IMG/VR virus record: IMGVR_UViG_3300020048_000017
Coordinates: 32,001-96,000 of that record
Source of the DNA: a virus
Length of the DNA: 64,000 bases
Strand: one strand, 5' to 3'
Shown here one piece after another: positions 1 to 64,000 of the stretch. The notes beneath the pieces were generated by a model. It was not told the origin of the DNA, searched no databases, and saw nothing but the letters and a program-made list of their open reading frames with translations. The stretch's first letter is position 1; each line of letters begins with the position of its first letter. A program made the translations under genes and the position numbers.

Positions 1-81
1 AACTCCGTAAAATTTTTCTTCATCCGCCTCATTAGATGTGAAAACGAGAGCTTCGGGCTTTTGTTGAACGAGTTTTTTCAT
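1..81 (-). CDS. Hypothetical protein, 5' part only (runs off the window); paralog of 118-405 and 8961-9254
   Basis: ATG at 81 reads MKKLVQQKPEALVFTSNEADEEKFYGV; promoter 5 nt upstream; 'KFYGV' is shared with the 8961-9254 product. Confidence 0.75.
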   Translation of the reverse strand, partial: MKKLVQQKPEALVFTSNEADEEKFYGV

Positions 82-86
82 AATTG

Positions 87-114
87 ATTATAGCGCAGAT
101 TTTAGATTTGTCAA
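87..114 (-). promoter_or_regulatory. Sigma70-like early promoter, leaderless
   Basis: TTGACA-N16-TATAAT-N5-ATG. Confidence 0.85.
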
Positions 115-117
115 GGA

Positions 118-405
118 CTATTCTGCGAGCCAGAGAAAAAGTTCTTTATAAGTATCGAACTGAAAGATTTCGAAATCCACCCCAGCCTTTCGAATCAATT
201 CTTTTAAAGACTTGTCTGCAAAGCCGTAAGAGTCGCCCTTGTGAAATGTATTTGCAGGGACAATTTTGTAAATACCATCGAAAAGCTTCTCTTTTAAAAT
301 TGTGCCTTTCCGCCCGTCTTCTCGAAGAGTTCCGTAAAAAGACCGTTCGGAAACTTCGTCGAGAGAAAATGTATTCTGATCAATTGCTGGTTGGTATCAT
401 TTCAT
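118..405 (-). pseudogene. Paralog of 8961-9254 with an in-frame TGA at codon 3 (not in ORF track)
   Basis: Manual translation MK*YQPAIDQNTFSLDEVSERSFYG...FEIFQFDTYKELFLWLAE*; C-terminus matches FEFETAQELMSWLAE; promoter at 412-439. Confidence 0.7.
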
Positions 406-411
406 ACAGCT

Positions 412-439
412 ACTATATCACAGCTTCAAGAAATGTTAA
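412..439 (-). promoter_or_regulatory. Sigma70-like early promoter, leaderless
   Basis: TTAACA-N16-TATAGT-N6-ATG. Confidence 0.7.
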
Positions 440-602
440 GCCGAAATTTTCCAAAGAGTTTTTGTTCAAATGAACTCAGCGAGGGCTTTAGCCTTTAAGA
501 ATGAACGATTTCGTGATAGTCATTAATAGAACAAGAATCAGATTTCATCCATTCGATAATTGCCTGAGCCGCCACTTCTGAAGGAAATCCTTTAAGGACT
601 TC

Positions 603-1471
603 TCAGAGAGTATCATGGTCAGTTTTGAAAGGGTTTTCGGTTTGAACCCAGATTCCTTCCTTTACGGATTCTTTAAAAAAATCCATATCGGTAAAATCCT
701 GAACATTTTCTCCGCTCTCATCAAGAAACGTGACTGACCCATCTTCCAACTTGAGACAATATCTCTCGCCGTAACCTTGCTCTGAGGGACCCTCTTTCCT
801 TACACGCCTCGGAAAGGGTCCGTCTTTATGGATATAGAATTTAGCGGGGCTCATAAATTGATCTAGTTCTGGTTCTTTCATAGGATATTTTTCAGCTCTT
901 TCTTAAACTCGTCAAAGGTGACGAATAGCATGGTGTTTGAGTCGATGATTCGCCACTTCTGGCTAATTGTGTTGAAGATCTCTTTGAGTTTTTCGTCTGG
1001 ATCTGGGGCCGCGTTTACTAAAGTAAGTTCGTGACGATAGTGGACTCCCACCCCTCCTGACAAAACGTATTCCCACTTGCCATAACTAGCGTGAGAACTT
1101 GGAACTATGTTTTCAACGGTGAAGATTTCCTGACCGTAAAAGCTGCTTTTAACTTTGTCCCCAATTTTCATACCGAACTATAACACCTCTTCAAGAAAAG
1201 TCAAGTAGTTTTTATTTGGCCGCTAGTTTGTTCAGTAGAACATTTTGTTCATTTGAACCAGCCGCCCCTTTCGGGATTATTCAATTTCGATTCCGTTGCG
1301 CTCTAGGAGATAGTGTCTATAAAAGTCCCTGTCCAAATATTGTAAATTGGGAATCTCTTCTGTGACCCTATACAATTCCCATTCCAGAGATGCTACGATC
1401 ATTACATGAGTGAGTTCTTCATCGTCCCAAATTTCGTAATAGTTATCGGATTCTTTTTTCGCCATTTGCAT
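603..1471 (-). other. Three small hypothetical CDS (603-881, 878-1171, 1277-1471)
   Basis: ORF track; ATGA coupling at 878-881; promoters at 1177-1204 and 1477-1504. Confidence 0.75.
1177..1204 (-). promoter_or_regulatory. Sigma70-like early promoter, leaderless
   Basis: TTGACT-N16-TATAGT-N5-ATG. Confidence 0.85.
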
Positions 1472-1476
1472 AACGC

Positions 1477-1504
1477 ACTATACCTCACTATTTAATTTTG
1501 TCAA
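1477..1504 (-). promoter_or_regulatory. Sigma70-like early promoter, leaderless
   Basis: TTGACA-N16-TATAGT-N5-ATG. Confidence 0.85.
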
Positions 1505-1818
1505 GGAAAAATATTACCGATTGGAAATTCGAACAACTGACCTGAAAGTTCTGGAACGTAACTTTTCCTCCCCCTGTTGTGATTGCACTTTCTGCAAGCG
1601 ACTCCTAAATTGGATAAATCCAGACAGCTCCCTTTTGCGCCACCTTCCGCAAGCGGGACGATATGTTCTAGGGTAGGGTATCTTTCGTTACCTTCGTTGT
1701 GGTCTGAGGTGTCGTCTAGTTCTACCCCGCACCACATACAGGTCCAATCAACCTGCTTTTTTAATGCCCTCATGATCCGTCTTCTTTTTTCGGAGGTGGG
1801 TCGTTTGTGACTGCTCAT
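1501..1818 (-). CDS. HNH endonuclease
   Basis: CxxCG ... TLEHIVP ... NLGVACRKCNHNRG (HNH/zinc motif). Confidence 0.85.
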   Translation of the reverse strand: MSSHKRPTSEKRRRIMRALKKQVDWTCMWCGVELDDTSDHNEGNERYPTLEHIVPLAEGGAKGSCLDLSNLGVACRKCNHNRGRKSYVPELSGQLFEFPIGNIFP

Positions 1819-1837
1819 TCAAGAATATCTCACACTA

Positions 1838-2337
1838 TTAAAAATAGTCAAGTTCTTTTTCAACCTCTTTTTTAAAACACTTAGTCGCCTTTTCCCAGTA
1901 TGGTTCTTTACCATCGGGCCAAATGAAAATTTCATCGGGCTTTACGTTTATGACAGAGGTCTCTTCGAAATCATATCCCTTGTCAACAAATATAATGTCG
2001 CCTTGATTAAAATCTTCCTCACATAGATAGCCGCGCATTTTCATAGCTGGTTCAACTTATCACAAATCTCTTGCGCCATTTCTGGCATTGTCAACACAAA
2101 TCTTTCTCCATCGGAGTGTCTGATTCTGACTAGGCCCATTACATGCTCACCTAGTTGCCAAGGAACTTCTCTTACTCTTTCGTATAGGTAGAAAAGGTTT
2201 CTTCCCGCGCAACCCTCTTGGCCTTGAACGTCTACTTTCAAACCCCTTGGTGCAAAGCTTTTAACTGTGGCATAGCAGCCTTTATATTCTCCCCATGTCA
2301 CTTGCACGGTTTGTCCTGTTTTGAATTTGGGGCTCAT
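1838..2337 (-). other. Two small hypothetical CDS (1838-2044, 2041-2337)
   Basis: ORF track; ATGA overlap; the second begins with a KOW/SH3-like motif. Confidence 0.7.
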
Positions 2338-2513
2338 AGAATTGAAATAATTAGAAAGGAAAGCAAGAGTATCAAAAACAGAATGAAAGTTTGAAACTTA
2401 TTCATTAGTATAGTGGTAAAAGTAGACCGAAAAACGGGGCTAAATGTATAACTAGTTTATTTTGAAGCAGTTAACTTTTTAGAGATTTGTCTTCCCTATA
2501 GTGGTAAAAGTTA

Positions 2514-2735
2514 CTAAAGGTCGCGGGAATTACTTTCTTTTTGCAAGCAATGACAATCAGGATCGTGGACTGCTACTGACGATCGACCGCTACCAAACTG
2601 TAAATAAGAATGCCCATTATAAGTAAATGGATAAACGCTTCTTGAGATTTCTCCTGTTGTAACTCCCTCTCGTTCAACGCATGACGACAAAATACTAACC
2701 GTAAACAATAGAATAAGCGCGAGAAGTGATTTCAT
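2514..2735 (-). CDS. Small putative lipoprotein
   Basis: Hydrophobic N-terminus ending in lipobox-like ILSSC; C-terminal HDPDCHC. Confidence 0.6.
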   Translation of the reverse strand: MKSLLALILLFTVSILSSCVEREGVTTGEISRSVYPFTYNGHSYLQFGSGRSSVAVHDPDCHCLQKESNSRDL

Positions 2736-3142
2736 TTTAATTGCAATTTGAAAGTGTTTTTAGATAGATGTGTTAATAATTTGGCGTGCCCCATTCATAC
2801 CCCCACCTTCCCCTTTTGTCAACTCTTTTCTTCTTATATCTCTTTAGTATGGTCTGGTGGTAGAGATAGAGAGTCTTATGCTTTTTCGTTATAGATCGTT
2901 CGTTTTAAACCATTTTCGGCATAATCTAACGTCTTCAAAATTAAGCACTTATGACTTTATCCGTTTCTTGCTACAATAGATCGTTTCTGAGAGGGTTTTG
3001 TCCTCTAGGGTGTCGAGATACCCTTTTGCCTTTCAAACGTCTCAGGGCTCAAATGGTAGAGAGCAAACGCTATTCACTGATTCCCCTTGGATTCACCGCC
3101 AATCAGGGTTTAGTTCCCCGTCAATGGTTATTAAAAACATCT

Positions 3143-3992
3143 TCAATCAGATAGCCCCGATTCTTCCCATGCTAGTTCTAATCTTTGAACAAGAAAGCTC
3201 TTGAGGCATTCTGGGTTGTCTTCTGTAAACTCTTCTCTTGAGGCTTTGCATAACTCTTTTAGAAAGTCACTGATTGCAAATTTGTGATTGCCCTGTTTGA
3301 CGATTTTTCGGCAAGCCCAAGGTAGTATGAATTTATTAAAGATTTTCATGAATTTAATTGTTCGATTCTAGATGTATTTAACGCCCCTGACTGACGCCAT
3401 GTAGTATTTTTCCTTAATGATCTTTTCGGCTTTGTTGTGGTTGCCTTTTTCATTGACTCCGTGTTCGACCTTTACAAAAACCGTTTCCTCTCGCGTTACC
3501 CAGAAACCTGTTTCCTCATTAAAGAAATCAAATTTTACTAGATAGCCTTCATCAAAAGTTTTCATAGAAATGTCGGTAGGCTTTTAATAACCTTGAGGTT
3601 GTCGGATTGAACGTATTCTTGGTAAAGGTTCCACCACTTGAGGTCTGTTTTAGAAACGATTAAAGACAATTCGTTCCTCTTTTCGAAAAGATCATCAAAC
3701 CAAATGTTGTTAGGGCTGTAGCCAAAATTGTTGTCGATTTCTTCCTGTAGTTTGATTTCAAACCTTTTTAATTGTAGTCGTCTTTTTAGGGTTTCCATAA
3801 CTCTTCAAAATGTTCTACTTCTTTTTGAAGCGACCACATTCTATCTAAATAACCCTGATAGATTGCCTTGATAACAATGTAAACTTCTGGATAAGTGTCT
3901 GATTCGCAATCGGCGATAATTTCCACTAATTCCTCTTCGCTACAGCCAGCGGCGATTATACGAAATTCGTCTAGCCCATCAGGATTTTCCAT
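3143..3992 (-). other. Four small hypothetical CDS (3143-3349, 3368-3565, 3562-3798, 3786-3992)
   Basis: Contiguous or overlapping minus-strand ORFs. Confidence 0.7.
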
Positions 3993-4021
3993 GTTTTAAT
4001 AAACCACAGTTTTTTGATTTG

Positions 4022-4363
4022 TCAAACGTTTTCTGGAATGAATTTTTGTGCCCATTCTTGTTTTTTAAGATGTTCTTGAACCTCTGTGTAAGTAATTTCA
4101 GACGCTTTATTTGGGGCAAAATTTAGGAAAGACCTTCCCCATTCGTTTTCGTCTTTGATTTTCCAAAGGGTTCTTTCATTCACGCACTCTATAACGGTTA
4201 CCATACGACAGGTGAATAACTGGTCGGCAAAATTTGCTCTAGTGTATTGAGCCGCTAAACAACCGCATTCGTAAGACGAATGAAATTCGCCCATGTTAAC
4301 CTTTTTGTCTAAAGGTTGGGCAAAAATAAATTCAATAAACTCTTGAGTAGTTACAATTCTCAT
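4022..4363 (-). CDS. Hypothetical protein, paralog of 4630-4977
   Basis: MRIVTTQEFIEFIFAQP...CGCL...EVQEHLKKQEWAQKFIP aligns with MRKITKQDLISFIFNQP...CGCI...EIQEFLKTQGWAKSFIP. Confidence 0.8.
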   Translation of the reverse strand: MRIVTTQEFIEFIFAQPLDKKVNMGEFHSSYECGCLAAQYTRANFADQLFTCRMVTVIECVNERTLWKIKDENEWGRSFLNFAPNKASEITYTEVQEHLKKQEWAQKFIPENV

Positions 4364-4608
4364 TCGTCGAGATTTTTAGACTCCCAGTATTCTCGAAAAC
4401 TCCTAAGTTCCGCGAGTTCGTCGATCAGTTTGATAAGACCTCCGATAGCATTGCTAAGTCTCGCTTTATCAGAAACCTCAGGACCGATGAGTGAAAGGTA
4501 ATTAAAAACCGCCGTGACGCCCATGCAGCAAAAGCATTCGATATGACAACCTACGGCGCTTTCCTCGCAAGATTTTCCGTCTTTGTGATCAGGATGTTCG
4601 CACTTCAT
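4360..4608 (-). CDS. Cys/His-rich hypothetical protein
   Basis: ORF with its own promoter (4614-4641). Confidence 0.65.
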   Translation of the reverse strand: MKCEHPDHKDGKSCEESAVGCHIECFCCMGVTAVFNYLSLIGPEVSDKARLSNAIGGLIKLIDELAELRSFREYWESKNLDE

Positions 4609-4613
4609 AATTA

Positions 4614-4641
4614 ACTATAGCACCTCTTTTTAATTTGTCAA
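4614..4641 (-). promoter_or_regulatory. Sigma70-like early promoter, leaderless
   Basis: TTGACA-N16-TATAGT-N5-ATG. Confidence 0.85.
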
Positions 4642-4977
4642 GTTTTTTTTTGGAATAAAAGATTTTGCCCACCCTTGAGTTTTAAGAAACTCCTGAATCT
4701 CCCCGTAAGTCCTGACGCTAGAAAGATTTCCGGAAGGGACGAAGTCGAAAAAACTCTCTCCTTCCAGAGTCATCAAAGTTTCACCTTTTGAGTTTTCCAC
4801 TACATTCATTCCGCACCCTAAGGCTATTTTAGCTACTTGGAAAAGTTTCTCGCGGACATATTGAACCCCGATACACCCGCACTTATCGGAAAAGTAATTC
4901 TCTCCCATTTTCACTTCTTTTTCGGCGGGTTGGTTGAAGATGAATGAAATAAGATCTTGTTTTGTAATTTTTCTCAT
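4630..4977 (-). CDS. Hypothetical protein, paralog of 4022-4363
   Basis: Visible pairwise similarity over the full length. Confidence 0.8.
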   Translation of the reverse strand: MRKITKQDLISFIFNQPAEKEVKMGENYFSDKCGCIGVQYVREKLFQVAKIALGCGMNVVENSKGETLMTLEGESFFDFVPSGNLSSVRTYGEIQEFLKTQGWAKSFIPKKNLTN

Positions 4978-4982
4978 GACTG

Positions 4983-5010
4983 ATTATACTTCGGTTTCTG
5001 GATTTGACAA
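4983..5010 (-). promoter_or_regulatory. Sigma70-like early promoter, leaderless
   Basis: TTGTCA-N16-TATAAT-N5-ATG. Confidence 0.8.
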
Positions 5011-5014
5011 GGGT

Positions 5015-5368
5015 TTAATCTACCCATTTTCCAATGGTTCTCAAGAATGCCTCTGCCCGTTGTTTGGCGGTTGCGCGGATGTAGCTATCTTTTCCCATGT
5101 CGCCGGAAACTAGGCGGTTCAGAAGGTCGGCGTAGTCCCAAAAACGCCACGTGCAGAAAACCTCTTCGGCCACGTGCATCGCGTTCAGGTCGTTGCAATA
5201 GTTGGGGATCGCTTCGAATATTTGCCGCTCAATACATTCAGGATTATTTGGAATGCCTACAAAATAACGAGTATTAGGCCCGTCCCAATTTAGCCACTCC
5301 TCTTTAATTTGTGTCCATCCCAGAATTTCCGCAATGGCAATATCAATATCAATATCTTGGTTTTCCAT
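5015..5368 (-). CDS. Phage ABA-sandwich-like domain protein
   Basis: IAIAEILGW ... PNYCNDLNAM ... RAEAFL pattern recalled for this family. Confidence 0.5.
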   Translation of the reverse strand: MENQDIDIDIAIAEILGWTQIKEEWLNWDGPNTRYFVGIPNNPECIERQIFEAIPNYCNDLNAMHVAEEVFCTWRFWDYADLLNRLVSGDMGKDSYIRATAKQRAEAFLRTIGKWVD

Positions 5369-5373
5369 GCAGC

Positions 5374-5401
5374 ACTATAACCCTCTTTTTTAATTTGTCA
5401 A
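5374..5401 (-). promoter_or_regulatory. Sigma70-like early promoter, leaderless
   Basis: TTGACA-N16-TATAGT-N5-ATG. Confidence 0.85.
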
Positions 5402-5826
5402 ATTGTTTTTATCCAAGAGCTTTTGATATCTTTCGCGCCGTTTTACCACAACAAGAGTCTGGTCAAGCAATGCTATAGAACACTTTATACCTCCTATAAT
5501 ATCGCTCCAAGGAAGATCTGGATGAGCTTCGCGTTTACTGGGCCTATTAAGTTCCCCAGCAGTTGTATGAAGTTCGTGCAAAGACCTTTGAAGCTGTTCG
5601 GAGATTTTCATTTCGTTTCTCCAGACCCTTGAAAAATGTTGCGAAACGCCGCGTTTACGTTGCTCTCAGGAAGTCCCGAAAGTTTGGCCATATCTTCGAT
5701 AGAAATGTTGCTAAGAAGAGCTCTAGCGGCATATACGGCGGTTTTTAATTCAATTGCCGTAAGGTGACTAACAGGGGTTTCGTTTTCGTTTTTAAATGTC
5801 ATAACTAATTTGATCTTTTGTTCCAA
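5390..5826 (-). other. Two small hypothetical CDS (5390-5611, 5608-5826)
   Basis: ORF track, coupled. Confidence 0.6.
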
Positions 5827-6056
5827 AGTTTTATTGCCGCTCTTTTGGCGCGATTGATATATTTCTCCCCGTATCGGAAATTTCTAAACCCGTCAACAAC
5901 CCTTTCCTCTATCGTCATTAGATCGCATATCTGGACGCTAGATATCGCCATGCCACAGCCACATTCTATTTCGTATTGAGACCCTGTTCCTTCGGGGAAC
6001 TCTGGGACTTCTCCACAAAAGGGGCACGGTTTTAGAGTGTCAAAGTTTTTACTCAT
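5805..6056 (-). CDS. Lar-family (restriction alleviation-like) zinc protein
   Basis: LKPCPFCG ... ECGCG ... AAIKLWNKR. Confidence 0.7.
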   Translation of the reverse strand: MSKNFDTLKPCPFCGEVPEFPEGTGSQYEIECGCGMAISSVQICDLMTIEERVVDGFRNFRYGEKYINRAKRAAIKLWNKRSN

Positions 6057-6062
6057 GTTTTA

Positions 6063-7013
6063 CTATACCCCTTGTTCTCTATCTGTCAAATTGTAAATAA
6101 TATTCCAGACCTTAGTTTGGTCTACTTCGTAAAAAAGTTCTGGGAAAGGGTGAGGTAATTGTTTGTGGAAATGGATATAAAAAGCTTGCCCCAATCTCAT
6201 ATCAGGGAATTCACACTTATTCCACTTTTTTATAAACTCTTCTACTTCACTTCTTTTCATAATTAAACAGTCTCCCTTTTAATGTTGCGAAGGTCTGAGT
6301 AATCGTGAGCGGTCCCCGTTACTCTTCCTGCGTCCGACTTAGAGTCGCTTCTATCGTAACGATGGACTCCATTTTGGTCAATCACGGTTTCGTAACCTTT
6401 AGTTTCCATGCTTCGCGCTACGATTTGGATGATTTCGCCACCCTGAGTTACGTAAGTCTTACCTACTAGGAAGCTAAAAGAGTGCCCTTCCAAATGTTCA
6501 AAGCACAAAAACTTTCCAGTCTCGCGACGAGCCCTAACGTTTTTCTTCCCGCATACCTCGCAGTTGCCGTTAGAATAACCCGAGCCTCCAAAAAAAGACC
6601 CTCCACCCATCATCATTGACATTGCTAAAAGTTGGTTTAATTTGTTCATGTCTTACTATAACACAACTTTTGAATTTGTCAATACTTAAATAGGAAATAA
6701 AAGAATCCTAAAAAACAAGCTCCACAAATGAGCGCGCAACTCACGTTTTGAAAAGCTTCCGGCCAAGATATTTCTGCTAGTATCATCGTTTTTTCTTGAG
6801 AGTTAACATTGATTCAATTCCCGCATAAGGGAAAGGCCCATTTTTCTTTTCTCCAAACTCAGCGTTAGGAAGGATTTCGCGATACTCCCCTGAGATAGAA
6901 TCGGACCCTTTAGGACCTCTTGTGTAATTCGACACAATGTAAGTGTGTCCCGACTTCATGACTACAATAACAGCTTTCATGAAAGAATATGGCCCCTTTC
7001 GTGGCATTGTCAA
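6063..7013 (-). other. Small hypothetical CDS (6063-6260, 6263-6649, 6679-6786, 6783-7013)
   Basis: ORF track, plus a 35-aa hydrophobic peptide MILAEISWPEAF...FLFKY read manually at 6679-6786. Confidence 0.65.
6655..6682 (-). promoter_or_regulatory. Sigma70-like early promoter, leaderless
   Basis: TTGACA-N16-TATAGT-N5-ATG. Confidence 0.85.
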
Positions 7014-7016
7014 GTG

Positions 7017-7976
7017 TTAAAGGCTTTCGAGGTAATCTTTTCCTTCGTGAGAGATAAACCTCTTGCCGTCTACTTTCATAAGACCCCTGCGGAGAAGGTA
7101 TTGCTCCATGTCCCGCACTACAAGCGCAGCTTGTGCTACGTGGTTCGCAACGTCGAGAAGTCGAGAACCTGACGGATTTGCACGAAGGAATTCAAGCACC
7201 CTCACTTCTTCCGAAGTAAGACCTAGAGGCAGAATATTCATTACTTCGAACAATTCTTTAGCGTCATCTACTGTAAACTCATCGGAGTCGTAAGCAGAGA
7301 GAAAGGTGTTGACGTTCTCGCCCATCTTGATAGCCGAGCGACCGTTCATGCGAAGGCGAGACACTAGCTCTACCACTGCTTCTGTGGTAACGTTAGCCTC
7401 AGAATTGCACTGGGAGAGGATGATCATTCCCAGCTCAACGTTGTCCAGAGGTTGAAGAGCTACCTCCGTAAGACGGTCCATAAGAGGTTTGAACATCTTG
7501 TCTTTTTCGGTGGTCGCAAAGATGAACGTAGCCATCGTAAAGTCAACGTCCATTCGCTCTTCGGAGTCGCCCGAACCGATTGCAAAGAAACCCTTATTAG
7601 TGTTGGAGGGTTCCAGCATAGAGAGTAGTCGATTGGTCACCTTGTCGCTGAGACCGTGAGCCTCATCAATAAGAACCGTGATCGGAGTGTCCAAAACAGT
7701 TTCAAACATGAAAGCACCGAAATCTTTGATGCTAGTGAATTGGCCCGCATTAATGTGAGCGAACTTACGACGCTCTCCAGTTCTAACTTCCTGAATATTG
7801 CTGGTTGCGATTGCGATCTGCTTAGAGATGAAGCTTTTGCCCCCGCCCGCTTCAGCGGACAGGAACATGTGAGGCATCAGACCGGTGTTCTCCATACCTG
7901 CGAGGAGGAAGTTGAGCTTACGCTTAACTTGAGCTTGACCGATAACGTTAGGGAGTCTGTCTTGGAATTTCTTCAT
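7017..7976 (-). CDS. ruvB: RuvB-like AAA+ ATPase (Holliday junction branch-migration helicase homolog)
   Basis: VIGQ N-terminal motif, Walker A AGGGKS, Walker B LIDEAH, FIFATT...LMDRL, C-terminal PLGL...EQYLLRRGL winged helix. Confidence 0.8.
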   Translation of the reverse strand: MKKFQDRLPNVIGQAQVKRKLNFLLAGMENTGLMPHMFLSAEAGGGKSFISKQIAIATSNIQEVRTGERRKFAHINAGQFTSIKDFGAFMFETVLDTPITVLIDEAHGLSDKVTNRLLSMLEPSNTNKGFFAIGSGDSEERMDVDFTMATFIFATTEKDKMFKPLMDRLTEVALQPLDNVELGMIILSQCNSEANVTTEAVVELVSRLRMNGRSAIKMGENVNTFLSAYDSDEFTVDDAKELFEVMNILPLGLTSEEVRVLEFLRANPSGSRLLDVANHVAQAALVVRDMEQYLLRRGLMKVDGKRFISHEGKDYLESL

Positions 7977-7981
7977 TCTGC

Positions 7982-8009
7982 ACTATAACACGCTTTCTAG
8001 ATATGTCAA
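7982..8009 (-). promoter_or_regulatory. Sigma70-like early promoter of the ruvB-like gene, leaderless
   Basis: TTGACA-N16-TATAGT-N5-ATG. Confidence 0.85.
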
Positions 8010-8059
8010 CTTCTTTTTTACTAAAATCTGCTTATTAATAACTTTTATCCTTGGACACG

Positions 8060-8089
8060 AAAAAGGGATCGGTTTCCCGATCCCTTTTT
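8060..8089 (-). terminator. Intrinsic terminator
   Basis: AAAAAGGGATCGG-GAAA-CCGATCCCTTTTT: perfect 13-bp inverted repeat with a GNRA loop, just after the 8112-8477 gene. Confidence 0.9.
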
Positions 8090-8111
8090 ATCACACGCAG
8101 GTTGTCTTAAA

Positions 8112-8477
8112 TTAAACGATCTCGGCAGCGACCTTGCTGGCTTTGACTGGCGCTTCGACTTCGTCAAACGTAACGGCGTCAGCAGCCCAGCTTGAGGAGA
8201 CCTTAACCTTCGCAGAGAAGGCAGTTTCTGCTTTCGCTTCTTTCGCAGCCGCCTTCATTGCTGTGGCGAACTTCCTACCACCGACATGCTGGAGGAGTGC
8301 GAAGAGAGACATTTCGGAGAGAACCGGAGAACCCTCTTTACGACCACGCTTGATCACTTCGCCATCTTCACCAACTACGCGCCACTGCTCTTTGTCGCCA
8401 GTTGCGGTTGCACAAAGGCGAACGGTTTCACCTTTAGCATTTTGACGCTCATCACCGATTTTGAATGTAGTTTTCAT
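8112..8477 (-). CDS. Ala/Lys-rich hypothetical protein, probably highly expressed
   Basis: Own promoter, long A-rich leader, dedicated terminator, KRGRK motif. Confidence 0.75.
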   Translation of the reverse strand: MKTTFKIGDERQNAKGETVRLCATATGDKEQWRVVGEDGEVIKRGRKEGSPVLSEMSLFALLQHVGGRKFATAMKAAAKEAKAETAFSAKVKVSSSWAADAVTFDEVEAPVKASKVAAEIV

Positions 8478-8519
8478 ATTCTTGTTTTCTTTTTTTTGTT
8501 TTGTTGTTATTGTTAAAGC

Positions 8520-8547
8520 ACTATAACATGCTTTTATATTTTGTCAA
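8520..8547 (-). promoter_or_regulatory. Sigma70-like early promoter with an A-rich leader
   Basis: TTGACA-N16-TATAGT, then about 40 nt A/C-rich sequence with no Shine-Dalgarno. Confidence 0.85.
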
Positions 8548-8556
8548 GAGGTTTCT

Positions 8557-8919
8557 TTAATTAATTTTCAGAGCCTCTTCGCTTTCTAATTCTTTTACGC
8601 AGTTCTCTAAGTATTCCAAAGCGTCTTCTACTTCCGAATACTCGCAAGGGAAAAATATTGCGTCTGATGCAAACTCTGCGTCTGAGCCTTCCACGATGGT
8701 ATAAAACCTAATTCCTACCACGAAATGTCCTGCCCAAATATTAGGGAGGTCTCTAGTGATGCCGTGATGGTCATCATGTGCAAAAACTGAATCTTTTGTC
8801 GTGAGATATTCGGTGCTTACTCCACACTCCGTTTTGTCGTAAAAATGACGACCCAACGCTCTTAGGGATTCGCAATCCAAATGTTCCGCTAGTCGAGAAA
8901 TGCTGCTTATTTGTTTCAT
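8557..8919 (-). CDS. Hypothetical protein
   Basis: ORF with leaderless promoter at 8926-8953. Confidence 0.7.
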   Translation of the reverse strand: MKQISSISRLAEHLDCESLRALGRHFYDKTECGVSTEYLTTKDSVFAHDDHHGITRDLPNIWAGHFVVGIRFYTIVEGSDAEFASDAIFFPCEYSEVEDALEYLENCVKELESEEALKIN

Positions 8920-8925
8920 GTCTTT

Positions 8926-8953
8926 ACTCTAACACACTTTGAGCTATTGTCAA
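8926..8953 (-). promoter_or_regulatory. Sigma70-like early promoter, leaderless
   Basis: TTGACA-N16-TAGAGT-N6-ATG. Confidence 0.8.
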
Positions 8954-8960
8954 GAGATTT

Positions 8961-9254
8961 TTATTCAGCAAGCCAACTCATTAATTCTTGAGCGGTTTCG
9001 AATTCAAAGACTTTAGTGTTAGGACTTTCGACAAGTTTTTTGACAAACTTCCCCAAATTAGCTTCGCCGTGAATCGAAAAACAGTTCCCTATTGTTAATT
9101 TGTGCAGACTCCGAGCTTGGTAGTCCCCATGGTTGTAATAAGGTCGGGTAATAAAACCTTTGGTATCCCAGCGTTCGACCCCATAGAATTTATCGGGATC
9201 GACTTCCTGAAATGAAATCGTTGGTTGTTGACTAACTGTTACTACTTCTTTCAT
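8961..9254 (-). CDS. Hypothetical protein (family with 1-81 and 118-405)
   Basis: Shared FYG and EL(F/M)xWLAE motifs. Confidence 0.75.
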   Translation of the reverse strand: MKEVVTVSQQPTISFQEVDPDKFYGVERWDTKGFITRPYYNHGDYQARSLHKLTIGNCFSIHGEANLGKFVKKLVESPNTKVFEFETAQELMSWLAE

Positions 9255-9316
9255 CTTATCAGATCTCTAAATTCTTTTTTAATACTTTCGCGTCAAGTTG
9301 TTTTTATGTATGATTA

Positions 9317-9547
9317 TTAAATAAATCTCACGAAGTCAAACTGCCTTTGAACTTTCATTGGTAAGCAAATAAAAGCCATTTCTCGCCAATCATCGCCAGT
9401 CTCGGTATAGCAAGAGTTTTCCCAGTTATCGCCTAGACAGTATGAGACATAATCTCCGCGACAGTCAATTCTCCAAGAAAGTAGAAATTTCTGCCCTTCA
9501 AAATTGATGTAAATCGTGTTCTTGTCAATTAATTTAATTTCTTTCAT
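9317..9547 (-). CDS. Hypothetical protein (start moved to MKEIK)
   Basis: Promoter at 9553-9580 puts the start at ATG 9547. Confidence 0.65.
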   Translation of the reverse strand: MKEIKLIDKNTIYINFEGQKFLLSWRIDCRGDYVSYCLGDNWENSCYTETGDDWREMAFICLPMKVQRQFDFVRFI

Positions 9548-9552
9548 GAGCC

Positions 9553-9580
9553 AATATATCATGCTGTAAAAATAAGTCAA
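9553..9580 (-). promoter_or_regulatory. Sigma70-like early promoter, leaderless
   Basis: TTGACT-N16-TATATT-N5-ATG. Confidence 0.8.
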
Positions 9581-9652
9581 GTTCTTTTTTTATAGCACCC
9601 GATTGTTCATAAGAACATGTTCATTAGAACTGCTTGGGCTTTCGCCCGAAAT

Positions 9653-10418
9653 TCATTCATTCTTCTTTCGGTGCTTCTCGATCTGATCAAAGGGTTTCCA
9701 CTTTGTAATTGCTTCAACTTTGTCGAGCCATTGATCGTGAGCTTCCCCCCATGGGCGACAAGCCTTGTGCTTCATTGCGAAGAACACGTATGCATCTTCC
9801 AGTAACGCTTTTAGTTCGCCAAGTTCCTCCTCAGGCTCAAGCGCTACATTCCCGTGTAAAATTGCCTTGGTTTTCCACTCGTCGCGCTCCCGCTCTAGGT
9901 AGCGTGCGTGCCCCATTAAATTTGGTCGATGATCATCTCTATAGAGAGCGTCCGTCTCTGGTGTGTCGCTCATGCTTCTCCTTTCGCTTTTTTGATTGCG
10001 CGCCCTGCTTGCTCGCGAAGTTCAGTTAGAATGGCGCTCTCCGATGACATGATGGACTGCAAAGCGGCGAGCAAGTGGTTGCGCTCCCGCTCAAGACGGC
10101 GGGCGAATTTGGCAGGGACGAAATCACCGGTGAAAATCGCGCCTGTCGATTCTTTCACGATACAGGGTGATGCGCACTCAAGGTAAAGGTCATCTTCTAG
10201 GTCTGTTTCTGGTGTATCGCTCATATTTCTCCTTTCGCTTTTGAGATTGCGGCAGCGCATTTTTCCCTAACGCCGTCTGGAAGTGGACCGTTCCAAGATT
10301 GATCTAGGGCGAGTTCAAGAGCGGCGAGCATGTCGTCGCGTTCCCGCTCAAGTCGGCGGGCGAATTTGGCAGGGACTACCTCGCCGCATAAAAGGTCTGT
10401 TTCTGGTGTGTCGCTCAT
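9653..10418 (-). repeat. Three tandem 'MSDTPETD' paralogous CDS (9653-9973, 9970-10224, 10221-10418) with near-identical DNA repeats
   Basis: Each starts MSDTPETD and contains LERER; 35-bp repeat at 10085-10119 / 10342-10376 with one mismatch. Confidence 0.85.
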
Positions 10419-10420
10419 AA

Positions 10421-10756
10421 TTAATAATTGCCGCCTTTGTTATTTCTTATAAAGTGTTGAGAAGAGTTTCTTAAAGTCTCTGGTTTAAATAACTTTCGTT
10501 TTTGACTAACTAGGCTGGGATTGCAACCGATTTTTTCGGCAATGTCTTTATTTTTTAAAGTCCAATCTACCATGAACCAATCGACCTTGATTCTTTTTTT
10601 ACCTACATTTTGACCCAATGTTTCGGGAGCAAATTTAGCCCTTTGCCTTGAAATGTAACTAACTTGGGTTTCAAATAAGTCAGCTAATTCAAACGAAGAA
10701 AGGGACCAGTCCACAACGGACCAGTCCCTTTTCGGCGTTAGGCCTTTATTAAGCAT
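10421..10756 (-). CDS. Protein with two tandem HTH-like repeats
   Basis: DWSVVDWSLSSFELADLF...RAKFAPETL / DWFMVDWTLKNKDIAEKI...RKLFKPETL. Confidence 0.6.
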   Translation of the reverse strand: MLNKGLTPKRDWSVVDWSLSSFELADLFETQVSYISRQRAKFAPETLGQNVGKKRIKVDWFMVDWTLKNKDIAEKIGCNPSLVSQKRKLFKPETLRNSSQHFIRNNKGGNY

Positions 10757-11715
10757 TAGTAACTTTTGCCCCGACGAATGATTTCACTGCGATCCGTCTG
10801 GTTAATGATCGCGTTCCAAGCTGCCTGCTTTTTGATAGCCGCCGTTCCGAATTCCGAAGAAACGTATTGCTTCCACTTGTTGTCTCCACCACTGCTTTCA
10901 TGGGTATAAAAGTCAGTGATAGCGCTGAAAACGTCAGCCCAGTCTTTCCCGTCATTACCTTGGCCATTGCGGAAAAGGTAGATGAGACGGTCAATAGAGT
11001 TTTGCGAGCGCTTGCTAACTTCGTCCGCGCCTTCAGGAGTTACAAAACCAGTAAACCAGTTGCGAGCGTCGTCCATAGACGCTTTTTGACCCATTAGTTC
11101 GGTAAACTTTTTTCCAAACTCACGTTGAACGTGAAGGGCCGCGCTAATGATTTCAGGCATGTTATCAATAGCGTTCATCGCATTTTTAGTGTGGCGAATT
11201 CGAACCTTGACGATTTTTCCGTTCGGGTCGCGAAGGTTTGCCCCGAAGGTATTCATACAAACCGTGCAAATGTTACTGACGTTCACCCAAAACGGAGTGC
11301 TTTGGTCAAAAGAATTCCCGAAGTTGAGAAATGCGTCGAACTTTCGGTGTTCGATTTCCAAGTCCCCTTCGTCGATTCCGAAAGAAAGGAAGACTTTGCT
11401 CCGATCCTGAAGGCTACCACAGCTTTCCAAAGGAAGGTCTGGAGCTGCCGAATAAACCATCCCGAGCATCGTTTCGTTGTTAATGACCGTATAGCTTTTA
11501 TCGTTATAAGGTTTCCCAACATTCAAGTCAGGGTTATCGGTTGCGGTGAGGATCTTGAAATCAGACTCCTTACCTCTCACTTCCATGACTTCGGGCACTA
11601 CGTCCCACGTAGCGAGCCAACAGTTGTCAAGGGAGAGATCCGGTTTAACATGGGTTTTGCCGTGCCAACCCATTTCCCGACCCTCTTGCTTATCGTGTTC
11701 TAGAATTCCGTCCAT
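10756..11715 (-). CDS. DUF932 family phage/plasmid protein
   Basis: WHG..G, G.L..RSKVF, NSFD, VCMNT, IRHT motifs and W...AIT.FYTH. Confidence 0.8.
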   Translation of the reverse strand: MDGILEHDKQEGREMGWHGKTHVKPDLSLDNCWLATWDVVPEVMEVRGKESDFKILTATDNPDLNVGKPYNDKSYTVINNETMLGMVYSAAPDLPLESCGSLQDRSKVFLSFGIDEGDLEIEHRKFDAFLNFGNSFDQSTPFWVNVSNICTVCMNTFGANLRDPNGKIVKVRIRHTKNAMNAIDNMPEIISAALHVQREFGKKFTELMGQKASMDDARNWFTGFVTPEGADEVSKRSQNSIDRLIYLFRNGQGNDGKDWADVFSAITDFYTHESSGGDNKWKQYVSSEFGTAAIKKQAAWNAIINQTDRSEIIRRGKSY

Positions 11716-11748
11716 GTTCTTTTAATTGTTTTTTGTTAACTGAGATGC

Positions 11749-11776
11749 AAGATAACACACTTCGGGAGGAAGTCAA
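11749..11776 (-). promoter_or_regulatory. Sigma70-like promoter with an A-rich leader (DUF932 gene)
   Basis: TTGACT-N16-TATCTT. Confidence 0.7.
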
Positions 11777-11789
11777 GGGATTTTTGAAT

Positions 11790-12406
11790 CTATTTTGTTT
11801 TGGCGAGCGCTGTCTTTGCTGACTCCCATTTCAAGTATTCACCCTTGTAGAATGTGTAATAAGCTCGCTCAAAGGTGGCATCATCGCTCACGAATCTGTC
11901 CCATAGCTTAGCGAGAGGCTTCAAAACACCCTCCAACTCCCCAACCCGTTCGCGCAGTTCGTCGCGCTCCTTCGTCAGCATCCCGACAAGCTCCATTGTC
12001 GGGTGATTCGATTCCGGCAGGGCGTCACAAAGAGCCTCCCGAACGTCGTAGAACTTGCGTTTCCATTCGTCGCGTTCGCGTTCAATCGCCTCCAGTTCGC
12101 GCTTTTGGCGAATGTGAAACGACGCCCATGTCTCAGTGATAAGGCGGGTCATCGCGTGTTTAGTGTCGGGAGTATCGCTCATTTGGCCTCCTTTGTTTTA
12201 GCAATAGCCGCTTCTTTTTTGTCAAGCCACCATCCGCTGTGATAAATGCCATCCGAAGTTTCAAGCACATCAATCAATTCCGCGACCCGCTCGCGAAGTC
12301 CTTCGACCTCTCTTTCTAGCCCCTGAGCAAAAACAAGGCTACACCCCGCTTCGTGGGCGCGGTTCCACTCAAGGGAATTTTGATCTGACCTAGGAGTATT
12401 GCTCAT
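11790..12406 (-). other. Two further 'MS(D/N)TP' family CDS (11790-12182, 12179-12406)
   Basis: MSDTPDT.../MSNTPRSD..., ERERD or LEREVE coiled segment. Confidence 0.7.
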
Positions 12407-12612
12407 TCTACGTGTTCCCTTTTTGCAAGTTCTTCTTTAAGAACCCTCATCTGTCTTTTTAATTGTGCCGCAGATTTTCTTTTTTCGTCCCCAATAAACT
12501 CTCCGCAACAAGAACACCTTAGGCTATAAAGAATAGCCCTTTTCTTCTTTAAGAAAGAGAGTAATCGTTTCGTATCTATTTTGGGCAGGTTATCTAAAAC
12601 AAAATTACTCAT
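12403..12612 (-). CDS. Small basic hypothetical protein
   Basis: ORF coupled to both neighbours. Confidence 0.6.
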   Translation of the reverse strand: MSNFVLDNLPKIDTKRLLSFLKKKRAILYSLRCSCCGEFIGDEKRKSAAQLKRQMRVLKEELAKREHVE

Positions 12613-12875
12613 GATGGATTAAAGATAAATATTTTATGTTTTAATTTACCTATTGTAAATTCATTGAAGCCCTTAGGAATCTCTAAAACGTGTTTCCAGT
12701 TCTGGTCCTTTCGGGCTTGAGATTTGCTAGGGAATAGTTTAAGATGAGCTAATAAATCCCACATATCAAAATTAGCGGGGATTATTTGAAAGTTTTCGGG
12801 CTCAGCCTCTGCGAAAAATAATTCTACGTCACCTTCTAAAACGTTGTCGTTATTAATTAGTAGGTTGTGTTCCAT
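12609..12875 (-). CDS. Stand-alone S4-like RNA-binding domain protein (start moved to MEHNL)
   Basis: LLAHLKLFPSKSQARK resembles the TyrRS C-terminal S4 motif. Confidence 0.5.
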   Translation of the reverse strand: MEHNLLINNDNVLEGDVELFFAEAEPENFQIIPANFDMWDLLAHLKLFPSKSQARKDQNWKHVLEIPKGFNEFTIGKLKHKIFIFNPS

Positions 12876-13401
12876 TTTTAAACCAATCTGGTTGAGTTCG
12901 GCCTTTATTCCACGTAACGAAGGGTTTATCCCAAATATAAAATTGACGATATTGTTCGCACACCGAAAAAGAATCAAAGTTTGGTAATTGTCGGCACCTT
13001 TTATCTTTATTAATGGCTACCGCAAACTCGGTAAGCCCCCCATCTGGAACTTCCGCGTCTTCAATATTATCAATAATCCAATCTAAGAAATCGTGTGAAA
13101 AGTGTCGCTTTTTATTTCGAAATATGAATTCTTCAAATTGAGCCTGAGCGTGCAGAATCAACCACTCCATATTAGTCTTAGTTTTGATGGCCCATTTTGA
13201 ACATGGGTGATGAGGGTAAGAATGCTTGCGAGAGTGCCCCTTTTGAGTTTTGGGGCAATCTGTAGCCGACAACCTCTCAATAGAAAAACAGTTCGAAAGA
13301 ATCTGAATTGTTTCTTTAGATTGAGAAGTAATATGGGTGTCGCATTGCATTTTTGCCGACTCTTCGGGGCAATATGTATTTGACAGGATGAATATGTTCA
13401 T
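12853..13401 (-). CDS. Pyrimidine-dimer DNA glycosylase (DenV/endonuclease V-like family)
   Basis: MNIF.L...A...CD.H ... HPC.KW ... N..WL ... Y/F..R..K.H pattern. Confidence 0.7.
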   Translation of the reverse strand: MNIFILSNTYCPEESAKMQCDTHITSQSKETIQILSNCFSIERLSATDCPKTQKGHSRKHSYPHHPCSKWAIKTKTNMEWLILHAQAQFEEFIFRNKKRHFSHDFLDWIIDNIEDAEVPDGGLTEFAVAINKDKRCRQLPNFDSFSVCEQYRQFYIWDKPFVTWNKGRTQPDWFKNGTQPTN

Positions 13402-13407
13402 GTCGTC

Positions 13408-13435
13408 ACTATAAACCCGATTTCACAAATGTCAA
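13408..13435 (-). promoter_or_regulatory. Sigma70-like early promoter, leaderless
   Basis: TTGACA-N16-TATAGT-N6-ATG. Confidence 0.85.
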
Positions 13436-14503
13436 GCTTTGATTTTATCAACTGCCGCCCGAAGTTCTTCGAAAGCTTCCATCGAAAAGGTTTGACAACC
13501 GACAACAATTTTATCAGGATGAACCCCTGCGGTGTAAGAACTGTTGAGTTTTACTTCAATAGGTTTTGATTTCGGGAAAAGATCCCTTGTGTAAAGATCG
13601 TTGAGAGTAATTTCCTCATCACCGTAACCTTTGTCCAAGTAGATGTTCCCATTCCTGAGATACATTGTGGTTTCTTTAATTAGGACTTTTTGGCCCGATA
13701 AGACCCACCCAATACCAAGTTCAAAAAGCCTCTCTTGAATAACTTTTGAATGTTCGGGGCTAACTGCTTTGATTACGTATTTCATTATATTTTTAGGAAA
13801 GAGTTCGTCGAATTTAGATTGTTTTAAATAGTAATTAACCGAAGGTGAGTCTCCTGTCAACGAACCGAAAGAAGGCATACCTAAGTCTGAGGATTTTATA
13901 CCAAGTTGATCTACCAAGCATTTCTTGTTGTCTCCTTCTCCGATACAAACAAGATCTGGGAATTGCTTGCCATTTTTACCCCTGTCAATCCAATATTGTC
14001 TATCTTTCATATAATTTCCAATTCTCTTGCACGTTTTTCAATATAAACTCTTTCTTCGGCTTTTCTTTTTTCTAGAGCGTCTTTTACGGCTTGAATTTCT
14101 TCTTTGGTTTCCTCGCGATCTGCAACAAGGTAGTAACTCTCTCGGTCTGAGTAATTGTGAGAATCGTTTTCAAACCTATAATTCGAAAATTTAGGATCTT
14201 TCTGAACCCCTTTGAGTTCTTCTATTAGGTCTTCCAAACCCATTTCAAAATCAAAATACTCGATTATTACTTTTTTCATATCTTATTAAAACACCTGCCG
14301 TTATATTCGTAAAGGTTATCGTTAATTGAAATGCGGTCCATTATTTTCAAGGGTCGGACCCCAATATCTTCGCAAATTGATTTGTTATTTAAATCACTAA
14401 CCACCCTCATTAAGACTATTCCCTCGTTGGTTTCGTCATCCATTAGGATTTCTCGGTAGTCTGTAACTTTACCTTTGTTAAAATAGTAAACAAGAATGTT
14501 CAT
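13432..14503 (-). other. Three hypothetical CDS (13432-14010, 14007-14279, 14276-14503)
   Basis: Coupled ORFs. Confidence 0.7.
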
Positions 14504-14988
14504 CGAACTTTCAAAGGACCCAGCCTGTCAAAATTTCCGCTCTTAATTTTTTGAACCCGATCATAAGCAAGAATGCTTCCTACCACTGCCACATTAAGAC
14601 AGTGGATTGCGTCGGGAATTTCCACGATATAATCGCACTTTCTTTGAACTTCTTCGGGCAACCCTGAGTCCTCCGCTCCGAGTAGATAAACCGCCCTGAG
14701 AGGGTGTTTAAATGTATTAAGCGGTTTTGATCTTTTTGAAATTTCAATTCCAATTAAAGCAGCCCCTTTGGGAAAACAGCTAATAAATTGATCAAAGTCT
14801 TCGTATTGAAATAGCGGGATGGATTGCCAAGCTCTCCGAGTGTCGGTCATCCTACGTTGGTAACGCTCTCCGATAGTAAAGATGTGATTTGCACCGAACG
14901 CTTGAGCAGACCTCCAGATCGTGCCTGTGTTTTCAGGAAACTTTGCACCGTAAGTGCCGATTGAGAACCAAGAGTCGTTATTTAGCAT
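14500..14988 (-). CDS. SpoU/TrmH-family RNA methyltransferase (start moved to MLNND)
   Basis: ENTGTIWRSA..FG, LGAEDSGL, IP....LNVA SPOUT motifs; promoter at 14995-15022. Confidence 0.85.
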   Translation of the reverse strand: MLNNDSWFSIGTYGAKFPENTGTIWRSAQAFGANHIFTIGERYQRRMTDTRRAWQSIPLFQYEDFDQFISCFPKGAALIGIEISKRSKPLNTFKHPLRAVYLLGAEDSGLPEEVQRKCDYIVEIPDAIHCLNVAVVGSILAYDRVQKIKSGNFDRLGPLKVR

Positions 14989-14994
14989 GTTTCG

Positions 14995-15022
14995 ATTATA
15001 ACACACCTTTTCCTGTTGTCAA
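14995..15022 (-). promoter_or_regulatory. Sigma70-like early promoter, leaderless
   Basis: TTGACA-N16-TATAAT-N6-ATG. Confidence 0.85.
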
Positions 15023-16390
15023 GAGCTTTCTTCGTTAATTTCTTGATACTCCCAGAAACCCTCTTCTTTGACTTTTCCCCAGATTTTGGTTCTTTGAGTT
15101 ACTACAAACCTGCGCCTATTTAATTTAGTAGGGATCGGTTTAAAATATACCCAATAATTATCACTGTCAACTTTGTAATTACGAGTTAAACAATGCGGAC
15201 AGGATCTCGACGCTACTAATGGTTCTCCCACTTCAGTTTTCTTAAAAGTCCTAGGGTTTGATATACTTTTGTGATCTTTGGGAATCTCCATTTCGCACTT
15301 AGCACACAAAATAATAACCTCCCATTCTTTGACTTCGACGATTAATTCAAACTTGTCTTTCCAAAAATTAAGCCGCGCCTCATCCAGCGGAGAGGTGTAT
15401 TTCTGCGTAAACTTTTCAGTCATAGTGCCTTTTTAATAAAGTATAGTATGTAGTGCCTTTATAAACAAGAACCGCTTCCGTCTCATCCGTCATACTTTCA
15501 CGCCAGTCTGGGTTTTCAGAACAGTCTAATAACTCAAAGTATTCATTTTCCAGCCCACAATTTAAAAACATCATGTGCATCCCGAGTTCGGATTTTAATC
15601 CTTCGGGTAGTTCTTCTAAACTGTTCATTTTAAATAATCCTGTAGTTTTGATTTAGCCTTTTCCTTAAGGTTCTCAACCTGTTGATCCACAGCTTTGTTC
15701 GCCGCTTGTTCGATAATCCTTTGTGGGTTGAGGATCGTTAGGTAAAGAATTACAACCAAAAGCGCCGATGCTCCGATTCCTGCTAAAATTCCTAAAAAGA
15801 ATGGTTTGTTCATTTTCCGCACTTTGGGCAAATAGCCCTGCCAGTTGAGGTATAGTTTACCATTGAGAAACATTTCGGGCAAAACCCAAACGACTTAATA
15901 ATTCTGTTGATCCAATAATTACTACGCAATTTTAATTTTATCAAGAATATTTTCATTTAAAAGAGTTTTTTATCTAGCCAGCCGCGATGATCTGCTTCGC
16001 AATAAATAATAACTGGAACAAGAATGACCCAAAGTAAAGAGTGAGGTATCAATTCTAAAAGGTCACGACCTGTTACCCCCCCGTCTATCACTTTAGTAAG
16101 CGCGATGAGTAAAGCCCACCCCACCAACCAGTAGATAAAGATATATGTTAAGATTTCTGCCATTGTTTTATCCCTTTTCTAAAGTTCGCACCGTATTCGC
16201 CCTCTTCTTTCCAAGGGTTTCCTTCTAAAGTTTCTAGTATGTTTTTGAAAATATCTAAGCCGTGAGTTGTTGAAAAAATCAGCCTTTTAAAAAACTTATT
16301 ATGAAGCTCTTCCCTGAGCCTTACGAATTTTTCGGCATCAAAGATCCGAAGTTCTTCTATAGAATTTTCGCAAAAGGTTTTTAAATTCAT
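15019..16390 (-). other. Five small CDS (15019-15423, 15416-15628, 15625-15882, 15957-16163, 16148-16390); two are membrane proteins
   Basis: ORF track; hydrophobic segments in 15625-15882 and 15957-16163. Confidence 0.65.
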
Positions 16391-16992
16391 TTCCGGTGTC
16401 TAAAAGAGGTTCTTAGATCGAACCCATGAGAAACCACTTTTTCTTTATCGGTTTGTTTATCTGGAATGGGCGGATTATCTACGCACCAGCTAAGGAAATT
16501 CGAGATTTCGACGTAGACTTCATGAGGAGTCATAACAGATCCAAAATTAAATTGGTTTAAAGTTAAAGGCTCCGTGAGATCGCATTTGTTAGGATCTTCG
16601 CTCTTGGATATCAAAACGGGTTTCCAAAGAAGTCTATTAAAGTTTTCTGGATACCAGTTTTCCTCCAATCTTTGAGCCCGTCTTACAAGCTTTTTATCCT
16701 GTGCATAATAGAAAAGAAAATCTAAGTCGCTAGACCAACAATCTTTACGAGTTGATTTTACTTTTAAAAATTCCTCTAAAACTTTAAGAATGTTTTCTGC
16801 CCCGTATCTGAACCTCCCATCGTAGAAGGTTGTAAAATAACGAAACCCATTAATAAAAATGAAATAAGAATCACCGTTACGAACGTCTCCTATTCCAAGG
16901 CCTGATCGTCGATCATAAACAATTTTCTCATCGGTCCCATAGACCCCTTGGAGGTAGTCGTAGTAATCTTTCGTCTTTGCGATTATTTTCAT
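16387..16992 (-). CDS. Conserved-looking hypothetical phage protein (start moved to MKIIAK)
   Basis: KDYYDY..G.D...VYDR and K...HGFD.K/RTSFR motifs; promoter at 16998-17026. Confidence 0.7.
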   Translation of the reverse strand: MKIIAKTKDYYDYLQGVYGTDEKIVYDRRSGLGIGDVRNGDSYFIFINGFRYFTTFYDGRFRYGAENILKVLEEFLKVKSTRKDCWSSDLDFLFYYAQDKKLVRRAQRLEENWYPENFNRLLWKPVLISKSEDPNKCDLTEPLTLNQFNFGSVMTPHEVYVEISNFLSWCVDNPPIPDKQTDKEKVVSHGFDLRTSFRHRK

Positions 16993-16997
16993 TCCGC

Positions 16998-17026
16998 ACC
17001 ATAACACCCTTTTGGGGGTTTGTCAA
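16998..17026 (-). promoter_or_regulatory. Sigma70-like early promoter, leaderless
   Basis: TTGACA-N17-TATGGT-N5-ATG. Confidence 0.75.
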
Positions 17027-17136
17027 GAAGTTTTATCTAAATTTAGACCTAATAAATGAAGAGACTTCATCCACGATTGTTAATATCCAAACAAATATAA
17101 TAATGCAGGAAAATAGCAAAATATTGACGATCTGTT

Positions 17137-17412
17137 TCAAAATATTGTAACTAATGTGTCGGTTTTTGTATCGTAGATGATTTCATAAGAATGGGCTTCT
17201 ACTTTTAGTTCGTAACCCTTGCGGTCGCCTATTCTTGTGCATTTTAATTTACCAGATCTTAATTTAAACATAATGTTTTGATAAATTGGTTCAATACATC
17301 TTACGCCAACCCTTTCAAAATACCTTGTCTTAAAGTGGGTTTTTTGATTAATACTTAATTCAGACTTACTTTTTGTTTTCCCGATAAAATTATAAACTGC
17401 CCTGACTTTCAT
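17137..17412 (-). CDS. Hypothetical basic protein
   Basis: ORF track. Confidence 0.6.
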   Translation of the reverse strand: MKVRAVYNFIGKTKSKSELSINQKTHFKTRYFERVGVRCIEPIYQNIMFKLRSGKLKCTRIGDRKGYELKVEAHSYEIIYDTKTDTLVTIF

Positions 17413-17857
17413 TTTTAAAAAGTGATTGAACCTGACGTTTCTTAACGTCCGCTAAGCAGCAAACGCACCATTTTTCTCTCCCCTCTAAAGTAAATGAGTG
17501 TGGCAATTTATCATCAAAATAAATTACATCGCCTTTTTCAATCGTGTATGCAGAAACCTTTTTGTTTCTATAATCTTTAAGGTTTTTAAAGTAAGAAAAT
17601 ACTCCTCCACCTTGAAGGACTCCAATTACCACTCCGTAATTTTTTGATGACGTTGAGTCTATGTGCATACCTACGTTCTGAAATGCGTAGATAGCGGACT
17701 CTTCAACCTCCAAACCCCGTTGGTTTAGAACTTCTCTAAATTCAGCACATGGAGTTAGTGGAGTCACCTCTCCCGTGTAAACTTTTAAGTTTTTAATATT
17801 CGGAACCCTACCCCTGAGGGCTTTTAGTTGTTTTCCTGTCAAATTAAAAAGTCTCAT
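17390..17857 (-). CDS. 2OG-Fe(II) oxygenase / cupin-fold protein
   Basis: HID ... GDVIYFD..LPHS (HxD...H facial triad). Confidence 0.6.
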   Translation of the reverse strand: MRLFNLTGKQLKALRGRVPNIKNLKVYTGEVTPLTPCAEFREVLNQRGLEVEESAIYAFQNVGMHIDSTSSKNYGVVIGVLQGGGVFSYFKNLKDYRNKKVSAYTIEKGDVIYFDDKLPHSFTLEGREKWCVCCLADVKKRQVQSLFKNESQGSL

Positions 17858-17876
17858 TCTTTTTGTTTTTTAGAAA

Positions 17877-18417
17877 TCATTTGCGCCGCTTCTTGTGGTG
17901 TCTCACCTTTTCCTTTTTCTTAGGTCGGGTAATTTTGCTCAGAACGTATCTAATTATCTCAAGGTGACGTTTGTTTTCCTTGTCGAATTTTTCAAGTTCT
18001 TCTTTACTAGACCCGAATGAAAGAGAAGTATAGTCAGGAAGGGGTTCTCCCGAAGTGTCGTATTTGTTATTAGAGTCTGAAGTCATAAGTTATAATATTG
18101 TCCGCAAGTATTTCAAACCTGCGAAGGTCGCCCTCTAGTTTAAGAGGGGCTTGGTTTATTTGAAAAGTGTCTCCCGATAATTTGTCAAAGATTTTAAAAC
18201 CTTGTAAATATTGAGATATCACCACCAGAATGTCTTGATAAACGTCTATTCCGACTTGGAGAGAAATTACCTGTTGTTCTAGATTTTCAACGTATTCTTT
18301 ATCAATTGTCATGATCGGTTTCGTCACCCCAGAAGTTATCATCATAATCTTCCTCTTCTTTGTAAGGATTGAAGTCTTCGCCATATTCACCGATCTCCAA
18401 GAGGAAGTTAAAGGCAT
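17877..18417 (-). other. Two small hypothetical CDS (17877-18086, about 18070-18340)
   Basis: ORF track; the start of the second is uncertain. Confidence 0.55.
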
Positions 18418-19384
18418 AGAGTTTAAAAATGCCCTCGAAACACTTTACGTCTTGGTGATCTTTTTCGAGAAAATACCTCTTAACGATAAAATCCGCGACT
18501 CCGAGGAATGAAGCGATATAAGCATAATTATGAACACCCACACTCATTTTAGCAAGATATGCGTCGAGTTTTTCGAGATCAGATTTTTCGATTTCAGCAC
18601 CTTCGATCCCGTCAGAAACCGGCTGTTCGATTTTCTTAACTTCGTGTTTTACCACAAGGTATTTACAACAACGAAGCTTTTGACCATTGTAGTCTGTAGG
18701 GACCGAGACAACGTCAATAGGGTTAATCTTGATTGTTGCAAGAATCGGGCCGTAAGAAAGCGCAAAGCTATGAGACCCAACGTGGAGACCTTGTGAGCAA
18801 GTTTCGTCAGGGTTGCAATTAACTTGATTGCGGCGGATTTCAATAACGTGACCTTCCTCATTAAGAATGTGCCCCCTTTCATTTCTCACCCCTTGTAAAA
18901 GTTGAACCTCAAGGTTGCCGTGGTGGCTATATTTGTCAGCACGGATGCCCTTATAAGCGATGAAACAGCCATCCTCTGTGATCGGAAGCTCTTCGTAATC
19001 AAGAAACCTGACTAGCTGAGATATAACTTGGCTGGAGACGTTGTTATACAGGTTGTCCAGAAAGTTAATAAGCGGCTGAAGGCTCATTTCATACTTGAGC
19101 AACGAAACCAGTTTCGTTTTAGTTGGACCCTCAAGCTTCCAAATACCCCTGTAGAAAATTTCTCCATCGCGTTTTTCGAACAGTTCATGTTCAAACCCGT
19201 CAAGATCTGGCTCTGGGATAGGTTCTGGCGCTACGTCCGCTAGAAGGGTTTCAAAAAGAATCTGGTCGCCATCTGAGACTGCTTTGCAGATCTTATCAAA
19301 GTTCCTGTGGGAAGTTTCGATTTTGTGAGTCTTATCGTTATTGTCAATAACTGTTAGCCGATTGGTTGTTAGGATATGTTTCAT
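18302..19384 (-). CDS. rIIB: rIIB-like protein
   Basis: FIAYK ... CSQGLHV ... INPIDVVSVP.DY..QK.RCC.Y; directly downstream of the rIIA-like gene. Confidence 0.8.
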   Translation of the reverse strand: MKHILTTNRLTVIDNNDKTHKIETSHRNFDKICKAVSDGDQILFETLLADVAPEPIPEPDLDGFEHELFEKRDGEIFYRGIWKLEGPTKTKLVSLLKYEMSLQPLINFLDNLYNNVSSQVISQLVRFLDYEELPITEDGCFIAYKGIRADKYSHHGNLEVQLLQGVRNERGHILNEEGHVIEIRRNQVNCNPDETCSQGLHVGSHSFALSYGPILATIKINPIDVVSVPTDYNGQKLRCCKYLVVKHEVKKIEQPVSDGIEGAEIEKSDLEKLDAYLAKMSVGVHNYAYIASFLGVADFIVKRYFLEKDHQDVKCFEGIFKLYAFNFLLEIGEYGEDFNPYKEEEDYDDNFWGDETDHDN

Positions 19385-21270
19385 GATAGAATTTTGCTTT
19401 TTGCGAGTTGATATTCGTTTTCTGAGAGTTCACCCAGAGCCATTACGGCTCTGAACTGCCAAGTGTCTGTTTTTGTTTTGATTTTCTTAATAACATTAGA
19501 AGCGATTTCTAAAACCTCTTTCCTTTCTGGGACTAGGGGAAGCAGTTTAACATCTGTTTGAGTGATAGGTCGAGGGATCTCCAAGGGGTTTTTACGGCCC
19601 TTAAACTTGAAGTATTTCCTTACAAGATGGCTTTTATCGTAATCGCTCGCAAGTTCATGCTTCACAAAATCTGCCATATTATCGCGCACTTTTTGCGAAA
19701 GGTCAAGTAGTTTTTGTTCAATAATTGAGTCCGCTGAAACCCAAGTGTCTGAAATCTGGCTTACTAGATACCTCGGGACAATAGTGATATTATAACCCCT
19801 GTAAAGTTCTTCTGGGTATTTAAGATTAAGAGACTTTTTAAAAGACTCTACGTAAATAACATCTTCTTCTTCCGGATCAAAATTTTGCAAACTTCCTTTT
19901 GAATTAATTCCTTCATAATGGTAAATTTTGCGGACCCTCGGATTCCTAGCATAGGACGTTTTCGGAAACGTCACCTGCTCAGCCCATGCGTATTTATTCG
20001 CAGGAATTCCAAGGTCACTTGCCCATTTGTCGCCATCGACTTTTGAGGGAAATTCTACAAAAGTTACTCGGGCATTTTCGGCCCCGACTAAGTTTGCATG
20101 ATACAAAGAAAAGTATTGCTTTTTAATTCCCGAAAGTTTCCCAACATAAAATAGGTAAGATCTTTTGTAAAAAGAAGCAACCAAATAGTTTGTGCCCAGA
20201 TTCTCGATATTGCAATACTTTCTAGAATAAGGGTCGAATGCGCTAACAGATCCAACTTTATCAGAAAGCAACAATACTTCGGCCTCTGCTGCTGCGCCGT
20301 CAAGTTTTAGAGAATACGTGTTTCTGATCTCAAAGCGCTCATAGTGAGAGGCTGCGTTGTCATAGATCTCTTGCAAGTGCTCTGTGAGCTTGTCTTTAAA
20401 ATCCTCAATCCGTCCGTCGATAAACGCTGATGTTCTATCATCCATTTTGACGGACTCGCGAGAAGGCGGAAGAGCACAATCGTTAACGCTATCCGCGAGA
20501 ATGATGAGATCCAAATCGGGCAATCCTTTTACATAAATGCCTTTGCTGGATTTGTAAACAATATCTCCAAGGCGAACACTTACGTTCTGGTTTCCTTTCT
20601 TGCGGCAGAAAATATATTTGTCGAAAGCCTCCCACCCCTCGGGAATTTTACCTCCCACAAGATCACCATTAAACAAAAAGGAGTTTTTAGAAAACTTCGC
20701 AATCTGTTTAATTTTAGTTTCGAAAGTAAATTCATCCAAAGAATTCTTTAAGGGGATTTCTACCTCAATACCAGTTTCGGAGCTGGGTTCCGAACCGAGA
20801 ATATTAATCATTCCGTCAGGGTGAATTCCTCCGTTGTCTTCGAGAACTCCTGCGTAAGTGGTCTTTAACCCTTCGAAATGAGAAGTTACATAAAAAATAT
20901 CCGAATAAGCATGTCCAGCCTTCGCTCCAATACCAAATCCACCATGTTCTTCCCCTTTTTTAGTTGAAGAGAGGTATTGAAAAAAGATTCCAAGAACGTC
21001 ATCGTTACTGAGACCTTTTGCAAAATCTCGGAACTTCATCGACGATTCGTCGAGAGTAACCTCTACAGGCCTTGAGACCTTGTGAGTCTGGTGTTCGTCA
21101 ATGGCGTTGCAAAGATATTCCCTCACTACTGCCATCTTTGCGTCGGAATAAATCTGATCGCGAAACATGTGAGCAACCATGGAAAGGTTACTAACGTCAA
21201 TTCCCATCAAGACTTTTTGAATGCCCTGACTTGAAACTGTGTTTACTTTTACTTCTGTGGTTACTTGCAT
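19381..21270 (-). CDS. rIIA: rIIA-like protein with N-terminal GHKL ATPase (start moved to MQVTT)
   Basis: IYS..VVREYLCNA.D, RDF..GL, STK, GFGIGAK; promoter at 21276-21303. Confidence 0.8.
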   Translation of the reverse strand: MQVTTEVKVNTVSSQGIQKVLMGIDVSNLSMVAHMFRDQIYSDAKMAVVREYLCNAIDEHQTHKVSRPVEVTLDESSMKFRDFAKGLSNDDVLGIFFQYLSSTKKGEEHGGFGIGAKAGHAYSDIFYVTSHFEGLKTTYAGVLEDNGGIHPDGMINILGSEPSSETGIEVEIPLKNSLDEFTFETKIKQIAKFSKNSFLFNGDLVGGKIPEGWEAFDKYIFCRKKGNQNVSVRLGDIVYKSSKGIYVKGLPDLDLIILADSVNDCALPPSRESVKMDDRTSAFIDGRIEDFKDKLTEHLQEIYDNAASHYERFEIRNTYSLKLDGAAAEAEVLLLSDKVGSVSAFDPYSRKYCNIENLGTNYLVASFYKRSYLFYVGKLSGIKKQYFSLYHANLVGAENARVTFVEFPSKVDGDKWASDLGIPANKYAWAEQVTFPKTSYARNPRVRKIYHYEGINSKGSLQNFDPEEEDVIYVESFKKSLNLKYPEELYRGYNITIVPRYLVSQISDTWVSADSIIEQKLLDLSQKVRDNMADFVKHELASDYDKSHLVRKYFKFKGRKNPLEIPRPITQTDVKLLPLVPERKEVLEIASNVIKKIKTKTDTWQFRAVMALGELSENEYQLAKSKILS

Positions 21271-21275
21271 GACGG

Positions 21276-21303
21276 AATATAACACACTCTCAACATAAGT
21301 CAA
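21276..21303 (-). promoter_or_regulatory. Sigma70-like promoter of rIIA/rIIB, leaderless
   Basis: TTGACT-N16-TATATT-N5-ATG. Confidence 0.8.
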
Positions 21304-22088
21304 GCGTAATTTTTAACTGCTTCAATAAAAGCTTCTCTTACTGGTCTCATTAATGGATCTCCTTCCATAGTGCAATTTGATCTGGGAGCTATCAATTCTG
21401 GAAAATCAATTTCCGTAAGGTTTTTAGAAAGTTCGGGCTGGAATTCTTTCAAAATATTTAAAACCTCTCCAAAAGGTAAGTGCCCCGCGTTCGTCATATT
21501 GAAAATGCGGGGAGGTTGTTCTAGCGAGTTTATACAAGCTTTTACGAAGTCCCCTAAATGAGACAGGGAGTTTGGGGCTCCGAAGACATTGTCGTAAGTA
21601 AGGAGTTTTGTAATGTAATTTCTTGAACTTTTAAATTCATCAAAAGGGATTCTCAGTCTCCAAATATGAACTCCCTTATTTTTAATAAGCTCCTCCCCAA
21701 AGGCTTTAGTCTTGGAATAAAAGCTGCCGGTTTTAATGAAGTTTGGGTCATCCCAAATATTAAACCACTCGTCACCAGTATAAATACAGCCTGAAGAAAC
21801 GTGGCCAAATTTAATACCTAGTTCTTTACAAGCGTTGGCTAAATTAAGTGGAATCTTTACGTTACCGTCCAAACACTTGACGGAAACCTCGGGAATCTCA
21901 CATTGGTCTACATTGGGTTTTCCAGTAAACCCAGCACAATTAATAACTAGGTCGGGTTTGTGAAGCTCTAACGCAAATCTTACGTTATCGTAATTAGTGA
22001 GGTCCACAGGAAGGCAAATAGCGTCGGGGAGGGCTTCTTTAAACTTCCCTCCCACGTATCCTGTCGATCCAAATAAAATTGTTTTCAT
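21300..22088 (-). CDS. dTDP/UDP-4-keto-6-deoxyglucose 3,5-epimerase/4-reductase (NRS/ER / UER1-like; RmlD superfamily)
   Basis: GSTGYVG, AGFTGKPNVDQCE, SSGCIY, PNF..GSFYSKTKA, LRIP. Confidence 0.8.
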   Translation of the reverse strand: MKTILFGSTGYVGGKFKEALPDAICLPVDLTNYDNVRFALELHKPDLVINCAGFTGKPNVDQCEIPEVSVKCLDGNVKIPLNLANACKELGIKFGHVSSGCIYTGDEWFNIWDDPNFIKTGSFYSKTKAFGEELIKNKGVHIWRLRIPFDEFKSSRNYITKLLTYDNVFGAPNSLSHLGDFVKACINSLEQPPRIFNMTNAGHLPFGEVLNILKEFQPELSKNLTEIDFPELIAPRSNCTMEGDPLMRPVREAFIEAVKNYA

Positions 22089-22282
22089 AAATTCGCTTCA
22101 AGACTTTCTACGTTTAACCCGTTAAAAAGGTAATCCCAAAGCCAATTTGCTTTTTGAGATTCTTCGTCGATTTTTAGATAGTGACAGGTATCTTTAAATA
22201 ATTCTGTCTGTTCTGAGGATAATTTTTCGACTGCCTCTCTAATCCATCCCAATTCTTCTCTTTGTTCTTCTGTTAGTTTCAT
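22085..22282 (-). CDS. Hypothetical protein
   Basis: Coupled ORF. Confidence 0.65.
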   Translation of the reverse strand: MKLTEEQREELGWIREAVEKLSSEQTELFKDTCHYLKIDEESQKANWLWDYLFNGLNVESLEANL

Positions 22283-22665
22283 CTTGGTCTTTTCACAGTT
22301 TTCTTGCCCCAGTTTTTGTCATACTTTCCTACCGTAATATGTGGCTCGTATTTTAGATTACGATTTAAACCATTCTCTAGTCTGAATTCATGAAGACGTT
22401 CGCACTGAGTTGTTAGCCAATAGTAATGCCCATCCGTGAGGATATCCGAATAGGTAAACTCTACGATTTCGGGTTGAATATCGTAACTGGGAAGTTGTTC
22501 GTATTTGCCTGCTACTACAGTAATATGAGGATCTTCAAAAGGTCTGACGGGAGCGACTAGCCAATTCAAAACAGCGCAATAGTAATCTCGGATAGACTTA
22601 TCTACTTCGATAAATACCCAAGAACCATCGTGCCACATTCTGCCGGTGCTAGTATAGGTGGTCAT
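22279..22665 (-). CDS. 2H phosphoesterase
   Basis: Two HxT motifs (DPHITVV, EPHITVG) about 70 aa apart. Confidence 0.8.
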   Translation of the reverse strand: MTTYTSTGRMWHDGSWVFIEVDKSIRDYYCAVLNWLVAPVRPFEDPHITVVAGKYEQLPSYDIQPEIVEFTYSDILTDGHYYWLTTQCERLHEFRLENGLNRNLKYEPHITVGKYDKNWGKKTVKRPR

Positions 22666-23282
22666 CTAATCTGCCCGCTTTCTCTGCATCTACAAAAACT
22701 TTCGCTAAGTAATGGTTAAGCATAAAGCTTTCCTTCGTATCTAGAAATTCATTTATTTCGTATGGTTTAGTCACCTCGCCCTTTGGGATATCTAAAGTGG
22801 CTAGGTAATCAGAAATTTCTTTCAATTCTGAATTGCCATATCTGACCAGTTCGCAATTTTCACAAAACCTCTGTTTGTCGAACCAGTAGTTGAAAATCCA
22901 TCCTACCCCATCAAATGGTAACCATACGTCCGGCATACGGCTATTTCTTCCGGTGGATCTATAGAAACCCTGTCTAAGATCTCCCTTCTCTACCCAGATA
23001 ATATCGCGACCTCCGAACCTTTTAACTTTGGGACTTGTAAAAATATTTAACATAAATTTTTGTGATGATATCGAAAAAATGATCTGCGGCAACGTCGGCG
23101 CTTTCTGACACTCCGGACCAAATCCATTGTGCTACCTTTTTAATGAACTCGCAAATATACATCATGAGCATAAACGGAGATAGAATAAGTAAACAACATA
23201 GTCCTAGTAAAAACATAAGCCCCAAAAATAGGTAACCGATCACTAGCTTAACCCCTTTTAATTCTTTCATGCAAATTCGCAC
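22649..23282 (-). other. Two hypothetical CDS (22649-about 23053; 23022-23282 membrane protein)
   Basis: ORF track. Confidence 0.6.
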
Positions 23283-23818
23283 AAAATTTCTCTGCGGAAC
23301 CCCTCTGTAGAAAGCCCCTCCCTAAAGGTGACCATTTCCGCTCTGGTTATTAATGGCATTTTTCCATTCACGGACAGGGACTCTGTAGGAAAATTCATCA
23401 CATTAAATTCCCCAGACCCAATCATAGCCTTTAGAGAAATCTCGTTATATTCTGTTATCGAAGTAAATACATTAATTCGACTATAAGGTTCTCCAGACTT
23501 CAATGTCTTCGTATTTGGGTAAAACGGGAGAGTCAAATTATCTACCAAAATGGTTTTCTTCCCACTTTCGTCTTTTCCATAAAGCCTATTCACCAACCAA
23601 TCTCCTCCATCAATTTCGTAAAAACGGTTGAAAAGAAAAGTCTTCCCAGCTCCTCTAGGAAGGATGAAGAGATTGTAATCGTGCTTGTTATAAGCCTCCC
23701 AAATTTTCTTCTGAAAAGGTGTCAAAGTGCATTCTAGCGGCCAAGGGTATTCCTCAGCTTGAACGAACGGCGCGAATCCCAAAAGAGGGATAGATTTAAT
23801 AAGATTTCTTCTGTTCAT
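23267..23818 (-). CDS. Short P-loop protein resembling a terminase large-subunit ATPase fragment, with a Tat-like N-terminus
   Basis: LTPFQKKIW...PRGAGKT Walker A; C-terminal FRREILCEF; N-terminal MNRRNLIKS. Confidence 0.5.
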   Translation of the reverse strand: MNRRNLIKSIPLLGFAPFVQAEEYPWPLECTLTPFQKKIWEAYNKHDYNLFILPRGAGKTFLFNRFYEIDGGDWLVNRLYGKDESGKKTILVDNLTLPFYPNTKTLKSGEPYSRINVFTSITEYNEISLKAMIGSGEFNVMNFPTESLSVNGKMPLITRAEMVTFREGLSTEGFRREILCEFA

Positions 23819-24018
23819 GTAAAAGTATTTCCAATTTTCATCGCTTCTCCAAGAGTTTTATATTCTCCGTAAAACTGCTCTTCTCCTCCATATTTAGGGA
23901 TTTCGAAAAGTTCTATTTTACCACAGGGGTAACAGTAGATACTTGGTCCGCCCCCTTTCATTCTCCAATAAACCTCCACGGTTCCTTCAGGTTTAATAAG
24001 TTCGGCTTTATAATTCAT
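23815..24018 (-). CDS. Hypothetical protein
   Basis: Coupled ORF. Confidence 0.65.
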   Translation of the reverse strand: MNYKAELIKPEGTVEVYWRMKGGGPSIYCYPCGKIELFEIPKYGGEEQFYGEYKTLGEAMKIGNTFT

Positions 24019-24698
24019 AGCATAACCATTTCATTAATATTCAAACAGCGGAATTTTGAACCCTCGACATACTCAGTCTTAGTTACATGGAAATGCCCGT
24101 AGTAGTAACTCTTGATACTATTATTTTCTTTCAGTTTGTTCCAAACCTGAGTCATGTAGTCTCTTTCGAAAATAAGTTCACTCTTTAGTGGGGAATCTTT
24201 ATCTAGCGCCCATTGGATATTTGAAAAACTTTTGGGTGCGGGGCTAAGAAAATCTGGACACGTATGAGTAATCAATACGTCTACACCTTCGATTCCGTCC
24301 AATTTAGACATATCGTAATCTACGACCTCGTCTTTCCAATAGTCTTCCCCCTCTTTTCTCCAAGCTCTGTCAATTGAAATTGCCCCGCCTATGAAAAGAT
24401 ACTTCTTCCCGTTAATTGTTTGGGTAGTATAGTCCTGAATTAGCTCAAGGTTATCTCCATATACCCCTCCTTTGGCGAATGGATAAGGCGAGTCGTGATT
24501 CCCCCTAATAGCTTTAATGAAAACTCCCTTTTTCTTGGCTTCAAAGCCCAGATCATCCAAAAGCCAATCTTTAACGAACCCTACCCCGAAGTCTCCAACC
24601 TGAATCAGGGTATCCCCAGTTTTCGCGTGATCTTCCAGCCATCCGTAAAGGACGTTAAATTGACCGTGAATATCTCCAAGAATATAAGTATCTGCCAT
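24015..24698 (-). CDS. Calcineurin-like metallophosphoesterase
   Basis: GDIHG, GDFG, RGNHD, ITH, GHFH. Confidence 0.9.
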   Translation of the reverse strand: MADTYILGDIHGQFNVLYGWLEDHAKTGDTLIQVGDFGVGFVKDWLLDDLGFEAKKKGVFIKAIRGNHDSPYPFAKGGVYGDNLELIQDYTTQTINGKKYLFIGGAISIDRAWRKEGEDYWKDEVVDYDMSKLDGIEGVDVLITHTCPDFLSPAPKSFSNIQWALDKDSPLKSELIFERDYMTQVWNKLKENNSIKSYYYGHFHVTKTEYVEGSKFRCLNINEMVML

Positions 24699-24703
24699 GC
24701 GCT

Positions 24704-24731
24704 AATATAACACCTTTTTGGACTTAGTCAA
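24704..24731 (-). promoter_or_regulatory. Sigma70-like early promoter, leaderless
   Basis: TTGACT-N16-TATATT-N5-ATG. Confidence 0.8.
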
Positions 24732-25659
24732 GCTGTTTTGTAACCTTTTCCCTTAAGCCTCCCGAAATCGTCAGGTTCACACTCAAGATGCCTATCATAA
24801 GACCTTACTCCTCTTTCGAAGAATTCGACCCTTGCGGGTCTAGACTTTGGGTATTTATGGTAAGAAAACGAGTCTAACATTTCGACTGCATCTTTTCTGT
24901 CCACGCCCCTAAGAAAAAACTCTCGGGCCAAAAATATGGCTGTATGTGCATCGTATTGCATTAAAAAACTTTCTTGTATTTTAAAAGTTTGTAAAATCCG
25001 TAATAAAATACAACAGCGGGCCAAAACCAACAGGTTAACATGGAGAGGATGACCCCCATCATGAACTCCGAAAAAGCTTTCGAATAAAAATCTTTAATCC
25101 AAAAAACCGGAAAAACCAGCATATAAATTAAAACCCCAATTAAATAAATTCCTTCAATAATACTCATTTTTCTCTACGGTTTCAGCTAAATCTCTATTAA
25201 TAGACATTTTAAATCTTTGTCCGTTATTATCTGTAACCCAAACGCAATTAGATTTGGGAAAGATGTTTCTTTTTCTGAGATAATCTTTGTTTCCTCTATG
25301 ATTGGTAATGATTTTACCACGGTATTCAATTACATAGCTCATAAGCTTTTTGCAAATTTAATTGCCCTGTGTAGATTCTTTACGTCTGGTCTAAACCTAG
25401 CGATAGGACCTCCTTTTTCCTGAAAATGGGGATCTAACTCTTTAACGTTTTTATCAAATTTTCCTTCGTAAACCATTATTTTTCGGCCTTCAAAGTTCGT
25501 GCAATCTAGATACCTCACTTTTAAAATGTATGCGTTTTTAAATTGCAAATATCCCATAAGCTCCCATCTTACGGGATTCGGATTTGGTGCAGGAGCGAAA
25601 AAGGAAAGCTTTGGGCTTTCTGGGTAAACACCGCAATTTTTAAGAAGTGATAGTCCCAT
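24728..25659 (-). other. Four small CDS (24728-about 24960, 24961-25167 membrane, 25154-25342, 25339-25659)
   Basis: Coupled ORFs. Confidence 0.6.
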
Positions 25660-25966
25660 ACAAAATTAGATAGTGAATTAATTGATCCGCCCCGACTATA
25701 TTCCAGAACTGTTTTTTATCTTCTTTTTGCCAAGCTTTTGCCGACATTTTAGAACTAATGAAATCTACCCCGAAATGTGCAATGCCATTGAATAGCGCCC
25801 ATCCTATAGTAAGTTCTGAAAAAATAGCCAACAAGATCAATCCCGCCGTATATATCAAAACGTGAAGCGTTAAAGCGTCTAAACGTTTCGATTTATTTTC
25901 GGCAATAAACCTACTTTGAAAAACCCAATCAAAAAGATAATGGGTTATTAAAATTGCAAAAATCAT
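25640..25966 (-). CDS. DUF3307-like membrane protein
   Basis: HYLFDWVFQ ... LH...Y ... HFGVD ... DQLIH. Confidence 0.7.
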   Translation of the reverse strand: MIFAILITHYLFDWVFQSRFIAENKSKRLDALTLHVLIYTAGLILLAIFSELTIGWALFNGIAHFGVDFISSKMSAKAWQKEDKKQFWNIVGADQLIHYLILYGTITS

Positions 25967-26349
25967 AACCTAATTTGAAACCGGCGCTTTTGTTTTTCGA
26001 GAACGTCGCTAGGGACTCCGTGAACGTTGGTTCCTCCGTGGCGATTTTCAACGATCACCACAAAGACCCTATATCCATGAGATTCTGCGAAGTTCTTATA
26101 CCCGATAAACTCCCACTCTTGAGTGTTAGTGTTGGCGAGAACGATTTTGGGTTCCCCGTTCAAAACCGCTTGGTCGAACTTCTCCCTGCAAGCTTCGTGA
26201 GCCTGTTTAAGTTTAGTCGCGTCAAAACGATACTCGCCATCGACCATAAAATAATCGTCAGCGCAACAAATCACACCCCCGATAAATTCTGCGAAAGTTG
26301 ACTTTCCGCTTCCACTGCCTCCACGGCAAATTATTAAATCACGATTCAT
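25963..26349 (-). CDS. AAA_33 P-loop kinase (polynucleotide-kinase-like)
   Basis: RGGSGSGKST, ADDYF, NTN, HGVP. Confidence 0.85.
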   Translation of the reverse strand: MNRDLIICRGGSGSGKSTFAEFIGGVICCADDYFMVDGEYRFDATKLKQAHEACREKFDQAVLNGEPKIVLANTNTQEWEFIGYKNFAESHGYRVFVVIVENRHGGTNVHGVPSDVLEKQKRRFQIRL

Positions 26350-26350
26350 A

Positions 26351-26983
26351 TTAACTTTGATGATGGTCTAGAATTTTGTTCTCCTTGTTTTTGAATATAG
26401 CCTCAAGTTCTTCGAAAGTAAAGAAGAATTTTCCACTATGTTCCATGGCGTTTTCGACGCCAACATCTAGACACTTTCCAGAAGAATTTCTAAGATTTCG
26501 ACCCTCGTCATTACCATGTGAGTGTCCGCTTACGTGTCTAGCCCCGTGAGCCATTTTGTCCCAGACCCTTTGTGGAAAATGGGACATTTCGTAATGTTTG
26601 CCGTTAATGTTCGCAGTAAGGTTTTTCCCTACAAACTCCACATTATTAGCCCTCACTGGGTAGACTTCCATCCCCATCGATTCACGATTGTAAACCCGTT
26701 TAGCTCCCGAAATATGATTTCCCCAAAGGTAATATTGAATTTTGCAAGGCCAAGTCGAAAAATCCTCAAAGGCCTTACCTTCGGGATCTCCAAAATGCGA
26801 GTCTCCGAGGTTGAAAACGGTAGTTTCCTCATCGATAAGTTCAAACCACTGCTCTCGAATGAATCGAGAGTGATCTTCTACGCAGCTAAATCCGCGTCTT
26901 CCCCACAAAAACTCACGATTGTGAGCCATGTGGAGGTCCGAAAGAATGACTACCTTTCCGGTAGCTTTGACTGTTTTAAGCAT
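26351..26983 (-). CDS. Calcineurin-like metallophosphoesterase
   Basis: SDLH, LGD, GNH, HFP, GHSHG, DVGV. Confidence 0.85.
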   Translation of the reverse strand: MLKTVKATGKVVILSDLHMAHNREFLWGRRGFSCVEDHSRFIREQWFELIDEETTVFNLGDSHFGDPEGKAFEDFSTWPCKIQYYLWGNHISGAKRVYNRESMGMEVYPVRANNVEFVGKNLTANINGKHYEMSHFPQRVWDKMAHGARHVSGHSHGNDEGRNLRNSSGKCLDVGVENAMEHSGKFFFTFEELEAIFKNKENKILDHHQS

Positions 26984-26989
26984 TAGGGA

Positions 26990-27277
26990 TTATACCCCAG
27001 TTTTCGGCTTTGTCAACAGTTTTTTCGTAAGAAGGTAGTATTTTACAGCTAATGCTAAAAAAGCGAAATGTTTCAAAATATCCAAAAAAGAAGCGGGGTC
27101 ATGTTCAAATCTATCTAATATTTTAAAACCCATTATAACCATTAAAAGAAAGGCTAAAGACCAAGCGCTCACCTCTCCTAAAAAAGTCTTTGCCTTTATT
27201 GATTCTAGATTTGCTTGAAATAAAGCAAAATGCAATATTGCCAACATTATTAAACTATCAATTATTGAAATTATCAT
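26990..27277 (-). CDS. Three-TM membrane protein (possible lysis accessory/holin)
   Basis: Three hydrophobic segments and a basic tail; coupled to 27274-27876. Confidence 0.5.
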   Translation of the reverse strand: MIISIIDSLIMLAILHFALFQANLESIKAKTFLGEVSAWSLAFLLMVIMGFKILDRFEHDPASFLDILKHFAFLALAVKYYLLTKKLLTKPKTGV

Positions 27278-27876
27278 TTGACTGCCTTTGCTTCTTGAAG
27301 AATTGTTATCACCTTCCCACAGCTAGACCTTACGTTATCTAAATATGTGCTATCTATTAATCTATGGTCTTTAAATGAAATAATTAAATAATAAATAGAA
27401 TCCTGATTTGCCCCTAAATACCTCATGTCAGCTTGAACAATTCCCCTTGACGCATGGACGTCTTTTAATATAGACTCTTGGAGTTCTTCAGTTATTAGGG
27501 TTATTTTTTTTGAATCAACAATTTGTTCCAAAAGTTTTAAATAATCCATATCTAAGGGTTGAGATTGCCAGTCATTAAATATCTGGTTTATATCATCTCC
27601 CAAAACTTCCGCAACTATAGATGATTTGTTCGGAATTGGTCCTCCTGAGTCATGAGCCCTCAAAAGAGAAATGTGATCGGCTAAAACCTCTTTTTTTAAG
27701 TCGTAAAGTTCACTGTATATACTTGCCGCAGACCTAAGGTTGTGAACCGCAACGGGTTGTTTAGCTTTGGTCTCGTAAATCTTTGTGAATAAGCCAAAAG
27801 ATGCGGGAATAATTCCGCCCGCTATTATAGCCAAAATAATGGCCACAAAATGGCTTTGTTTAGGAGTTCTCGACAT
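27274..27876 (-). CDS. Single-TM protein with a soluble domain (holin-like architecture)
   Basis: N-terminal TM helix plus about 160-aa soluble domain; preceded by the GTGTA-N9-ATG motif also found before the endolysin. Confidence 0.45.
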   Translation of the reverse strand: MSRTPKQSHFVAIILAIIAGGIIPASFGLFTKIYETKAKQPVAVHNLRSAASIYSELYDLKKEVLADHISLLRAHDSGGPIPNKSSIVAEVLGDDINQIFNDWQSQPLDMDYLKLLEQIVDSKKITLITEELQESILKDVHASRGIVQADMRYLGANQDSIYYLIISFKDHRLIDSTYLDNVRSSCGKVITILQEAKAVK

Positions 27877-27890
27877 GTATATAAATACAC
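27877..27890 (-). promoter_or_regulatory. Putative late-promoter motif
   Basis: GTGTA-TTTATATAC-ATG (N9). Confidence 0.6.
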
Positions 27891-27945
27891 TTAAAAACCT
27901 CTCTAATAAGTAGAGATAATTAATTCTTTAGATTTTTTAGATTTT

Positions 27946-28383
27946 TTAAAGACATTCCCATATTTTCTCAGAAACTGGGTTAATCCAAAAAAAGGGCTTC
28001 TTGTTTTCAATAAGTTGTTGAATAACATTGTGAGTGCCGCCTTTGTTACCGTCCCAAACCACGATACCAACATCTGACTTTTCGAGCATTGCAGAATTCC
28101 TTATTCTCCAAACCTGAGAGGCTTGGTCTATCAGTTTCAGCCTTTCCTCTTTTTCAAATTCCTCTACCAAGTCTTGTTGTTCTTCGAAAGGAATACAAGC
28201 GGCGTAAGGTATTTTAAGCTCTGAGCAAATTTGGCAAAACCAAAGATCAACTCCACTCGCCATTCCGGACAAGCCATAAGAGGGACAGAGGCCTGCTAAG
28301 GACTCTTTAATCGCGAATTTAATCCAGTCTATTGAATACTGCTCTAATTTAAAAAACCTATGTCCAGAGATTAAACACCTCAT
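27946..28383 (-). CDS. YspA-like SLOG family protein
   Basis: ISGHR, SGMASGVD, IPF..Q, RN..M...SD...VWDG..GGT. Confidence 0.8.
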   Translation of the reverse strand: MRCLISGHRFFKLEQYSIDWIKFAIKESLAGLCPSYGLSGMASGVDLWFCQICSELKIPYAACIPFEEQQDLVEEFEKEERLKLIDQASQVWRIRNSAMLEKSDVGIVVWDGNKGGTHNVIQQLIENKKPFFWINPVSEKIWECL

Positions 28384-28395
28384 TTTCTCAGCTCG

Positions 28396-28998
28396 TTAAT
28401 AATTCATTGATCCCGCCGTTTCTCTGGGAACAATTTCTCCAGACGGAAGAATAGCGGTATTTCCGCTTTCGATTAACCTAGCCTTTTCGGTTAACCTCGC
28501 CAACTTGTCGAAATAATTAGTAACCGCAGTCCAGTCAGGAAACTCTTCGGTTCCAAAGTGAATATGCTTTCCCTTGTAGTCACCGACTCCGTTAGCAATA
28601 CGGTCATCAATTAGATAGTCGCCAGCGAACAAACCCTTGTCTGAAGTAAGTATGAGTTTCTTTTTTCCGATTTTTGGAAAGTGTTCTGAGACCCATTGTT
28701 TCTTTTCAGTCCAACAGAGGTCGTTCGTCCACATTGCTGTCGAAACAAAATAAATTTCAAAATGTTTATCTAAAAACTCGACACCTTCTTTGGCTCCTTT
28801 AATTAAGGGAAGGTTTCTAAATAAACCTACATCTTTATGAACGTCGTCTCTGTGGCGACCTTTTGCCATTTCAGTAAGAGAATATGACGCAAAGTCCGCA
28901 ATGACATCGTCAAGATCGATACCTACCACGGGTCCCTTTTTTGGAATTGAAGCCCTTAAGTATTTAGGGAGGGTTTTTAAAAATTCGGCGCTATACAT
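28396..28998 (-). CDS. 5'(3')-deoxyribonucleotidase (HAD, NT5C-like)
   Basis: IDLDDVIADF, EK..W...HF, GDYLIDDR. Confidence 0.85.
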   Translation of the reverse strand: MYSAEFLKTLPKYLRASIPKKGPVVGIDLDDVIADFASYSLTEMAKGRHRDDVHKDVGLFRNLPLIKGAKEGVEFLDKHFEIYFVSTAMWTNDLCWTEKKQWVSEHFPKIGKKKLILTSDKGLFAGDYLIDDRIANGVGDYKGKHIHFGTEEFPDWTAVTNYFDKLARLTEKARLIESGNTAILPSGEIVPRETAGSMNY

Positions 28999-29686
28999 TA
29001 TTTAATAGTTTCTACTAATTCAAGATTTGAGTCGTAAATTTCTACATTATCCCAATTTTCACAACACTCTTGAGCTGACTCCCTAGCTTCCTTCATATCC
29101 GAACACTTATCTTTAATGTTCCTTAGTCCACCTGATGGATAATATTGATCCCAAGCTACTATAAAATATCTCATTTGTGAATTCTCCTTACTTGCTCTAA
29201 AGCTTCCTTAAGAGTAACTTGTCTTTTTTGTTTCTGAACCGCTCGTTGAATTTTTTCTCGAACCCCTCTAAATGACTCTATAACACTTTCAGGAATTTTC
29301 CTTATGTGTTTATTGTAACTCATTGAAACAAACTAAAAGTTTTTCAGGTTGATCTAAAGGGCAGGTCAATATAACCTAGTTTTAGTTTTTGTCAAGGAAT
29401 CTTCTCTGAAATTTTTCTTCCGCCATTCGAATTATCTTATTTTGTTCAGATTTCGTCAGGTAGTATTTTTTGAGAGCTTTCCTTGCTTGGTAATAAGAGG
29501 CGCAGTTTTTAATTATGTTTACGGCAGTTTCGTGTGGATTAAAGCCCATATTGCTACCTCTACGTATGCTGAATTAATAAATGCTAATACCAAAGATCCT
29601 TTCCAAAAAGGTTTGCAACCTTTCATAATGGAGAACTGATGAAAAAGGACTGCTGGGGCGTTTAAAATAATCGCAGATAAAAGCAT
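28998..29686 (-). other. Four small CDS below the ORF-track cut-off or mis-started (28998-29174, 29171-29323, 29385-29552, 29519-about 29686)
   Basis: Manual translation, e.g. MRYFIVAWDQYYPSGG... and MSYNKHIRKIP...; TAATG/ATGA coupling. Confidence 0.6.
29368..29395 (-). promoter_or_regulatory. Sigma70-like promoter with a leader
   Basis: TTGACA-N16-TATATT. Confidence 0.7.
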
Positions 29687-29703
29687 TAAATTATCGTTTA
29701 TTA

Positions 29704-30222
29704 TTAAAATTCTAGTGTAAATGCTACGTCTGAGACGATTCGGCCTTCGTAAAATTCGACCCACCCATTATGAGTGTTTCCAGTCTCGATAATTAAAAGT
29801 TCGTCGTTATCTAAAAGCGATTGAGTTGAGTATTCCGCAACGTAGCAGTTAAATTCTCCGTCATGAGAAACCTCAGGTAAGGCTTTTCTTACATAGACTG
29901 CGTCGTCTCCTTCGATAGCTTCCGCGAATTTCTTGTCTTCAAAGAGCCACGGGTTTGAAACTTCGTGGTCCTCCCGACTACCTTCTTTAAAAAATCCCAT
30001 GTAATTATAGATTTTCCAATCGTAAAATTCTTCGAAAGATTTTCTCGCAAGAATTACTTTGAAGCTCTCGTCATTTTGGAGTTCGTAAAGCTCAAGCTTC
30101 GAACTGTCTTCGAAAGACAGCTTTCTGATCCTCTTGACTTTGAATTGAAAATCCTTAGTTTCTGAGATTGTTTTTTCATCGTCCAGAAAAATTCTAGAGC
30201 CCACTTTAATTTCTTCTGTCAT
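29704..30222 (-). CDS. Acidic hypothetical protein
   Basis: ORF track. Confidence 0.65.
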   Translation of the reverse strand: MTEEIKVGSRIFLDDEKTISETKDFQFKVKRIRKLSFEDSSKLELYELQNDESFKVILARKSFEEFYDWKIYNYMGFFKEGSREDHEVSNPWLFEDKKFAEAIEGDDAVYVRKALPEVSHDGEFNCYVAEYSTQSLLDNDELLIIETGNTHNGWVEFYEGRIVSDVAFTLEF

Positions 30223-30521
30223 TTAATGAGTTGGTATTTTCTGAAGTGATTTCTTCCTTCCCCGACTATAGCCTCTGTTGCCACTGCTGTCAACTGATTT
30301 TCCATGTTTGGTTCGCGAAATTCCATTAAGCGATAGGGGCAATTTTTAATAAACTTCTCTAAGGCTTTTTCATTGTTCATATTCAAAACAATGACAGATG
30401 GGTGCTCATGATCCCTATCTACGAAGTTTCTAGCTGCTTCAATAGCTGCGTGAGAGGCCTGAACGATTTGTTGTGGTCTTGATAGGTCGGACCTGACCGC
30501 TATGTAAATATAAGGCTTCAT
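30219..30521 (-). CDS. Peptidyl-tRNA hydrolase II (Pth2)-like protein
   Basis: VRSDL...QQIVQASHAA, VIVL, F.EP.....TA pattern. Confidence 0.7.
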   Translation of the reverse strand: MKPYIYIAVRSDLSRPQQIVQASHAAIEAARNFVDRDHEHPSVIVLNMNNEKALEKFIKNCPYRLMEFREPNMENQLTAVATEAIVGEGRNHFRKYQLIK

Positions 30522-30665
30522 TTCAAAAGCTCCCTTACAAGCATCTGGCCCCGTTTGTCAATAGTTTTCCACTTAATCTTAAACGACACACTGTCGATAC
30601 CTACCGAAATTCCATTTTGTCGTTTTTCTGTTCCATGTTAAAATAATACACCGTTTTTAAAGAAA

Positions 30666-30737
30666 TGCGCTACCTCGGGATCGAACCGAGTATCTTGGGA
30701 TTTAGAATCCCCTGCTTAACCATTAGGCCTGTAGCGC
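30666..30737 (-). tRNA. tRNA with CUA anticodon (amber suppressor type); CCA not encoded
   Basis: Cloverleaf GCGCTAC/GTAGCGC acceptor stem, D-loop AATGGTT, anticodon loop TTCTAAA, T-arm CTCGG-TTCGATC-CCGAG, discriminator A. Confidence 0.85.
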
Positions 30738-30745
30738 TTTTTGAA

Positions 30746-31441
30746 TTAGTCAAAGAGATTCGAAATAATCGCAGCTATGATAAAGACGAAGATGATTACG
30801 AAAACCCAAATTATCCAAGAATTAGAATTTTGAGATTGCGGGTTGGTTACTGTCGGTTGGGAAGCTTGATATGGAGATCCGTGGTAATAACCGTGGTTAT
30901 TCATGAGAGAACTCATTACCACTGCGTCTGTCATTGCGTCGAACATCATAAAGGTTCCAAGGTTATTCATATATCCATAGCCGCCGCGATCCTGATTATA
31001 AGAAACGTTATAGTCCCGACCTCCCACGTTTGTAGTTTGGGGAATATAAGTAGGGCGAGTTACGGGTTCTTTGGGGAACGTTGAGGTATATTTCGCGCCA
31101 TGGTTAGTTTTAAAGCTACTTACGGCTTCGTCCTTAGTTTTGAAAGCCGTTCCGCTTTTGACCGCTTTTTCATAAACGACTTTATCAGTAGATGACTTGT
31201 ATTTCTGGGTTGCTACGTTGCTCTTTGAGGAGGGTTTTGTTGCAGTAGGGGTAGAAGTTGACGACGTTGTCACTGCCGAGGGCTTTGAACTCGGTTTCGA
31301 GGTAGAGACCTTTGGGGTGGATTTAAAACTTGAAGAACTACTTCGAGAAAAACTCGAACGGCTCCCCGACGATCCTTTTGAGAACAATGGTTCACAAAAT
31401 GTGAACATTGCTACGACTGCGATTAGAATATACGATTTCAT
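30746..31441 (-). CDS. Exported Ser/Thr/Lys-rich protein with a C-terminal TM anchor
   Basis: Signal-peptide-like start, low-complexity S/K tract, WIIWVFVIIFVFIIAAII tail. Confidence 0.7.
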   Translation of the reverse strand: MKSYILIAVVAMFTFCEPLFSKGSSGSRSSFSRSSSSSFKSTPKVSTSKPSSKPSAVTTSSTSTPTATKPSSKSNVATQKYKSSTDKVVYEKAVKSGTAFKTKDEAVSSFKTNHGAKYTSTFPKEPVTRPTYIPQTTNVGGRDYNVSYNQDRGGYGYMNNLGTFMMFDAMTDAVVMSSLMNNHGYYHGSPYQASQPTVTNPQSQNSNSWIIWVFVIIFVFIIAAIISNLFD

Positions 31442-31449
31442 TTTTTCTT

Positions 31450-31477
31450 ACTATATTTTGTTTTTTGTTATTGTCAA
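31450..31477 (-). promoter_or_regulatory. Sigma70-like promoter
   Basis: TTGACA-N16-TATAGT-N8-ATG. Confidence 0.8.
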
Positions 31478-32157
31478 GAGTTTTCTTCGTCTGAACTCAG
31501 CTCCTCTTGGTAAGCCGCTCCAATGATTCCGATAGATGCCGCCGCAATCATGATGGCGGGGCCATATAAAATAAAAATCGTAATTAACCTACCTAAAGGT
31601 GTAACCGTTACGTATTCTCCGAAACCACACGTAGTTGCCGTGGTTAAGCAATAATAGATGCAATTTCCTATATTGTCAAATTTATCGGGCTGTGCTTGAC
31701 CCTCTGCTTGTAATAAAAGAGCTGAAGCAAATAAAACTACTGTCGTCATACATACTAGGGCTCCTTTTAGGGCCTTTCTTGCTCTTACAAATGCTCTACA
31801 GAGGTCTCTAATGCCTTTGCTATACCAGTAAAGCTTAAGTAGTCTTAGCACCCTTAAGGTTCGAATCCAACCTAACCATTCGGCAGGCACAAAAAACCCT
31901 ACATAAAAAGGAACTACTGCAAGCATATCTACCCAAAATCTTGCTGTATTTAGATAGGGCTTATCTCCAAAAAATCGTCCAATCATATAATAGTAAGAAA
32001 GTCTCCAAACAATTTCTATCGTAAAAATTGCCGCGACTACTCGCTCGCTCCATAAGAAGAATGGACTCCCTTGTAAAGAGTCTGCCGACCCTGACGCAAT
32101 TTCGAGAAAATACGTGCCAACCGAATACCAAATTAGCAATTTAAAAAATCTTTCCAT
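31474..32157 (-). CDS. 6-TM voltage-gated-type potassium channel (start moved to MERFF)
   Basis: S4 helix IRTLRVLRLLKL, pore helix and filter TTATTCGFGE, P.T..GR, six hydrophobic segments. Confidence 0.85.
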   Translation of the reverse strand: MERFFKLLIWYSVGTYFLEIASGSADSLQGSPFFLWSERVVAAIFTIEIVWRLSYYYMIGRFFGDKPYLNTARFWVDMLAVVPFYVGFFVPAEWLGWIRTLRVLRLLKLYWYSKGIRDLCRAFVRARKALKGALVCMTTVVLFASALLLQAEGQAQPDKFDNIGNCIYYCLTTATTCGFGEYVTVTPLGRLITIFILYGPAIMIAAASIGIIGAAYQEELSSDEENS

Positions 32158-32162
32158 GTCGG

Positions 32163-32190
32163 AATATAACACAATTTTTAAACTTGTCAA
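32163..32190 (-). promoter_or_regulatory. Sigma70-like promoter of the K+ channel gene, leaderless
   Basis: TTGACA-N16-TATATT-N5-ATG. Confidence 0.8.
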
Positions 32191-32199
32191 GAGATTTTC

Positions 32200-32213
32200 G
32201 TGTATTTCTTAAT
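32200..32213 (+). promoter_or_regulatory. Putative late-promoter motif (endolysin)
   Basis: GTGTA-TTTCTTAAT-ATG (N9). Confidence 0.6.
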
Positions 32214-33071
32214 ATGGAAATACTCAGAGAAGGCAGTAAAGGTGGCAACGTTGTTAAATTGCAAAGGGCTCTTAATATTTTGGATGACGGAGATTTTGGG
32301 TCTGTAACAAGATCTAGAGTTAAACTTTTCCAAGCTTCAAAAGGATTGTTCCCAGACGGGATTGTGGGCAAAGATACTTGGAAAGCTCTTGGTTTTTCAG
32401 AAGGTGAGGCCTCTTCAAAAGGTCTGTCGGCAGATGACATCAAGGATATTATTCAAGCCAACCTACCTAAGCTCACTTCCAAGCTCAATAATAAGAATGA
32501 TAAAATCGTTACTTTTGACCCTGAGGAACATTTGGTAGTTGTGGCTATAAGGGGTCTTAAGTCGGAAATGGGAGTTCCAAATCAAAATGATCGCCGAATT
32601 TTTGATGACGGTCAGTTTGTATCGACTCCAAAAGGGGTTTTATTTTTCGAAGGTAATACCGACCCTAGTGGTTTTAGAAAAGGTTATGGAACAGGTTCTA
32701 AAAAGGGAATGGCAATGCTAAACACTGGAGTTTGGTTTTACGGAAAAGGCCCTCATAATGGAAGGCCCTCTTTCAGGCAGTGCGCTCCAGTTGGAGTTAC
32801 TAGAGATGGGTCTCCCCCTTATCAAGACTTTGGGTGGTTTGGAATAAATTGGCATTCAGCTTCTGACGTATCCACTTCATCTCTTGGGTGCCAAACAAAC
32901 AAACCTTCTATTTTTGCGACCCTTCGTGATTACATTTATGAAGAACTAGAAACTTTTGATAACCCTAAAATGTGTCACGACTGGGCTAAAGATTTTAATA
33001 GTCCTGTTAAGGCGTTTCCTTATATTCTGATCGACGAACAAGAAAGACGGAAAGGAAACTTAGCTGTATGA
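32214..33071 (+). CDS. Endolysin-like protein with an N-terminal peptidoglycan-binding domain (start moved to MEILR)
   Basis: LREGSKG..V..LQRAL...DGDFG..T...VK.FQ...GL.PDGIVG..TW (PG_binding_1); C-terminal GIN.H...S.GCQ amidase-like motif. Confidence 0.8.
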   Translation: MEILREGSKGGNVVKLQRALNILDDGDFGSVTRSRVKLFQASKGLFPDGIVGKDTWKALGFSEGEASSKGLSADDIKDIIQANLPKLTSKLNNKNDKIVTFDPEEHLVVVAIRGLKSEMGVPNQNDRRIFDDGQFVSTPKGVLFFEGNTDPSGFRKGYGTGSKKGMAMLNTGVWFYGKGPHNGRPSFRQCAPVGVTRDGSPPYQDFGWFGINWHSASDVSTSSLGCQTNKPSIFATLRDYIYEELETFDNPKMCHDWAKDFNSPVKAFPYILIDEQERRKGNLAV

Positions 33072-33226
33072 ATGACGATCACGTAGATATCATTTCTGAA
33101 CAATTTGAGTTCGCAATAGACAAATTAATTCAAGAGGGTTATTCAGAGGTTGATATTTTAAAAGGCTTGTCTTTGACCCTGTGGAGTTTTACTGAAAGTT
33201 TTGAGGAAATTGAAGACGAGTGTTGA
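33068..33226 (+). CDS. Small acidic protein (52 aa, not in ORF track)
   Basis: MNDDHVDIISEQF...EEIEDEC*; ATGA-coupled to the endolysin stop. Confidence 0.55.
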   Translation: MNDDHVDIISEQFEFAIDKLIQEGYSEVDILKGLSLTLWSFTESFEEIEDEC

Positions 33227-34517
33227 ACCTTTAGCTATCTGCGTTGTTGCGCATGATGCTTATTTAGGTAATCTCAATCTAATCTTAAAGATGTGGGACT
33301 CTTTCGCACCTAAAGAGTGGCGTAGATTTGTATCTCTAGACGGTTGTCAATTTGATAATTCGAACCACACAAATTGGGAGGTTATTGAAAATGAAAAAAC
33401 TAATAGTCCGACTTTATCTAGAAACTCAGTTTTAAAGTTGTTAGATAGGGGTTATATACTTTATTGGGATGCAGATAACGTTCCAACTAAAGAATATGTA
33501 GATTCTATAGAAAGTCTTTTGACTTTGGAAAGTGATACGTTTTGCTGGTATCCAGATATGTATCTCCCTTACGAATCTTCTGATATTAGAGTCTTAAATT
33601 ATATAGATACTGCTTCGGTTATTAGAGTCGAACTTTTAAAAGCTATAGGAGGCTGGTCTTCGAATTTACAATGTTTACAAGATTGGGGACTTTATCTGAA
33701 AGCCCTTTCTCACGGTTTCAAATTCGAGCCCTTGAATTCTAGGTTCGTTTATTGTAAGCATGGCGACTCTCTGGGTTCCGGTTCTAAACCCAAAGAAGAC
33801 ATTCCTAAAATAAAAAGCGTAGGAGTAATCTGCCCTATGAGGGGCGACCGAAGTTTATCAAAAGTGTGGTTAGACTCCTTATCAGCTCATAACTTCCCCT
33901 CTAAAACTGGGGTAACTATCGTAGATAAAAGTGGAGACGAAAATTTCGCTCGGTGGTTAAAAATTCAAATGATTAACCTGCCTTTTGAAAGGGTTGCTTA
34001 CATAAAAGATGAACATCTTTCTGAACCCGCTTCTTTTTTTGAAATTCATAACACCGTGGGCAAATCTTACGCACTTGCTCTCAAGTCAACCCCAGAAGAT
34101 TTGATTCTCACTTGGGAAGATGACGTTACACCCCTTTCTCGGGAAGCTGCTAACTCTTTGATTTCAAATCTATTTCCAATTTCTCGATTTCATGTGCTTG
34201 GTGCTCTCGTTCCTTCTAGAGCGAATCCTAACAGATTGATTGCCAGTGAAAGTGGAGAAAAATGGTCAGGATTTATAGATGACACCGTTTCAAACATGAG
34301 GGAAATCGGGATGGTCGGTGGAGGTTTTACCCTGTGGCACCGTAGTGTTCTAGAAGAATTCGGTTTTCAAGGCTACCGATACATAGACGATCATCCCGCA
34401 GGTTGGGATGGGTGGCTTTGTAGAAGAATTAATTCTAAATACAAGATCGGTTTATATCCTGAAAAATGTCACCATGAGAGCGCTCGATCAGAGCTTTCTC
34501 AAAAAATCAGCGTATAA
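33201..34517 (+). CDS. Two-domain GT-A (GT2-like) glycosyltransferase
   Basis: WDADN and WEDDV DxD-like motifs; QDWGL; GGGFTLW. Confidence 0.75.
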   Translation: MRKLKTSVEPLAICVVAHDAYLGNLNLILKMWDSFAPKEWRRFVSLDGCQFDNSNHTNWEVIENEKTNSPTLSRNSVLKLLDRGYILYWDADNVPTKEYVDSIESLLTLESDTFCWYPDMYLPYESSDIRVLNYIDTASVIRVELLKAIGGWSSNLQCLQDWGLYLKALSHGFKFEPLNSRFVYCKHGDSLGSGSKPKEDIPKIKSVGVICPMRGDRSLSKVWLDSLSAHNFPSKTGVTIVDKSGDENFARWLKIQMINLPFERVAYIKDEHLSEPASFFEIHNTVGKSYALALKSTPEDLILTWEDDVTPLSREAANSLISNLFPISRFHVLGALVPSRANPNRLIASESGEKWSGFIDDTVSNMREIGMVGGGFTLWHRSVLEEFGFQGYRYIDDHPAGWDGWLCRRINSKYKIGLYPEKCHHESARSELSQKISV

Positions 34518-35342
34518 AGATTTGCCCATTTTATTAGCTAGGTTTTTGACTTGGCTTTTAGTTATCCAGCTATTTGAATAAGCCACTTCTTCTGGGCTAC
34601 CTATTAAGATTCCCTGTCTTTTTTGGACAGCCTTAACAAACTCTGCGGCGTCCATTAAGGAGTCTATCGTTCCCGTATCTAACCAAGCGCTGCCCTTTTT
34701 TAATTCCGAACACTCTAACAACCCTTGGTTTATGTAATAATTATTAATGTCGGTGATTTCGTATTCTAACCTAGAAGATGGTTTTAGAGACTTCGCTACG
34801 GATACTACCGAAGGTTCGTAAATATAAAGACCTACGGAAACCTTATTAGATTTTGGATGCTTGGGCTTTTCTTCAATAGAGATAATTCTACCAAACTCAT
34901 CTTTTTCTATCACCCCAAAACATTCTGGGTTGCTAACCGTTTGCGAAAAAATTACGGCAGATTTATTTCGTCCTACGTCCGCCATCCCTCTTTTTAAAGG
35001 ATTCGGCCAAAAAAGGTTATCTCCTAAAATCAGAGCCACTTCGCTATTATTTATGAAGTGTTCTCCAATTATAAATGCTTCCGCAATTCCTTTGGGTTCT
35101 GGCTGTGTAGCATAGGTTAAACTAATTCCCCATTGGTTCCCGTTGCCTAATAATTCATAAAAAGCATTTTGGTCCCGAGATGTGGTGATGATAAGAATGT
35201 CCAAAATTCCAGCAGACATTAATACCGACAAAGGATAGTAAATCATCGGTTTGTCATAAACCGGAAGAAGCTGTTTTGAAGTAACTAAAGTAATAGGGTT
35301 TAGTCTAGTTCCCGCACCCCCAGCTAATATGATACCTTTCAT
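34488..35342 (-). CDS. rfbA: Glucose-1-phosphate thymidylyltransferase
   Basis: MKGIILAGG.GTRL.P, KQLLPVYDKPMIYYPLS, ALILGDN, AWLDTGT. Confidence 0.95.
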   Translation of the reverse strand: MKGIILAGGAGTRLNPITLVTSKQLLPVYDKPMIYYPLSVLMSAGILDILIITTSRDQNAFYELLGNGNQWGISLTYATQPEPKGIAEAFIIGEHFINNSEVALILGDNLFWPNPLKRGMADVGRNKSAVIFSQTVSNPECFGVIEKDEFGRIISIEEKPKHPKSNKVSVGLYIYEPSVVSVAKSLKPSSRLEYEITDINNYYINQGLLECSELKKGSAWLDTGTIDSLMDAAEFVKAVQKRQGILIGSPEEVAYSNSWITKSQVKNLANKMGKSLYADFLRKL

Positions 35343-36259
35343 GTATAAAATTCCACAGTCTTTTTAAGAGCTTCTTCAAAATTACTCCTAGCTTTCCAGC
35401 CCAAAATCTCCATCTTCAGCGTGTTGATAGCGTATCTTAAATCGTGACCCTGTCGATCCTCAACAAACGCTATATCATAGGTTTTCCCAATAACCTTTCC
35501 TATCCTATCTATTAGCTCTAAATTGGATAGTTCGTTATTCGCCCCTATATTATAAGTCTCTCCTGACTTCCCATGCTCCGATAAGTAAATCAATGCTTCA
35601 CAATGGTCCTCTACAAAGATCCAATCTCTCACATTTGATCCATTCCCGTAAACAGGAATCGGAATATTTTGAATAATCCGGCTAATTACTTTAGGGATGA
35701 GTTTTTCAAAGTTCTGTCTGGGACCAAAATTGTTAGAACAATGCGTGATGATATTATCCATCCCATAAGTCCGATGGTAAGCCTTTACAAAATGATCAGA
35801 AGCGGCCTTTGAAGCGGAGTATGGAGAGCTTGGATTAAAAGGAGTATTTTCCATAAAAGGATCTTGCCCCATTTTTAAATCTCCATACACTTCGTCTGTT
35901 GATACGTGGATAAATCTAATACCCTTATTAAGACATTGATTCAACAAGTTAACTGTTCCGTTAACGTTCGTCTCAGTGAACAAGCTAGGGTTGTAAATAG
36001 AATTATCGACATGTGTCTCGGCGGCTAAATGAAACAAGGTATCTATTTTAGCATCTGATTTATACTTAAAGTAACTTTTTATGCAATCGGGTTTTCGGAT
36101 ATCGGCCAGATAGAAGACAGCCCTTTTGTCCACATTTCCCAATTCACTAGCGTAAGTAAGAGAATCCACGACGTAAACGTTCACGCCTTTGTCGCACAAC
36201 ATTCTCACTAAGCAAGATCCAATGAATCCTGCCCCGCCAGTTACAATAACGTTCTTCAT
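35339..36259 (-). CDS. rfbB: dTDP-glucose 4,6-dehydratase (start MKNVIV)
   Basis: TGGAGFIG, HLAAETHVD, STDEVYG, YSASKAA, RDWIFVEDH, R.GHD.RYA. Confidence 0.95.
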   Translation of the reverse strand: MKNVIVTGGAGFIGSCLVRMLCDKGVNVYVVDSLTYASELGNVDKRAVFYLADIRKPDCIKSYFKYKSDAKIDTLFHLAAETHVDNSIYNPSLFTETNVNGTVNLLNQCLNKGIRFIHVSTDEVYGDLKMGQDPFMENTPFNPSSPYSASKAASDHFVKAYHRTYGMDNIITHCSNNFGPRQNFEKLIPKVISRIIQNIPIPVYGNGSNVRDWIFVEDHCEALIYLSEHGKSGETYNIGANNELSNLELIDRIGKVIGKTYDIAFVEDRQGHDLRYAINTLKMEILGWKARSNFEEALKKTVEFYT

Positions 36260-36996
36260 AGATACTTTTTGTAAATCTTTAAGCAAACGTTATCCGCAAA
36301 AGCTTGATCAAATTTAAAAGAAATCTTTCTTTGGTCGTAGATGCTAAACAGCTCTCTCCTAGCCTCTTCTACCAATTCCCTAGCTTGTTCTGGAGTATAG
36401 TTGACTGGATTGAATTTGATATCCTTAACTAATTCAAAATGTGGATTCTGAGTGAAGTCGGTTTCAAAATAACCTTTAGTATAGAAAGTCACGGCAGAAT
36501 AAATTAGCCGCAAAGCCTGACAAGCGTTCTTGTAACTATAGCCATAGGTGTCTAGATTATTCTTGCGTTTACTTCCAAGTAGTCCGGTTCTTTCACCCAT
36601 CATTAGGCGAATCTCGTTACCGATGTAGCCTTGCTCCCTTTGAGCCTTCCCGTCGCCGCCAGTTAGGGAAACAAAAAACCTCTCGCTATCAATGAGCTTC
36701 TCTCTATTTTCAGAGATCAGATTCCATTCCGGAGAAACCTCCATCCACTTTTCGTTGAAAAGTAACTCCATAACGGTAGAATTGGTTTTACGGAGAAGGC
36801 GAAGGAAGTGGCGAAGCTCGTAATAAACTTCGTCCACTTCCCCCTTCCGGTCGATAGTATCGAATCGATCCGTATCCAACCCGATAATTCTGGATAAATC
36901 AGTATTCAAATATACGCCCCTCCAATCAACGTCCGACTCTGGCGAGTTGAGACCATACATATTAGAGCCGCCAAGACACTTACAAAGAAAGTTCAT
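36256..36996 (-). CDS. Pol-beta-superfamily nucleotidyltransferase (YcgL-like)
   Basis: GS.MYGL..PESDVDWRGVY. Confidence 0.8.
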   Translation of the reverse strand: MNFLCKCLGGSNMYGLNSPESDVDWRGVYLNTDLSRIIGLDTDRFDTIDRKGEVDEVYYELRHFLRLLRKTNSTVMELLFNEKWMEVSPEWNLISENREKLIDSERFFVSLTGGDGKAQREQGYIGNEIRLMMGERTGLLGSKRKNNLDTYGYSYKNACQALRLIYSAVTFYTKGYFETDFTQNPHFELVKDIKFNPVNYTPEQARELVEEARRELFSIYDQRKISFKFDQAFADNVCLKIYKKYL

Positions 36997-38089
36997 ATTT
37001 TATATATTTGATTTTAGATTTTTCGTCTAGGTATTTTTTATCCAAGATGCTGAAAGCGAGACCTCTGTAAGTTGAGTCGATTCTGTCCTGAATCCATAGG
37101 GCTTGAGTCTTTCGATCCTCCCCATAAATTTCAAGCAGCTCCGTCTCTAACTTGCTAACAAGGTGGTTCACCCGCTCCCAAGCTTCGTGGACTTTTTCCA
37201 AATCCTCTTTACACCGCTCTGCAACCTCAAAGCTGATAGTCGTCTCGATCAAGGTATAAGCCTCTTTTAAGGGAGGGGTTCCCGCAGATACGTAGAAATC
37301 TACCACATGCTTTATAGAAGCTAGTTCGGATTTGAGTCTATGGATTCTAAGGTAATCATCAGCCTTGATCTTTAAAAGAGACTGCCCCTTTTGAGAATAA
37401 GTTACGACACCTTCTTTTCCCACCCACAGGGTAACGTCATCGATCATTTTTTTGATTGAATCAAAATGAAACCTTTCGGGGCGAGATAAACCTTTTTCTT
37501 CTGCAAACTTGTCAAGCTCAGATTGAGTCCACAAAGAATAATCCTCATGATTTACTGCTCCGATTAAGACAAGATTTAACTTATCGTGTTTTATCACGAT
37601 TTGGTTGACAGTAGACTCCCATTCAAAAAGGAGAGAATACGGGCAAGTATCTCCTTCCAGTTCAAAAGCCGAAGGAAATTGTTTTTTTAGTTCTTGGATT
37701 TCGAATCCGTTTTCCAAGTCCTCCGCATTAGAGGTTCCTCTAGTCCGATGAATTAATTCACCTTTATATTTAGAAACAATAAGCAGTGAGCCGTCTCTTT
37801 TTTCAAGAACCTCTATCCCGCCGTTAGCCTTAGTGCTGAACGGAATATAAGTTAGATCCGGAGATTCCCCCCAGTTGAAAAACTTGGGAAACCCCAATGA
37901 AACCGGAGAGAGATCTTCCTTGCGGAAGATAACGCTCCGTAAACAAAGGTTGTGTTTGTTCCAGATAGCCCCAGCTTTTTTAGGGGTGACTAGAACGCAC
38001 TCCTCACCAGCTATAAGGATTGTCTTTTGGGAGAACCCCTCCAGATCCGAATGAAGTAAACTTTCTTTGATTTGGTTCTGGAATTTCAT
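36980..38089 (-). CDS. T4 Rnl1-like RNA ligase (start MKFQN)
   Basis: KFFNWGE, motif I EKRDGSL, LFE, EGVV, KIK...Y. Confidence 0.85.
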   Translation of the reverse strand: MKFQNQIKESLLHSDLEGFSQKTILIAGEECVLVTPKKAGAIWNKHNLCLRSVIFRKEDLSPVSLGFPKFFNWGESPDLTYIPFSTKANGGIEVLEKRDGSLLIVSKYKGELIHRTRGTSNAEDLENGFEIQELKKQFPSAFELEGDTCPYSLLFEWESTVNQIVIKHDKLNLVLIGAVNHEDYSLWTQSELDKFAEEKGLSRPERFHFDSIKKMIDDVTLWVGKEGVVTYSQKGQSLLKIKADDYLRIHRLKSELASIKHVVDFYVSAGTPPLKEAYTLIETTISFEVAERCKEDLEKVHEAWERVNHLVSKLETELLEIYGEDRKTQALWIQDRIDSTYRGLAFSILDKKYLDEKSKIKYIKYELSL

Positions 38090-38789
38090 TTTGGAGAGGT
38101 TTGAAAAGATCTTGCAAAGCAAATGTTCCGGCAAAAAGATCTACGAGATCAAAAAGGGAGTTCGCGAAGGCAAGGTCTTCTTTTGAAAGTTTTGAAAGTT
38201 CTTTATTGAGTTGGTCTCTAACGCTAAGAGCTAATTCACAACTCTCTTTTAATTGTTTCTCCCTATCTACTGGGATTTTCTCTCCGTTAATGTATACGAC
38301 TACTCTATCATTGATTTCCTCTTTGTCAAGCTCTAATTTCTTAAGAGCCCTATCTAGTGCAATTTGCACCCCGATTTTTTTGACGTAAGTGTCCTCTTTT
38401 GAGCATCGGGCTTTACCTGTAGCAGTCCTGCCGTTGGGTGTTGTGATGCAAACTTCCGTGCGACCACCCTTAGGGAGTTCTGGAAAGATGAGTCTTTCGT
38501 CTCGTCGTCGCTTGTGGTAAACGCCAACTTTGTAACCGCTTTTTCTTAGTGTTTCTACTGTGTCTTTCATTTTATTACTTTCTTCAAATCTCCCGACCGG
38601 AAACATCTCATTGCCGATTAGAATTAGTTTTTCTCCTGTTTTTACATCAAGTCTGGCGTATTCTTGTTTTAGCCATTCTTTAGGAGTCTCGTTCCATTCT
38701 TCGATGGGAAGATATTCATCCTCTTCCTGTTCCTTTTTCATGTTCTGGAATGGTCGCATCGTGAACCATGTTTGATAGCTTATCACCAC
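38004..38789 (-). CDS. Hypothetical phage protein (start uncertain)
   Basis: KGGRT...G.ARCS..D.Y.KKIG..IAL.RA motif. Confidence 0.6.
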   Translation of the reverse strand: MVISYQTWFTMRPFQNMKKEQEEDEYLPIEEWNETPKEWLKQEYARLDVKTGEKLILIGNEMFPVGRFEESNKMKDTVETLRKSGYKVGVYHKRRRDERLIFPELPKGGRTEVCITTPNGRTATGKARCSKEDTYVKKIGVQIALDRALKKLELDKEEINDRVVVYINGEKIPVDREKQLKESCELALSVRDQLNKELSKLSKEDLAFANSLFDLVDLFAGTFALQDLFKPLQNEIPEPNQRKFTSFGSGGVLPKDNPYSW

Positions 38790-38941
38790 AAATCCAAAAT
38801 GTCAACCAGTAAATTACTTCGGATAGCGGATGGGCGATTAAATTATGCACGGGCCAATTTTTATACAATTTCTTCATCTCTAAGTTTGTTTTATCTAAAT
38901 TTCGTTTTTTGTTTAGACACCTCTAATATCGTTTGCAATTC

Positions 38942-38955
38942 GTGTATATACTTGT
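38942..38955 (+). promoter_or_regulatory. Putative late-promoter motif (homing endonuclease)
   Basis: GTGTA-TATACTTGT-ATG (N9). Confidence 0.6.
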
Positions 38956-39633
38956 ATGCCCTTTAACCTTTCCTCCGCAGAAAATTTCCACAATCTAAAA
39001 TATGATTACTCAAAAGTTGATTATAAAAATGTAGATACAAAGGTTTTGATTATTTGCCCAGATCACGGAGAGTTCTTACAAACTCCTTACAAACATATTA
39101 ATATGGGTCAGGGCTGTCCTAAGTGTAAAGGCGTGAAACTCTCTAAAGACCGCAGGTTCTCTAAAGAGCAATTTGAAATTTCTGCCAGAGAAATTCATGG
39201 ATCTAAATACAATTATGAGAAGGTTCTGTATAAGAATATGCACACCAATATAGAAATTTTATGTCCCCAACATGGGGAGTTTTTTCAAAAGCCTTCGAAT
39301 CATATCTTTGATAAAAACGGTTGCCCGAAGTGTGGTTACAATGTCTCAAAATCTGAAGATTTGTGGCTTGATAGCCTTGGAATCTCAAAAGAGTTTCGTC
39401 AAAAAACTATTAAAATTCAAGATAAACGATTTAAAACCGACGCATACACCCCTTATAACAACACTGTTTATGAGTTCTTTGGATTTTTCTGGCATGGTCA
39501 TCCAGACTATTTTAACCCCGAAGACATGAACCCTCGCAATAAACAAAAGTTTGGAGATTTATATAAAGCTACTCTGAATAAAATCTCCGCCATTGAAAAT
39601 GCGGGGTTTAATCTAGTTTTTACTTGGGGTTAA
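38956..39633 (+). CDS. Free-standing homing endonuclease (zinc-finger repeats plus Vsr/DUF559-like nuclease)
   Basis: Two CP.HGEF.Q.P..H....GCPKC repeats; DAY...YEFFG.FWHG; opposite strand, converging on nadV. Confidence 0.8.
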   Translation: MPFNLSSAENFHNLKYDYSKVDYKNVDTKVLIICPDHGEFLQTPYKHINMGQGCPKCKGVKLSKDRRFSKEQFEISAREIHGSKYNYEKVLYKNMHTNIEILCPQHGEFFQKPSNHIFDKNGCPKCGYNVSKSEDLWLDSLGISKEFRQKTIKIQDKRFKTDAYTPYNNTVYEFFGFFWHGHPDYFNPEDMNPRNKQKFGDLYKATLNKISAIENAGFNLVFTWG

Positions 39634-41120
39634 ACATATTGAGCAAGGTTGTCTCTAACTTCTTGAAGTGTCCAATCTTTAATTAACTTGCCGTCTCGAA
39701 AGACGGTTTTGAGTTCGCCACCTTGTTCTTGTTCTTTAGTAACTTGATCAGTCAGCACATATTCCCCATCAACAAGATCAACTCTTAGAAGACCTTTGGC
39801 GGATTTTTTCATACCCGTATCGGTAATTGGATCTTTAAAGATCTCCCTGAATTCTCCATTAACGCTACAGGCGGTGGCTTTCGCGGCCCACGAAAGGGTA
39901 TCGCGAGTTACGTTGAACATGTATGCCCCACTGCCTATGCCGCAAAAACAACAATTCGAAGCAAACCCCATTTCCTTTAACCTCGCGAAGATTTTATCGG
40001 TGAGTTGGACCGATAGAGCCTCCCCATACAAAAGCCCAATCGTTGGATGAAGCTCCTTGTAACCTTTATCGTTAACGGTTCCTCCAAAAATATCCCATAG
40101 AAGTTGAACACAACCCTTGTGCTCTGGAGTTCCTTCTTTTGCTTCGGGATCGCCGCAAATAATTTCCAAAGGAGTTTTTGGCGAAGAGTCGGGCCTGATA
40201 ACCACCTTCCCGTCTCGCTTAAGAATATCTTCTTTCAGTGCCGGAAGGTATTCGGTTATAACAGTCCAAAGATTCCAAGTGTCGCTCACAAGCGAAAGGA
40301 TACCTGTAGGAAACGTTTCTGTGATCCACTTTTTGTAATTAGCGAATTCGTTCTCTTTGCCCCCTGCGCAAACGCAAGCGTGCTCATTCGCAACAACCCC
40401 CCCGCCGATATATTCTTTTTCGCAGTCAGCATTGTAATAATCTTCCAAGAAATCAATCGCGGGAACGTTGTCAGTTCCGGTAAAACTTAAGAGGTGCCCC
40501 GCCCCCGAAAGACAAGCGTCTTGCATTCCTCCAGATCCCCTTAGTTGGAAATCGTGAAACTGATAATTCACAACCGAAGGATCGACTCCCGTTTCTAAGG
40601 CGTATTTGAGCCCTACGTTTTTGTATCGTCTTGCGATTGTGGCACTAGTCGAAGCTTTCCAAACCGAATTCGAAAGCGCGTCTTCCACATAGTTAACGAG
40701 CCAAAAATAACCTTTAACAGTTTCTTGAAGAGTGAAAAATGGAACTCCTGCGTTAATTTTCGAGCCTTCTGGCAGAGCCTTAATCTCTAATGGCAGATAG
40801 CCTAAATCGTGCAAATCTTCGATATGTTTAGTATCGACGATACCCACCCCCAACGAGGTATCCATTCGTCTTTTATAACGCTTGATAACTACATCCTTAG
40901 GTTTATTGAAAAACTCGTCATTCCAAAGGTCTATAAGAAACCATTTGAGAAAGTATTGAAGGCCAAAAATAACAATCTTATCGTCAAGTCCTTCGATTTT
41001 CGGAAGATACTTTGTAGACCTTGGTGTGAAATTTTCATAAAGCAAATCGGTGCCTTCTTCGTGGAAGGCAATCCTATTAGTCTTATAAAAATCGACGGCG
41101 TGTAGCGGATTTAGTTTCAT
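39630..41120 (-). CDS. nadV: Nicotinamide phosphoribosyltransferase-like protein (Namat/NAMPT)
   Basis: DFYK, HDF..RG, GTD...A, A.EH, SLVSDT, VIRPDS, YGE, KKSAKG. Confidence 0.9.
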   Translation of the reverse strand: MKLNPLHAVDFYKTNRIAFHEEGTDLLYENFTPRSTKYLPKIEGLDDKIVIFGLQYFLKWFLIDLWNDEFFNKPKDVVIKRYKRRMDTSLGVGIVDTKHIEDLHDLGYLPLEIKALPEGSKINAGVPFFTLQETVKGYFWLVNYVEDALSNSVWKASTSATIARRYKNVGLKYALETGVDPSVVNYQFHDFQLRGSGGMQDACLSGAGHLLSFTGTDNVPAIDFLEDYYNADCEKEYIGGGVVANEHACVCAGGKENEFANYKKWITETFPTGILSLVSDTWNLWTVITEYLPALKEDILKRDGKVVIRPDSSPKTPLEIICGDPEAKEGTPEHKGCVQLLWDIFGGTVNDKGYKELHPTIGLLYGEALSVQLTDKIFARLKEMGFASNCCFCGIGSGAYMFNVTRDTLSWAAKATACSVNGEFREIFKDPITDTGMKKSAKGLLRVDLVDGEYVLTDQVTKEQEQGGELKTVFRDGKLIKDWTLQEVRDNLAQYV

Positions 41121-41163
41121 ATTTTTTAAGAATTTTGTATATTGTCGCGTGTAATATTATGGT

Positions 41164-41211
41164 ATGACACAATCAGAAAGATTTGATAAATTTTTAGAAC
41201 GAGCGAGGTAG
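41164..41211 (+). pseudogene. Possible 5' relic of a homing endonuclease gene
   Basis: MTQSERFDKFLERAR* preceded by GTGTA-N10, antisense, in the prs-nadV spacer. Confidence 0.4.
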
Positions 41212-41228
41212 GGGAGGGTTTGAAGGAT

Positions 41229-42038
41229 TCAAGCGAAAACGTCAACTACTGTGATATTCTCTCGCGATTCAAAGATAGTTTCGAAATCTGCTTGCGAATT
41301 AGTTGTGAAAATGTGATCATAAACAGTGGCTAATGAAGCCAGACCGTTATCAATATCTGTGTGAGCTACCGCTAGGTTGATTTTCTTGGCACCCCTCTCG
41401 GTCAGAGCTTTGTGAAGACCAAAGAACGTCCCCCCTTTAGCGCAAACGTCATCGACCACAAGATAAGTCAGATCTGGATCGAGGTTATCATAAGGCACCT
41501 CAATACTTTTAATTTGACCATTCGTAACGTCGCGGACCTTATTAGCTTGGATCATGTTAAACCCAAACTCTTTAGCCACTCCTAAAGTCCTTTTTGCCGC
41601 CCCTGCATCAGGAGCTACCAGAACGGTCCTTTGCACCATCCGTTCGTGCATTTTAGGGCAAACGGCTTCATTAAAAACATCCTGCAATTCCCTAATAACC
41701 AAATTATCAATAACAGCCCCGATTACGTCGGAATGAGGAACTACGGTGTGAATTTCGTCGAACCCAAGATAATTAATAGCTTGGCCAATTACTTTAGCCG
41801 AAAAAGGCTCTCCGTAGACACATACTCGATCTTGTCGAGCCGAAGGAATATAAGGAATGTTTAGAATAACTTTCCCCCTATAACCTGTATTATACAGGGC
41901 GTTTTTTTGATAAGCGACCTTTATAAAGTCGAACCCTTGCGAATCAATCACAACGGTATCTCCAAAGTGCTCTCCAATCAAACAATGGTAACTACCGTCT
42001 GGGAATCGAAGTTCCTTTTCAATTTTAAGCTTTTGCAT
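41229..42038 (-). CDS. prs: Ribose-phosphate pyrophosphokinase-like protein (Adps-type; start moved to MQKLK)
   Basis: FPDG, PYIPSARQDR, PHSDV, VAPDAGA.KR, VVDDVC..GGTF; promoter at 42044-42071. Confidence 0.85.
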   Translation of the reverse strand: MQKLKIEKELRFPDGSYHCLIGEHFGDTVVIDSQGFDFIKVAYQKNALYNTGYRGKVILNIPYIPSARQDRVCVYGEPFSAKVIGQAINYLGFDEIHTVVPHSDVIGAVIDNLVIRELQDVFNEAVCPKMHERMVQRTVLVAPDAGAAKRTLGVAKEFGFNMIQANKVRDVTNGQIKSIEVPYDNLDPDLTYLVVDDVCAKGGTFFGLHKALTERGAKKINLAVAHTDIDNGLASLATVYDHIFTTNSQADFETIFESRENITVVDVFA

Positions 42039-42043
42039 GTCCG

Positions 42044-42071
42044 AACTTAACACGGTTCGGGGCTTTGTCAA
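42044..42071 (-). promoter_or_regulatory. Sigma70-like promoter of prs-nadV, leaderless
   Basis: TTGACA-N16-TAAGTT-N5-ATG. Confidence 0.75.
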
Positions 42072-42218
42072 GCGGTTAAAACACTTTTTTATCGTCTTTT
42101 CTTTCGTCTTCTACCGAGGTCTCTCGGACTTTAAGTAATCTATGCTGGGTAACATATTCGCAATGCCGACACTTGAACGTTTTCCGTTCAGAATATCTCT
42201 CCAACACGGTTCCTAGTC

Positions 42219-43457
42219 TCATGAAAGAATTTCTACACCTTTGTCAAACAATTCGGTTTCAGTAAGTAGGAATCTGCTGGATTTAAATTTATAAGCCTTA
42301 AATTCAAGACCTTCCTTTCTAACAACTACCCCTTCTTCTGGGACTGCGTTTTTACACATGAAACAATCCTTCTCATTGAATTCTTCTTTCATTTTTAGAA
42401 CCCAATCTTTTCTCCAGTCGTCTTGAGTAATATCCACGCCTCTGAGAATACAGTAATCTCGAACTAAGCCACTGTAAAATACCTTTGGCATTTCTAGCCC
42501 GTTTTTCAGGCAGAATTCTGCAATCTGAGGAGTCGAGAATTCAATAGTTCTGCCTTCTGGAGAAGTGTAGGTAATTCTGTAAACCAGAATCTTATTAAAT
42601 GGCCCTCCCACAGCATTCGGATCACAACCATAGTCGTAACCACTTTGAATAATTCCACCAGTGACATTGTAACCAACAATCTCTCCATAAATAGCGAGAC
42701 CGTTATAAAGCACCGGATCTAGAGTTTTGGTAGCCTCTACCCAAAGATCGTATTTTTTACAATCCATTCTTTTGATAGTATTACGACTAGACGAAACGAG
42801 TTCGTATTTTGGCGACAAATTGAATTTCCAGAACTTTCTATTTTTCAAGACTCTTCTAGAAGTAAACGAAGTCCCATGAACTTTGTAAGAGATCGAAATA
42901 ATGTCATCCAAATTAAACTCTCTCATATTTCTAACAAGATGAGAAGTGTCTTTATGGAATGAGAATTGTCCTTCTGGAAAAGCGTAGATAGACATAGCTT
43001 TACTACCTCCTACCGGACCTCCGCTATTGTTGGTTTTGGGCACGTATTTTTCGCAGACTTCTTCACCATCAATCAAATTAAAAGTGTCGCCCTCTTTGAG
43101 TTTCGAAGGGTCGCAGAATCCGCTAAGAGAACTCAGAGGCATGATAAGACCTTCTGACAATTCACCTCTCAGTCTCATGGCTTTAACCCGTCCGCTCTTC
43201 TCGAAGAATCCAACTTTCTCTTTATTGTTATTCATTTCCGAGTCTTTGTAAATAGAATTCTCACTAAGAAACTTGTGGGAAATCTTACACTCGACAGGAA
43301 AATAAACCATGAGTCCTTCTTGGGCGCTAAGATCAGTGATCACGTTATTGAAGTTTACACTCCAACAAAGTAGTTTATCCGCGTTGTTATGTTTGCGAGG
43401 ATTTTTTGTCCTTACAATGACTGCTGAGTAATTCTCGTTTGTAATTTTTAGCTTCAT
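42219..43457 (-). CDS. RNA ligase (Rnl2/DRB0094-like)
   Basis: H.NAD.L N-terminal domain, KVHGTS motif I, IYGE, EGVV, K.KS..FL. Confidence 0.8.
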   Translation of the reverse strand: MKLKITNENYSAVIVRTKNPRKHNNADKLLCWSVNFNNVITDLSAQEGLMVYFPVECKISHKFLSENSIYKDSEMNNNKEKVGFFEKSGRVKAMRLRGELSEGLIMPLSSLSGFCDPSKLKEGDTFNLIDGEEVCEKYVPKTNNSGGPVGGSKAMSIYAFPEGQFSFHKDTSHLVRNMREFNLDDIISISYKVHGTSFTSRRVLKNRKFWKFNLSPKYELVSSSRNTIKRMDCKKYDLWVEATKTLDPVLYNGLAIYGEIVGYNVTGGIIQSGYDYGCDPNAVGGPFNKILVYRITYTSPEGRTIEFSTPQIAEFCLKNGLEMPKVFYSGLVRDYCILRGVDITQDDWRKDWVLKMKEEFNEKDCFMCKNAVPEEGVVVRKEGLEFKAYKFKSSRFLLTETELFDKGVEILS

Positions 43458-43963
43458 TTTTGTGCGTCTACGACGATACTTTCTATTTCGTTAAATTCGT
43501 GCCCAATTACTTTGTGATGATTATCAATGCCTCTTAATTCTGGGAAATTGGATTGCCCCGTTTTCTGTATAGTTACCGTGAACCCAAGACTTCCCAGCAC
43601 TGCTTCTAGGATCTCTTCGCTATACCAAGTTTGGTGTCCGTGTTGTAGGGTAATAGCCTCCACTCCTTCTTTGCCCCATCCACTTTGTTGAACGAAGCTT
43701 CTGTAACTATCGTTTTGGTTTTTGAAAATCTGGACTACTGATGGAACGGCGACCCTTAAAACTCCACCCTTTTTTAAAATTCTTCTAGCCTCCTCGAAGA
43801 ACCTGTAAGCCTCTTGGATACCTACGTGTTCTACGCAATGTTCGATAAATAGAAAGTCTGTGGATTCGTCCCTCCAAGGGAGCCTCTTTGTAATGTCTAC
43901 GTCGGCATCATGGTTCGTCCACCCGCCTAAGAAGTTTGTGCCGCAGCCTAGTTGAATTTTCAT
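43454..43963 (-). CDS. Class I SAM-dependent methyltransferase
   Basis: LGCG, D..KRLPW, EHCVEH, RILKKGG.LRVAVP. Confidence 0.8.
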   Translation of the reverse strand: MKIQLGCGTNFLGGWTNHDADVDITKRLPWRDESTDFLFIEHCVEHVGIQEAYRFFEEARRILKKGGVLRVAVPSVVQIFKNQNDSYRSFVQQSGWGKEGVEAITLQHGHQTWYSEEILEAVLGSLGFTVTIQKTGQSNFPELRGIDNHHKVIGHEFNEIESIVVDAQK

Positions 43964-44640
43964 TCTGTAAAATTAACAATCAAGACTTCTTCTTCTGTAA
44001 GTTTTTGAATATAGAAGGCCTCTCCGCTTTCTAATGACCTTTTCAAATTTTGGGGCTTTGATCTCCCATAACCCATTTTAGTAAAAGCGAACCTATTCGA
44101 AAATGATTGATTAAGAATAGAGGCGAATTTACTTTCGGGCCTGATGTAACCTCTTCCCGCGTCATTCCCTCCGAAGTGAGTATAAGCGTTTACGAAATCC
44201 AAAATCGCAGAATGTCTAACTAAGAAAAGACTTTGCTCTAAGGCCTGTCCATCTGCGTGAACTGACTGTCCTACAACGATCTCTTTGGCGTGAGAGTAAA
44301 GTTCATCGACCCAATCTCCGAAGGCGAGGCAGTCTTGCTCTTTATAAATAAAGTCTGTATTATTTGAATAAGCTAAGTAAGCGCCCGTTATAAACGACAT
44401 GCTCCAGCCGCAAAATTTCTTATTTGGATAGTCGTTTACATCCAGATCGTGAACGTGACCTAGATTATAAGACAGGTCAATCCATTTGCCCCATTTTTCC
44501 TCTGGACAAAAATCGGAATTAACATTGATTACAAAAATGTCTTTCGGTTCGCTGAACTTATGAGTATTCTTCCACCAAGTTTCGAAAAACTTAGCCCGAG
44601 CGGTGTCGGGTCCGTAATAACCTGTTGCGATAGTATACAT
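43960..44640 (-). CDS. Putative GT-A-fold glycosyltransferase
   Basis: FIYKEQDCL (DxD-like) after an alpha/beta N-terminus; next to the methyltransferase. Confidence 0.45.
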   Translation of the reverse strand: MYTIATGYYGPDTARAKFFETWWKNTHKFSEPKDIFVINVNSDFCPEEKWGKWIDLSYNLGHVHDLDVNDYPNKKFCGWSMSFITGAYLAYSNNTDFIYKEQDCLAFGDWVDELYSHAKEIVVGQSVHADGQALEQSLFLVRHSAILDFVNAYTHFGGNDAGRGYIRPESKFASILNQSFSNRFAFTKMGYGRSKPQNLKRSLESGEAFYIQKLTEEEVLIVNFTE

Positions 44641-45158
44641 TAGTGTCCGTTGTTAATTTTATACTTTCTATTTAGAAAGTCTGTAAATTGTTGTTCGTCT
44701 TGTTCTCTAACGCAAAACCTAATTTTCGTAGGCTCGTCCTCAAAATATTTGTAAAATAAATCCCACATAACTGAAAAATCCCCACCTCCAATTCCACAAC
44801 CTATAAACGCTGGAACTTTAATTACAGCACCTTCGTAACCAGCGAATTTAAAGTCTTCACTTAGGTTTTCAAGAATTTCTTCCCAAGCTTCGTAATCAGT
44901 ATCGTGTTTCAAAAACAAACTTCCGATTGAATACTGACCGTAAGCATTGATTACAGATACGTCTCCACAATCGACAATTTCGTAAGTTCCAAGTTTATTC
45001 TCGTTCCCCCACTCTGTGGCTAAGTCGGCAGCAGCCGCTTTAGGAAAGCGTCTAGCCATCTCGGCAGAGAGCCCGCCGTGAACATGAAAACAGTTTTTCT
45101 GCTCCATGATAAAATCTCCCTCTACGTCAAAGAGGTCTCCGTAAACATACTCGATCAT
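44640..45158 (-). CDS. Macrodomain (ADP-ribosyl hydrolase-like) protein
   Basis: GDLF, QKNCF...GGL...A, NAYGQY, PAFIGCGIGGGDF. Confidence 0.85.
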   Translation of the reverse strand: MIEYVYGDLFDVEGDFIMEQKNCFHVHGGLSAEMARRFPKAAAADLATEWGNENKLGTYEIVDCGDVSVINAYGQYSIGSLFLKHDTDYEAWEEILENLSEDFKFAGYEGAVIKVPAFIGCGIGGGDFSVMWDLFYKYFEDEPTKIRFCVREQDEQQFTDFLNRKYKINNGH

Positions 45159-45163
45159 GAGGG

Positions 45164-45191
45164 ATTATAACCCTCTTTGAGAGCTTGTCAA
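45164..45191 (-). promoter_or_regulatory. Sigma70-like promoter of the macrodomain operon, leaderless
   Basis: TTGACA-N16-TATAAT-N5-ATG. Confidence 0.85.
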
Positions 45192-45813
45192 GTCTTTTCT
45201 AAGATTTGGACGCTACTTTTTCCGTTATTGATCCCAAATTGGAATAAAATGAAATTTCCATAAGTCACCCAGTTGAACTCAAAGCCATTTTCGTCTCGGC
45301 CCTTTTTGTCGTCAAGCTTCGAAAGAAACCATCCGTCAAATTCTAAGTGGTCTAAAAACCCCTCTTCATCGAATGGAAATTTTCCGAACCTTTTATCTAA
45401 GTCCCAATCTTTAATATCTTGGAAAAACGAAATTTCTTCGAATTCTTCTGTTTTTGCGCCGCTTGTTAATTTAAAACCCGATTCTGTCTCTTTAAGGGTT
45501 TTTTTACTATCTTCAAAAAATAATGATAATGTCATTTTAAAAAATCTTGGAATTGTTTCTTTTCGATATCGAGTTCTTCATGATCTTTACAAAAATTTAA
45601 AGCTTGAATTAATGAGTCTTTTTTAAGATTGAAGTGGGCTCCTGTTTTAAAATTCTTAATAATAAATAAAAAATGGCTTAAATCTAAAAGCCAAGATATC
45701 TCCTGCTTCTTTTCTTTAAAAATATCCCTTAGGGCAACCTGTCTTTCTAGGAACCCATCGATCTTATCGGGATTGGCCGCAAAAGACTTAATTAAAAAAT
45801 CATCAAAATTCAT
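45188..45813 (-). other. Two hypothetical CDS (45188-45535, 45532-45813)
   Basis: Coupled ORFs. Confidence 0.65.
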
Positions 45814-46589
45814 TAAAATGTAATTACGTCGTATATTTCTTCAAACTCCGAAAACTCTACCATATCTAAAATGCCGCCTTTTTCATCGGTTCTCAAAAGT
45901 TTCGCCGCTCCCTCTCCTCTATCTACATTTCTACTTTTACTGAAACCTATTAAGTAGTCGTCTCTTTGTTTATCAAAGCCCCTTAAATATCCAGTTAAGG
46001 AAAATTGCGGTTTTAAATTTTTATAAAGCGTTGAAGTTTTAGATTCGAGGAAGTATAAATCTAGACCTTTGACTTTTAAAGAATGAGGATGTTGAAGGCC
46101 TGTTATAACGGAAGGTCCGTTTAAAATCTCTACGCCGCCATTTGTTGCATCCTTTTTGTTTGATCCACTCTCTCCGAAATTTGAGAAAATTAATTGGTTT
46201 CGGAAAACCTCTATAGAATTTATGTGAAACTTGTCCGTCCCAAATCCTTTTGTGAAAAATAATTCGGTTTTATCAGATGCTAAATTCCCATTTTCGACTT
46301 TAATCCTACCGATTGAATCGTTGTATGTCCCAACTAAATATAAATAACCATCCCATTCTAAAATGGAATGGATATCTCTAAGGCCAGTTCTAAACATATT
46401 TACAACTTCATAATTATCTGAAATTTTGTAAATGTTTATGCCGTCGCTTACTACGAAAAACCCTCCTTTTGTTTTTACTATTCCGGTCGTCGAGATTCCT
46501 AAGTTAACTTTCTCAATAACTTCAAAAGAGTCATTTAAGATTGCTAAAGAATCTTTTCTACCAGCATTACAAAAGGAAACGGCGATCAT
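45813..46589 (-). CDS. Beta-propeller protein (DUF4915-like)
   Basis: Repeats DIHSI, HINSI, GLQHPHS, GYLRG. Confidence 0.55.
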   Translation of the reverse strand: MIAVSFCNAGRKDSLAILNDSFEVIEKVNLGISTTGIVKTKGGFFVVSDGINIYKISDNYEVVNMFRTGLRDIHSILEWDGYLYLVGTYNDSIGRIKVENGNLASDKTELFFTKGFGTDKFHINSIEVFRNQLIFSNFGESGSNKKDATNGGVEILNGPSVITGLQHPHSLKVKGLDLYFLESKTSTLYKNLKPQFSLTGYLRGFDKQRDDYLIGFSKSRNVDRGEGAAKLLRTDEKGGILDMVEFSEFEEIYDVITF

Positions 46590-46999
46590 TCAAAAACTAC
46601 CGAAAGTCCGTCAATAAATCTGGGCATCGAGCCTTCCGTGGCTTTGTCGCAAGTCACTTTAATAACGCTTTTACCTCGGAGAGTTTTAGCAAGCTTTGCA
46701 TTAGCGCTCGTAATAACTGGTGGGGAATAAACATTTATAAATTTATCTAACGTCACTCGGTCCGAATCGCTAAAATCCCCAGAAGGACTCTTTGAATCAA
46801 CTCCTTCAAAATCTGGAACAAACTCTTCTTGAACTTCTGCCGCCACTTCTTCAGTTACTTCAACAGTTACTTCAACAGCCTCCTCATTAGATTCTTGAGC
46901 GATTTCTTCAACCTCAACATTCGCTACTTCTACTTTCGGTGTTTTCTTTACTGTTTTTTTGCTTGCTGCTTTTTTCATTTTACTTTTGCTTTTTATCAA
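46586..46999 (-). CDS. Protein with a Lys-rich N-terminus and a Glu/Val-rich tract
   Basis: Low-complexity composition. Confidence 0.65.
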   Translation of the reverse strand: MIKSKSKMKKAASKKTVKKTPKVEVANVEVEEIAQESNEEAVEVTVEVTEEVAAEVQEEFVPDFEGVDSKSPSGDFSDSDRVTLDKFINVYSPPVITSANAKLAKTLRGKSVIKVTCDKATEGSMPRFIDGLSVVFE

Positions 47000-47507
47000 A
47001 CTTTAAAAATCCTGATTTTTGAGCAGAACCCTCTGAAGAGGTTGGTTCAACGGCTTTCGTAAAACTATTTCTAATTTCTTCTAATAGAAGCCCTAGTTTG
47101 TTCGCGCCCGTTCCGGTCTCTTTAACTCCCCAAAAATCATCGCCCCAGTGGTTTGCGTTAATTAGGCTTTTTGACTTAGTCTTTATAAGCTTTTCTTTCA
47201 AACCTTGATCTAAAAACTTTGATTCAAGAACTTCTTTCATAATAGACTCTCTTGCGTCCATCCAGTTGCTAGGGATGGGAAGGTCTCTGGCTATATCTCT
47301 AGTCTGGTAAGGGTCTGCTTCCTGCAAGGTTTTGATAGACTCTTCTGTCGAACATCTTGCTGAGTAAAAAGCATTTGCGGCAGACGGAAATTCACGACCT
47401 TTGTATTTTACAACACAAGGAAAATTTAAAGCTAGGAACTCGAAATCTTCCAAAAAGCCAAAAACTTTACTTTCGTCCGAACTAACATATTTGAGAATAG
47501 GATTCAT
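46980..47507 (-). CDS. NADAR (YbiA)-like protein with substituted active-site acids
   Basis: W...R..IM..VL..KF, L..T, N.W.D.FWG, G.N.LG..L..IR; canonical SEH and LVE read AAN and LIN. Confidence 0.75.
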   Translation of the reverse strand: MNPILKYVSSDESKVFGFLEDFEFLALNFPCVVKYKGREFPSAANAFYSARCSTEESIKTLQEADPYQTRDIARDLPIPSNWMDARESIMKEVLESKFLDQGLKEKLIKTKSKSLINANHWGDDFWGVKETGTGANKLGLLLEEIRNSFTKAVEPTSSEGSAQKSGFLKFDKKQK

Positions 47508-47521
47508 AGTATAAATTACAC
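47508..47521 (-). promoter_or_regulatory. Putative late-promoter motif (NADAR-like operon)
   Basis: GTGTA-ATTTATACT-ATG (N9). Confidence 0.6.
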
Positions 47522-47773
47522 CTAAGATAGGAGTTCTGCCGGAATAAGTGGGGTAATATCATCACCGATGTTAAACGAAACTTCCTCGGTTTCTGCGATA
47601 AAATCAAATAATTTACGTATTTTGATTAAAAATGGAGTCTCTCCTTCTATTAAAATTACATACTCCCCATTGAAGTATGTAACTCTAGAAGTAACAACTA
47701 AATCTAAACATAAGACCTTATATAAGGAACCCTCCTGAACGCATTCTCTAACTCTTTGTATAGTAGCTTTCAT
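47522..47773 (-). CDS. Hypothetical protein
   Basis: Coupled ORF. Confidence 0.6.
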   Translation of the reverse strand: MKATIQRVRECVQEGSLYKVLCLDLVVTSRVTYFNGEYVILIEGETPFLIKIRKLFDFIAETEEVSFNIGDDITPLIPAELLS

Positions 47774-48264
47774 GCAAATGAGTTCAGTTTATTAATTTGA
47801 ATTCCAATACCATCTCTACTCATTACTAAATTATCGTCTATATCTCCCGCTTTGTGTTTGGTTCCCACTGTCTTCAAAGTCTCTTTGTTTACCCATCCTA
47901 AAATCCAAACCTTTTTCAAACTCTTCAAACATCTTACAAAAATATAGCCGTCGCATTTTTGGTCAATATAAGTGTTGATTGTGCAGTTGAAATTTCCTTT
48001 GGGTTTTACTGTGGTCATTTTTGTTTTGATATCCCATTTTTTACCCTTGTCATCCATAATATCAAAATCGTATGGATTGTATTCTGTTGGATGTAGTTTC
48101 CAACCTTTCTGTTCAAAATAATCTCCACAAACCACCTCTCCCAAAAAAGCATATAGATTTCTAGCCCCGCCCATGATCGAACTGGCGTTTAGCTTGAAGT
48201 TCTTAGCTAGGTCTTCCGCCCTAGATCTTTGATCTTCGGTTGTATTAAACTCTAAAATCTTCAT
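47770..48264 (-). CDS. PD-(D/E)XK restriction-endonuclease-like protein
   Basis: GEVV...YDFD...WDIKTK, D.YIFV, LGW. Confidence 0.65.
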   Translation of the reverse strand: MKILEFNTTEDQRSRAEDLAKNFKLNASSIMGGARNLYAFLGEVVCGDYFEQKGWKLHPTEYNPYDFDIMDDKGKKWDIKTKMTTVKPKGNFNCTINTYIDQKCDGYIFVRCLKSLKKVWILGWVNKETLKTVGTKHKAGDIDDNLVMSRDGIGIQINKLNSFA

Positions 48265-48266
48265 TC

Positions 48267-48659
48267 TTAATTCCTTTCATAATCTTCCTCCCTGATTCTT
48301 CTGATAATATCAGAAGTATGTTCCATAGAAGGCTTCAAATAAAAGGCCACATCCTCTGGGATTTCTAACCACTCTTTGCTCCCTCTCCATTCTTCTGATG
48401 TAAAGAATATATCACAAGGAAACTTGGAAAAAAGTTCGAGTGCTGTCCCAGAAAACAGAAGGGCTTCATCTACACATTTTAAACTTTTTATAATTCTAAG
48501 TCTATTATATTGAGTAAATACCGGAAGTCGTTTTCTGCAATCTTTGGTCTCTCTAACACCAACTATTAAAAAATCGCACTTCTCTCTGCATCGTTCTAAA
48601 AATTCCAAATGACCTACATGAAAAAGGTCGAAAGTTCCGCTAGTTAATCCTACCTTCAT
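48267..48659 (-). CDS. Cytidylyltransferase (TagD/RfaE-II-like; start MKVGL)
   Basis: GTFDLFHVGH, LIVGV, R......LKCVD, STS-like tail. Confidence 0.85.
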   Translation of the reverse strand: MKVGLTSGTFDLFHVGHLEFLERCREKCDFLIVGVRETKDCRKRLPVFTQYNRLRIIKSLKCVDEALLFSGTALELFSKFPCDIFFTSEEWRGSKEWLEIPEDVAFYLKPSMEHTSDIIRRIREEDYERN

Positions 48660-49741
48660 TCTTCTTCCCAATTTCTATCTACTTGCCTTAAATGTCCTTC
48701 AAATTCTCCAGTAGGTTCATGGAACGTATATAGATGAACGTGCTTTCCATCTCTGCGAATAATGTGGTCAGAGGGGCAGTGAGGCAATCCTCCAATTTTG
48801 ATACCGTTCGGTTGCCACCTATTCCAAATAATAAATAGATCTTCCGTCCCCTTACCTTCGTATCCGTGAAAATCAATGAGAGATAATGCTTTATTTCCAC
48901 AAAGGGTATTTCCAAATCCACACCAATCTGAAGGGATAATAGCACCCTTTCCTATACTGGGATAAGCGTAATCTAGCCAGCCCCTTTTCTTCCATCCAAA
49001 CTTGGAAGTGACACTAAACACATTTCCGTCAGGAGGACATTTTTTTTCAATATAGTTATCCCATCTTCTAATCTTATTAAAGATTGTTTTTCTTTCTTGA
49101 AGGGAAATATCCTTAAAAGGTTCGTTTTCGTTTTTAACTTTTTCTTCCAACTCAATTTCTAGAGTTTTAAGCTTTTTCTCTAAATCCTTAACTCTTTTAG
49201 AAACTCTCTCTGGAACAATTTTCTCCTCTGGATAGAAGTTTGGAAGAATTTGTCTTTGAGGAGTCCCATGTCCTAGCATGAATGGACCCCCACCTTGAGA
49301 AGGGTAGGGACAGGCTGCGACTCCATAATAACCCCTATCGAAATTCAATAAGTCTACCATACACCTAAGGCTATTAGGTTTTGGAATAACGTCGCTATCT
49401 AAAGACCAATAATAATCAGCTTGAAACTTCTGAGCTTCCAAGGCTCCAAGAGTTCTCATTTTAGCGATTAATAACTGAGCGGATTTTTTATAATTTGGCA
49501 AATCAAACTCTACTTTATCCAAAGTAATATGTTCAACTTGCCAATTTTTCGGCAAATTATGTTTATAGAAAATCTCCAATTTTTCCATTCTCTCATTTCC
49601 GCAAGAGACTAAAATTAAAAGACCTTCAACATCCTCTCCGAAATAACTCATATTTGCACAAACTGCCGTAGCCTGAGTTTTTACAGCATAAGCGTAATCC
49701 CTCGTAGCATTTATGTTAATCGCTAGTTTTTTCATTTCCAA
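48656..49741 (-). CDS. GT-A-fold glycosyltransferase-like protein with a coiled-coil insertion
   Basis: WSLDSDV, GFG.TL, EDL, DHI. Confidence 0.6.
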   Translation of the reverse strand: MEMKKLAININATRDYAYAVKTQATAVCANMSYFGEDVEGLLILVSCGNERMEKLEIFYKHNLPKNWQVEHITLDKVEFDLPNYKKSAQLLIAKMRTLGALEAQKFQADYYWSLDSDVIPKPNSLRCMVDLLNFDRGYYGVAACPYPSQGGGPFMLGHGTPQRQILPNFYPEEKIVPERVSKRVKDLEKKLKTLEIELEEKVKNENEPFKDISLQERKTIFNKIRRWDNYIEKKCPPDGNVFSVTSKFGWKKRGWLDYAYPSIGKGAIIPSDWCGFGNTLCGNKALSLIDFHGYEGKGTEDLFIIWNRWQPNGIKIGGLPHCPSDHIIRRDGKHVHLYTFHEPTGEFEGHLRQVDRNWEEE

Positions 49742-50580
49742 CGAGAAAGCTGAACAAAGATAAGTGGAAAGTATTTAGAAGGAACATCTTTTGGAGATTT
49801 CCAAGCTTCGACTCCTGTAAAATCATGCTCCTCCACTTTCGAAAGTTTCTCTTTAAACTCCTCAAAAGTCATCCCAAGCTTTCCGATCTTGTCTTCTAAA
49901 GCACTTGCGGGACCAGCACTAATACTTGTAGTTGCCTCCTCTGGCTTCTCAAAAGCTATCTCATCCTGAGTGACTATATAAACTCTTAGAAAGTTTCTAA
50001 CGGCTCTCCCGAAAGCTCTGTTCGATGCGATGGCAGTTAAATAGTTCGTTCCGAAATCTTTCGAACAATTTCCTACATGGGCATCTGCCGTTCCTGTGTA
50101 TGTCACAGGTTGCATACCTGTTTCGTAATTAGGAGTCCAAACAATCTTGCACTCTACACTAACAAACTCTGGGGAAGAATAAACCACTTTTTCTTCAACG
50201 GAAGTAAACCCTCTAAGGGCTGCTAGTTCTCTATAACCCGTAAGTTTGATAATTAAGTCATCCTCCCGAGCCTTAGCTTTCAGCTCTACAAACTCTTCTT
50301 TAGATAGAGACTCTACATCGATAGGATTTTCTTTCTTTAGAAACTTTTCTCTATTTAAAAGAATGTGTTCTTCAGGGATCATGCCCCTCCAATCGACAAG
50401 CCCCGTTCCTAAAAACTTATACTCCAAGTTTTTTCTCAATCCTTGACTATCAAATTCAATAGAGGGTGCTCTTAGAACTTCCTCTGTAGCTTTAATGGTT
50501 CTTTTTGCTCTGGGAGCTTTTTCCGCAGTCTTCTTAGCGGCGGGTTTTTGCACGGTGGCTTTAGTAGTAGCTTTTCTCAT
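49732..50580 (-). CDS. Putative single-strand annealing protein (Rad52/ERF-like)
   Basis: GL..LA..RG, ADA...N, AIA.NRAF.RAVR.FL....V..DEI. Confidence 0.45.
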   Translation of the reverse strand: MRKATTKATVQKPAAKKTAEKAPRAKRTIKATEEVLRAPSIEFDSQGLRKNLEYKFLGTGLVDWRGMIPEEHILLNREKFLKKENPIDVESLSKEEFVELKAKAREDDLIIKLTGYRELAALRGFTSVEEKVVYSSPEFVSVECKIVWTPNYETGMQPVTYTGTADAHVGNCSKDFGTNYLTAIASNRAFGRAVRNFLRVYIVTQDEIAFEKPEEATTSISAGPASALEDKIGKLGMTFEEFKEKLSKVEEHDFTGVEAWKSPKDVPSKYFPLIFVQLSRWK

Positions 50581-51728
50581 GGAATAAAAATGTAGTAGTT
50601 GTTGCTATCTTTCCAGAACGTTTCGTCTTTTGTTATAGGTATTTGCATTAGGTTTTCACCCAACGAGTTGAGGGGTAACTTAGCATTTAAATGCCACTCT
50701 GACAAGTAAAATTTTCCACCAGAGCAAAGTATTTTCGATGACTTGACTACGCTATTTGAAAAATCACCTTCTAACATTTCAGGTCTAACTATTTTCTTAG
50801 GCGCGTTGAAACTAAGTAAATCAAACTTCAAATTATCTAGTATGTCGCCGTTTTCTGTCACGACTGTATAATCAATCCCAGACTGGGACACCTCTTCAAC
50901 AAATTTAATATCTACCTCCTCATTAACTTTGTAAAGCATCGTGATTAAGTTTGGCCGGATTGCCCTTAAAGGATTCAGGTCCAATCTCCTATCTGTAATC
51001 AGCGATACTTTCCTGTCCTTGGCTATGTGTGGTAGCATTTCCTGAGAGCCACCTAAGTCTAACCGAATATTCACGATATTGTTAATAAAAAGGTTGTTTG
51101 GAAGAGGGTGGTCCGGAACAACTTCTATGATTGGGTTTTGGTAATTAGGTCCAATGTGTAAAGTTTTTTGTTTTGATTTTGGCAGTCCTAAAATACCTAA
51201 AACTCCATTTGCGATTTCTTCCGGAGTGATATAATTAATGGTTTTCGGGAATTCCTTAGGACTATGGGTTGCCCTGAGCGAATTCCTATGAGAATTAATA
51301 AAGACACTTTTAGGGTGATGGTAAAAAGGTGCGCAAACTTCTGCTAGAGTAGATCCGTATACTGAAACGCTTGGGGAGCCTAGCGCACCAGCGTTGTGAA
51401 CCCACAACGAATCGTTATCGATATGAACTAAGGAGTTAGCTACTACGTAGTTTCCTTGGTAAAGATTTGTTTTGCCTCTCAAGTCCTCACAGTGGGGAAG
51501 GAGTTGTTCCGAATGGGTTCCGATCTGAACAAACTTAACTCCGCTCAACCTCTTCCTGAGAATCTCTATAACCTCGGAAAAGTAATCATAGTTTTTACTT
51601 TCCATACCTGATCCATTATGGATAGATATGTATTCTCCTAAAACGGGGTAGTAACTCTGAAAGGGTTCCACAGGTTTCTCTGGAAGTTTTACTCCGCAGT
51701 TGTTAGCATAAATTTCCGCTAATTTCAT
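50577..51728 (-). CDS. GT-B glycosyltransferase, GT9 (heptosyltransferase)-like
   Basis: K.YDYF.EV, VQIG, DLRGKT, HID.DS...H.A.ALG.PSV..YG.T. Confidence 0.7.
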   Translation of the reverse strand: MKLAEIYANNCGVKLPEKPVEPFQSYYPVLGEYISIHNGSGMESKNYDYFSEVIEILRKRLSGVKFVQIGTHSEQLLPHCEDLRGKTNLYQGNYVVANSLVHIDNDSLWVHNAGALGSPSVSVYGSTLAEVCAPFYHHPKSVFINSHRNSLRATHSPKEFPKTINYITPEEIANGVLGILGLPKSKQKTLHIGPNYQNPIIEVVPDHPLPNNLFINNIVNIRLDLGGSQEMLPHIAKDRKVSLITDRRLDLNPLRAIRPNLITMLYKVNEEVDIKFVEEVSQSGIDYTVVTENGDILDNLKFDLLSFNAPKKIVRPEMLEGDFSNSVVKSSKILCSGGKFYLSEWHLNAKLPLNSLGENLMQIPITKDETFWKDSNNYYIFIP

Positions 51729-52156
51729 TATAATTCGTTATGTATTTTTAAATGACAGTTTGCACAGACTACCTCGCATTTTTCAATTTCCTTCAGTATT
51801 TTTTTTAAGCTGCACCCTGAAGATAACATCTTTGAGATGCTTGATTCTTTTTCTTCCGAATTCACATGATGGAACTGTAAAACTCTCGGATCGGATTCTG
51901 AGCACAAGTGGCAACCTTTGCTTACTTTATAATTATCTATTTCAAACTTATTTTTTATCCTATTGTCTCTTGCCCAAGACCTTTTATTATCTGAAAAGTG
52001 TCTGGATACAGAGCTTCTAGGTCTATTTAATACAGAGGCTATCTGGACGATAGTTTTCCCTTGAGCTTTTAATTCCTGAACTTCCTCTTTAAACTCATTG
52101 CAACTCATTCTTGTCAAGCCCGTTATGAGTATAGTTTGGGAACCTTTGTGTTGCAA
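51728..52156 (-). CDS. HTH + HNH endonuclease (free-standing homing-endonuclease type)
   Basis: QIA..LNR..SSVSRH; C..C...L.FHH...KC..VCANCH. Confidence 0.8.
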   Translation of the reverse strand: MQHKGSQTILITGLTRMSCNEFKEEVQELKAQGKTIVQIASVLNRPRSSVSRHFSDNKRSWARDNRIKNKFEIDNYKVSKGCHLCSESDPRVLQFHHVNSEEKESSISKMLSSGCSLKKILKEIEKCEVVCANCHLKIHNEL

Positions 52157-53984
52157 AAAATGGTGCGAAGAACATGTCTACCACACCAATATTAGAACCG
52201 ATACCTTCCCAAAGTTGAAAGTTTTCAAACTCTGAAGAGTAAGGGATAAGTTTGTAACCTAGAGGCTTGAATATTTGAAAGTTTTCTGGTTTTGTGCAAA
52301 CGTATATTTCATAATCGGCATAAAGTCTTTTCAAAGAATCTAAGACATTTAAACTGATATAACAATCCCCTAAGCTTTGAGGCATCATGTAACATAATTT
52401 CTTGTTATCGTTTTTCTCAATATAATCTGTCAAAAGCTTTGGACTATTCATGGCGTTATCGTTTTGAGCCTGATTTACAAAAAAATTGTAGATATCTTCT
52501 CTCGACGCGCCATTTTTCATTGACTCAAGCCAATCGTTAACCCCTTTCGAATCTTGAGATTCGTTCATGTTTAAAACCCCAGAATAAATATCTATAAGCC
52601 ACTCTGTGTCATTTTGAATTTCCGGCATCGGATACTCTGGATTTTTCTTTTCCTTTGCAAACTTATAGTCATAAGTATTCTCGGGAAGGTTGTCCACAAA
52701 GTCTTCAAAGAACTTGCCGAATTTTTCATCGCTGAATTCCTTAGTTGCCCACTCAGAACCTTTAAGTCCTTTTAATTTAAAACTTGCGGGATTTTTTTCC
52801 AGCTTTGTCATAAAGTTCTTTATAGACTCCGGTTTAGTGGAAGCTTTGATAAAATTGGAACCAACCTCTCTATAGGTATCGAAACCAATAGAGTATACGA
52901 AGTCCTTATCTGTGTATTCTGTTCCGCAAGAATACGGAACTGTAGCGACTGGTAGTCCAGCCATCATAGCTTCGATGATGGGCATTTCTAATCCTCCAGA
53001 AGTCATTGGGTGGATATAACCATCCATCATGTTATACACAATATTCATTTGCGACTCAGAAATTCCAATTGCTGGATTCGGAGTTACCATGGAGCTAGGA
53101 TGACCACAGGAATAGCAGTTAGTCTGAACTCCTACAAATGGGCTTACTGTAAATACTTTACAATTTGCACAGACATAAGTTGTCAAAACTTTGTCTTGAG
53201 GAATCCCAAACTCTTTTACAAACTCCTGAATATTCCAACCTTGAGACTCTGCCCAGCTAGTGTGTAGTAAAATCTTACCGTTTCCGCCAGCAGCTAGGTA
53301 TTTAGAAAAACCTTCTAAAAGAGATCCTACTAACTTCCTCAACTGATTTCTAAAAACAAAGCCGAAAACTTTTTCATCAGGTTTGATACCTACTGAAGTT
53401 CTGAACTTTTGTCTTTCTTCTTCCTCCATGGGGTGGAAAGCTTTATTTCCCACAGCGCCATAAACAGTCTTGACGTTATCGACGCCCTCTGCTTTTAGAG
53501 CTTTTTCTGCGAAACTTGCCCATACCCAGAAGTTTTCACATTTTTTAGCAGCTTCAATAGCCAAGGGATAAATCGGTAGAGAATCTAGCGTAGTCCAAAT
53601 GACGCAAGGAAATTTGTCCCACCATGGTTTATTCCAATATCCGTTAAATGCCCAGATATCTTCTGCCCCAAGATAAACGTCTGGCTTTTCTAATTCAATA
53701 ACCTTATCGATGTTCCCAGCCCCATAACTTACATGTCTTAAAAGAGCGTGATCTTGGATACCTTCAAGCTCTCTAGGGTTGTCAGGCAACGCTCCGTAGC
53801 ACTTCCATGGGACCTCTTTACAGCGATCATCGGACCAAGTTAAAGGTCCTGCGGCATACTCGACAATATCGTATTTACCAGTTTTCCAGAGGTAAGAAAG
53901 GACGGCTAAGGAATTTCTTCCAAAGCCTGATTTCATTTTGCTCCAGCTCCCGTGTATTAAAATCTTTTTTTTCTTCCCTTCCAT
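52095..53984 (-). CDS. GT-B glycosyltransferase, GT4-like, with a C-terminal extension
   Basis: SGFG, D.W, RNQ.RK, YN.MD......SGG.E.P..EAM..GLP; tail with LGD..I..V..L. Confidence 0.8.
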   Translation of the reverse strand: MEGKKKKILIHGSWSKMKSGFGRNSLAVLSYLWKTGKYDIVEYAAGPLTWSDDRCKEVPWKCYGALPDNPRELEGIQDHALLRHVSYGAGNIDKVIELEKPDVYLGAEDIWAFNGYWNKPWWDKFPCVIWTTLDSLPIYPLAIEAAKKCENFWVWASFAEKALKAEGVDNVKTVYGAVGNKAFHPMEEEERQKFRTSVGIKPDEKVFGFVFRNQLRKLVGSLLEGFSKYLAAGGNGKILLHTSWAESQGWNIQEFVKEFGIPQDKVLTTYVCANCKVFTVSPFVGVQTNCYSCGHPSSMVTPNPAIGISESQMNIVYNMMDGYIHPMTSGGLEMPIIEAMMAGLPVATVPYSCGTEYTDKDFVYSIGFDTYREVGSNFIKASTKPESIKNFMTKLEKNPASFKLKGLKGSEWATKEFSDEKFGKFFEDFVDNLPENTYDYKFAKEKKNPEYPMPEIQNDTEWLIDIYSGVLNMNESQDSKGVNDWLESMKNGASREDIYNFFVNQAQNDNAMNSPKLLTDYIEKNDNKKLCYMMPQSLGDCYISLNVLDSLKRLYADYEIYVCTKPENFQIFKPLGYKLIPYSSEFENFQLWEGIGSNIGVVDMFFAPFFATQRFPNYTHNGLDKNELQ

Positions 53985-54044
53985 ACCTTGTATATGCGAT
54001 GCCTAGAAAATTAGTCAAATTTCAAGATCTTACCAAGGGGAGAT

Positions 54045-54554
54045 TTAGTTAGAAGTTTCCGATGGCCCAGTTTCTCTTTGTTTAGCAGCCTTAACTTGGT
54101 CACTATACATACCACTGAAAACGTGGTCTAGAGAATATCTGAGAAACTCTTTAAGCAATTGGCATTCGTTAAAATCGAAGCCAATCAAAAAGTTTTTCCT
54201 TTCGGAAGTTCCCTCTTGCTTACTAATAGCAAGGCTGAAGCCAATTTGTTTCCCGTCTCTCACATACGGAGAGAAGTTGATTGTGGCAGATCCTTTTGCA
54301 GACGAATGATAGAAACCCTTTTCAGCCGCTGCTGTGTTTTGCTCGATTGCTCGAATTAACGCAGCCGCCTCAATAAGGCTTAGCTTGATATTTACCTTAT
54401 CTCCATTCTTGAAAGAACCTGTAGAGGACTGATTATCCCATCCGGTCTGTTTGACCATCTCGATGAAAATTCCCTTTTTATCTCCCTTTGAATTAAACGA
54501 AAAGTTCGCGAGGGAACCCTTGACTGACTTGGTTGGTTTATAGAACGGTAACAT
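54045..54554 (-). CDS. Putative single-stranded DNA-binding protein (Whirly/PC4-like)
   Basis: Size, position beside the polymerase, and duplicated beta-beta-alpha pattern (KLS..E...I; FYH; E..LL..FL). Confidence 0.45.
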   Translation of the reverse strand: MLPFYKPTKSVKGSLANFSFNSKGDKKGIFIEMVKQTGWDNQSSTGSFKNGDKVNIKLSLIEAAALIRAIEQNTAAAEKGFYHSSAKGSATINFSPYVRDGKQIGFSLAISKQEGTSERKNFLIGFDFNECQLLKEFLRYSLDHVFSGMYSDQVKAAKQRETGPSETSN

Positions 54555-54596
54555 TGATTTTTAGTGTTTTTTCGCCTGTGGCAATTGATTATGGAT

Positions 54597-54624
54597 ATTA
54601 TAACTTCTATAGTTGATTTGTCAA
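54597..54624 (-). promoter_or_regulatory. Sigma70-like promoter of the SSB-like gene, with a leader
   Basis: TTGACA-N16-TATAAT. Confidence 0.8.
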
Positions 54625-55799
54625 CCTTTTAAATCGGCTAATTTCATATATATTTTCTCGTCGAGGAACCTGACCTTCGTGATGATCATACAATCATTCC
54701 ATTTCTTTCCTGATATAATCACTCTAGAGCCGTCCCTAAGCTTTGAGTAGGTATCTCCTTTTACGAATTCAAATACATCTGGTTCGAACATCATACATGC
54801 TACTACGCCTGTATCGTCCTCGATGTCAATTTTCAGATATTGTTTTCCGCTTTTCGCTTTCTGATATTTCATCTCGGCGATTTCGCCACAAATGTGATAG
54901 AAGTATTCGCTACTTTCGGCAAAACCTTTCGCAGAAGTTAATTCCCCAGAATGTGAGTTTTTACAAACCTTTCTGAGTGAAGTTGAATAACTATAACCTA
55001 ACAACTCTTTTTCATACACATAGTTTGCAAATTCTGGAAACGAACTATTTTGCTTAAAGATCTCTCTATATGGAGCCGCCGCAGCCGTTAAAGTCTCCAT
55101 TCTAGAACTTCTGATCATCTGTTTGCCAGCATCAGTTTTCCAGTTAAGCATATCTTTAACAATATCAAACACTGAGTAGTTGTATTCTTCACCATGTTGA
55201 AGTGCATAGTCTTTTTCGCGAAGGGTTAGCAAACCAAACAACTGCGCTTCGTAGACCATGGAAGCTCTTGAGTCGCCACCTCTAAGGTGAGAGTCTAAAG
55301 TCCCCGCTTGGATAAGCGCCGAAATAATCCCGATGTTTAAGCTACAATCTTTCGCAGCTTTAAAAACTTGAAACTTATTCTCTCTTTCTCTTGAAACGAA
55401 GTCTTTAAGACCTCCAATACTTTTGTCAGAGATACCTTTAATGGATTTCAAACCATATCTAATATCAGAACCCTCTTTAGTAAATTCTACTTGTGACTTC
55501 GACAAATCAGGAGGAAGGATCTTAATGTTAAAATAAGAAAGCTCTTTATTAATTAGCGCGATCTCTTCTCTATTATCGCCTTTTTGCTCAGCGGCATTAA
55601 GGCACTCAATAAAGAATTCCTGAGGATACTTATATTTTACGTAAGTGCTCGAAGCCGAGAGTGTCGCGTAAGCGGCACTGTGACTATTTGAAGTTGCCAA
55701 ACCTTCACAATAAAAATTATGATCAGGGTGGTTAACTTCGAAATCCAGAGTCTTCTTTACTCCGATTTTTTTATAATATTTAACTCTAGTAGTTTGCAT
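54621..55799 (-). CDS. dnaE: DNA polymerase III alpha, C-terminal fragment, preceded by a split-intein C-half
   Basis: After the intein: SHSAAYA, YVKYKYP.EF, PD...S...F, IRYGLKSIKGI, EKELLG, C-terminal OB fold. Confidence 0.9.
   Translation of the reverse strand: MQTTRVKYYKKIGVKKTLDFEVNHPDHNFYCEGLATSNSHSAAYATLSASSTYVKYKYPQEFFIECLNAAEQKGDNREEIALINKELSYFNIKILPPDLSKSQVEFTKEGSDIRYGLKSIKGISDKSIGGLKDFVSRERENKFQVFKAAKDCSLNIGIISALIQAGTLDSHLRGGDSRASMVYEAQLFGLLTLREKDYALQHGEEYNYSVFDIVKDMLNWKTDAGKQMIRSSRMETLTAAAAPYREIFKQNSSFPEFANYVYEKELLGYSYSTSLRKVCKNSHSGELTSAKGFAESSEYFYHICGEIAEMKYQKAKSGKQYLKIDIEDDTGVVACMMFEPDVFEFVKGDTYSKLRDGSRVIISGKKWNDCMIITKVRFLDEKIYMKLADLKG
55686..55799 (-). mobile_element. Split intein, C-terminal half (38 aa)
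   Basis: MQTTRVKYYKKIGVKKTLDFEVNHPDHNFYCEGLATSN followed by Ser+1. Confidence 0.9.
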
Positions 55800-56734
55800 T
55801 TTAAATCTTCTTTAAACGAACCGTCGTTAATTTCGGGTTCCCATATTTCTATAATTTTCCATCCGTGACGATCTACACAGAATTTTTTCTTAGCTTTGTC
55901 TCGTCCAAAATTTCTTCTTTGAGTTGCTGTCTTTGGCCCGTTTGGGTATATCCTCGGGTCGATATGGAAATAGCTTCCTTGACATTCGATAGCAACCTTA
56001 ACTTCTGGAAAAGCAAAATCAAACGAATAATATACAAATTGATACTCTTCTTCGATTGCTTGCACAAGGTCTTCTTTTATCTCGGCTAAAAAATCTCGCA
56101 TTTTAACATGAATAGAAGACTCTCTTTTGAAACGCCCTTCTGACCATAGCCTTGCCGTGTTTTCTCTTAGCTTCTTTTTTGTTTCGTCCGAATGTTTGTG
56201 TCCGGTATGTCCGTGAACTTCTCTTTTTTTTCCGGCCTCAGATTGTTTCTTTTTTGTAGCTTCGGAAGTTTTCTGGCCCCTTCTTTTATCAGCTACTTTT
56301 CTAACTCTTTCGTCTGATTTGTCTAAACCTTTATTCCACGACTCTTTTCCATACATTGGGTTGTTTTCACCCATCCTGTCTTTAGATAACTTTTCGCAAC
56401 CCTTTTTAAAACTGGGACAATTTTCTTTATTTACCGCTCCTTTTGCGAAAAGGCTAACAGTTACTCCCTTTCCGCTTACTTTGTATCCCAAATCAGTGTC
56501 TTTAACTTTGCATTTAGGCCAATTAAAGTCATGAAACTTTTTTAAATAATCCTTTAAAGAAAGGTCACAATCTGTTTTTAAATGAAGAATAAATTTATCA
56601 ATATAATATGCTCCATGCGCCCGAGTGGGATACATTTCTATTATGTGAGCTTTAAGCATTCCGCTCGCCAAACACTTATCAAAGATATTTGAAGGTATGA
56701 GCCTGTTTGTTTCAGTTAGTTCAATCTTATTCAC
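55757..56734 (-). CDS. Free-standing homing endonuclease (NUMOD3-like repeats plus Vsr/DUF559-like nuclease)
   Basis: GENNPMYG, WNKGL, H.ETKKK repeats; FDFA...AIECQG.YFH.DP; RD..K.......GW....IWE. Confidence 0.85.
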   Translation of the reverse strand: MNKIELTETNRLIPSNIFDKCLASGMLKAHIIEMYPTRAHGAYYIDKFILHLKTDCDLSLKDYLKKFHDFNWPKCKVKDTDLGYKVSGKGVTVSLFAKGAVNKENCPSFKKGCEKLSKDRMGENNPMYGKESWNKGLDKSDERVRKVADKRRGQKTSEATKKKQSEAGKKREVHGHTGHKHSDETKKKLRENTARLWSEGRFKRESSIHVKMRDFLAEIKEDLVQAIEEEYQFVYYSFDFAFPEVKVAIECQGSYFHIDPRIYPNGPKTATQRRNFGRDKAKKKFCVDRHGWKIIEIWEPEINDGSFKEDLKCKLLELNIIKKSE

Positions 56735-56735
56735 G

Positions 56736-58499
56736 CTAAGGAATACACACTATCTCATGGTTGTTCTCGATTATTTCTGATATTTTTCTCATTTGCCCGT
56801 CTTCGCATAGAAATTTATGATCCATAGAGCATCGGATAACTCTTCCGTCCTCCATAGAAAACTCCCATAATTCAGCCTCGCCTTCAATAATGTCGATTAC
56901 CTCTACATAAACGTCCTCGCCCTTTCGAGTATCGTATCCAAGAATTTTCTCCCCAACCGTAATCTCACACATTGTCTTGAGGCCGAGTTCAGAGTCTACC
57001 ACAGAAGAAGGGTCTAAGCATTTATTAAAACTATAATGAGAGGAGTCTTGAAGAACCTTCCATAGAACGTCACCAATCGCTGGGTCCAATCCTTGCTCTT
57101 CGATTTTCTGGCGGATCTTCTCCTGCCAAACTTTGGCTTCTTCGACTTTCTTTTTACCGACGCAACGACGCACGGTTTCAGAGTCTTGTAAAGAGAATCC
57201 AATCTGGTGAACCATCTTCATAAGTTGCTCTTGGAATACTGGTATAGAACCAGTTTCTTTAAGCGTCTCATCAAAATACTCATGGATAGATTCAAATTCT
57301 CCTGTATCTGTATATCTTGCGAATTGATCTACATACGCTAGAGCGCCAGGACGCGCTAATGCAATAACGGAAGATAATTGACTTAAGTTTCTTGGTTTAA
57401 CTTTGTTCAATACTCTAAAGTTACAGTCTGCTCCAATCTGAAATAATCCATAAGGAGTAGGCATTTCTTTTTGGTAGTGTTCGTAGATCTCTGGGTTTTC
57501 TACATCGATCTCGTCATACTTGATACCGATGCGATCACAAACTCTCGCGAGAAGAGTTAAGTCTTGGAGTCCTAACAAATCGACTTTAATACAAAGGATC
57601 TGAGCGTAGTTCATATCGAACGACGAAATCAAATCTCCTTCTTTATTAAGTTCCAAAGGAATAATTTCTTTAAGGATCTTATCATCATAAGCTACTAGAT
57701 AACCAGATGCGTGAGAACTCTTGTTCTTGATCAGCCCCTCGATTTTCTTCGAAATATCAAAGATCCTTGGGTTTTCATCAAAAAACTCTTTAATCTTTTT
57801 GCTCTCTTTGTAAGACTCTTCTACAGTGAAAACTTTACCGAATAATTCAGGAACAGCTTTGGCAAGTTCTTCTGCGGTTTCGTTATTAAAGCCCCCGACG
57901 ATTTTACAACATTCTTTGATAACCGCCCGACCCTTTAGAGTTGAGGTCGTTGAAAGTTTACAACACTTATTAGGATACTTGCTAAACAAATACTCCACAA
58001 CTTTGTGTCTATATTCGTGCGAAATATCGATATCAACATCGGGAGCCATAAGACCGTCGATGTATCTAACTCCGTCAATGATCTCAGACTTAGCCCGAGT
58101 TTCAGAAACGAAACGCTCGAAGTAAAGTTCGTATTCGATAGGGTCAATACCTGTCACGCCAATACAATAAAGCACTAGGGACGCTGGGCAAGAACCCCGC
58201 CCTTTACCTACTGGAATTTTATTCTTTTTGCAGAAATTTAGAATGTCCCAGATTAGAATAATGTAATCTGTGAATCCGGTTTTACGATAAACGTCTAGTT
58301 CGTATTCAAGACGCTCTGTATACTTAGGGTCGTCGATTCCTAAGTTCTTTAGCCCCGCTCTTGAAAGCGACGTAAGGAAGTCCTCGGAATTCACTCCTTC
58401 TTCGACGTTGGCTAAACGATAGTCGTCTACCGTTAGTTCTACCTCTGGTAGTCTGAGACCTTTAATCTGAAGGTCATAATTTTCAAAAGTTGGGATCAT
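56736..58499 (-). CDS. dnaE: DNA polymerase III alpha catalytic fragment ending in a split-intein N-half
   Basis: RL.YEL, G.GRGS, FERF, PDVDID, HASG, K.D.LG, FQEQ.M, YSFNK|CL. Confidence 0.92.
   Translation of the reverse strand: MIPTFENYDLQIKGLRLPEVELTVDDYRLANVEEGVNSEDFLTSLSRAGLKNLGIDDPKYTERLEYELDVYRKTGFTDYIILIWDILNFCKKNKIPVGKGRGSCPASLVLYCIGVTGIDPIEYELYFERFVSETRAKSEIIDGVRYIDGLMAPDVDIDISHEYRHKVVEYLFSKYPNKCCKLSTTSTLKGRAVIKECCKIVGGFNNETAEELAKAVPELFGKVFTVEESYKESKKIKEFFDENPRIFDISKKIEGLIKNKSSHASGYLVAYDDKILKEIIPLELNKEGDLISSFDMNYAQILCIKVDLLGLQDLTLLARVCDRIGIKYDEIDVENPEIYEHYQKEMPTPYGLFQIGADCNFRVLNKVKPRNLSQLSSVIALARPGALAYVDQFARYTDTGEFESIHEYFDETLKETGSIPVFQEQLMKMVHQIGFSLQDSETVRRCVGKKKVEEAKVWQEKIRQKIEEQGLDPAIGDVLWKVLQDSSHYSFNKCLDPSSVVDSELGLKTMCEITVGEKILGYDTRKGEDVYVEVIDIIEGEAELWEFSMEDGRVIRCSMDHKFLCEDGQMRKISEIIENNHEIVCIP
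56739..57020 (-). mobile_element. Split intein, N-terminal half (94 aa)
   Basis: Starts CLDPSSVV (block A); block B IRCSMDHKF; stops after VCIP. Confidence 0.9.
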
Positions 58500-59125
58500 A
58501 TATCGTAAATGTTAATGAATTGTTTCATTACTTTGTAGTTAATAAATACGTCGTAGTCGGCTTTATGTGCGAGCTTCTCGTCAATCTCAATTGAGAACTC
58601 TTTAGCTAAGTCTGTTAATTTATTACTTCTTCCTCTCGTCTGTTGCATGGTAAACTGCCAAGCTAGAAAGTTTTCGAAATCCGGCTTAACGTTTCCTTTG
58701 TAACCTTTAGCTAGTGATAGCGTGTCGATAGAACGCTCTAGGTAATCCCAAGAGTGTTTTGCTCCGCAACCCTTTCTGGCAACTTTATCCATGTAAATAT
58801 CAAAGCCTAAAATATTATGGCCAAAATTAATAATGGAAGGGTCGTCTAAATATTCTGAAAATTCCTCGAATACTTTCTTAGGATCTTCTGCTAGGTCTTT
58901 ATATTTTTCCAAATCAAAACCTGTTACTTTCGCGGCTTCTGGATTCACATTAATATCGTCCCAACGAATATACCTATCGAAAGACTCAATAGTCTTATCC
59001 CCTTTATATAACACGTATGCCAACTGCCAAGGTCTTGAGCGAACTAGGTTGAGGCCTTCTGTTTCCGTATCCCAGCCCAAGTATAATTGGTTGGGAAGGT
59101 TTCTTAAAAAATCTTCTTTAATCAT
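58496..59125 (-). CDS. DnaQ-like DEDDh 3'-5' exonuclease
   Basis: DTETEG, HN..GFD, AH.A.YDV. Confidence 0.85.
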   Translation of the reverse strand: MIKEDFLRNLPNQLYLGWDTETEGLNLVRSRPWQLAYVLYKGDKTIESFDRYIRWDDINVNPEAAKVTGFDLEKYKDLAEDPKKVFEEFSEYLDDPSIINFGHNILGFDIYMDKVARKGCGAKHSWDYLERSIDTLSLAKGYKGNVKPDFENFLAWQFTMQQTRGRSNKLTDLAKEFSIEIDEKLAHKADYDVFINYKVMKQFINIYDI

Positions 59126-59808
59126 TTTGCGTAAAAGTTATCTGAGCCACAGTGGTCTAAATTTGGTCTTCCCAAGTCTCCACCATTATAGGACCGTTTA
59201 TTCATCGTCTTGACCGTTTGCCAAGCGTCAAACCAATCTGGGTTTGGATAAAAGCAGCTTTGAACATCTAACGTCTCTAATCCTTCCGACTCCGCAAGTT
59301 CTTTAACCTTCTTTGTGAGGATTCCATCAAACGGAAGGTCGTTATCTTCAATAGCTAGAACCGGTTTAATAGATACGTCGAAGATACAAGACTTGCCTTC
59401 TAAGTAATTCTTGAACAAGAAGCTATCGTAAAATGGAATAACCATCCAAAGGTCTTCTGTCCAAAGGTTTTTAATTTCTTCTGAGGTAAGCCATTTTTCT
59501 TTCTTCGTTTCTTGATACGAATACATTTTTACTAAAGCCTTGTAACCTTCTGTGTTCTTAGCAAACACTCCAAATTTAGAAAGGTTATCTTTATCTTCAC
59601 CGTGAGTAAGCAAAACTCCAAATCTAATCGGAATCCCTACCTTCTCTGCATTGAAGTAAGCTTCTGCAAAACCTGTCATAGAATCTTCCAACAGAAAGAC
59701 TTCTTTAAGTCCAAGGTTTTTAGAAACCTCAAACACGCTTCTTCCCCCCTCTGTTTCTAGGGTTAAAACGGACTTACCAATTGAGTAATGAGTTTTAAAA
59801 ATATTCAT
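59122..59808 (-). CDS. Stand-alone PHP domain of DNA polymerase III alpha (start MNIFK)
   Basis: THYSIG, D..TG...., FGV, AKN.EGYK.L. Confidence 0.8.
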   Translation of the reverse strand: MNIFKTHYSIGKSVLTLETEGGRSVFEVSKNLGLKEVFLLEDSMTGFAEAYFNAEKVGIPIRFGVLLTHGEDKDNLSKFGVFAKNTEGYKALVKMYSYQETKKEKWLTSEEIKNLWTEDLWMVIPFYDSFLFKNYLEGKSCIFDVSIKPVLAIEDNDLPFDGILTKKVKELAESEGLETLDVQSCFYPNPDWFDAWQTVKTMNKRSYNGGDLGRPNLDHCGSDNFYAK

Positions 59809-60764
59809 CTGTTTTCCCACCCGAATTTTGGGCAACCTGTATATAGTCTTGTTTTTATTACCTGACCTTCTTTCGATGTCAGCTTAGCTTTTTCTCTATG
59901 CGACTGAAGAACTTTTCCGTTGTCGTCAAGGATGACATAATACTTGACTTCATTTCTAAACGGACATTTCCATTTTTTCGGATTTCTTCCGCAAAGCCAC
60001 TTAGTCTCCTGAGAGTCCGCAGCAAAATTTGACATAGCCTTTTCGAGATTGTAATCTTTTAAAACTTGGCCCATGTATTTAAGATACTCTTCAACACCAA
60101 GAAGGGAGTCTTCGAGAACCTTGCCTTCAAGGGAAATTCTTTGAAGGGGTTTTTGGACAAACTTGAGGAAAAGAAAGTCACAATCAATTCTAGTTAAATT
60201 CGGGTATAGCTTCTTCAAGTAAAGCATATACATCAATGCTTGAATACTAAAGCCCAATTCTTTCTCCGAGAATTTAATCTTACTCGTTTTGTAATCTACG
60301 ATTCTAGCATGATCTCCACTGATACCGTGCTTATCAATGAAGCCGATCATTCTGTAATGATCCTCTGTGTGGTCAAATGCTAACTCAGGATCTGCTAAAT
60401 CAAACTCTTCTAAAAAGAAATCAAACTTTAAGCCGACCATTATGAAAGTCGAGATCATGTCCCAATTCTCTTCATCCAAAATTAATTCATAATGATGAGA
60501 TTGCGCCCGAACCATCCTTTTAATAGACGGGATCACAAACGGGTCTTTCGCGGCTAACATTTGTTCTACATACTCCTGCCTCTTTGGCTTCTCTACCCTC
60601 TGGAGACATTCTAGCACTGCGTGAGTTACGCTACCTCTTCTCGCTCCGTCGTTCGATACGTCGGGAACCTTAAGCTCGTATTTGCAGTAATATCTCCAAG
60701 AGCACTCTGAGGCGCACTTCACTCTAGATGCTGATAGTCTTACGTGTTCAACCATATTTTTCAA
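59805..60764 (-). CDS. PD-(D/E)XK (RecB/Cas4-like) exonuclease
   Basis: LSAS..K...C, G...H..LE, G.ID, IVDYKTS, Q...Y, LC....CPF. Confidence 0.85.
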   Translation of the reverse strand: MKNMVEHVRLSASRVKCASECSWRYYCKYELKVPDVSNDGARRGSVTHAVLECLQRVEKPKRQEYVEQMLAAKDPFVIPSIKRMVRAQSHHYELILDEENWDMISTFIMVGLKFDFFLEEFDLADPELAFDHTEDHYRMIGFIDKHGISGDHARIVDYKTSKIKFSEKELGFSIQALMYMLYLKKLYPNLTRIDCDFLFLKFVQKPLQRISLEGKVLEDSLLGVEEYLKYMGQVLKDYNLEKAMSNFAADSQETKWLCGRNPKKWKCPFRNEVKYYVILDDNGKVLQSHREKAKLTSKEGQVIKTRLYTGCPKFGWENR

Positions 60765-61653
60765 TCCAATCTTTAATTACTCCTTGTTGAAGCATGTCTG
60801 AGAAGTCCCCGTGGAAAGGCAACCTTAATTCTACTTCGTCAAAAATGCAAGTCAATTTCTCTACTATTTTATCAGCGGCGTTGTTGCCGATGTTGTTATT
60901 ATCTGGCTCGTTATTTAGTGATACATAGATTCGATCTACGTTCATGGCTATAAGCTCCGAAGTAATTACCTTACTGAGCTTTACACCAAATAAAACAATA
61001 ACATTTTTAATGCCGCACTCCCAGAGTGCCAACATATCCCCGATACTTTCTACTAAGTAGACTTCTCTTTTCTCTACTATGTATTCTCTATTTAAAAATA
61101 ATGGATAGAGCCAATTTCTCGTCTTCCCTTTGTTCTTCCATTTTGGAGCCATTCCCTTGAGTAAAGCCCTTCCTGAGAATCCAATTAGTGTTCCATCCTT
61201 ATCGAAGATTGGAAATGTGTATCGGTTTCTCATAAAACCTACCATGGAAACCCCTCCTTGAAACTGCTCAAGGGTTTCTTTAGTAATTAGCCTATCTAAG
61301 AAATGTTTATGGTGAGGAAGGAGAGTTCCCACAGACCTCATGTGAAAAGTTTCTACAATCTTGTCCGAAAGAATCGGAGATGTATCTACCTCTATTTTTC
61401 CATCGATACCCTTGCCTTCTAGAAACTTATATGCTTCTGAAAACGGAACATTTAAAGTTTTCTTAACTAAGAGTGCTAGACTTCCAGAGTCATTAGTTCC
61501 CCAGTCTTTGAATCCTCCATCTTTTTTATTGACCTGCAACGACATTGGATTATCGCTAGAACGATACAGAGGCCTCATACGAAGATACTCTCCATCGTCA
61601 GAGAATCGGTAACCCATCTCTGATAAAATTTCAGCAACACTGGCGGTCATCAA
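60748..61653 (-). CDS. DnaG-like DNA primase (Toprim)
   Basis: RYTFPI....GFSGR, LVES..D, LFG, D..D. Confidence 0.85.
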   Translation of the reverse strand: MMTASVAEILSEMGYRFSDDGEYLRMRPLYRSSDNPMSLQVNKKDGGFKDWGTNDSGSLALLVKKTLNVPFSEAYKFLEGKGIDGKIEVDTSPILSDKIVETFHMRSVGTLLPHHKHFLDRLITKETLEQFQGGVSMVGFMRNRYTFPIFDKDGTLIGFSGRALLKGMAPKWKNKGKTRNWLYPLFLNREYIVEKREVYLVESIGDMLALWECGIKNVIVLFGVKLSKVITSELIAMNVDRIYVSLNNEPDNNNIGNNAADKIVEKLTCIFDEVELRLPFHGDFSDMLQQGVIKDWIEKYG

Positions 61654-63089
61654 AAGTATTTCTTTTTAGTGTCGTCGTCCTTATCCAGTTTTACTTCAGA
61701 CTCCATGTAAGCCACTACTTCTCTAAGAGTGCAAAGTTCCTCTACATGGAAGTCTTGGAAATTTAAATGAAGGTTAATTCTTTTAAAATCCCCATTAGGC
61801 ATCTTTACAAGATCCACAAAGCCCATCCCATTTTCCCCTTGATTTCGAGACTCTGTAACTTCTAAGATATGAGTTCCAAATTTACTACCTTCTTCGGCGA
61901 GATCTTCTGGAGTCTTTGGTTTTAACATCGCTAACATATTAACAAACCATTTGATTTGATTGGACATGGCTATCGATCCAGAGGCATTTGTTTGGACGGC
62001 ACTAATGATTGGGCATTTCAATTCTTGAGCCAAATCTTTTAGCTTCGTAGCTTTGTCACCCATTACTTGGTGCTCTTTCCAAGCGTCTGAAATACTTTCT
62101 CCAGTGAGCTTTAAGTAATCGTAAAAGATAATTGTTTTTTTACCCAACCTAGCTTGTTTAATGTGCCACCTTCTAGTAATAGAAATGATTTCATTAATGG
62201 GCTTATTAGCAACGTAAAGGTGTTCTACGTTTTTATTTCTACTGTCTACAATTTTCTTAAGCGCGTCTCTAACTTTCTTTTCGAGAGCGGGCTCTTTTCT
62301 CCAAGATCCGTTCCGTAAATAGAATTCGTGAACGCCACTCTGCTTAAAGGCTTGCCTAAGCATAACCTCTTCTGCTGTAAGCTCTGTATCAAGATATAAG
62401 GCTACAAGATTATCATCCTCAGTGGTCTTCTCGCAGATATCCATCAGGAAGGTTGACTTACCTGCTTTCGGAGGCGCACAGAAGACATAAAGCCCCCCGT
62501 TAAGAAAATCCCCATAAAGCTTGCGAAACCACTTATAAGGAGCTTTGATACCTACGTCCTGAGGGTGGTTTCCCCTTTCTTCGATGAAATCTGAGATCGA
62601 ATCAAAGATATTGACAGGTTCGTTTTCTGGCTCAAAGACATTAATAGACTTTGAGAACCTGTCTTCAATTTTCCCAACAACTTCCGCAATATTTTTATCT
62701 AGGTTTCCATTAACAATTTTCTCAAGATCCTTTGACATGTCAGACATGTCTCTAAGCATCGAGAATTTCTTAAGCTCCTTAAACCTTTCTACGAAAGCGT
62801 CCTCTACAATCCTATCACTTTTAGAAATCGCTAGGATATAATCGCCAATGGCAACATCGTGGATATTTGTAATTCCAAGAGAGCTGAGTCTCGCAGTGAG
62901 TAAGACTGAATCGATAGGCTTACCCTCCGCAACAAAATTTGCGATAGCACTAAAAATGGCACCATTGACATTCGTATAAAAATCAGTTGGTTTGATAAAG
63001 GGTAATACATCGGTAACTTTTTTTGGGAATTGTAGACAACCTGATAGGCAGGCTCTTTCTAAATCTTTTGAATGTAATTTAACTGACAT
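61650..63089 (-). CDS. dnaB: Replicative DNA helicase
   Basis: Walker A APPKAGKS, LDTEL, FYDYLK, LK.LA.EL..PII...Q. Confidence 0.9.
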   Translation of the reverse strand: MSVKLHSKDLERACLSGCLQFPKKVTDVLPFIKPTDFYTNVNGAIFSAIANFVAEGKPIDSVLLTARLSSLGITNIHDVAIGDYILAISKSDRIVEDAFVERFKELKKFSMLRDMSDMSKDLEKIVNGNLDKNIAEVVGKIEDRFSKSINVFEPENEPVNIFDSISDFIEERGNHPQDVGIKAPYKWFRKLYGDFLNGGLYVFCAPPKAGKSTFLMDICEKTTEDDNLVALYLDTELTAEEVMLRQAFKQSGVHEFYLRNGSWRKEPALEKKVRDALKKIVDSRNKNVEHLYVANKPINEIISITRRWHIKQARLGKKTIIFYDYLKLTGESISDAWKEHQVMGDKATKLKDLAQELKCPIISAVQTNASGSIAMSNQIKWFVNMLAMLKPKTPEDLAEEGSKFGTHILEVTESRNQGENGMGFVDLVKMPNGDFKRINLHLNFQDFHVEELCTLREVVAYMESEVKLDKDDDTKKKYF

Positions 63090-63634
63090 TAGCTTAAAAA
63101 GTCTTTAAGTGATTTGGGTTTTTCGATAACTTTATCCTCTCCGACTTTAAAGTCGAGGAATTCGATTTCTTCTTCTGGTTCTGATTTCTGTGGAGCAATT
63201 TCTTTACACTTCCACATTGAGTATCTTTTATCTATCTGGTCTTTAATAAAACTATTGAAGAAATAATTAAGAGTCCAAACGTCTACTTTAGTCTTGATGG
63301 AAAAGATAAATTCTTCTTCGTATTTTGCCAATAGTCTATCGGCATTTCTCATCTCTAGCGGCCAATTAATTTTGGAGGTATTCTTGATAAAGAAAAGAAC
63401 GATCTTTTTCCTAAGCCCAGAATCGGCGCTATATTTTTTCGGTTCGGTTTTGAATTTAATTTTGTCCTTAGACATCATGAACTCAATCTCGATAAAGGCT
63501 TTTGGGCCAATACCTTTTAAGCCTTTTACTTCCTTCCTAGTCTTTAGGGCTAGTCCAACGTAATCGCTTATGCCAGCAGAAAGAAGTTTCTTCCTAGTGG
63601 TTTCCGAAATATCCCCGAACATGTTAGTTGTCAC
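63089..63634 (-). CDS. Protein with an N-terminal HhH / RNA polymerase alpha-CTD-like domain
   Basis: TRKKL..AGI...L...RKEV..LKGIGPKAF.EI. Confidence 0.5.
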   Translation of the reverse strand: MTTNMFGDISETTRKKLLSAGISDYVGLALKTRKEVKGLKGIGPKAFIEIEFMMSKDKIKFKTEPKKYSADSGLRKKIVLFFIKNTSKINWPLEMRNADRLLAKYEEEFIFSIKTKVDVWTLNYFFNSFIKDQIDKRYSMWKCKEIAPQKSEPEEEIEFLDFKVGEDKVIEKPKSLKDFLS

Positions 63635-63854
63635 CGTTAAGATTCATCATTTGGCCAAGAAGACCTGATTCGAAAGCCACGCCTGCGGCTTTAGCGTGCA
63701 TTAAAAGACCAGCTAAAGTAACCCCGTTACAATGAGGTATGAAAGAAGAGTTACCATCTTTGTCTGTGTAGAAAATTATAAAGCCGTTACTTGTATGTTC
63801 ATTCAACTCTTGTAAAATTCTGTTTGGAATATCTCCTTCTGCGCTTTTCTTCAT
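63624..63854 (-). CDS. Hypothetical protein
   Basis: Coupled ORF. Confidence 0.65.
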   Translation of the reverse strand: MKKSAEGDIPNRILQELNEHTSNGFIIFYTDKDGNSSFIPHCNGVTLAGLLMHAKAAGVAFESGLLGQMMNLNGDN

Positions 63855-64000
63855 AAAACTTTTCGCAACTCTATGTCGTATTTTTCTTCTATTAATTGTT
63901 TAAACTTTTCTGGGTCTTTGTCTAATAAAGACTCTTCTTCAGCGAAGACTTCTATCAACTTAAAGCCGTTAATCTCGCACCACTCAAGTTTCTTTAAGTC
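63851..64000 (-). CDS. 3' end of a Vsr/DUF559-like endonuclease (partial)
   Basis: Manual translation DLKKLEWCEINGFKLIEV...LRKVL*. Confidence 0.55.
   Translation of the reverse strand, partial: DLKKLEWCEINGFKLIEVFAEEESLLDKDPEKFKQLIEEKYDIELRKVL

Follow-up and report, generated by a model that had tools for sequence, protein, structure and literature searches.

A patchwork of nucleotide-sugar and glycosyltransferase genes in an uncultured aquatic phage, with a GT9 enzyme apparently split between two genes

The window analysed here is a 64,000 nucleotide stretch from the 179-kb genome of an uncultured aquatic phage, the relatives of which form a very large uncultured phage group. The interval at positions 33201-53984, together with a reductase gene at 21.3 kb and a dehydratase gene outside the window, carries a sugar toolkit that is unusually rich for a phage. 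Besides RmlA, it contains two dehydratases of nucleotide sugars, one reductase and one small nucleotidyltransferase, along with four glycosyltransferase-type genes that have support.

The RmlA-type glucose-1-phosphate thymidylyltransferase (34488-35342, minus strand) matches PF00483 over its full length with 228 bits, and is 50-55% identical to many copies on viral contigs. Adjacent to it is RmlB, dTDP-glucose 4,6-dehydratase (35339-36286, minus strand), with 367.6 bits to TIGR01181 where the cut-off is 365.1. The first-pass annotation was thus right in naming these two genes. It had also placed an epimerase-reductase at 21.3 kb, for which the epimerase role is unconfirmed. The 262 aa sequence (21300-22088, minus strand) is a divergent RmlD-like SDR that matches PF04321 at 2e-15 and reaches 47 bits with TIGR01214, against a cut-off of 224. 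By sequence it is probably a 4-keto-sugar reductase, and an orthologue is found only in the related genome G001.

Of the dTDP-L-rhamnose set RmlABCD, the phage has RmlA next to RmlB, but RmlC was not found in the genome, and the short, divergent RmlD-like gene lies at a distance of 13 kb. The genome likewise has no SIS or PfkB genes for the early steps of the heptose pathway. Because of these absences and the low RmlD-like score, only a 6-deoxy sugar is established, and neither the rhamnose glycan nor the self-contained system described previously is borne out. Unless host enzymes carry out the missing steps, the product of RmlA and RmlB is likely a 6-deoxyhexose other than rhamnose. None of six near-complete relatives carries an RmlA-type gene, and the second SDR differs across the clade, being RmlB, GalE-like or Fcl-like.

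A further member of the sugar set, a Gmd-like dehydratase gene, lies outside the window (genome positions 154263-155378) and was overlooked in the first reading. It is found in 16 of 21 records, including all six near-complete relatives. The Gmd-like proteins score 300-360 bits and the copy of this phage 261, with an equivalog cut-off of 415; thus the substrate may not be GDP-mannose.

The small nucleotidyltransferase (134 aa; 48267-48671, minus strand; PF01467 at 1.8e-14) overlaps the neighbouring gene for a 361 aa glycosyltransferase by 16 nt, in agreement with the coupling reported earlier. The polyol-phosphate decoration proposed for the glycan rests on this protein, which among NCBIfam models matches rfaE domain II best (heptose-1-phosphate adenylyltransferase, 7e-16) and TagD second (3e-10), with all scores under the equivalog cut-offs. 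The sequence is probably that of a sugar-1-phosphate (heptose-type) or glycerol-phosphate nucleotidyltransferase. Homologues adjoin Gmd in G001 and in a second genome, G013, and the gene is present in four of the six near-complete relatives.

The coupled gene (48656-49741, minus strand) encodes a 361 aa protein with a coiled-coil insertion, and was one of two genes thought to be GT-A-like. The GT-A fold is supported more weakly than the assignments above, on the basis of features in the ESM Atlas (0.97) and of TM scores of 0.52-0.60 to GT2, GT25 and Anp1 clusters. The family shows an invariant S113-x-D115-S116-D117, and one of its 193 homologues is fused to GT34. The gene is restricted to a sub-clade and is found in only one of 84 related IMG/VR loci, that of the closest relative, L005. 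The 438 aa GT2-like protein (33201-34517, plus strand; PF13632 at E = 0.0086) is encoded just after a PG_binding_1 gene (32184-33071), consistent with its described position after the endolysin. Its GT2 assignment is also supported more weakly, with 7 of 10 homologues carrying the GT2 Pfam domains PF00535 or PF13641. A two-domain structure had been suggested, but the two halves are not detectably similar (hhalign probability 2%). Genome-wide, PF00535 matches are limited to this open reading frame and the 361 aa one, and are weak (E = 0.011 and 0.029).

The second GT-A candidate (43960-44640, minus strand) is a 226 aa protein with no family match in Pfam, PHROGs or NCBIfam profile searches; ESM Atlas gives weak leads to WavE and GT2 (0.91-0.92), and a glycosyltransferase fold is not confirmed. 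Its partner is a class I SAM methyltransferase of 169 aa (43454-43963, minus strand; Methyltransf_11 at 1e-8), with 4-nt overlaps on both sides, including that with the 226 aa gene. The methyltransferase and the coupling claimed for it therefore stand. The pair is a mobile cassette, and of 14 unrelated viral loci 10 have the two genes side by side, accompanied in four cases by Gmd-, SDR- or GT2-like genes.

The remaining sugar genes are part of a trio encoding proteins of 629, 383 and 282 aa, which are found together in 84/84, 84/84 and 79/84 related viral loci respectively. The order DnaE_C, SSB-like, 629, 383, 282 is fixed, within a DNA-replication block of helicase, primase and DnaE genes, and the 629 aa gene directly follows the SSB-like gene in every one of the 84 loci. 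The SSB-like label is used here as a name, since neither it nor the annealing protein of the first-pass annotation is supported by profile or solved-structure sequence searches. The 629 aa family is represented in at least 571 IMG/VR loci. The 282 aa protein (49732-50580, minus strand), directly after the 383 aa gene in 79 of the 84 loci, displays 33 invariant columns in its family, and searches of Pfam, PHROGs and PDB sequences gave no match. Of the open reading frames, 34 have matches in all four complete relatives examined, including those of the trio and Gmd. These four genes thus belong to the core of the clade, and RmlA, GT2, the nucleotidyltransferase and the methyltransferase pair occur sporadically across relatives.

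The 629 aa protein (52095-53984, minus strand) is a GT4-type (retaining-family) GT-B glycosyltransferase, as was first suggested. The protein itself scores 22-23 bits where the Pfam GT4 cut-offs are 26-27, and the assignment thus rests on homologues and structure. The AF2 model (pLDDT 87.6) matches GT4 structures with Foldseek probability 1.00, the top match being 3oy2 (chlorovirus B736L, 1.5e-17), followed by MshA and BshA. Invariant in the family are R212/K217, the motif H325-P-x-T-S-G-G-x-E-x-P-x-x-E338 and a Cys4 zinc ribbon (C272/C275/C290/C293). An acidic helical linker is also present. The last 105 aa or so, a short stretch for a GT9 N-part, correspond to the Rossmann domain that in GT9 lies at the N-terminus, on the acceptor side. 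Of 10 family members, 8 have C-terminal segments that match positions 1-60 in four models of full-length GT9 (heptosyltransferases), with E-values down to 1.9e-6. The profile also matches 3tov residues 7-68, and hhalign aligns residues 529-562 with WaaF 2-35, where the invariant G-D540 falls on the G-D of WaaF.

The GT9 assignment of the 383 aa protein (50577-51728, minus strand) likewise stands, with 32.3 bits to PF01075 (cut-off 22) and a profile match to 1psw at 1.1e-6. Residues 1-183, however, correspond to the C-terminal (ADP-sugar-binding) domain of GT9 only. In the AF2 model (pLDDT 92.7), VIA gives this segment a Z of 18.5 to WaaF 129-345, 18.1 to WaaC and 16.2 to TibC. The donor motif D106-S107-x3-H111 is kept in 33, 32 and 33 of 39 family sequences at the three named positions. 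Residues 194-378 form a poorly conserved alpha/beta domain. The family comprises 703 clusters at E ≤ 1e-30; the best 150 of these have lengths of 377-413 aa without exception and include no fused form.

The two GT9 pieces are complementary and do not overlap, covering GT9 positions 1-60 in the 629 aa protein and 129-345 in the 383 aa protein. Profile matches and models indicate that one GT9 is split across two genes, its N-half fused to the GT4 gene and its C-half beginning the 383 aa protein; the first reading overlooked that the GT9-like gene is half of such an enzyme. In this phage the junction is occupied by an inserted homing-endonuclease-like open reading frame (51728-52156, minus strand), with an HTH_38 match and an HNH-like Cys/His pattern read in the translation. 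The gap in most relatives is 12-40 nt, at least six have a gap of approximately 650 bp at the same junction, and L005 retains a partial homologue of the inserted sequence.

The best explanation for the whole, to which we give a probability of approximately 60%, is that the interval is a mosaic of three layers rather than a single sugar-adding system. The core would be the GT4/GT9-N, GT9-C and 282 aa genes. Lineage-specific add-ons that vary the glycan would make up a second layer: the GT-A gene, the nucleotidyltransferase, the 226 aa and methyltransferase cassette, RmlA/RmlB with GT2, and the RmlD-like reductase. Unrelated RNA-repair, NAD+ reconstitution, ADP-ribose, nuclease and homing-endonuclease modules would be the third.

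In the core, the 629 aa and 383 aa polypeptides probably dock in an Alg13/Alg14-like manner and so rebuild the GT9 cleft. The docked pair would be a single complex with two transferase activities, which would transfer two sugars, one after the other, to a shared acceptor. One donor may be a GDP-sugar from the core Gmd-like dehydratase and the other ADP-heptose-like. Conserved residues at the cut ends, where model confidence is low, are hints of an interface: Q613, Y618 and N621 in the 629 aa protein (pLDDT below 50 over 616-629), and H2, E5, Y7, A8, G12, K14 and P18 in the 383 aa protein (pLDDT 57-74).

Several known systems resemble parts of this arrangement. The GT9 heptosyltransferases WaaC, WaaF and TibC (a protein heptosyltransferase) share the C-domain fold and D-S-x3-H motif, and their N-terminal beta-alpha-beta unit with G-D at the catalytic-Asp position is also found in the 629 aa protein. 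In contrast, the phage enzyme is cut at the interdomain linker, its N-part shortened and fused to a GT4 end, its C-part provided with an extra domain, and both encoded in a replisome operon. Alg13/Alg14 is a functional GT-B enzyme, the two Rossmann halves of which come from separate genes and dock (PMC8993221). By analogy, it and related bacterial two-gene GT-B enzymes follow the logic proposed for the phage pair, but Alg13/Alg14 is MurG-like rather than GT9, acts in membrane-anchored lipid-linked glycan synthesis and has no fusion to a second transferase. Chlorovirus B736L (TM 0.77 by target) binds GDP-mannose best and is tied to a viral GMD (GDP-mannose 4,6-dehydratase) and D-rhamnose, as part of the capsid glycosylation that giant algal viruses carry out autonomously. 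The phage clade likewise keeps GT4 with a Gmd-like gene. However, the two sequences are approximately 13% identical, the phage infects bacteria, its protein adds a zinc ribbon, linker and GT9 N-domain, and virion glycosylation in the phage is a guess.

We agree with the first-pass annotation that the acceptor is not readable from sequence. Our best guess is a protein made by the phage, e.g. one of the virion, which we place somewhat short of even odds and ahead of DNA and of host envelope or small molecules, each about half as probable. Virion glycosyltransferases of mycobacteriophages sit among structural genes, and a place in the replisome operon is more in keeping with action on DNA than on the virion. 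The pair might accordingly protect the phage's own DNA against restriction, as do the T4 glucosyltransferases and metagenomic 5hmC glycosyltransferases, and the invariant zinc ribbon and the sugar-nucleotide enzymes that vary across the clade, as an arms race would predict, are consistent with this. Among 5mYOX/ThyS-linked GT-A and GT-B clusters, one puts heptose on 5hmC using a cytidylyltransferase with a GT-B enzyme (10.1101/2023.12.21.572611), and such soluble GT-B enzymes also resemble MshA and BshA and are encoded near replication genes. However, ThyA-type hydroxymethylase was not found in this genome or in 21 related records, which weighs against known DNA glycosylation. TET/JBP, TGT/DpdA and C5-methyltransferase were not found in the genome, the TET search having no working positive control, and so there is no known source of a hydroxylated base. 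The core proteins are also acidic to neutral (GT9 N-domain about −4, linker about −8), and no T4 glucosyltransferase is among the listed top Foldseek matches of the 629 aa protein. DNA glycosylation thus appears unlikely.

Somewhat less likely still is remodelling of the host envelope (LPS inner core, O-antigen or capsule), e.g. for a superinfection block or diversion of host sugar nucleotides. The classical GT9 enzymes are heptosyltransferases of LPS, genes for O-antigen typically include RmlA/RmlB and Gmd, and Verrucomicrobiota, with an outer membrane, are supported as candidate host by the name of one MAG protein. None of the glycosyltransferase candidates of the genome displays a hydrophobic or membrane segment, although WaaC and WaaF are likewise soluble or peripheral. 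Receptor-modifying glycosyltransferases are normally accessory genes of temperate phages, whereas this pair is universal and inside the replisome operon of a large phage. Its truncated GT9 acceptor domain, fused to another enzyme, is also unlike the LPS core enzymes.

The GT9 pieces could also act separately, or the 383 aa protein could be a non-catalytic sugar-nucleotide binder. We consider it similarly improbable that they do not reassemble, with the 629 aa C-terminal piece an oligomerisation or docking domain and the 383 aa protein a stand-alone nucleotide-sugar-binding or regulatory protein. Single matches to the GT9 N-part are weak (E = 0.04 for 3tov; hhalign probability 75% for WaaF), D106 is not invariant (N in 4 of 39 sequences), and the second domain of the 383 aa protein might take over the acceptor side. 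On the other hand, reassembly is favored by the complementarity of the pieces, the adjacency of the genes in 84/84 loci, the invariant G-D at the catalytic position and the kept donor motif.

Least probable is the original reading of one self-contained pathway for a methylated, polyol-phosphate-decorated rhamnose glycan, with early transferases directed to DNA or envelope and late ones to the virion: the genes do lie within 21 kb of each other, with genuine RmlA and RmlB, two translationally coupled pairs and a cassette that recurs beside sugar genes in other phages, but RmlC is absent, the RmlD-like gene scores far below its cut-off, the nucleotidyltransferase matches the heptose adenylyltransferase domain better than TagD, the glycosyltransferase genes and the rhamnose genes fail to occur together, L005 lacks both the nucleotidyltransferase and the methyltransferase pair, and unrelated modules are interleaved. 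These modules, overlooked in that reading, make up approximately half of the presumed contiguous glycosylation interval and include RNA-repair, NAD+/ADP-ribose, nuclease and homing-endonuclease genes. RlaP, an Rnl1-like ligase, a NAMPT-like and Prs-like (NARP1-like) pair and a second RNA ligase, identified by Pfam matches, occupy 36256-43457 (minus strand); a description of NARP1 is given in 10.1101/2024.02.11.579819. The unrelated or unassigned genes at 44640-48264 (minus strand) are those for a phrog_335 'phosphatase', DUF4915 and NADAR, together with small open reading frames and one of 164 aa, the DUF4915/TIGR03032 gene being at 45813-46589. The 164 aa sequence displays a PD-(D/E)xK-like motif read by eye and no profile match. 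A 12/12 sigma-70 consensus is found at 45191-45164.

Three adjacent genes on the minus strand, a 629 aa GT4-like gene (window positions 52095–53984), a 383 aa GT9-like gene (50577–51728) and a 282 aa gene (49732–50580), are found together in related viral records. The 629 aa family contains at least 2,000 clusters at 90% identity and at least 571 IMG/VR loci. Among 84 loci fetched, the 629 aa gene is present in 84, the 383 aa gene in 84 and the 282 aa gene in 79. Their order is fixed as DnaE C-fragment, SSB-like, 629 aa, 383 aa and 282 aa genes, with helicase, primase, PD-(D/E)XK nuclease, PHP, proofreading exonuclease and DnaE genes upstream. Each of the remaining sugar genes of the interval 33201–53984 occurs in 1–6 of the 84 loci. 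In a whole-genome comparison with four complete relatives of 158–184 kb, 34 open reading frames are matched in all four; these include the trio and a gene for a Gmd-like 4,6-dehydratase, which lies outside the window at genome positions 154263–155378 (PF16363, 4e-84; TIGR01472, 261 bits, below its cut-off of 415). A survey of sugar genes in 21 records holding the trio, 6 of them near-complete, shows Gmd-like genes in 16/21 (6/6 near-complete), RmlA-type genes in 5/21 (0/6) and the PF01467 enzyme in 6/21 (4/6), adjoining Gmd in two records. A second SDR varies among relatives, being RmlB, GalE-like or Fcl-like. The closest relative, L005, with 69% identity in the 629 aa protein, retains the GT-A gene and has neither the nucleotidyltransferase nor the methyltransferase cassette.

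The bipartite GT4/GT9 pair with its Gmd-like partner belongs to the core gene set of a very large group of uncultured phages, and variable sugar genes decorate it in this phage. The first-pass annotation had described one self-contained system in a single large glycosylation island. That island does not hold, as accessory sugar genes differ between close relatives and the trio and Gmd form the core; such variation is what diversifying selection on a trait would be expected to produce. The original observation is confirmed in part and its interpretation is partly supported, with the focus of interest moved to the narrower and different unit of the GT4/GT9 pair and Gmd. At least 571 contigs in IMG/VR belong to the clade, which also spans 703 protein clusters at 50% identity; no cultured member was found. 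Phage-encoded glycosyltransferases are known, and are usually accessory, acting in DNA glucosylation, receptor conversion or, in few cases, virion glycans. In this clade the GT pair and the sugar dehydratase match the replisome in conservation, thus glycosylation looks basic to these abundant aquatic phages.

The source is a single viral record of 179,178 bp that carries direct terminal repeats and has a completeness rating of 100%; the window covers its bases 32001–96000. A megablast search of 50,697 phage records with the interval gives no DNA-level match, tblastn of the 629, 383, 282 and 361 aa proteins against isolates gives remote matches or none, and DnaE has 29% identity to its best isolate match. 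These searches therefore gave no cultured relative for comparison.

The 383 aa protein matches PF01075 with 32.3 bits against a gathering cut-off of 22, covering profile positions 106–238 only. Its model (pLDDT 92.7) superposes at residues 1–183 on positions 129–345 of the heptosyltransferase WaaF (Z 18.5), and also on WaaC and TibC. Foldseek and profile searches also give matches; single-sequence PDB searches are uninformative apart from 1psw. The donor motif D-S-G-x-x-H-x-A is present and aligns to NDSGLMHVAA of WaaF, with D106 in 33/39, S107 in 32/39, H111 in 33/39 and A113 in 37/39 sequences. The GT9-like part of the protein consists of the donor-binding C-domain and linker only. Residues 194–383 (window 50577–51155) hold a poorly conserved alpha/beta domain (194–378) with pLDDT >90 and almost no invariant residues. 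Fold matches to this C-terminal domain are middling and fall on radical-SAM enzymes with a partial TIM barrel (Z about 8.7); a radical SAM enzyme is rejected on this Z, on the absence of the CxxxCxxC cysteine motif and on the few conserved columns.

The 629 aa model (pLDDT 87.6) is a GT4-type GT-B enzyme. The best match is the chlorovirus enzyme B736L, followed by MshA and BshA, and Foldseek probability is 1.00 to 3oy2 (B736L), MshA, BshA, PimB′ and PglA. The sequence itself falls under the Pfam GT4 thresholds (22–23 bits against 26.4 and 27); most homologues carry a precomputed PF00534 match. Invariant features include R212, K217 and E338, of the phosphate/ribose-binding and C-terminal Glu motifs, along with a Cys4 zinc ribbon. 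A beta-alpha-beta-alpha unit makes up the last ~105 residues. Here the family profile matches residues 7–68 of 3tov, and in 8/10 members the C-terminal segment matches positions 1–60 in models of four full-length heptosyltransferases, the lowest E being 1.9e-6. By hhalign, residues 529–562 fall on WaaF 2–35, with the invariant G-D540 on the catalytic-loop G-D. D540, aligned to the G-D of both WaaF and WaaC, is thus the predicted counterpart of the GT9 catalytic Asp (WaaC Asp13).

The two Rossmann domains of a GT9 enzyme are therefore not in one polypeptide. The C-domain is in the 383 aa protein and the start of the N-domain is at the end of the 629 aa protein, so that the pieces are complementary and non-overlapping. 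The two genes lie 12–40 nt apart in most relatives, and the best 150 of 703 clusters include no fused form. At both cut ends there are conserved residues with low model confidence, as would be expected of an interface. In Alg13/Alg14, two separate GT-B halves dock (PMC8993221), and the same logic is proposed for the phage pair: we infer by analogy that the 629 and 383 aa proteins would reassemble in this manner, which would tether the GT9 activity to the GT4 activity in one complex. A split-intein "fractured gene", as in the nearby DnaE, is rejected, since a reading of the sequences and the family consensus shows nothing intein-like at the cut ends. With its GT9 split and joined to a GT4, the pair would be a compact natural two-enzyme glycan assembly line, and a tractable case for how GT-B halves reassemble.

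The junction of the 629 and 383 aa genes is also a recurrent insertion site. It is occupied here by an HTH/HNH endonuclease-like open reading frame (51728–52156, minus strand), and at least six relatives (L042, L043, L046, L052, L053, L055) show a gap of ~650 bp at about 11880–12550 of their loci. The DnaE gene of this genome is itself interrupted by a NUMOD3 endonuclease gene (55757–56734). The third member of the trio, the 282 aa protein, had been called an annealing protein; this name finds no backing, as the family yields no match in PDB sequences, Pfam or PHROGs, and the basic N-terminal tail of the protein is not conserved.

As to what is glycosylated, a phage protein receives the largest weight, about 40%, with the remainder divided about equally among DNA, the host envelope or a small molecule, and other acceptors. 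B736L binds GDP-mannose and is linked to a viral GMD and to capsid D-rhamnose (PMC4691112), which parallels the core GT4 and Gmd pairing of this clade. Similarity to 3OY2 is however shared by T4 alpha-glucosyltransferase (PMC6024577), thus this likeness does not discriminate between acceptors. The location of the pair within the replisome operon speaks for a DNA-related role. The proteins are acidic to neutral. Known phage DNA glycosylation requires a hydroxymethylated base, and no enzyme for making one by the T4-type or 5mYOX-type route is found in this genome. A ThyA-family gene (PF00303) is absent here (0/1) and in relatives (0/21). C5-methyltransferase (PF00145) and TGT were not found in this genome, and TET/JBP (PF12851) gave no match in it by a search with no working positive control. 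Four enzymes are required for heptosyl-5hmC, namely a methyltransferase, a dioxygenase, a cytidylyltransferase and one of the GT-B fold (10.1101/2023.12.21.572611). That the GT4/split-GT9 pair of the clade, possibly together with the 282 aa protein, glycosylates phage DNA by a route independent of the known hydroxymethyl-pyrimidine precursors is improbable; if true, it would represent a novel type of sugar modification of DNA, common to a very large aquatic phage group. Once identified, the acceptor would either add a major environmental phage group to those with glycosylated virions or point to new DNA chemistry.

The gene content of the interval, taken from profile scans, shows that the sugar genes listed in the first-pass annotation are largely right, but about half of the interval is non-sugar. 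RmlA (34488–35342) and RmlB (35339–36286, passing the equivalog cut-off) are followed on the same minus strand by RlaP and an Rnl1-like RNA ligase, a NAMPT-like gene (39630–41120; NAPRTase, 7.5e-25) and a Prs-like gene (41229–42071; Pribosyltran, 3.2e-8). The last two are 108 nt apart, the adjacency seen in NARP1 (Adps and Namat), and the pair 39630–42071 fits NARP1 (10.1101/2024.02.11.579819) as predicted Adps and Namat. A second RNA ligase (42219–43457), a class I methyltransferase (43454–43963), a 226 aa gene of no assigned family (43960–44640), a phrog_335 "phosphatase" gene, a DUF4915/TIGR03032 gene (45813–46589) and a NADAR gene continue on the minus strand. Between NADAR and 48267 is a minus-strand 164 aa open reading frame with a PD-(D/E)xK-like motif read by eye and no profile match. 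A perfect 12/12 sigma-70 consensus (TTGACA, 16 nt, TATAAT) is at 45164–45191 on the minus strand, just upstream of the phrog_335 gene. The phrog_335, 226 aa, methyltransferase and RNA ligase genes downstream show successive overlaps of −1, −4 and −4 nt and so look like one transcription unit.

The sugar-gene toolkit is rich, but the system is not self-contained. RmlC is absent from the genome, and the 262 aa gene at 21300–22088 is a divergent RmlD-like reductase whose 47 bits fall short of the cut-off of 224. Of the four enzymes RmlABCD, RmlA and RmlB are thus present, and with RmlC absent L-rhamnose is not established. The PF01467 nucleotidyltransferase (48267–48671, minus strand) matches best the heptose-1-phosphate adenylyltransferase domain, with TagD second, both under cut-offs; no SIS or PfkB heptose genes were found in the phage. 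NMN adenylyltransferase, which would go with the NAD+ genes, is rejected because NMNAT scores are far below the heptose and glycerol-phosphate enzyme scores and homologues adjoin Gmd in relatives.

The remaining glycosyltransferase candidates are weaker. The 361 aa protein (48656–49741, minus strand) is accepted as a GT-A candidate on its placement in the ESM Atlas among viral GT2/GT25/Anp1 clusters (features 0.97, structure TM 0.52–0.60) and on an S-x-D-S-D motif invariant in the family. Its Pfam matches are weak (E about 0.01–0.02), and its profile against PDB sequences gives noise only. It has 193 metagenomic homologues, every one unnamed; P0160 (577 aa) among them has a fused GT34 domain, and one carries a name from a Verrucomicrobiota MAG. 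Residues ~165–235 form a Lys/Glu-rich coiled-coil-like insertion, which attracts spurious coiled-coil matches. The 438 aa GT2-like gene (33201–34517, plus strand) directly follows a PG_binding_1 gene (32184–33071, plus strand). It had been labelled a two-domain GT2; 7/10 of its homologues have precomputed GT2 domains (PF00535 or PF13641), with its own match weak (E 0.0086), but its halves show no detectable similarity, so the two-domain label is not borne out. PF00535 matches genome-wide are solely in the 361 and 438 aa open reading frames, both weak. A pattern scan of IMG/VR gives no relatives of either gene, and no hydrophobic segments are found in any of the GT candidates.

The 226 aa gene adjoins a methyltransferase homologue in 10/14 otherwise unrelated viral loci, some of which also have Gmd-, SDR- or GT2-like genes; thus the two genes (43454–44640) form a mobile cassette in a sugar context. 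Overlap of the methyltransferase gene with the RNA ligase gene had prompted a Hen1-like RNA-repair reading, which is rejected as the main one: the partner in 10/14 other phages is the 226 aa gene, the RNA ligase of this phage has no match in any of those loci, and L005 has the ligase but no methyltransferase.

In three related records (G006:C1:98273–99984, G016:C1:61180–63891 and G021:C1:32878–36950), an NTP_transferase open reading frame of ~250–470 aa is <~2.5 kb from a Gmd-like gene. A mannose-1-phosphate guanylyltransferase is a possible identity for this frame and would provide GDP-mannose. In this phage, L183, a region of the genome outside the window, carries an AlkB-type 2OG-Fe(II) oxygenase (L183:4958–6234, genome 152958–154234; PF13532, 7e-16) directly upstream of the Gmd-like gene. 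It has a DnaJ-like zinc-finger insertion, and the next gene is an HD-domain protein. The AlkB-type/HD region has no tblastn match in the four complete relatives; the oxygenase is a possible base hydroxylase if DNA modification is considered. Beyond the Gmd-like gene are an ATP-dependent DNA ligase and a WGR/PARP_reg/PARP protein by Pfam (L183:7390–10259, genome 155390–158259), and a PspA/IM30 homologue, also by Pfam, at genome 159531–160271. Directly downstream of the RmlD-like gene (window 18302–21303, minus strand), 640 and 360 aa open reading frames show no Pfam match. By eye, a GHKL-like G-x-G motif can be read in the 640 aa frame, so the two may be rIIA/rIIB-like; homologues are present in the related viral records G001–G003.
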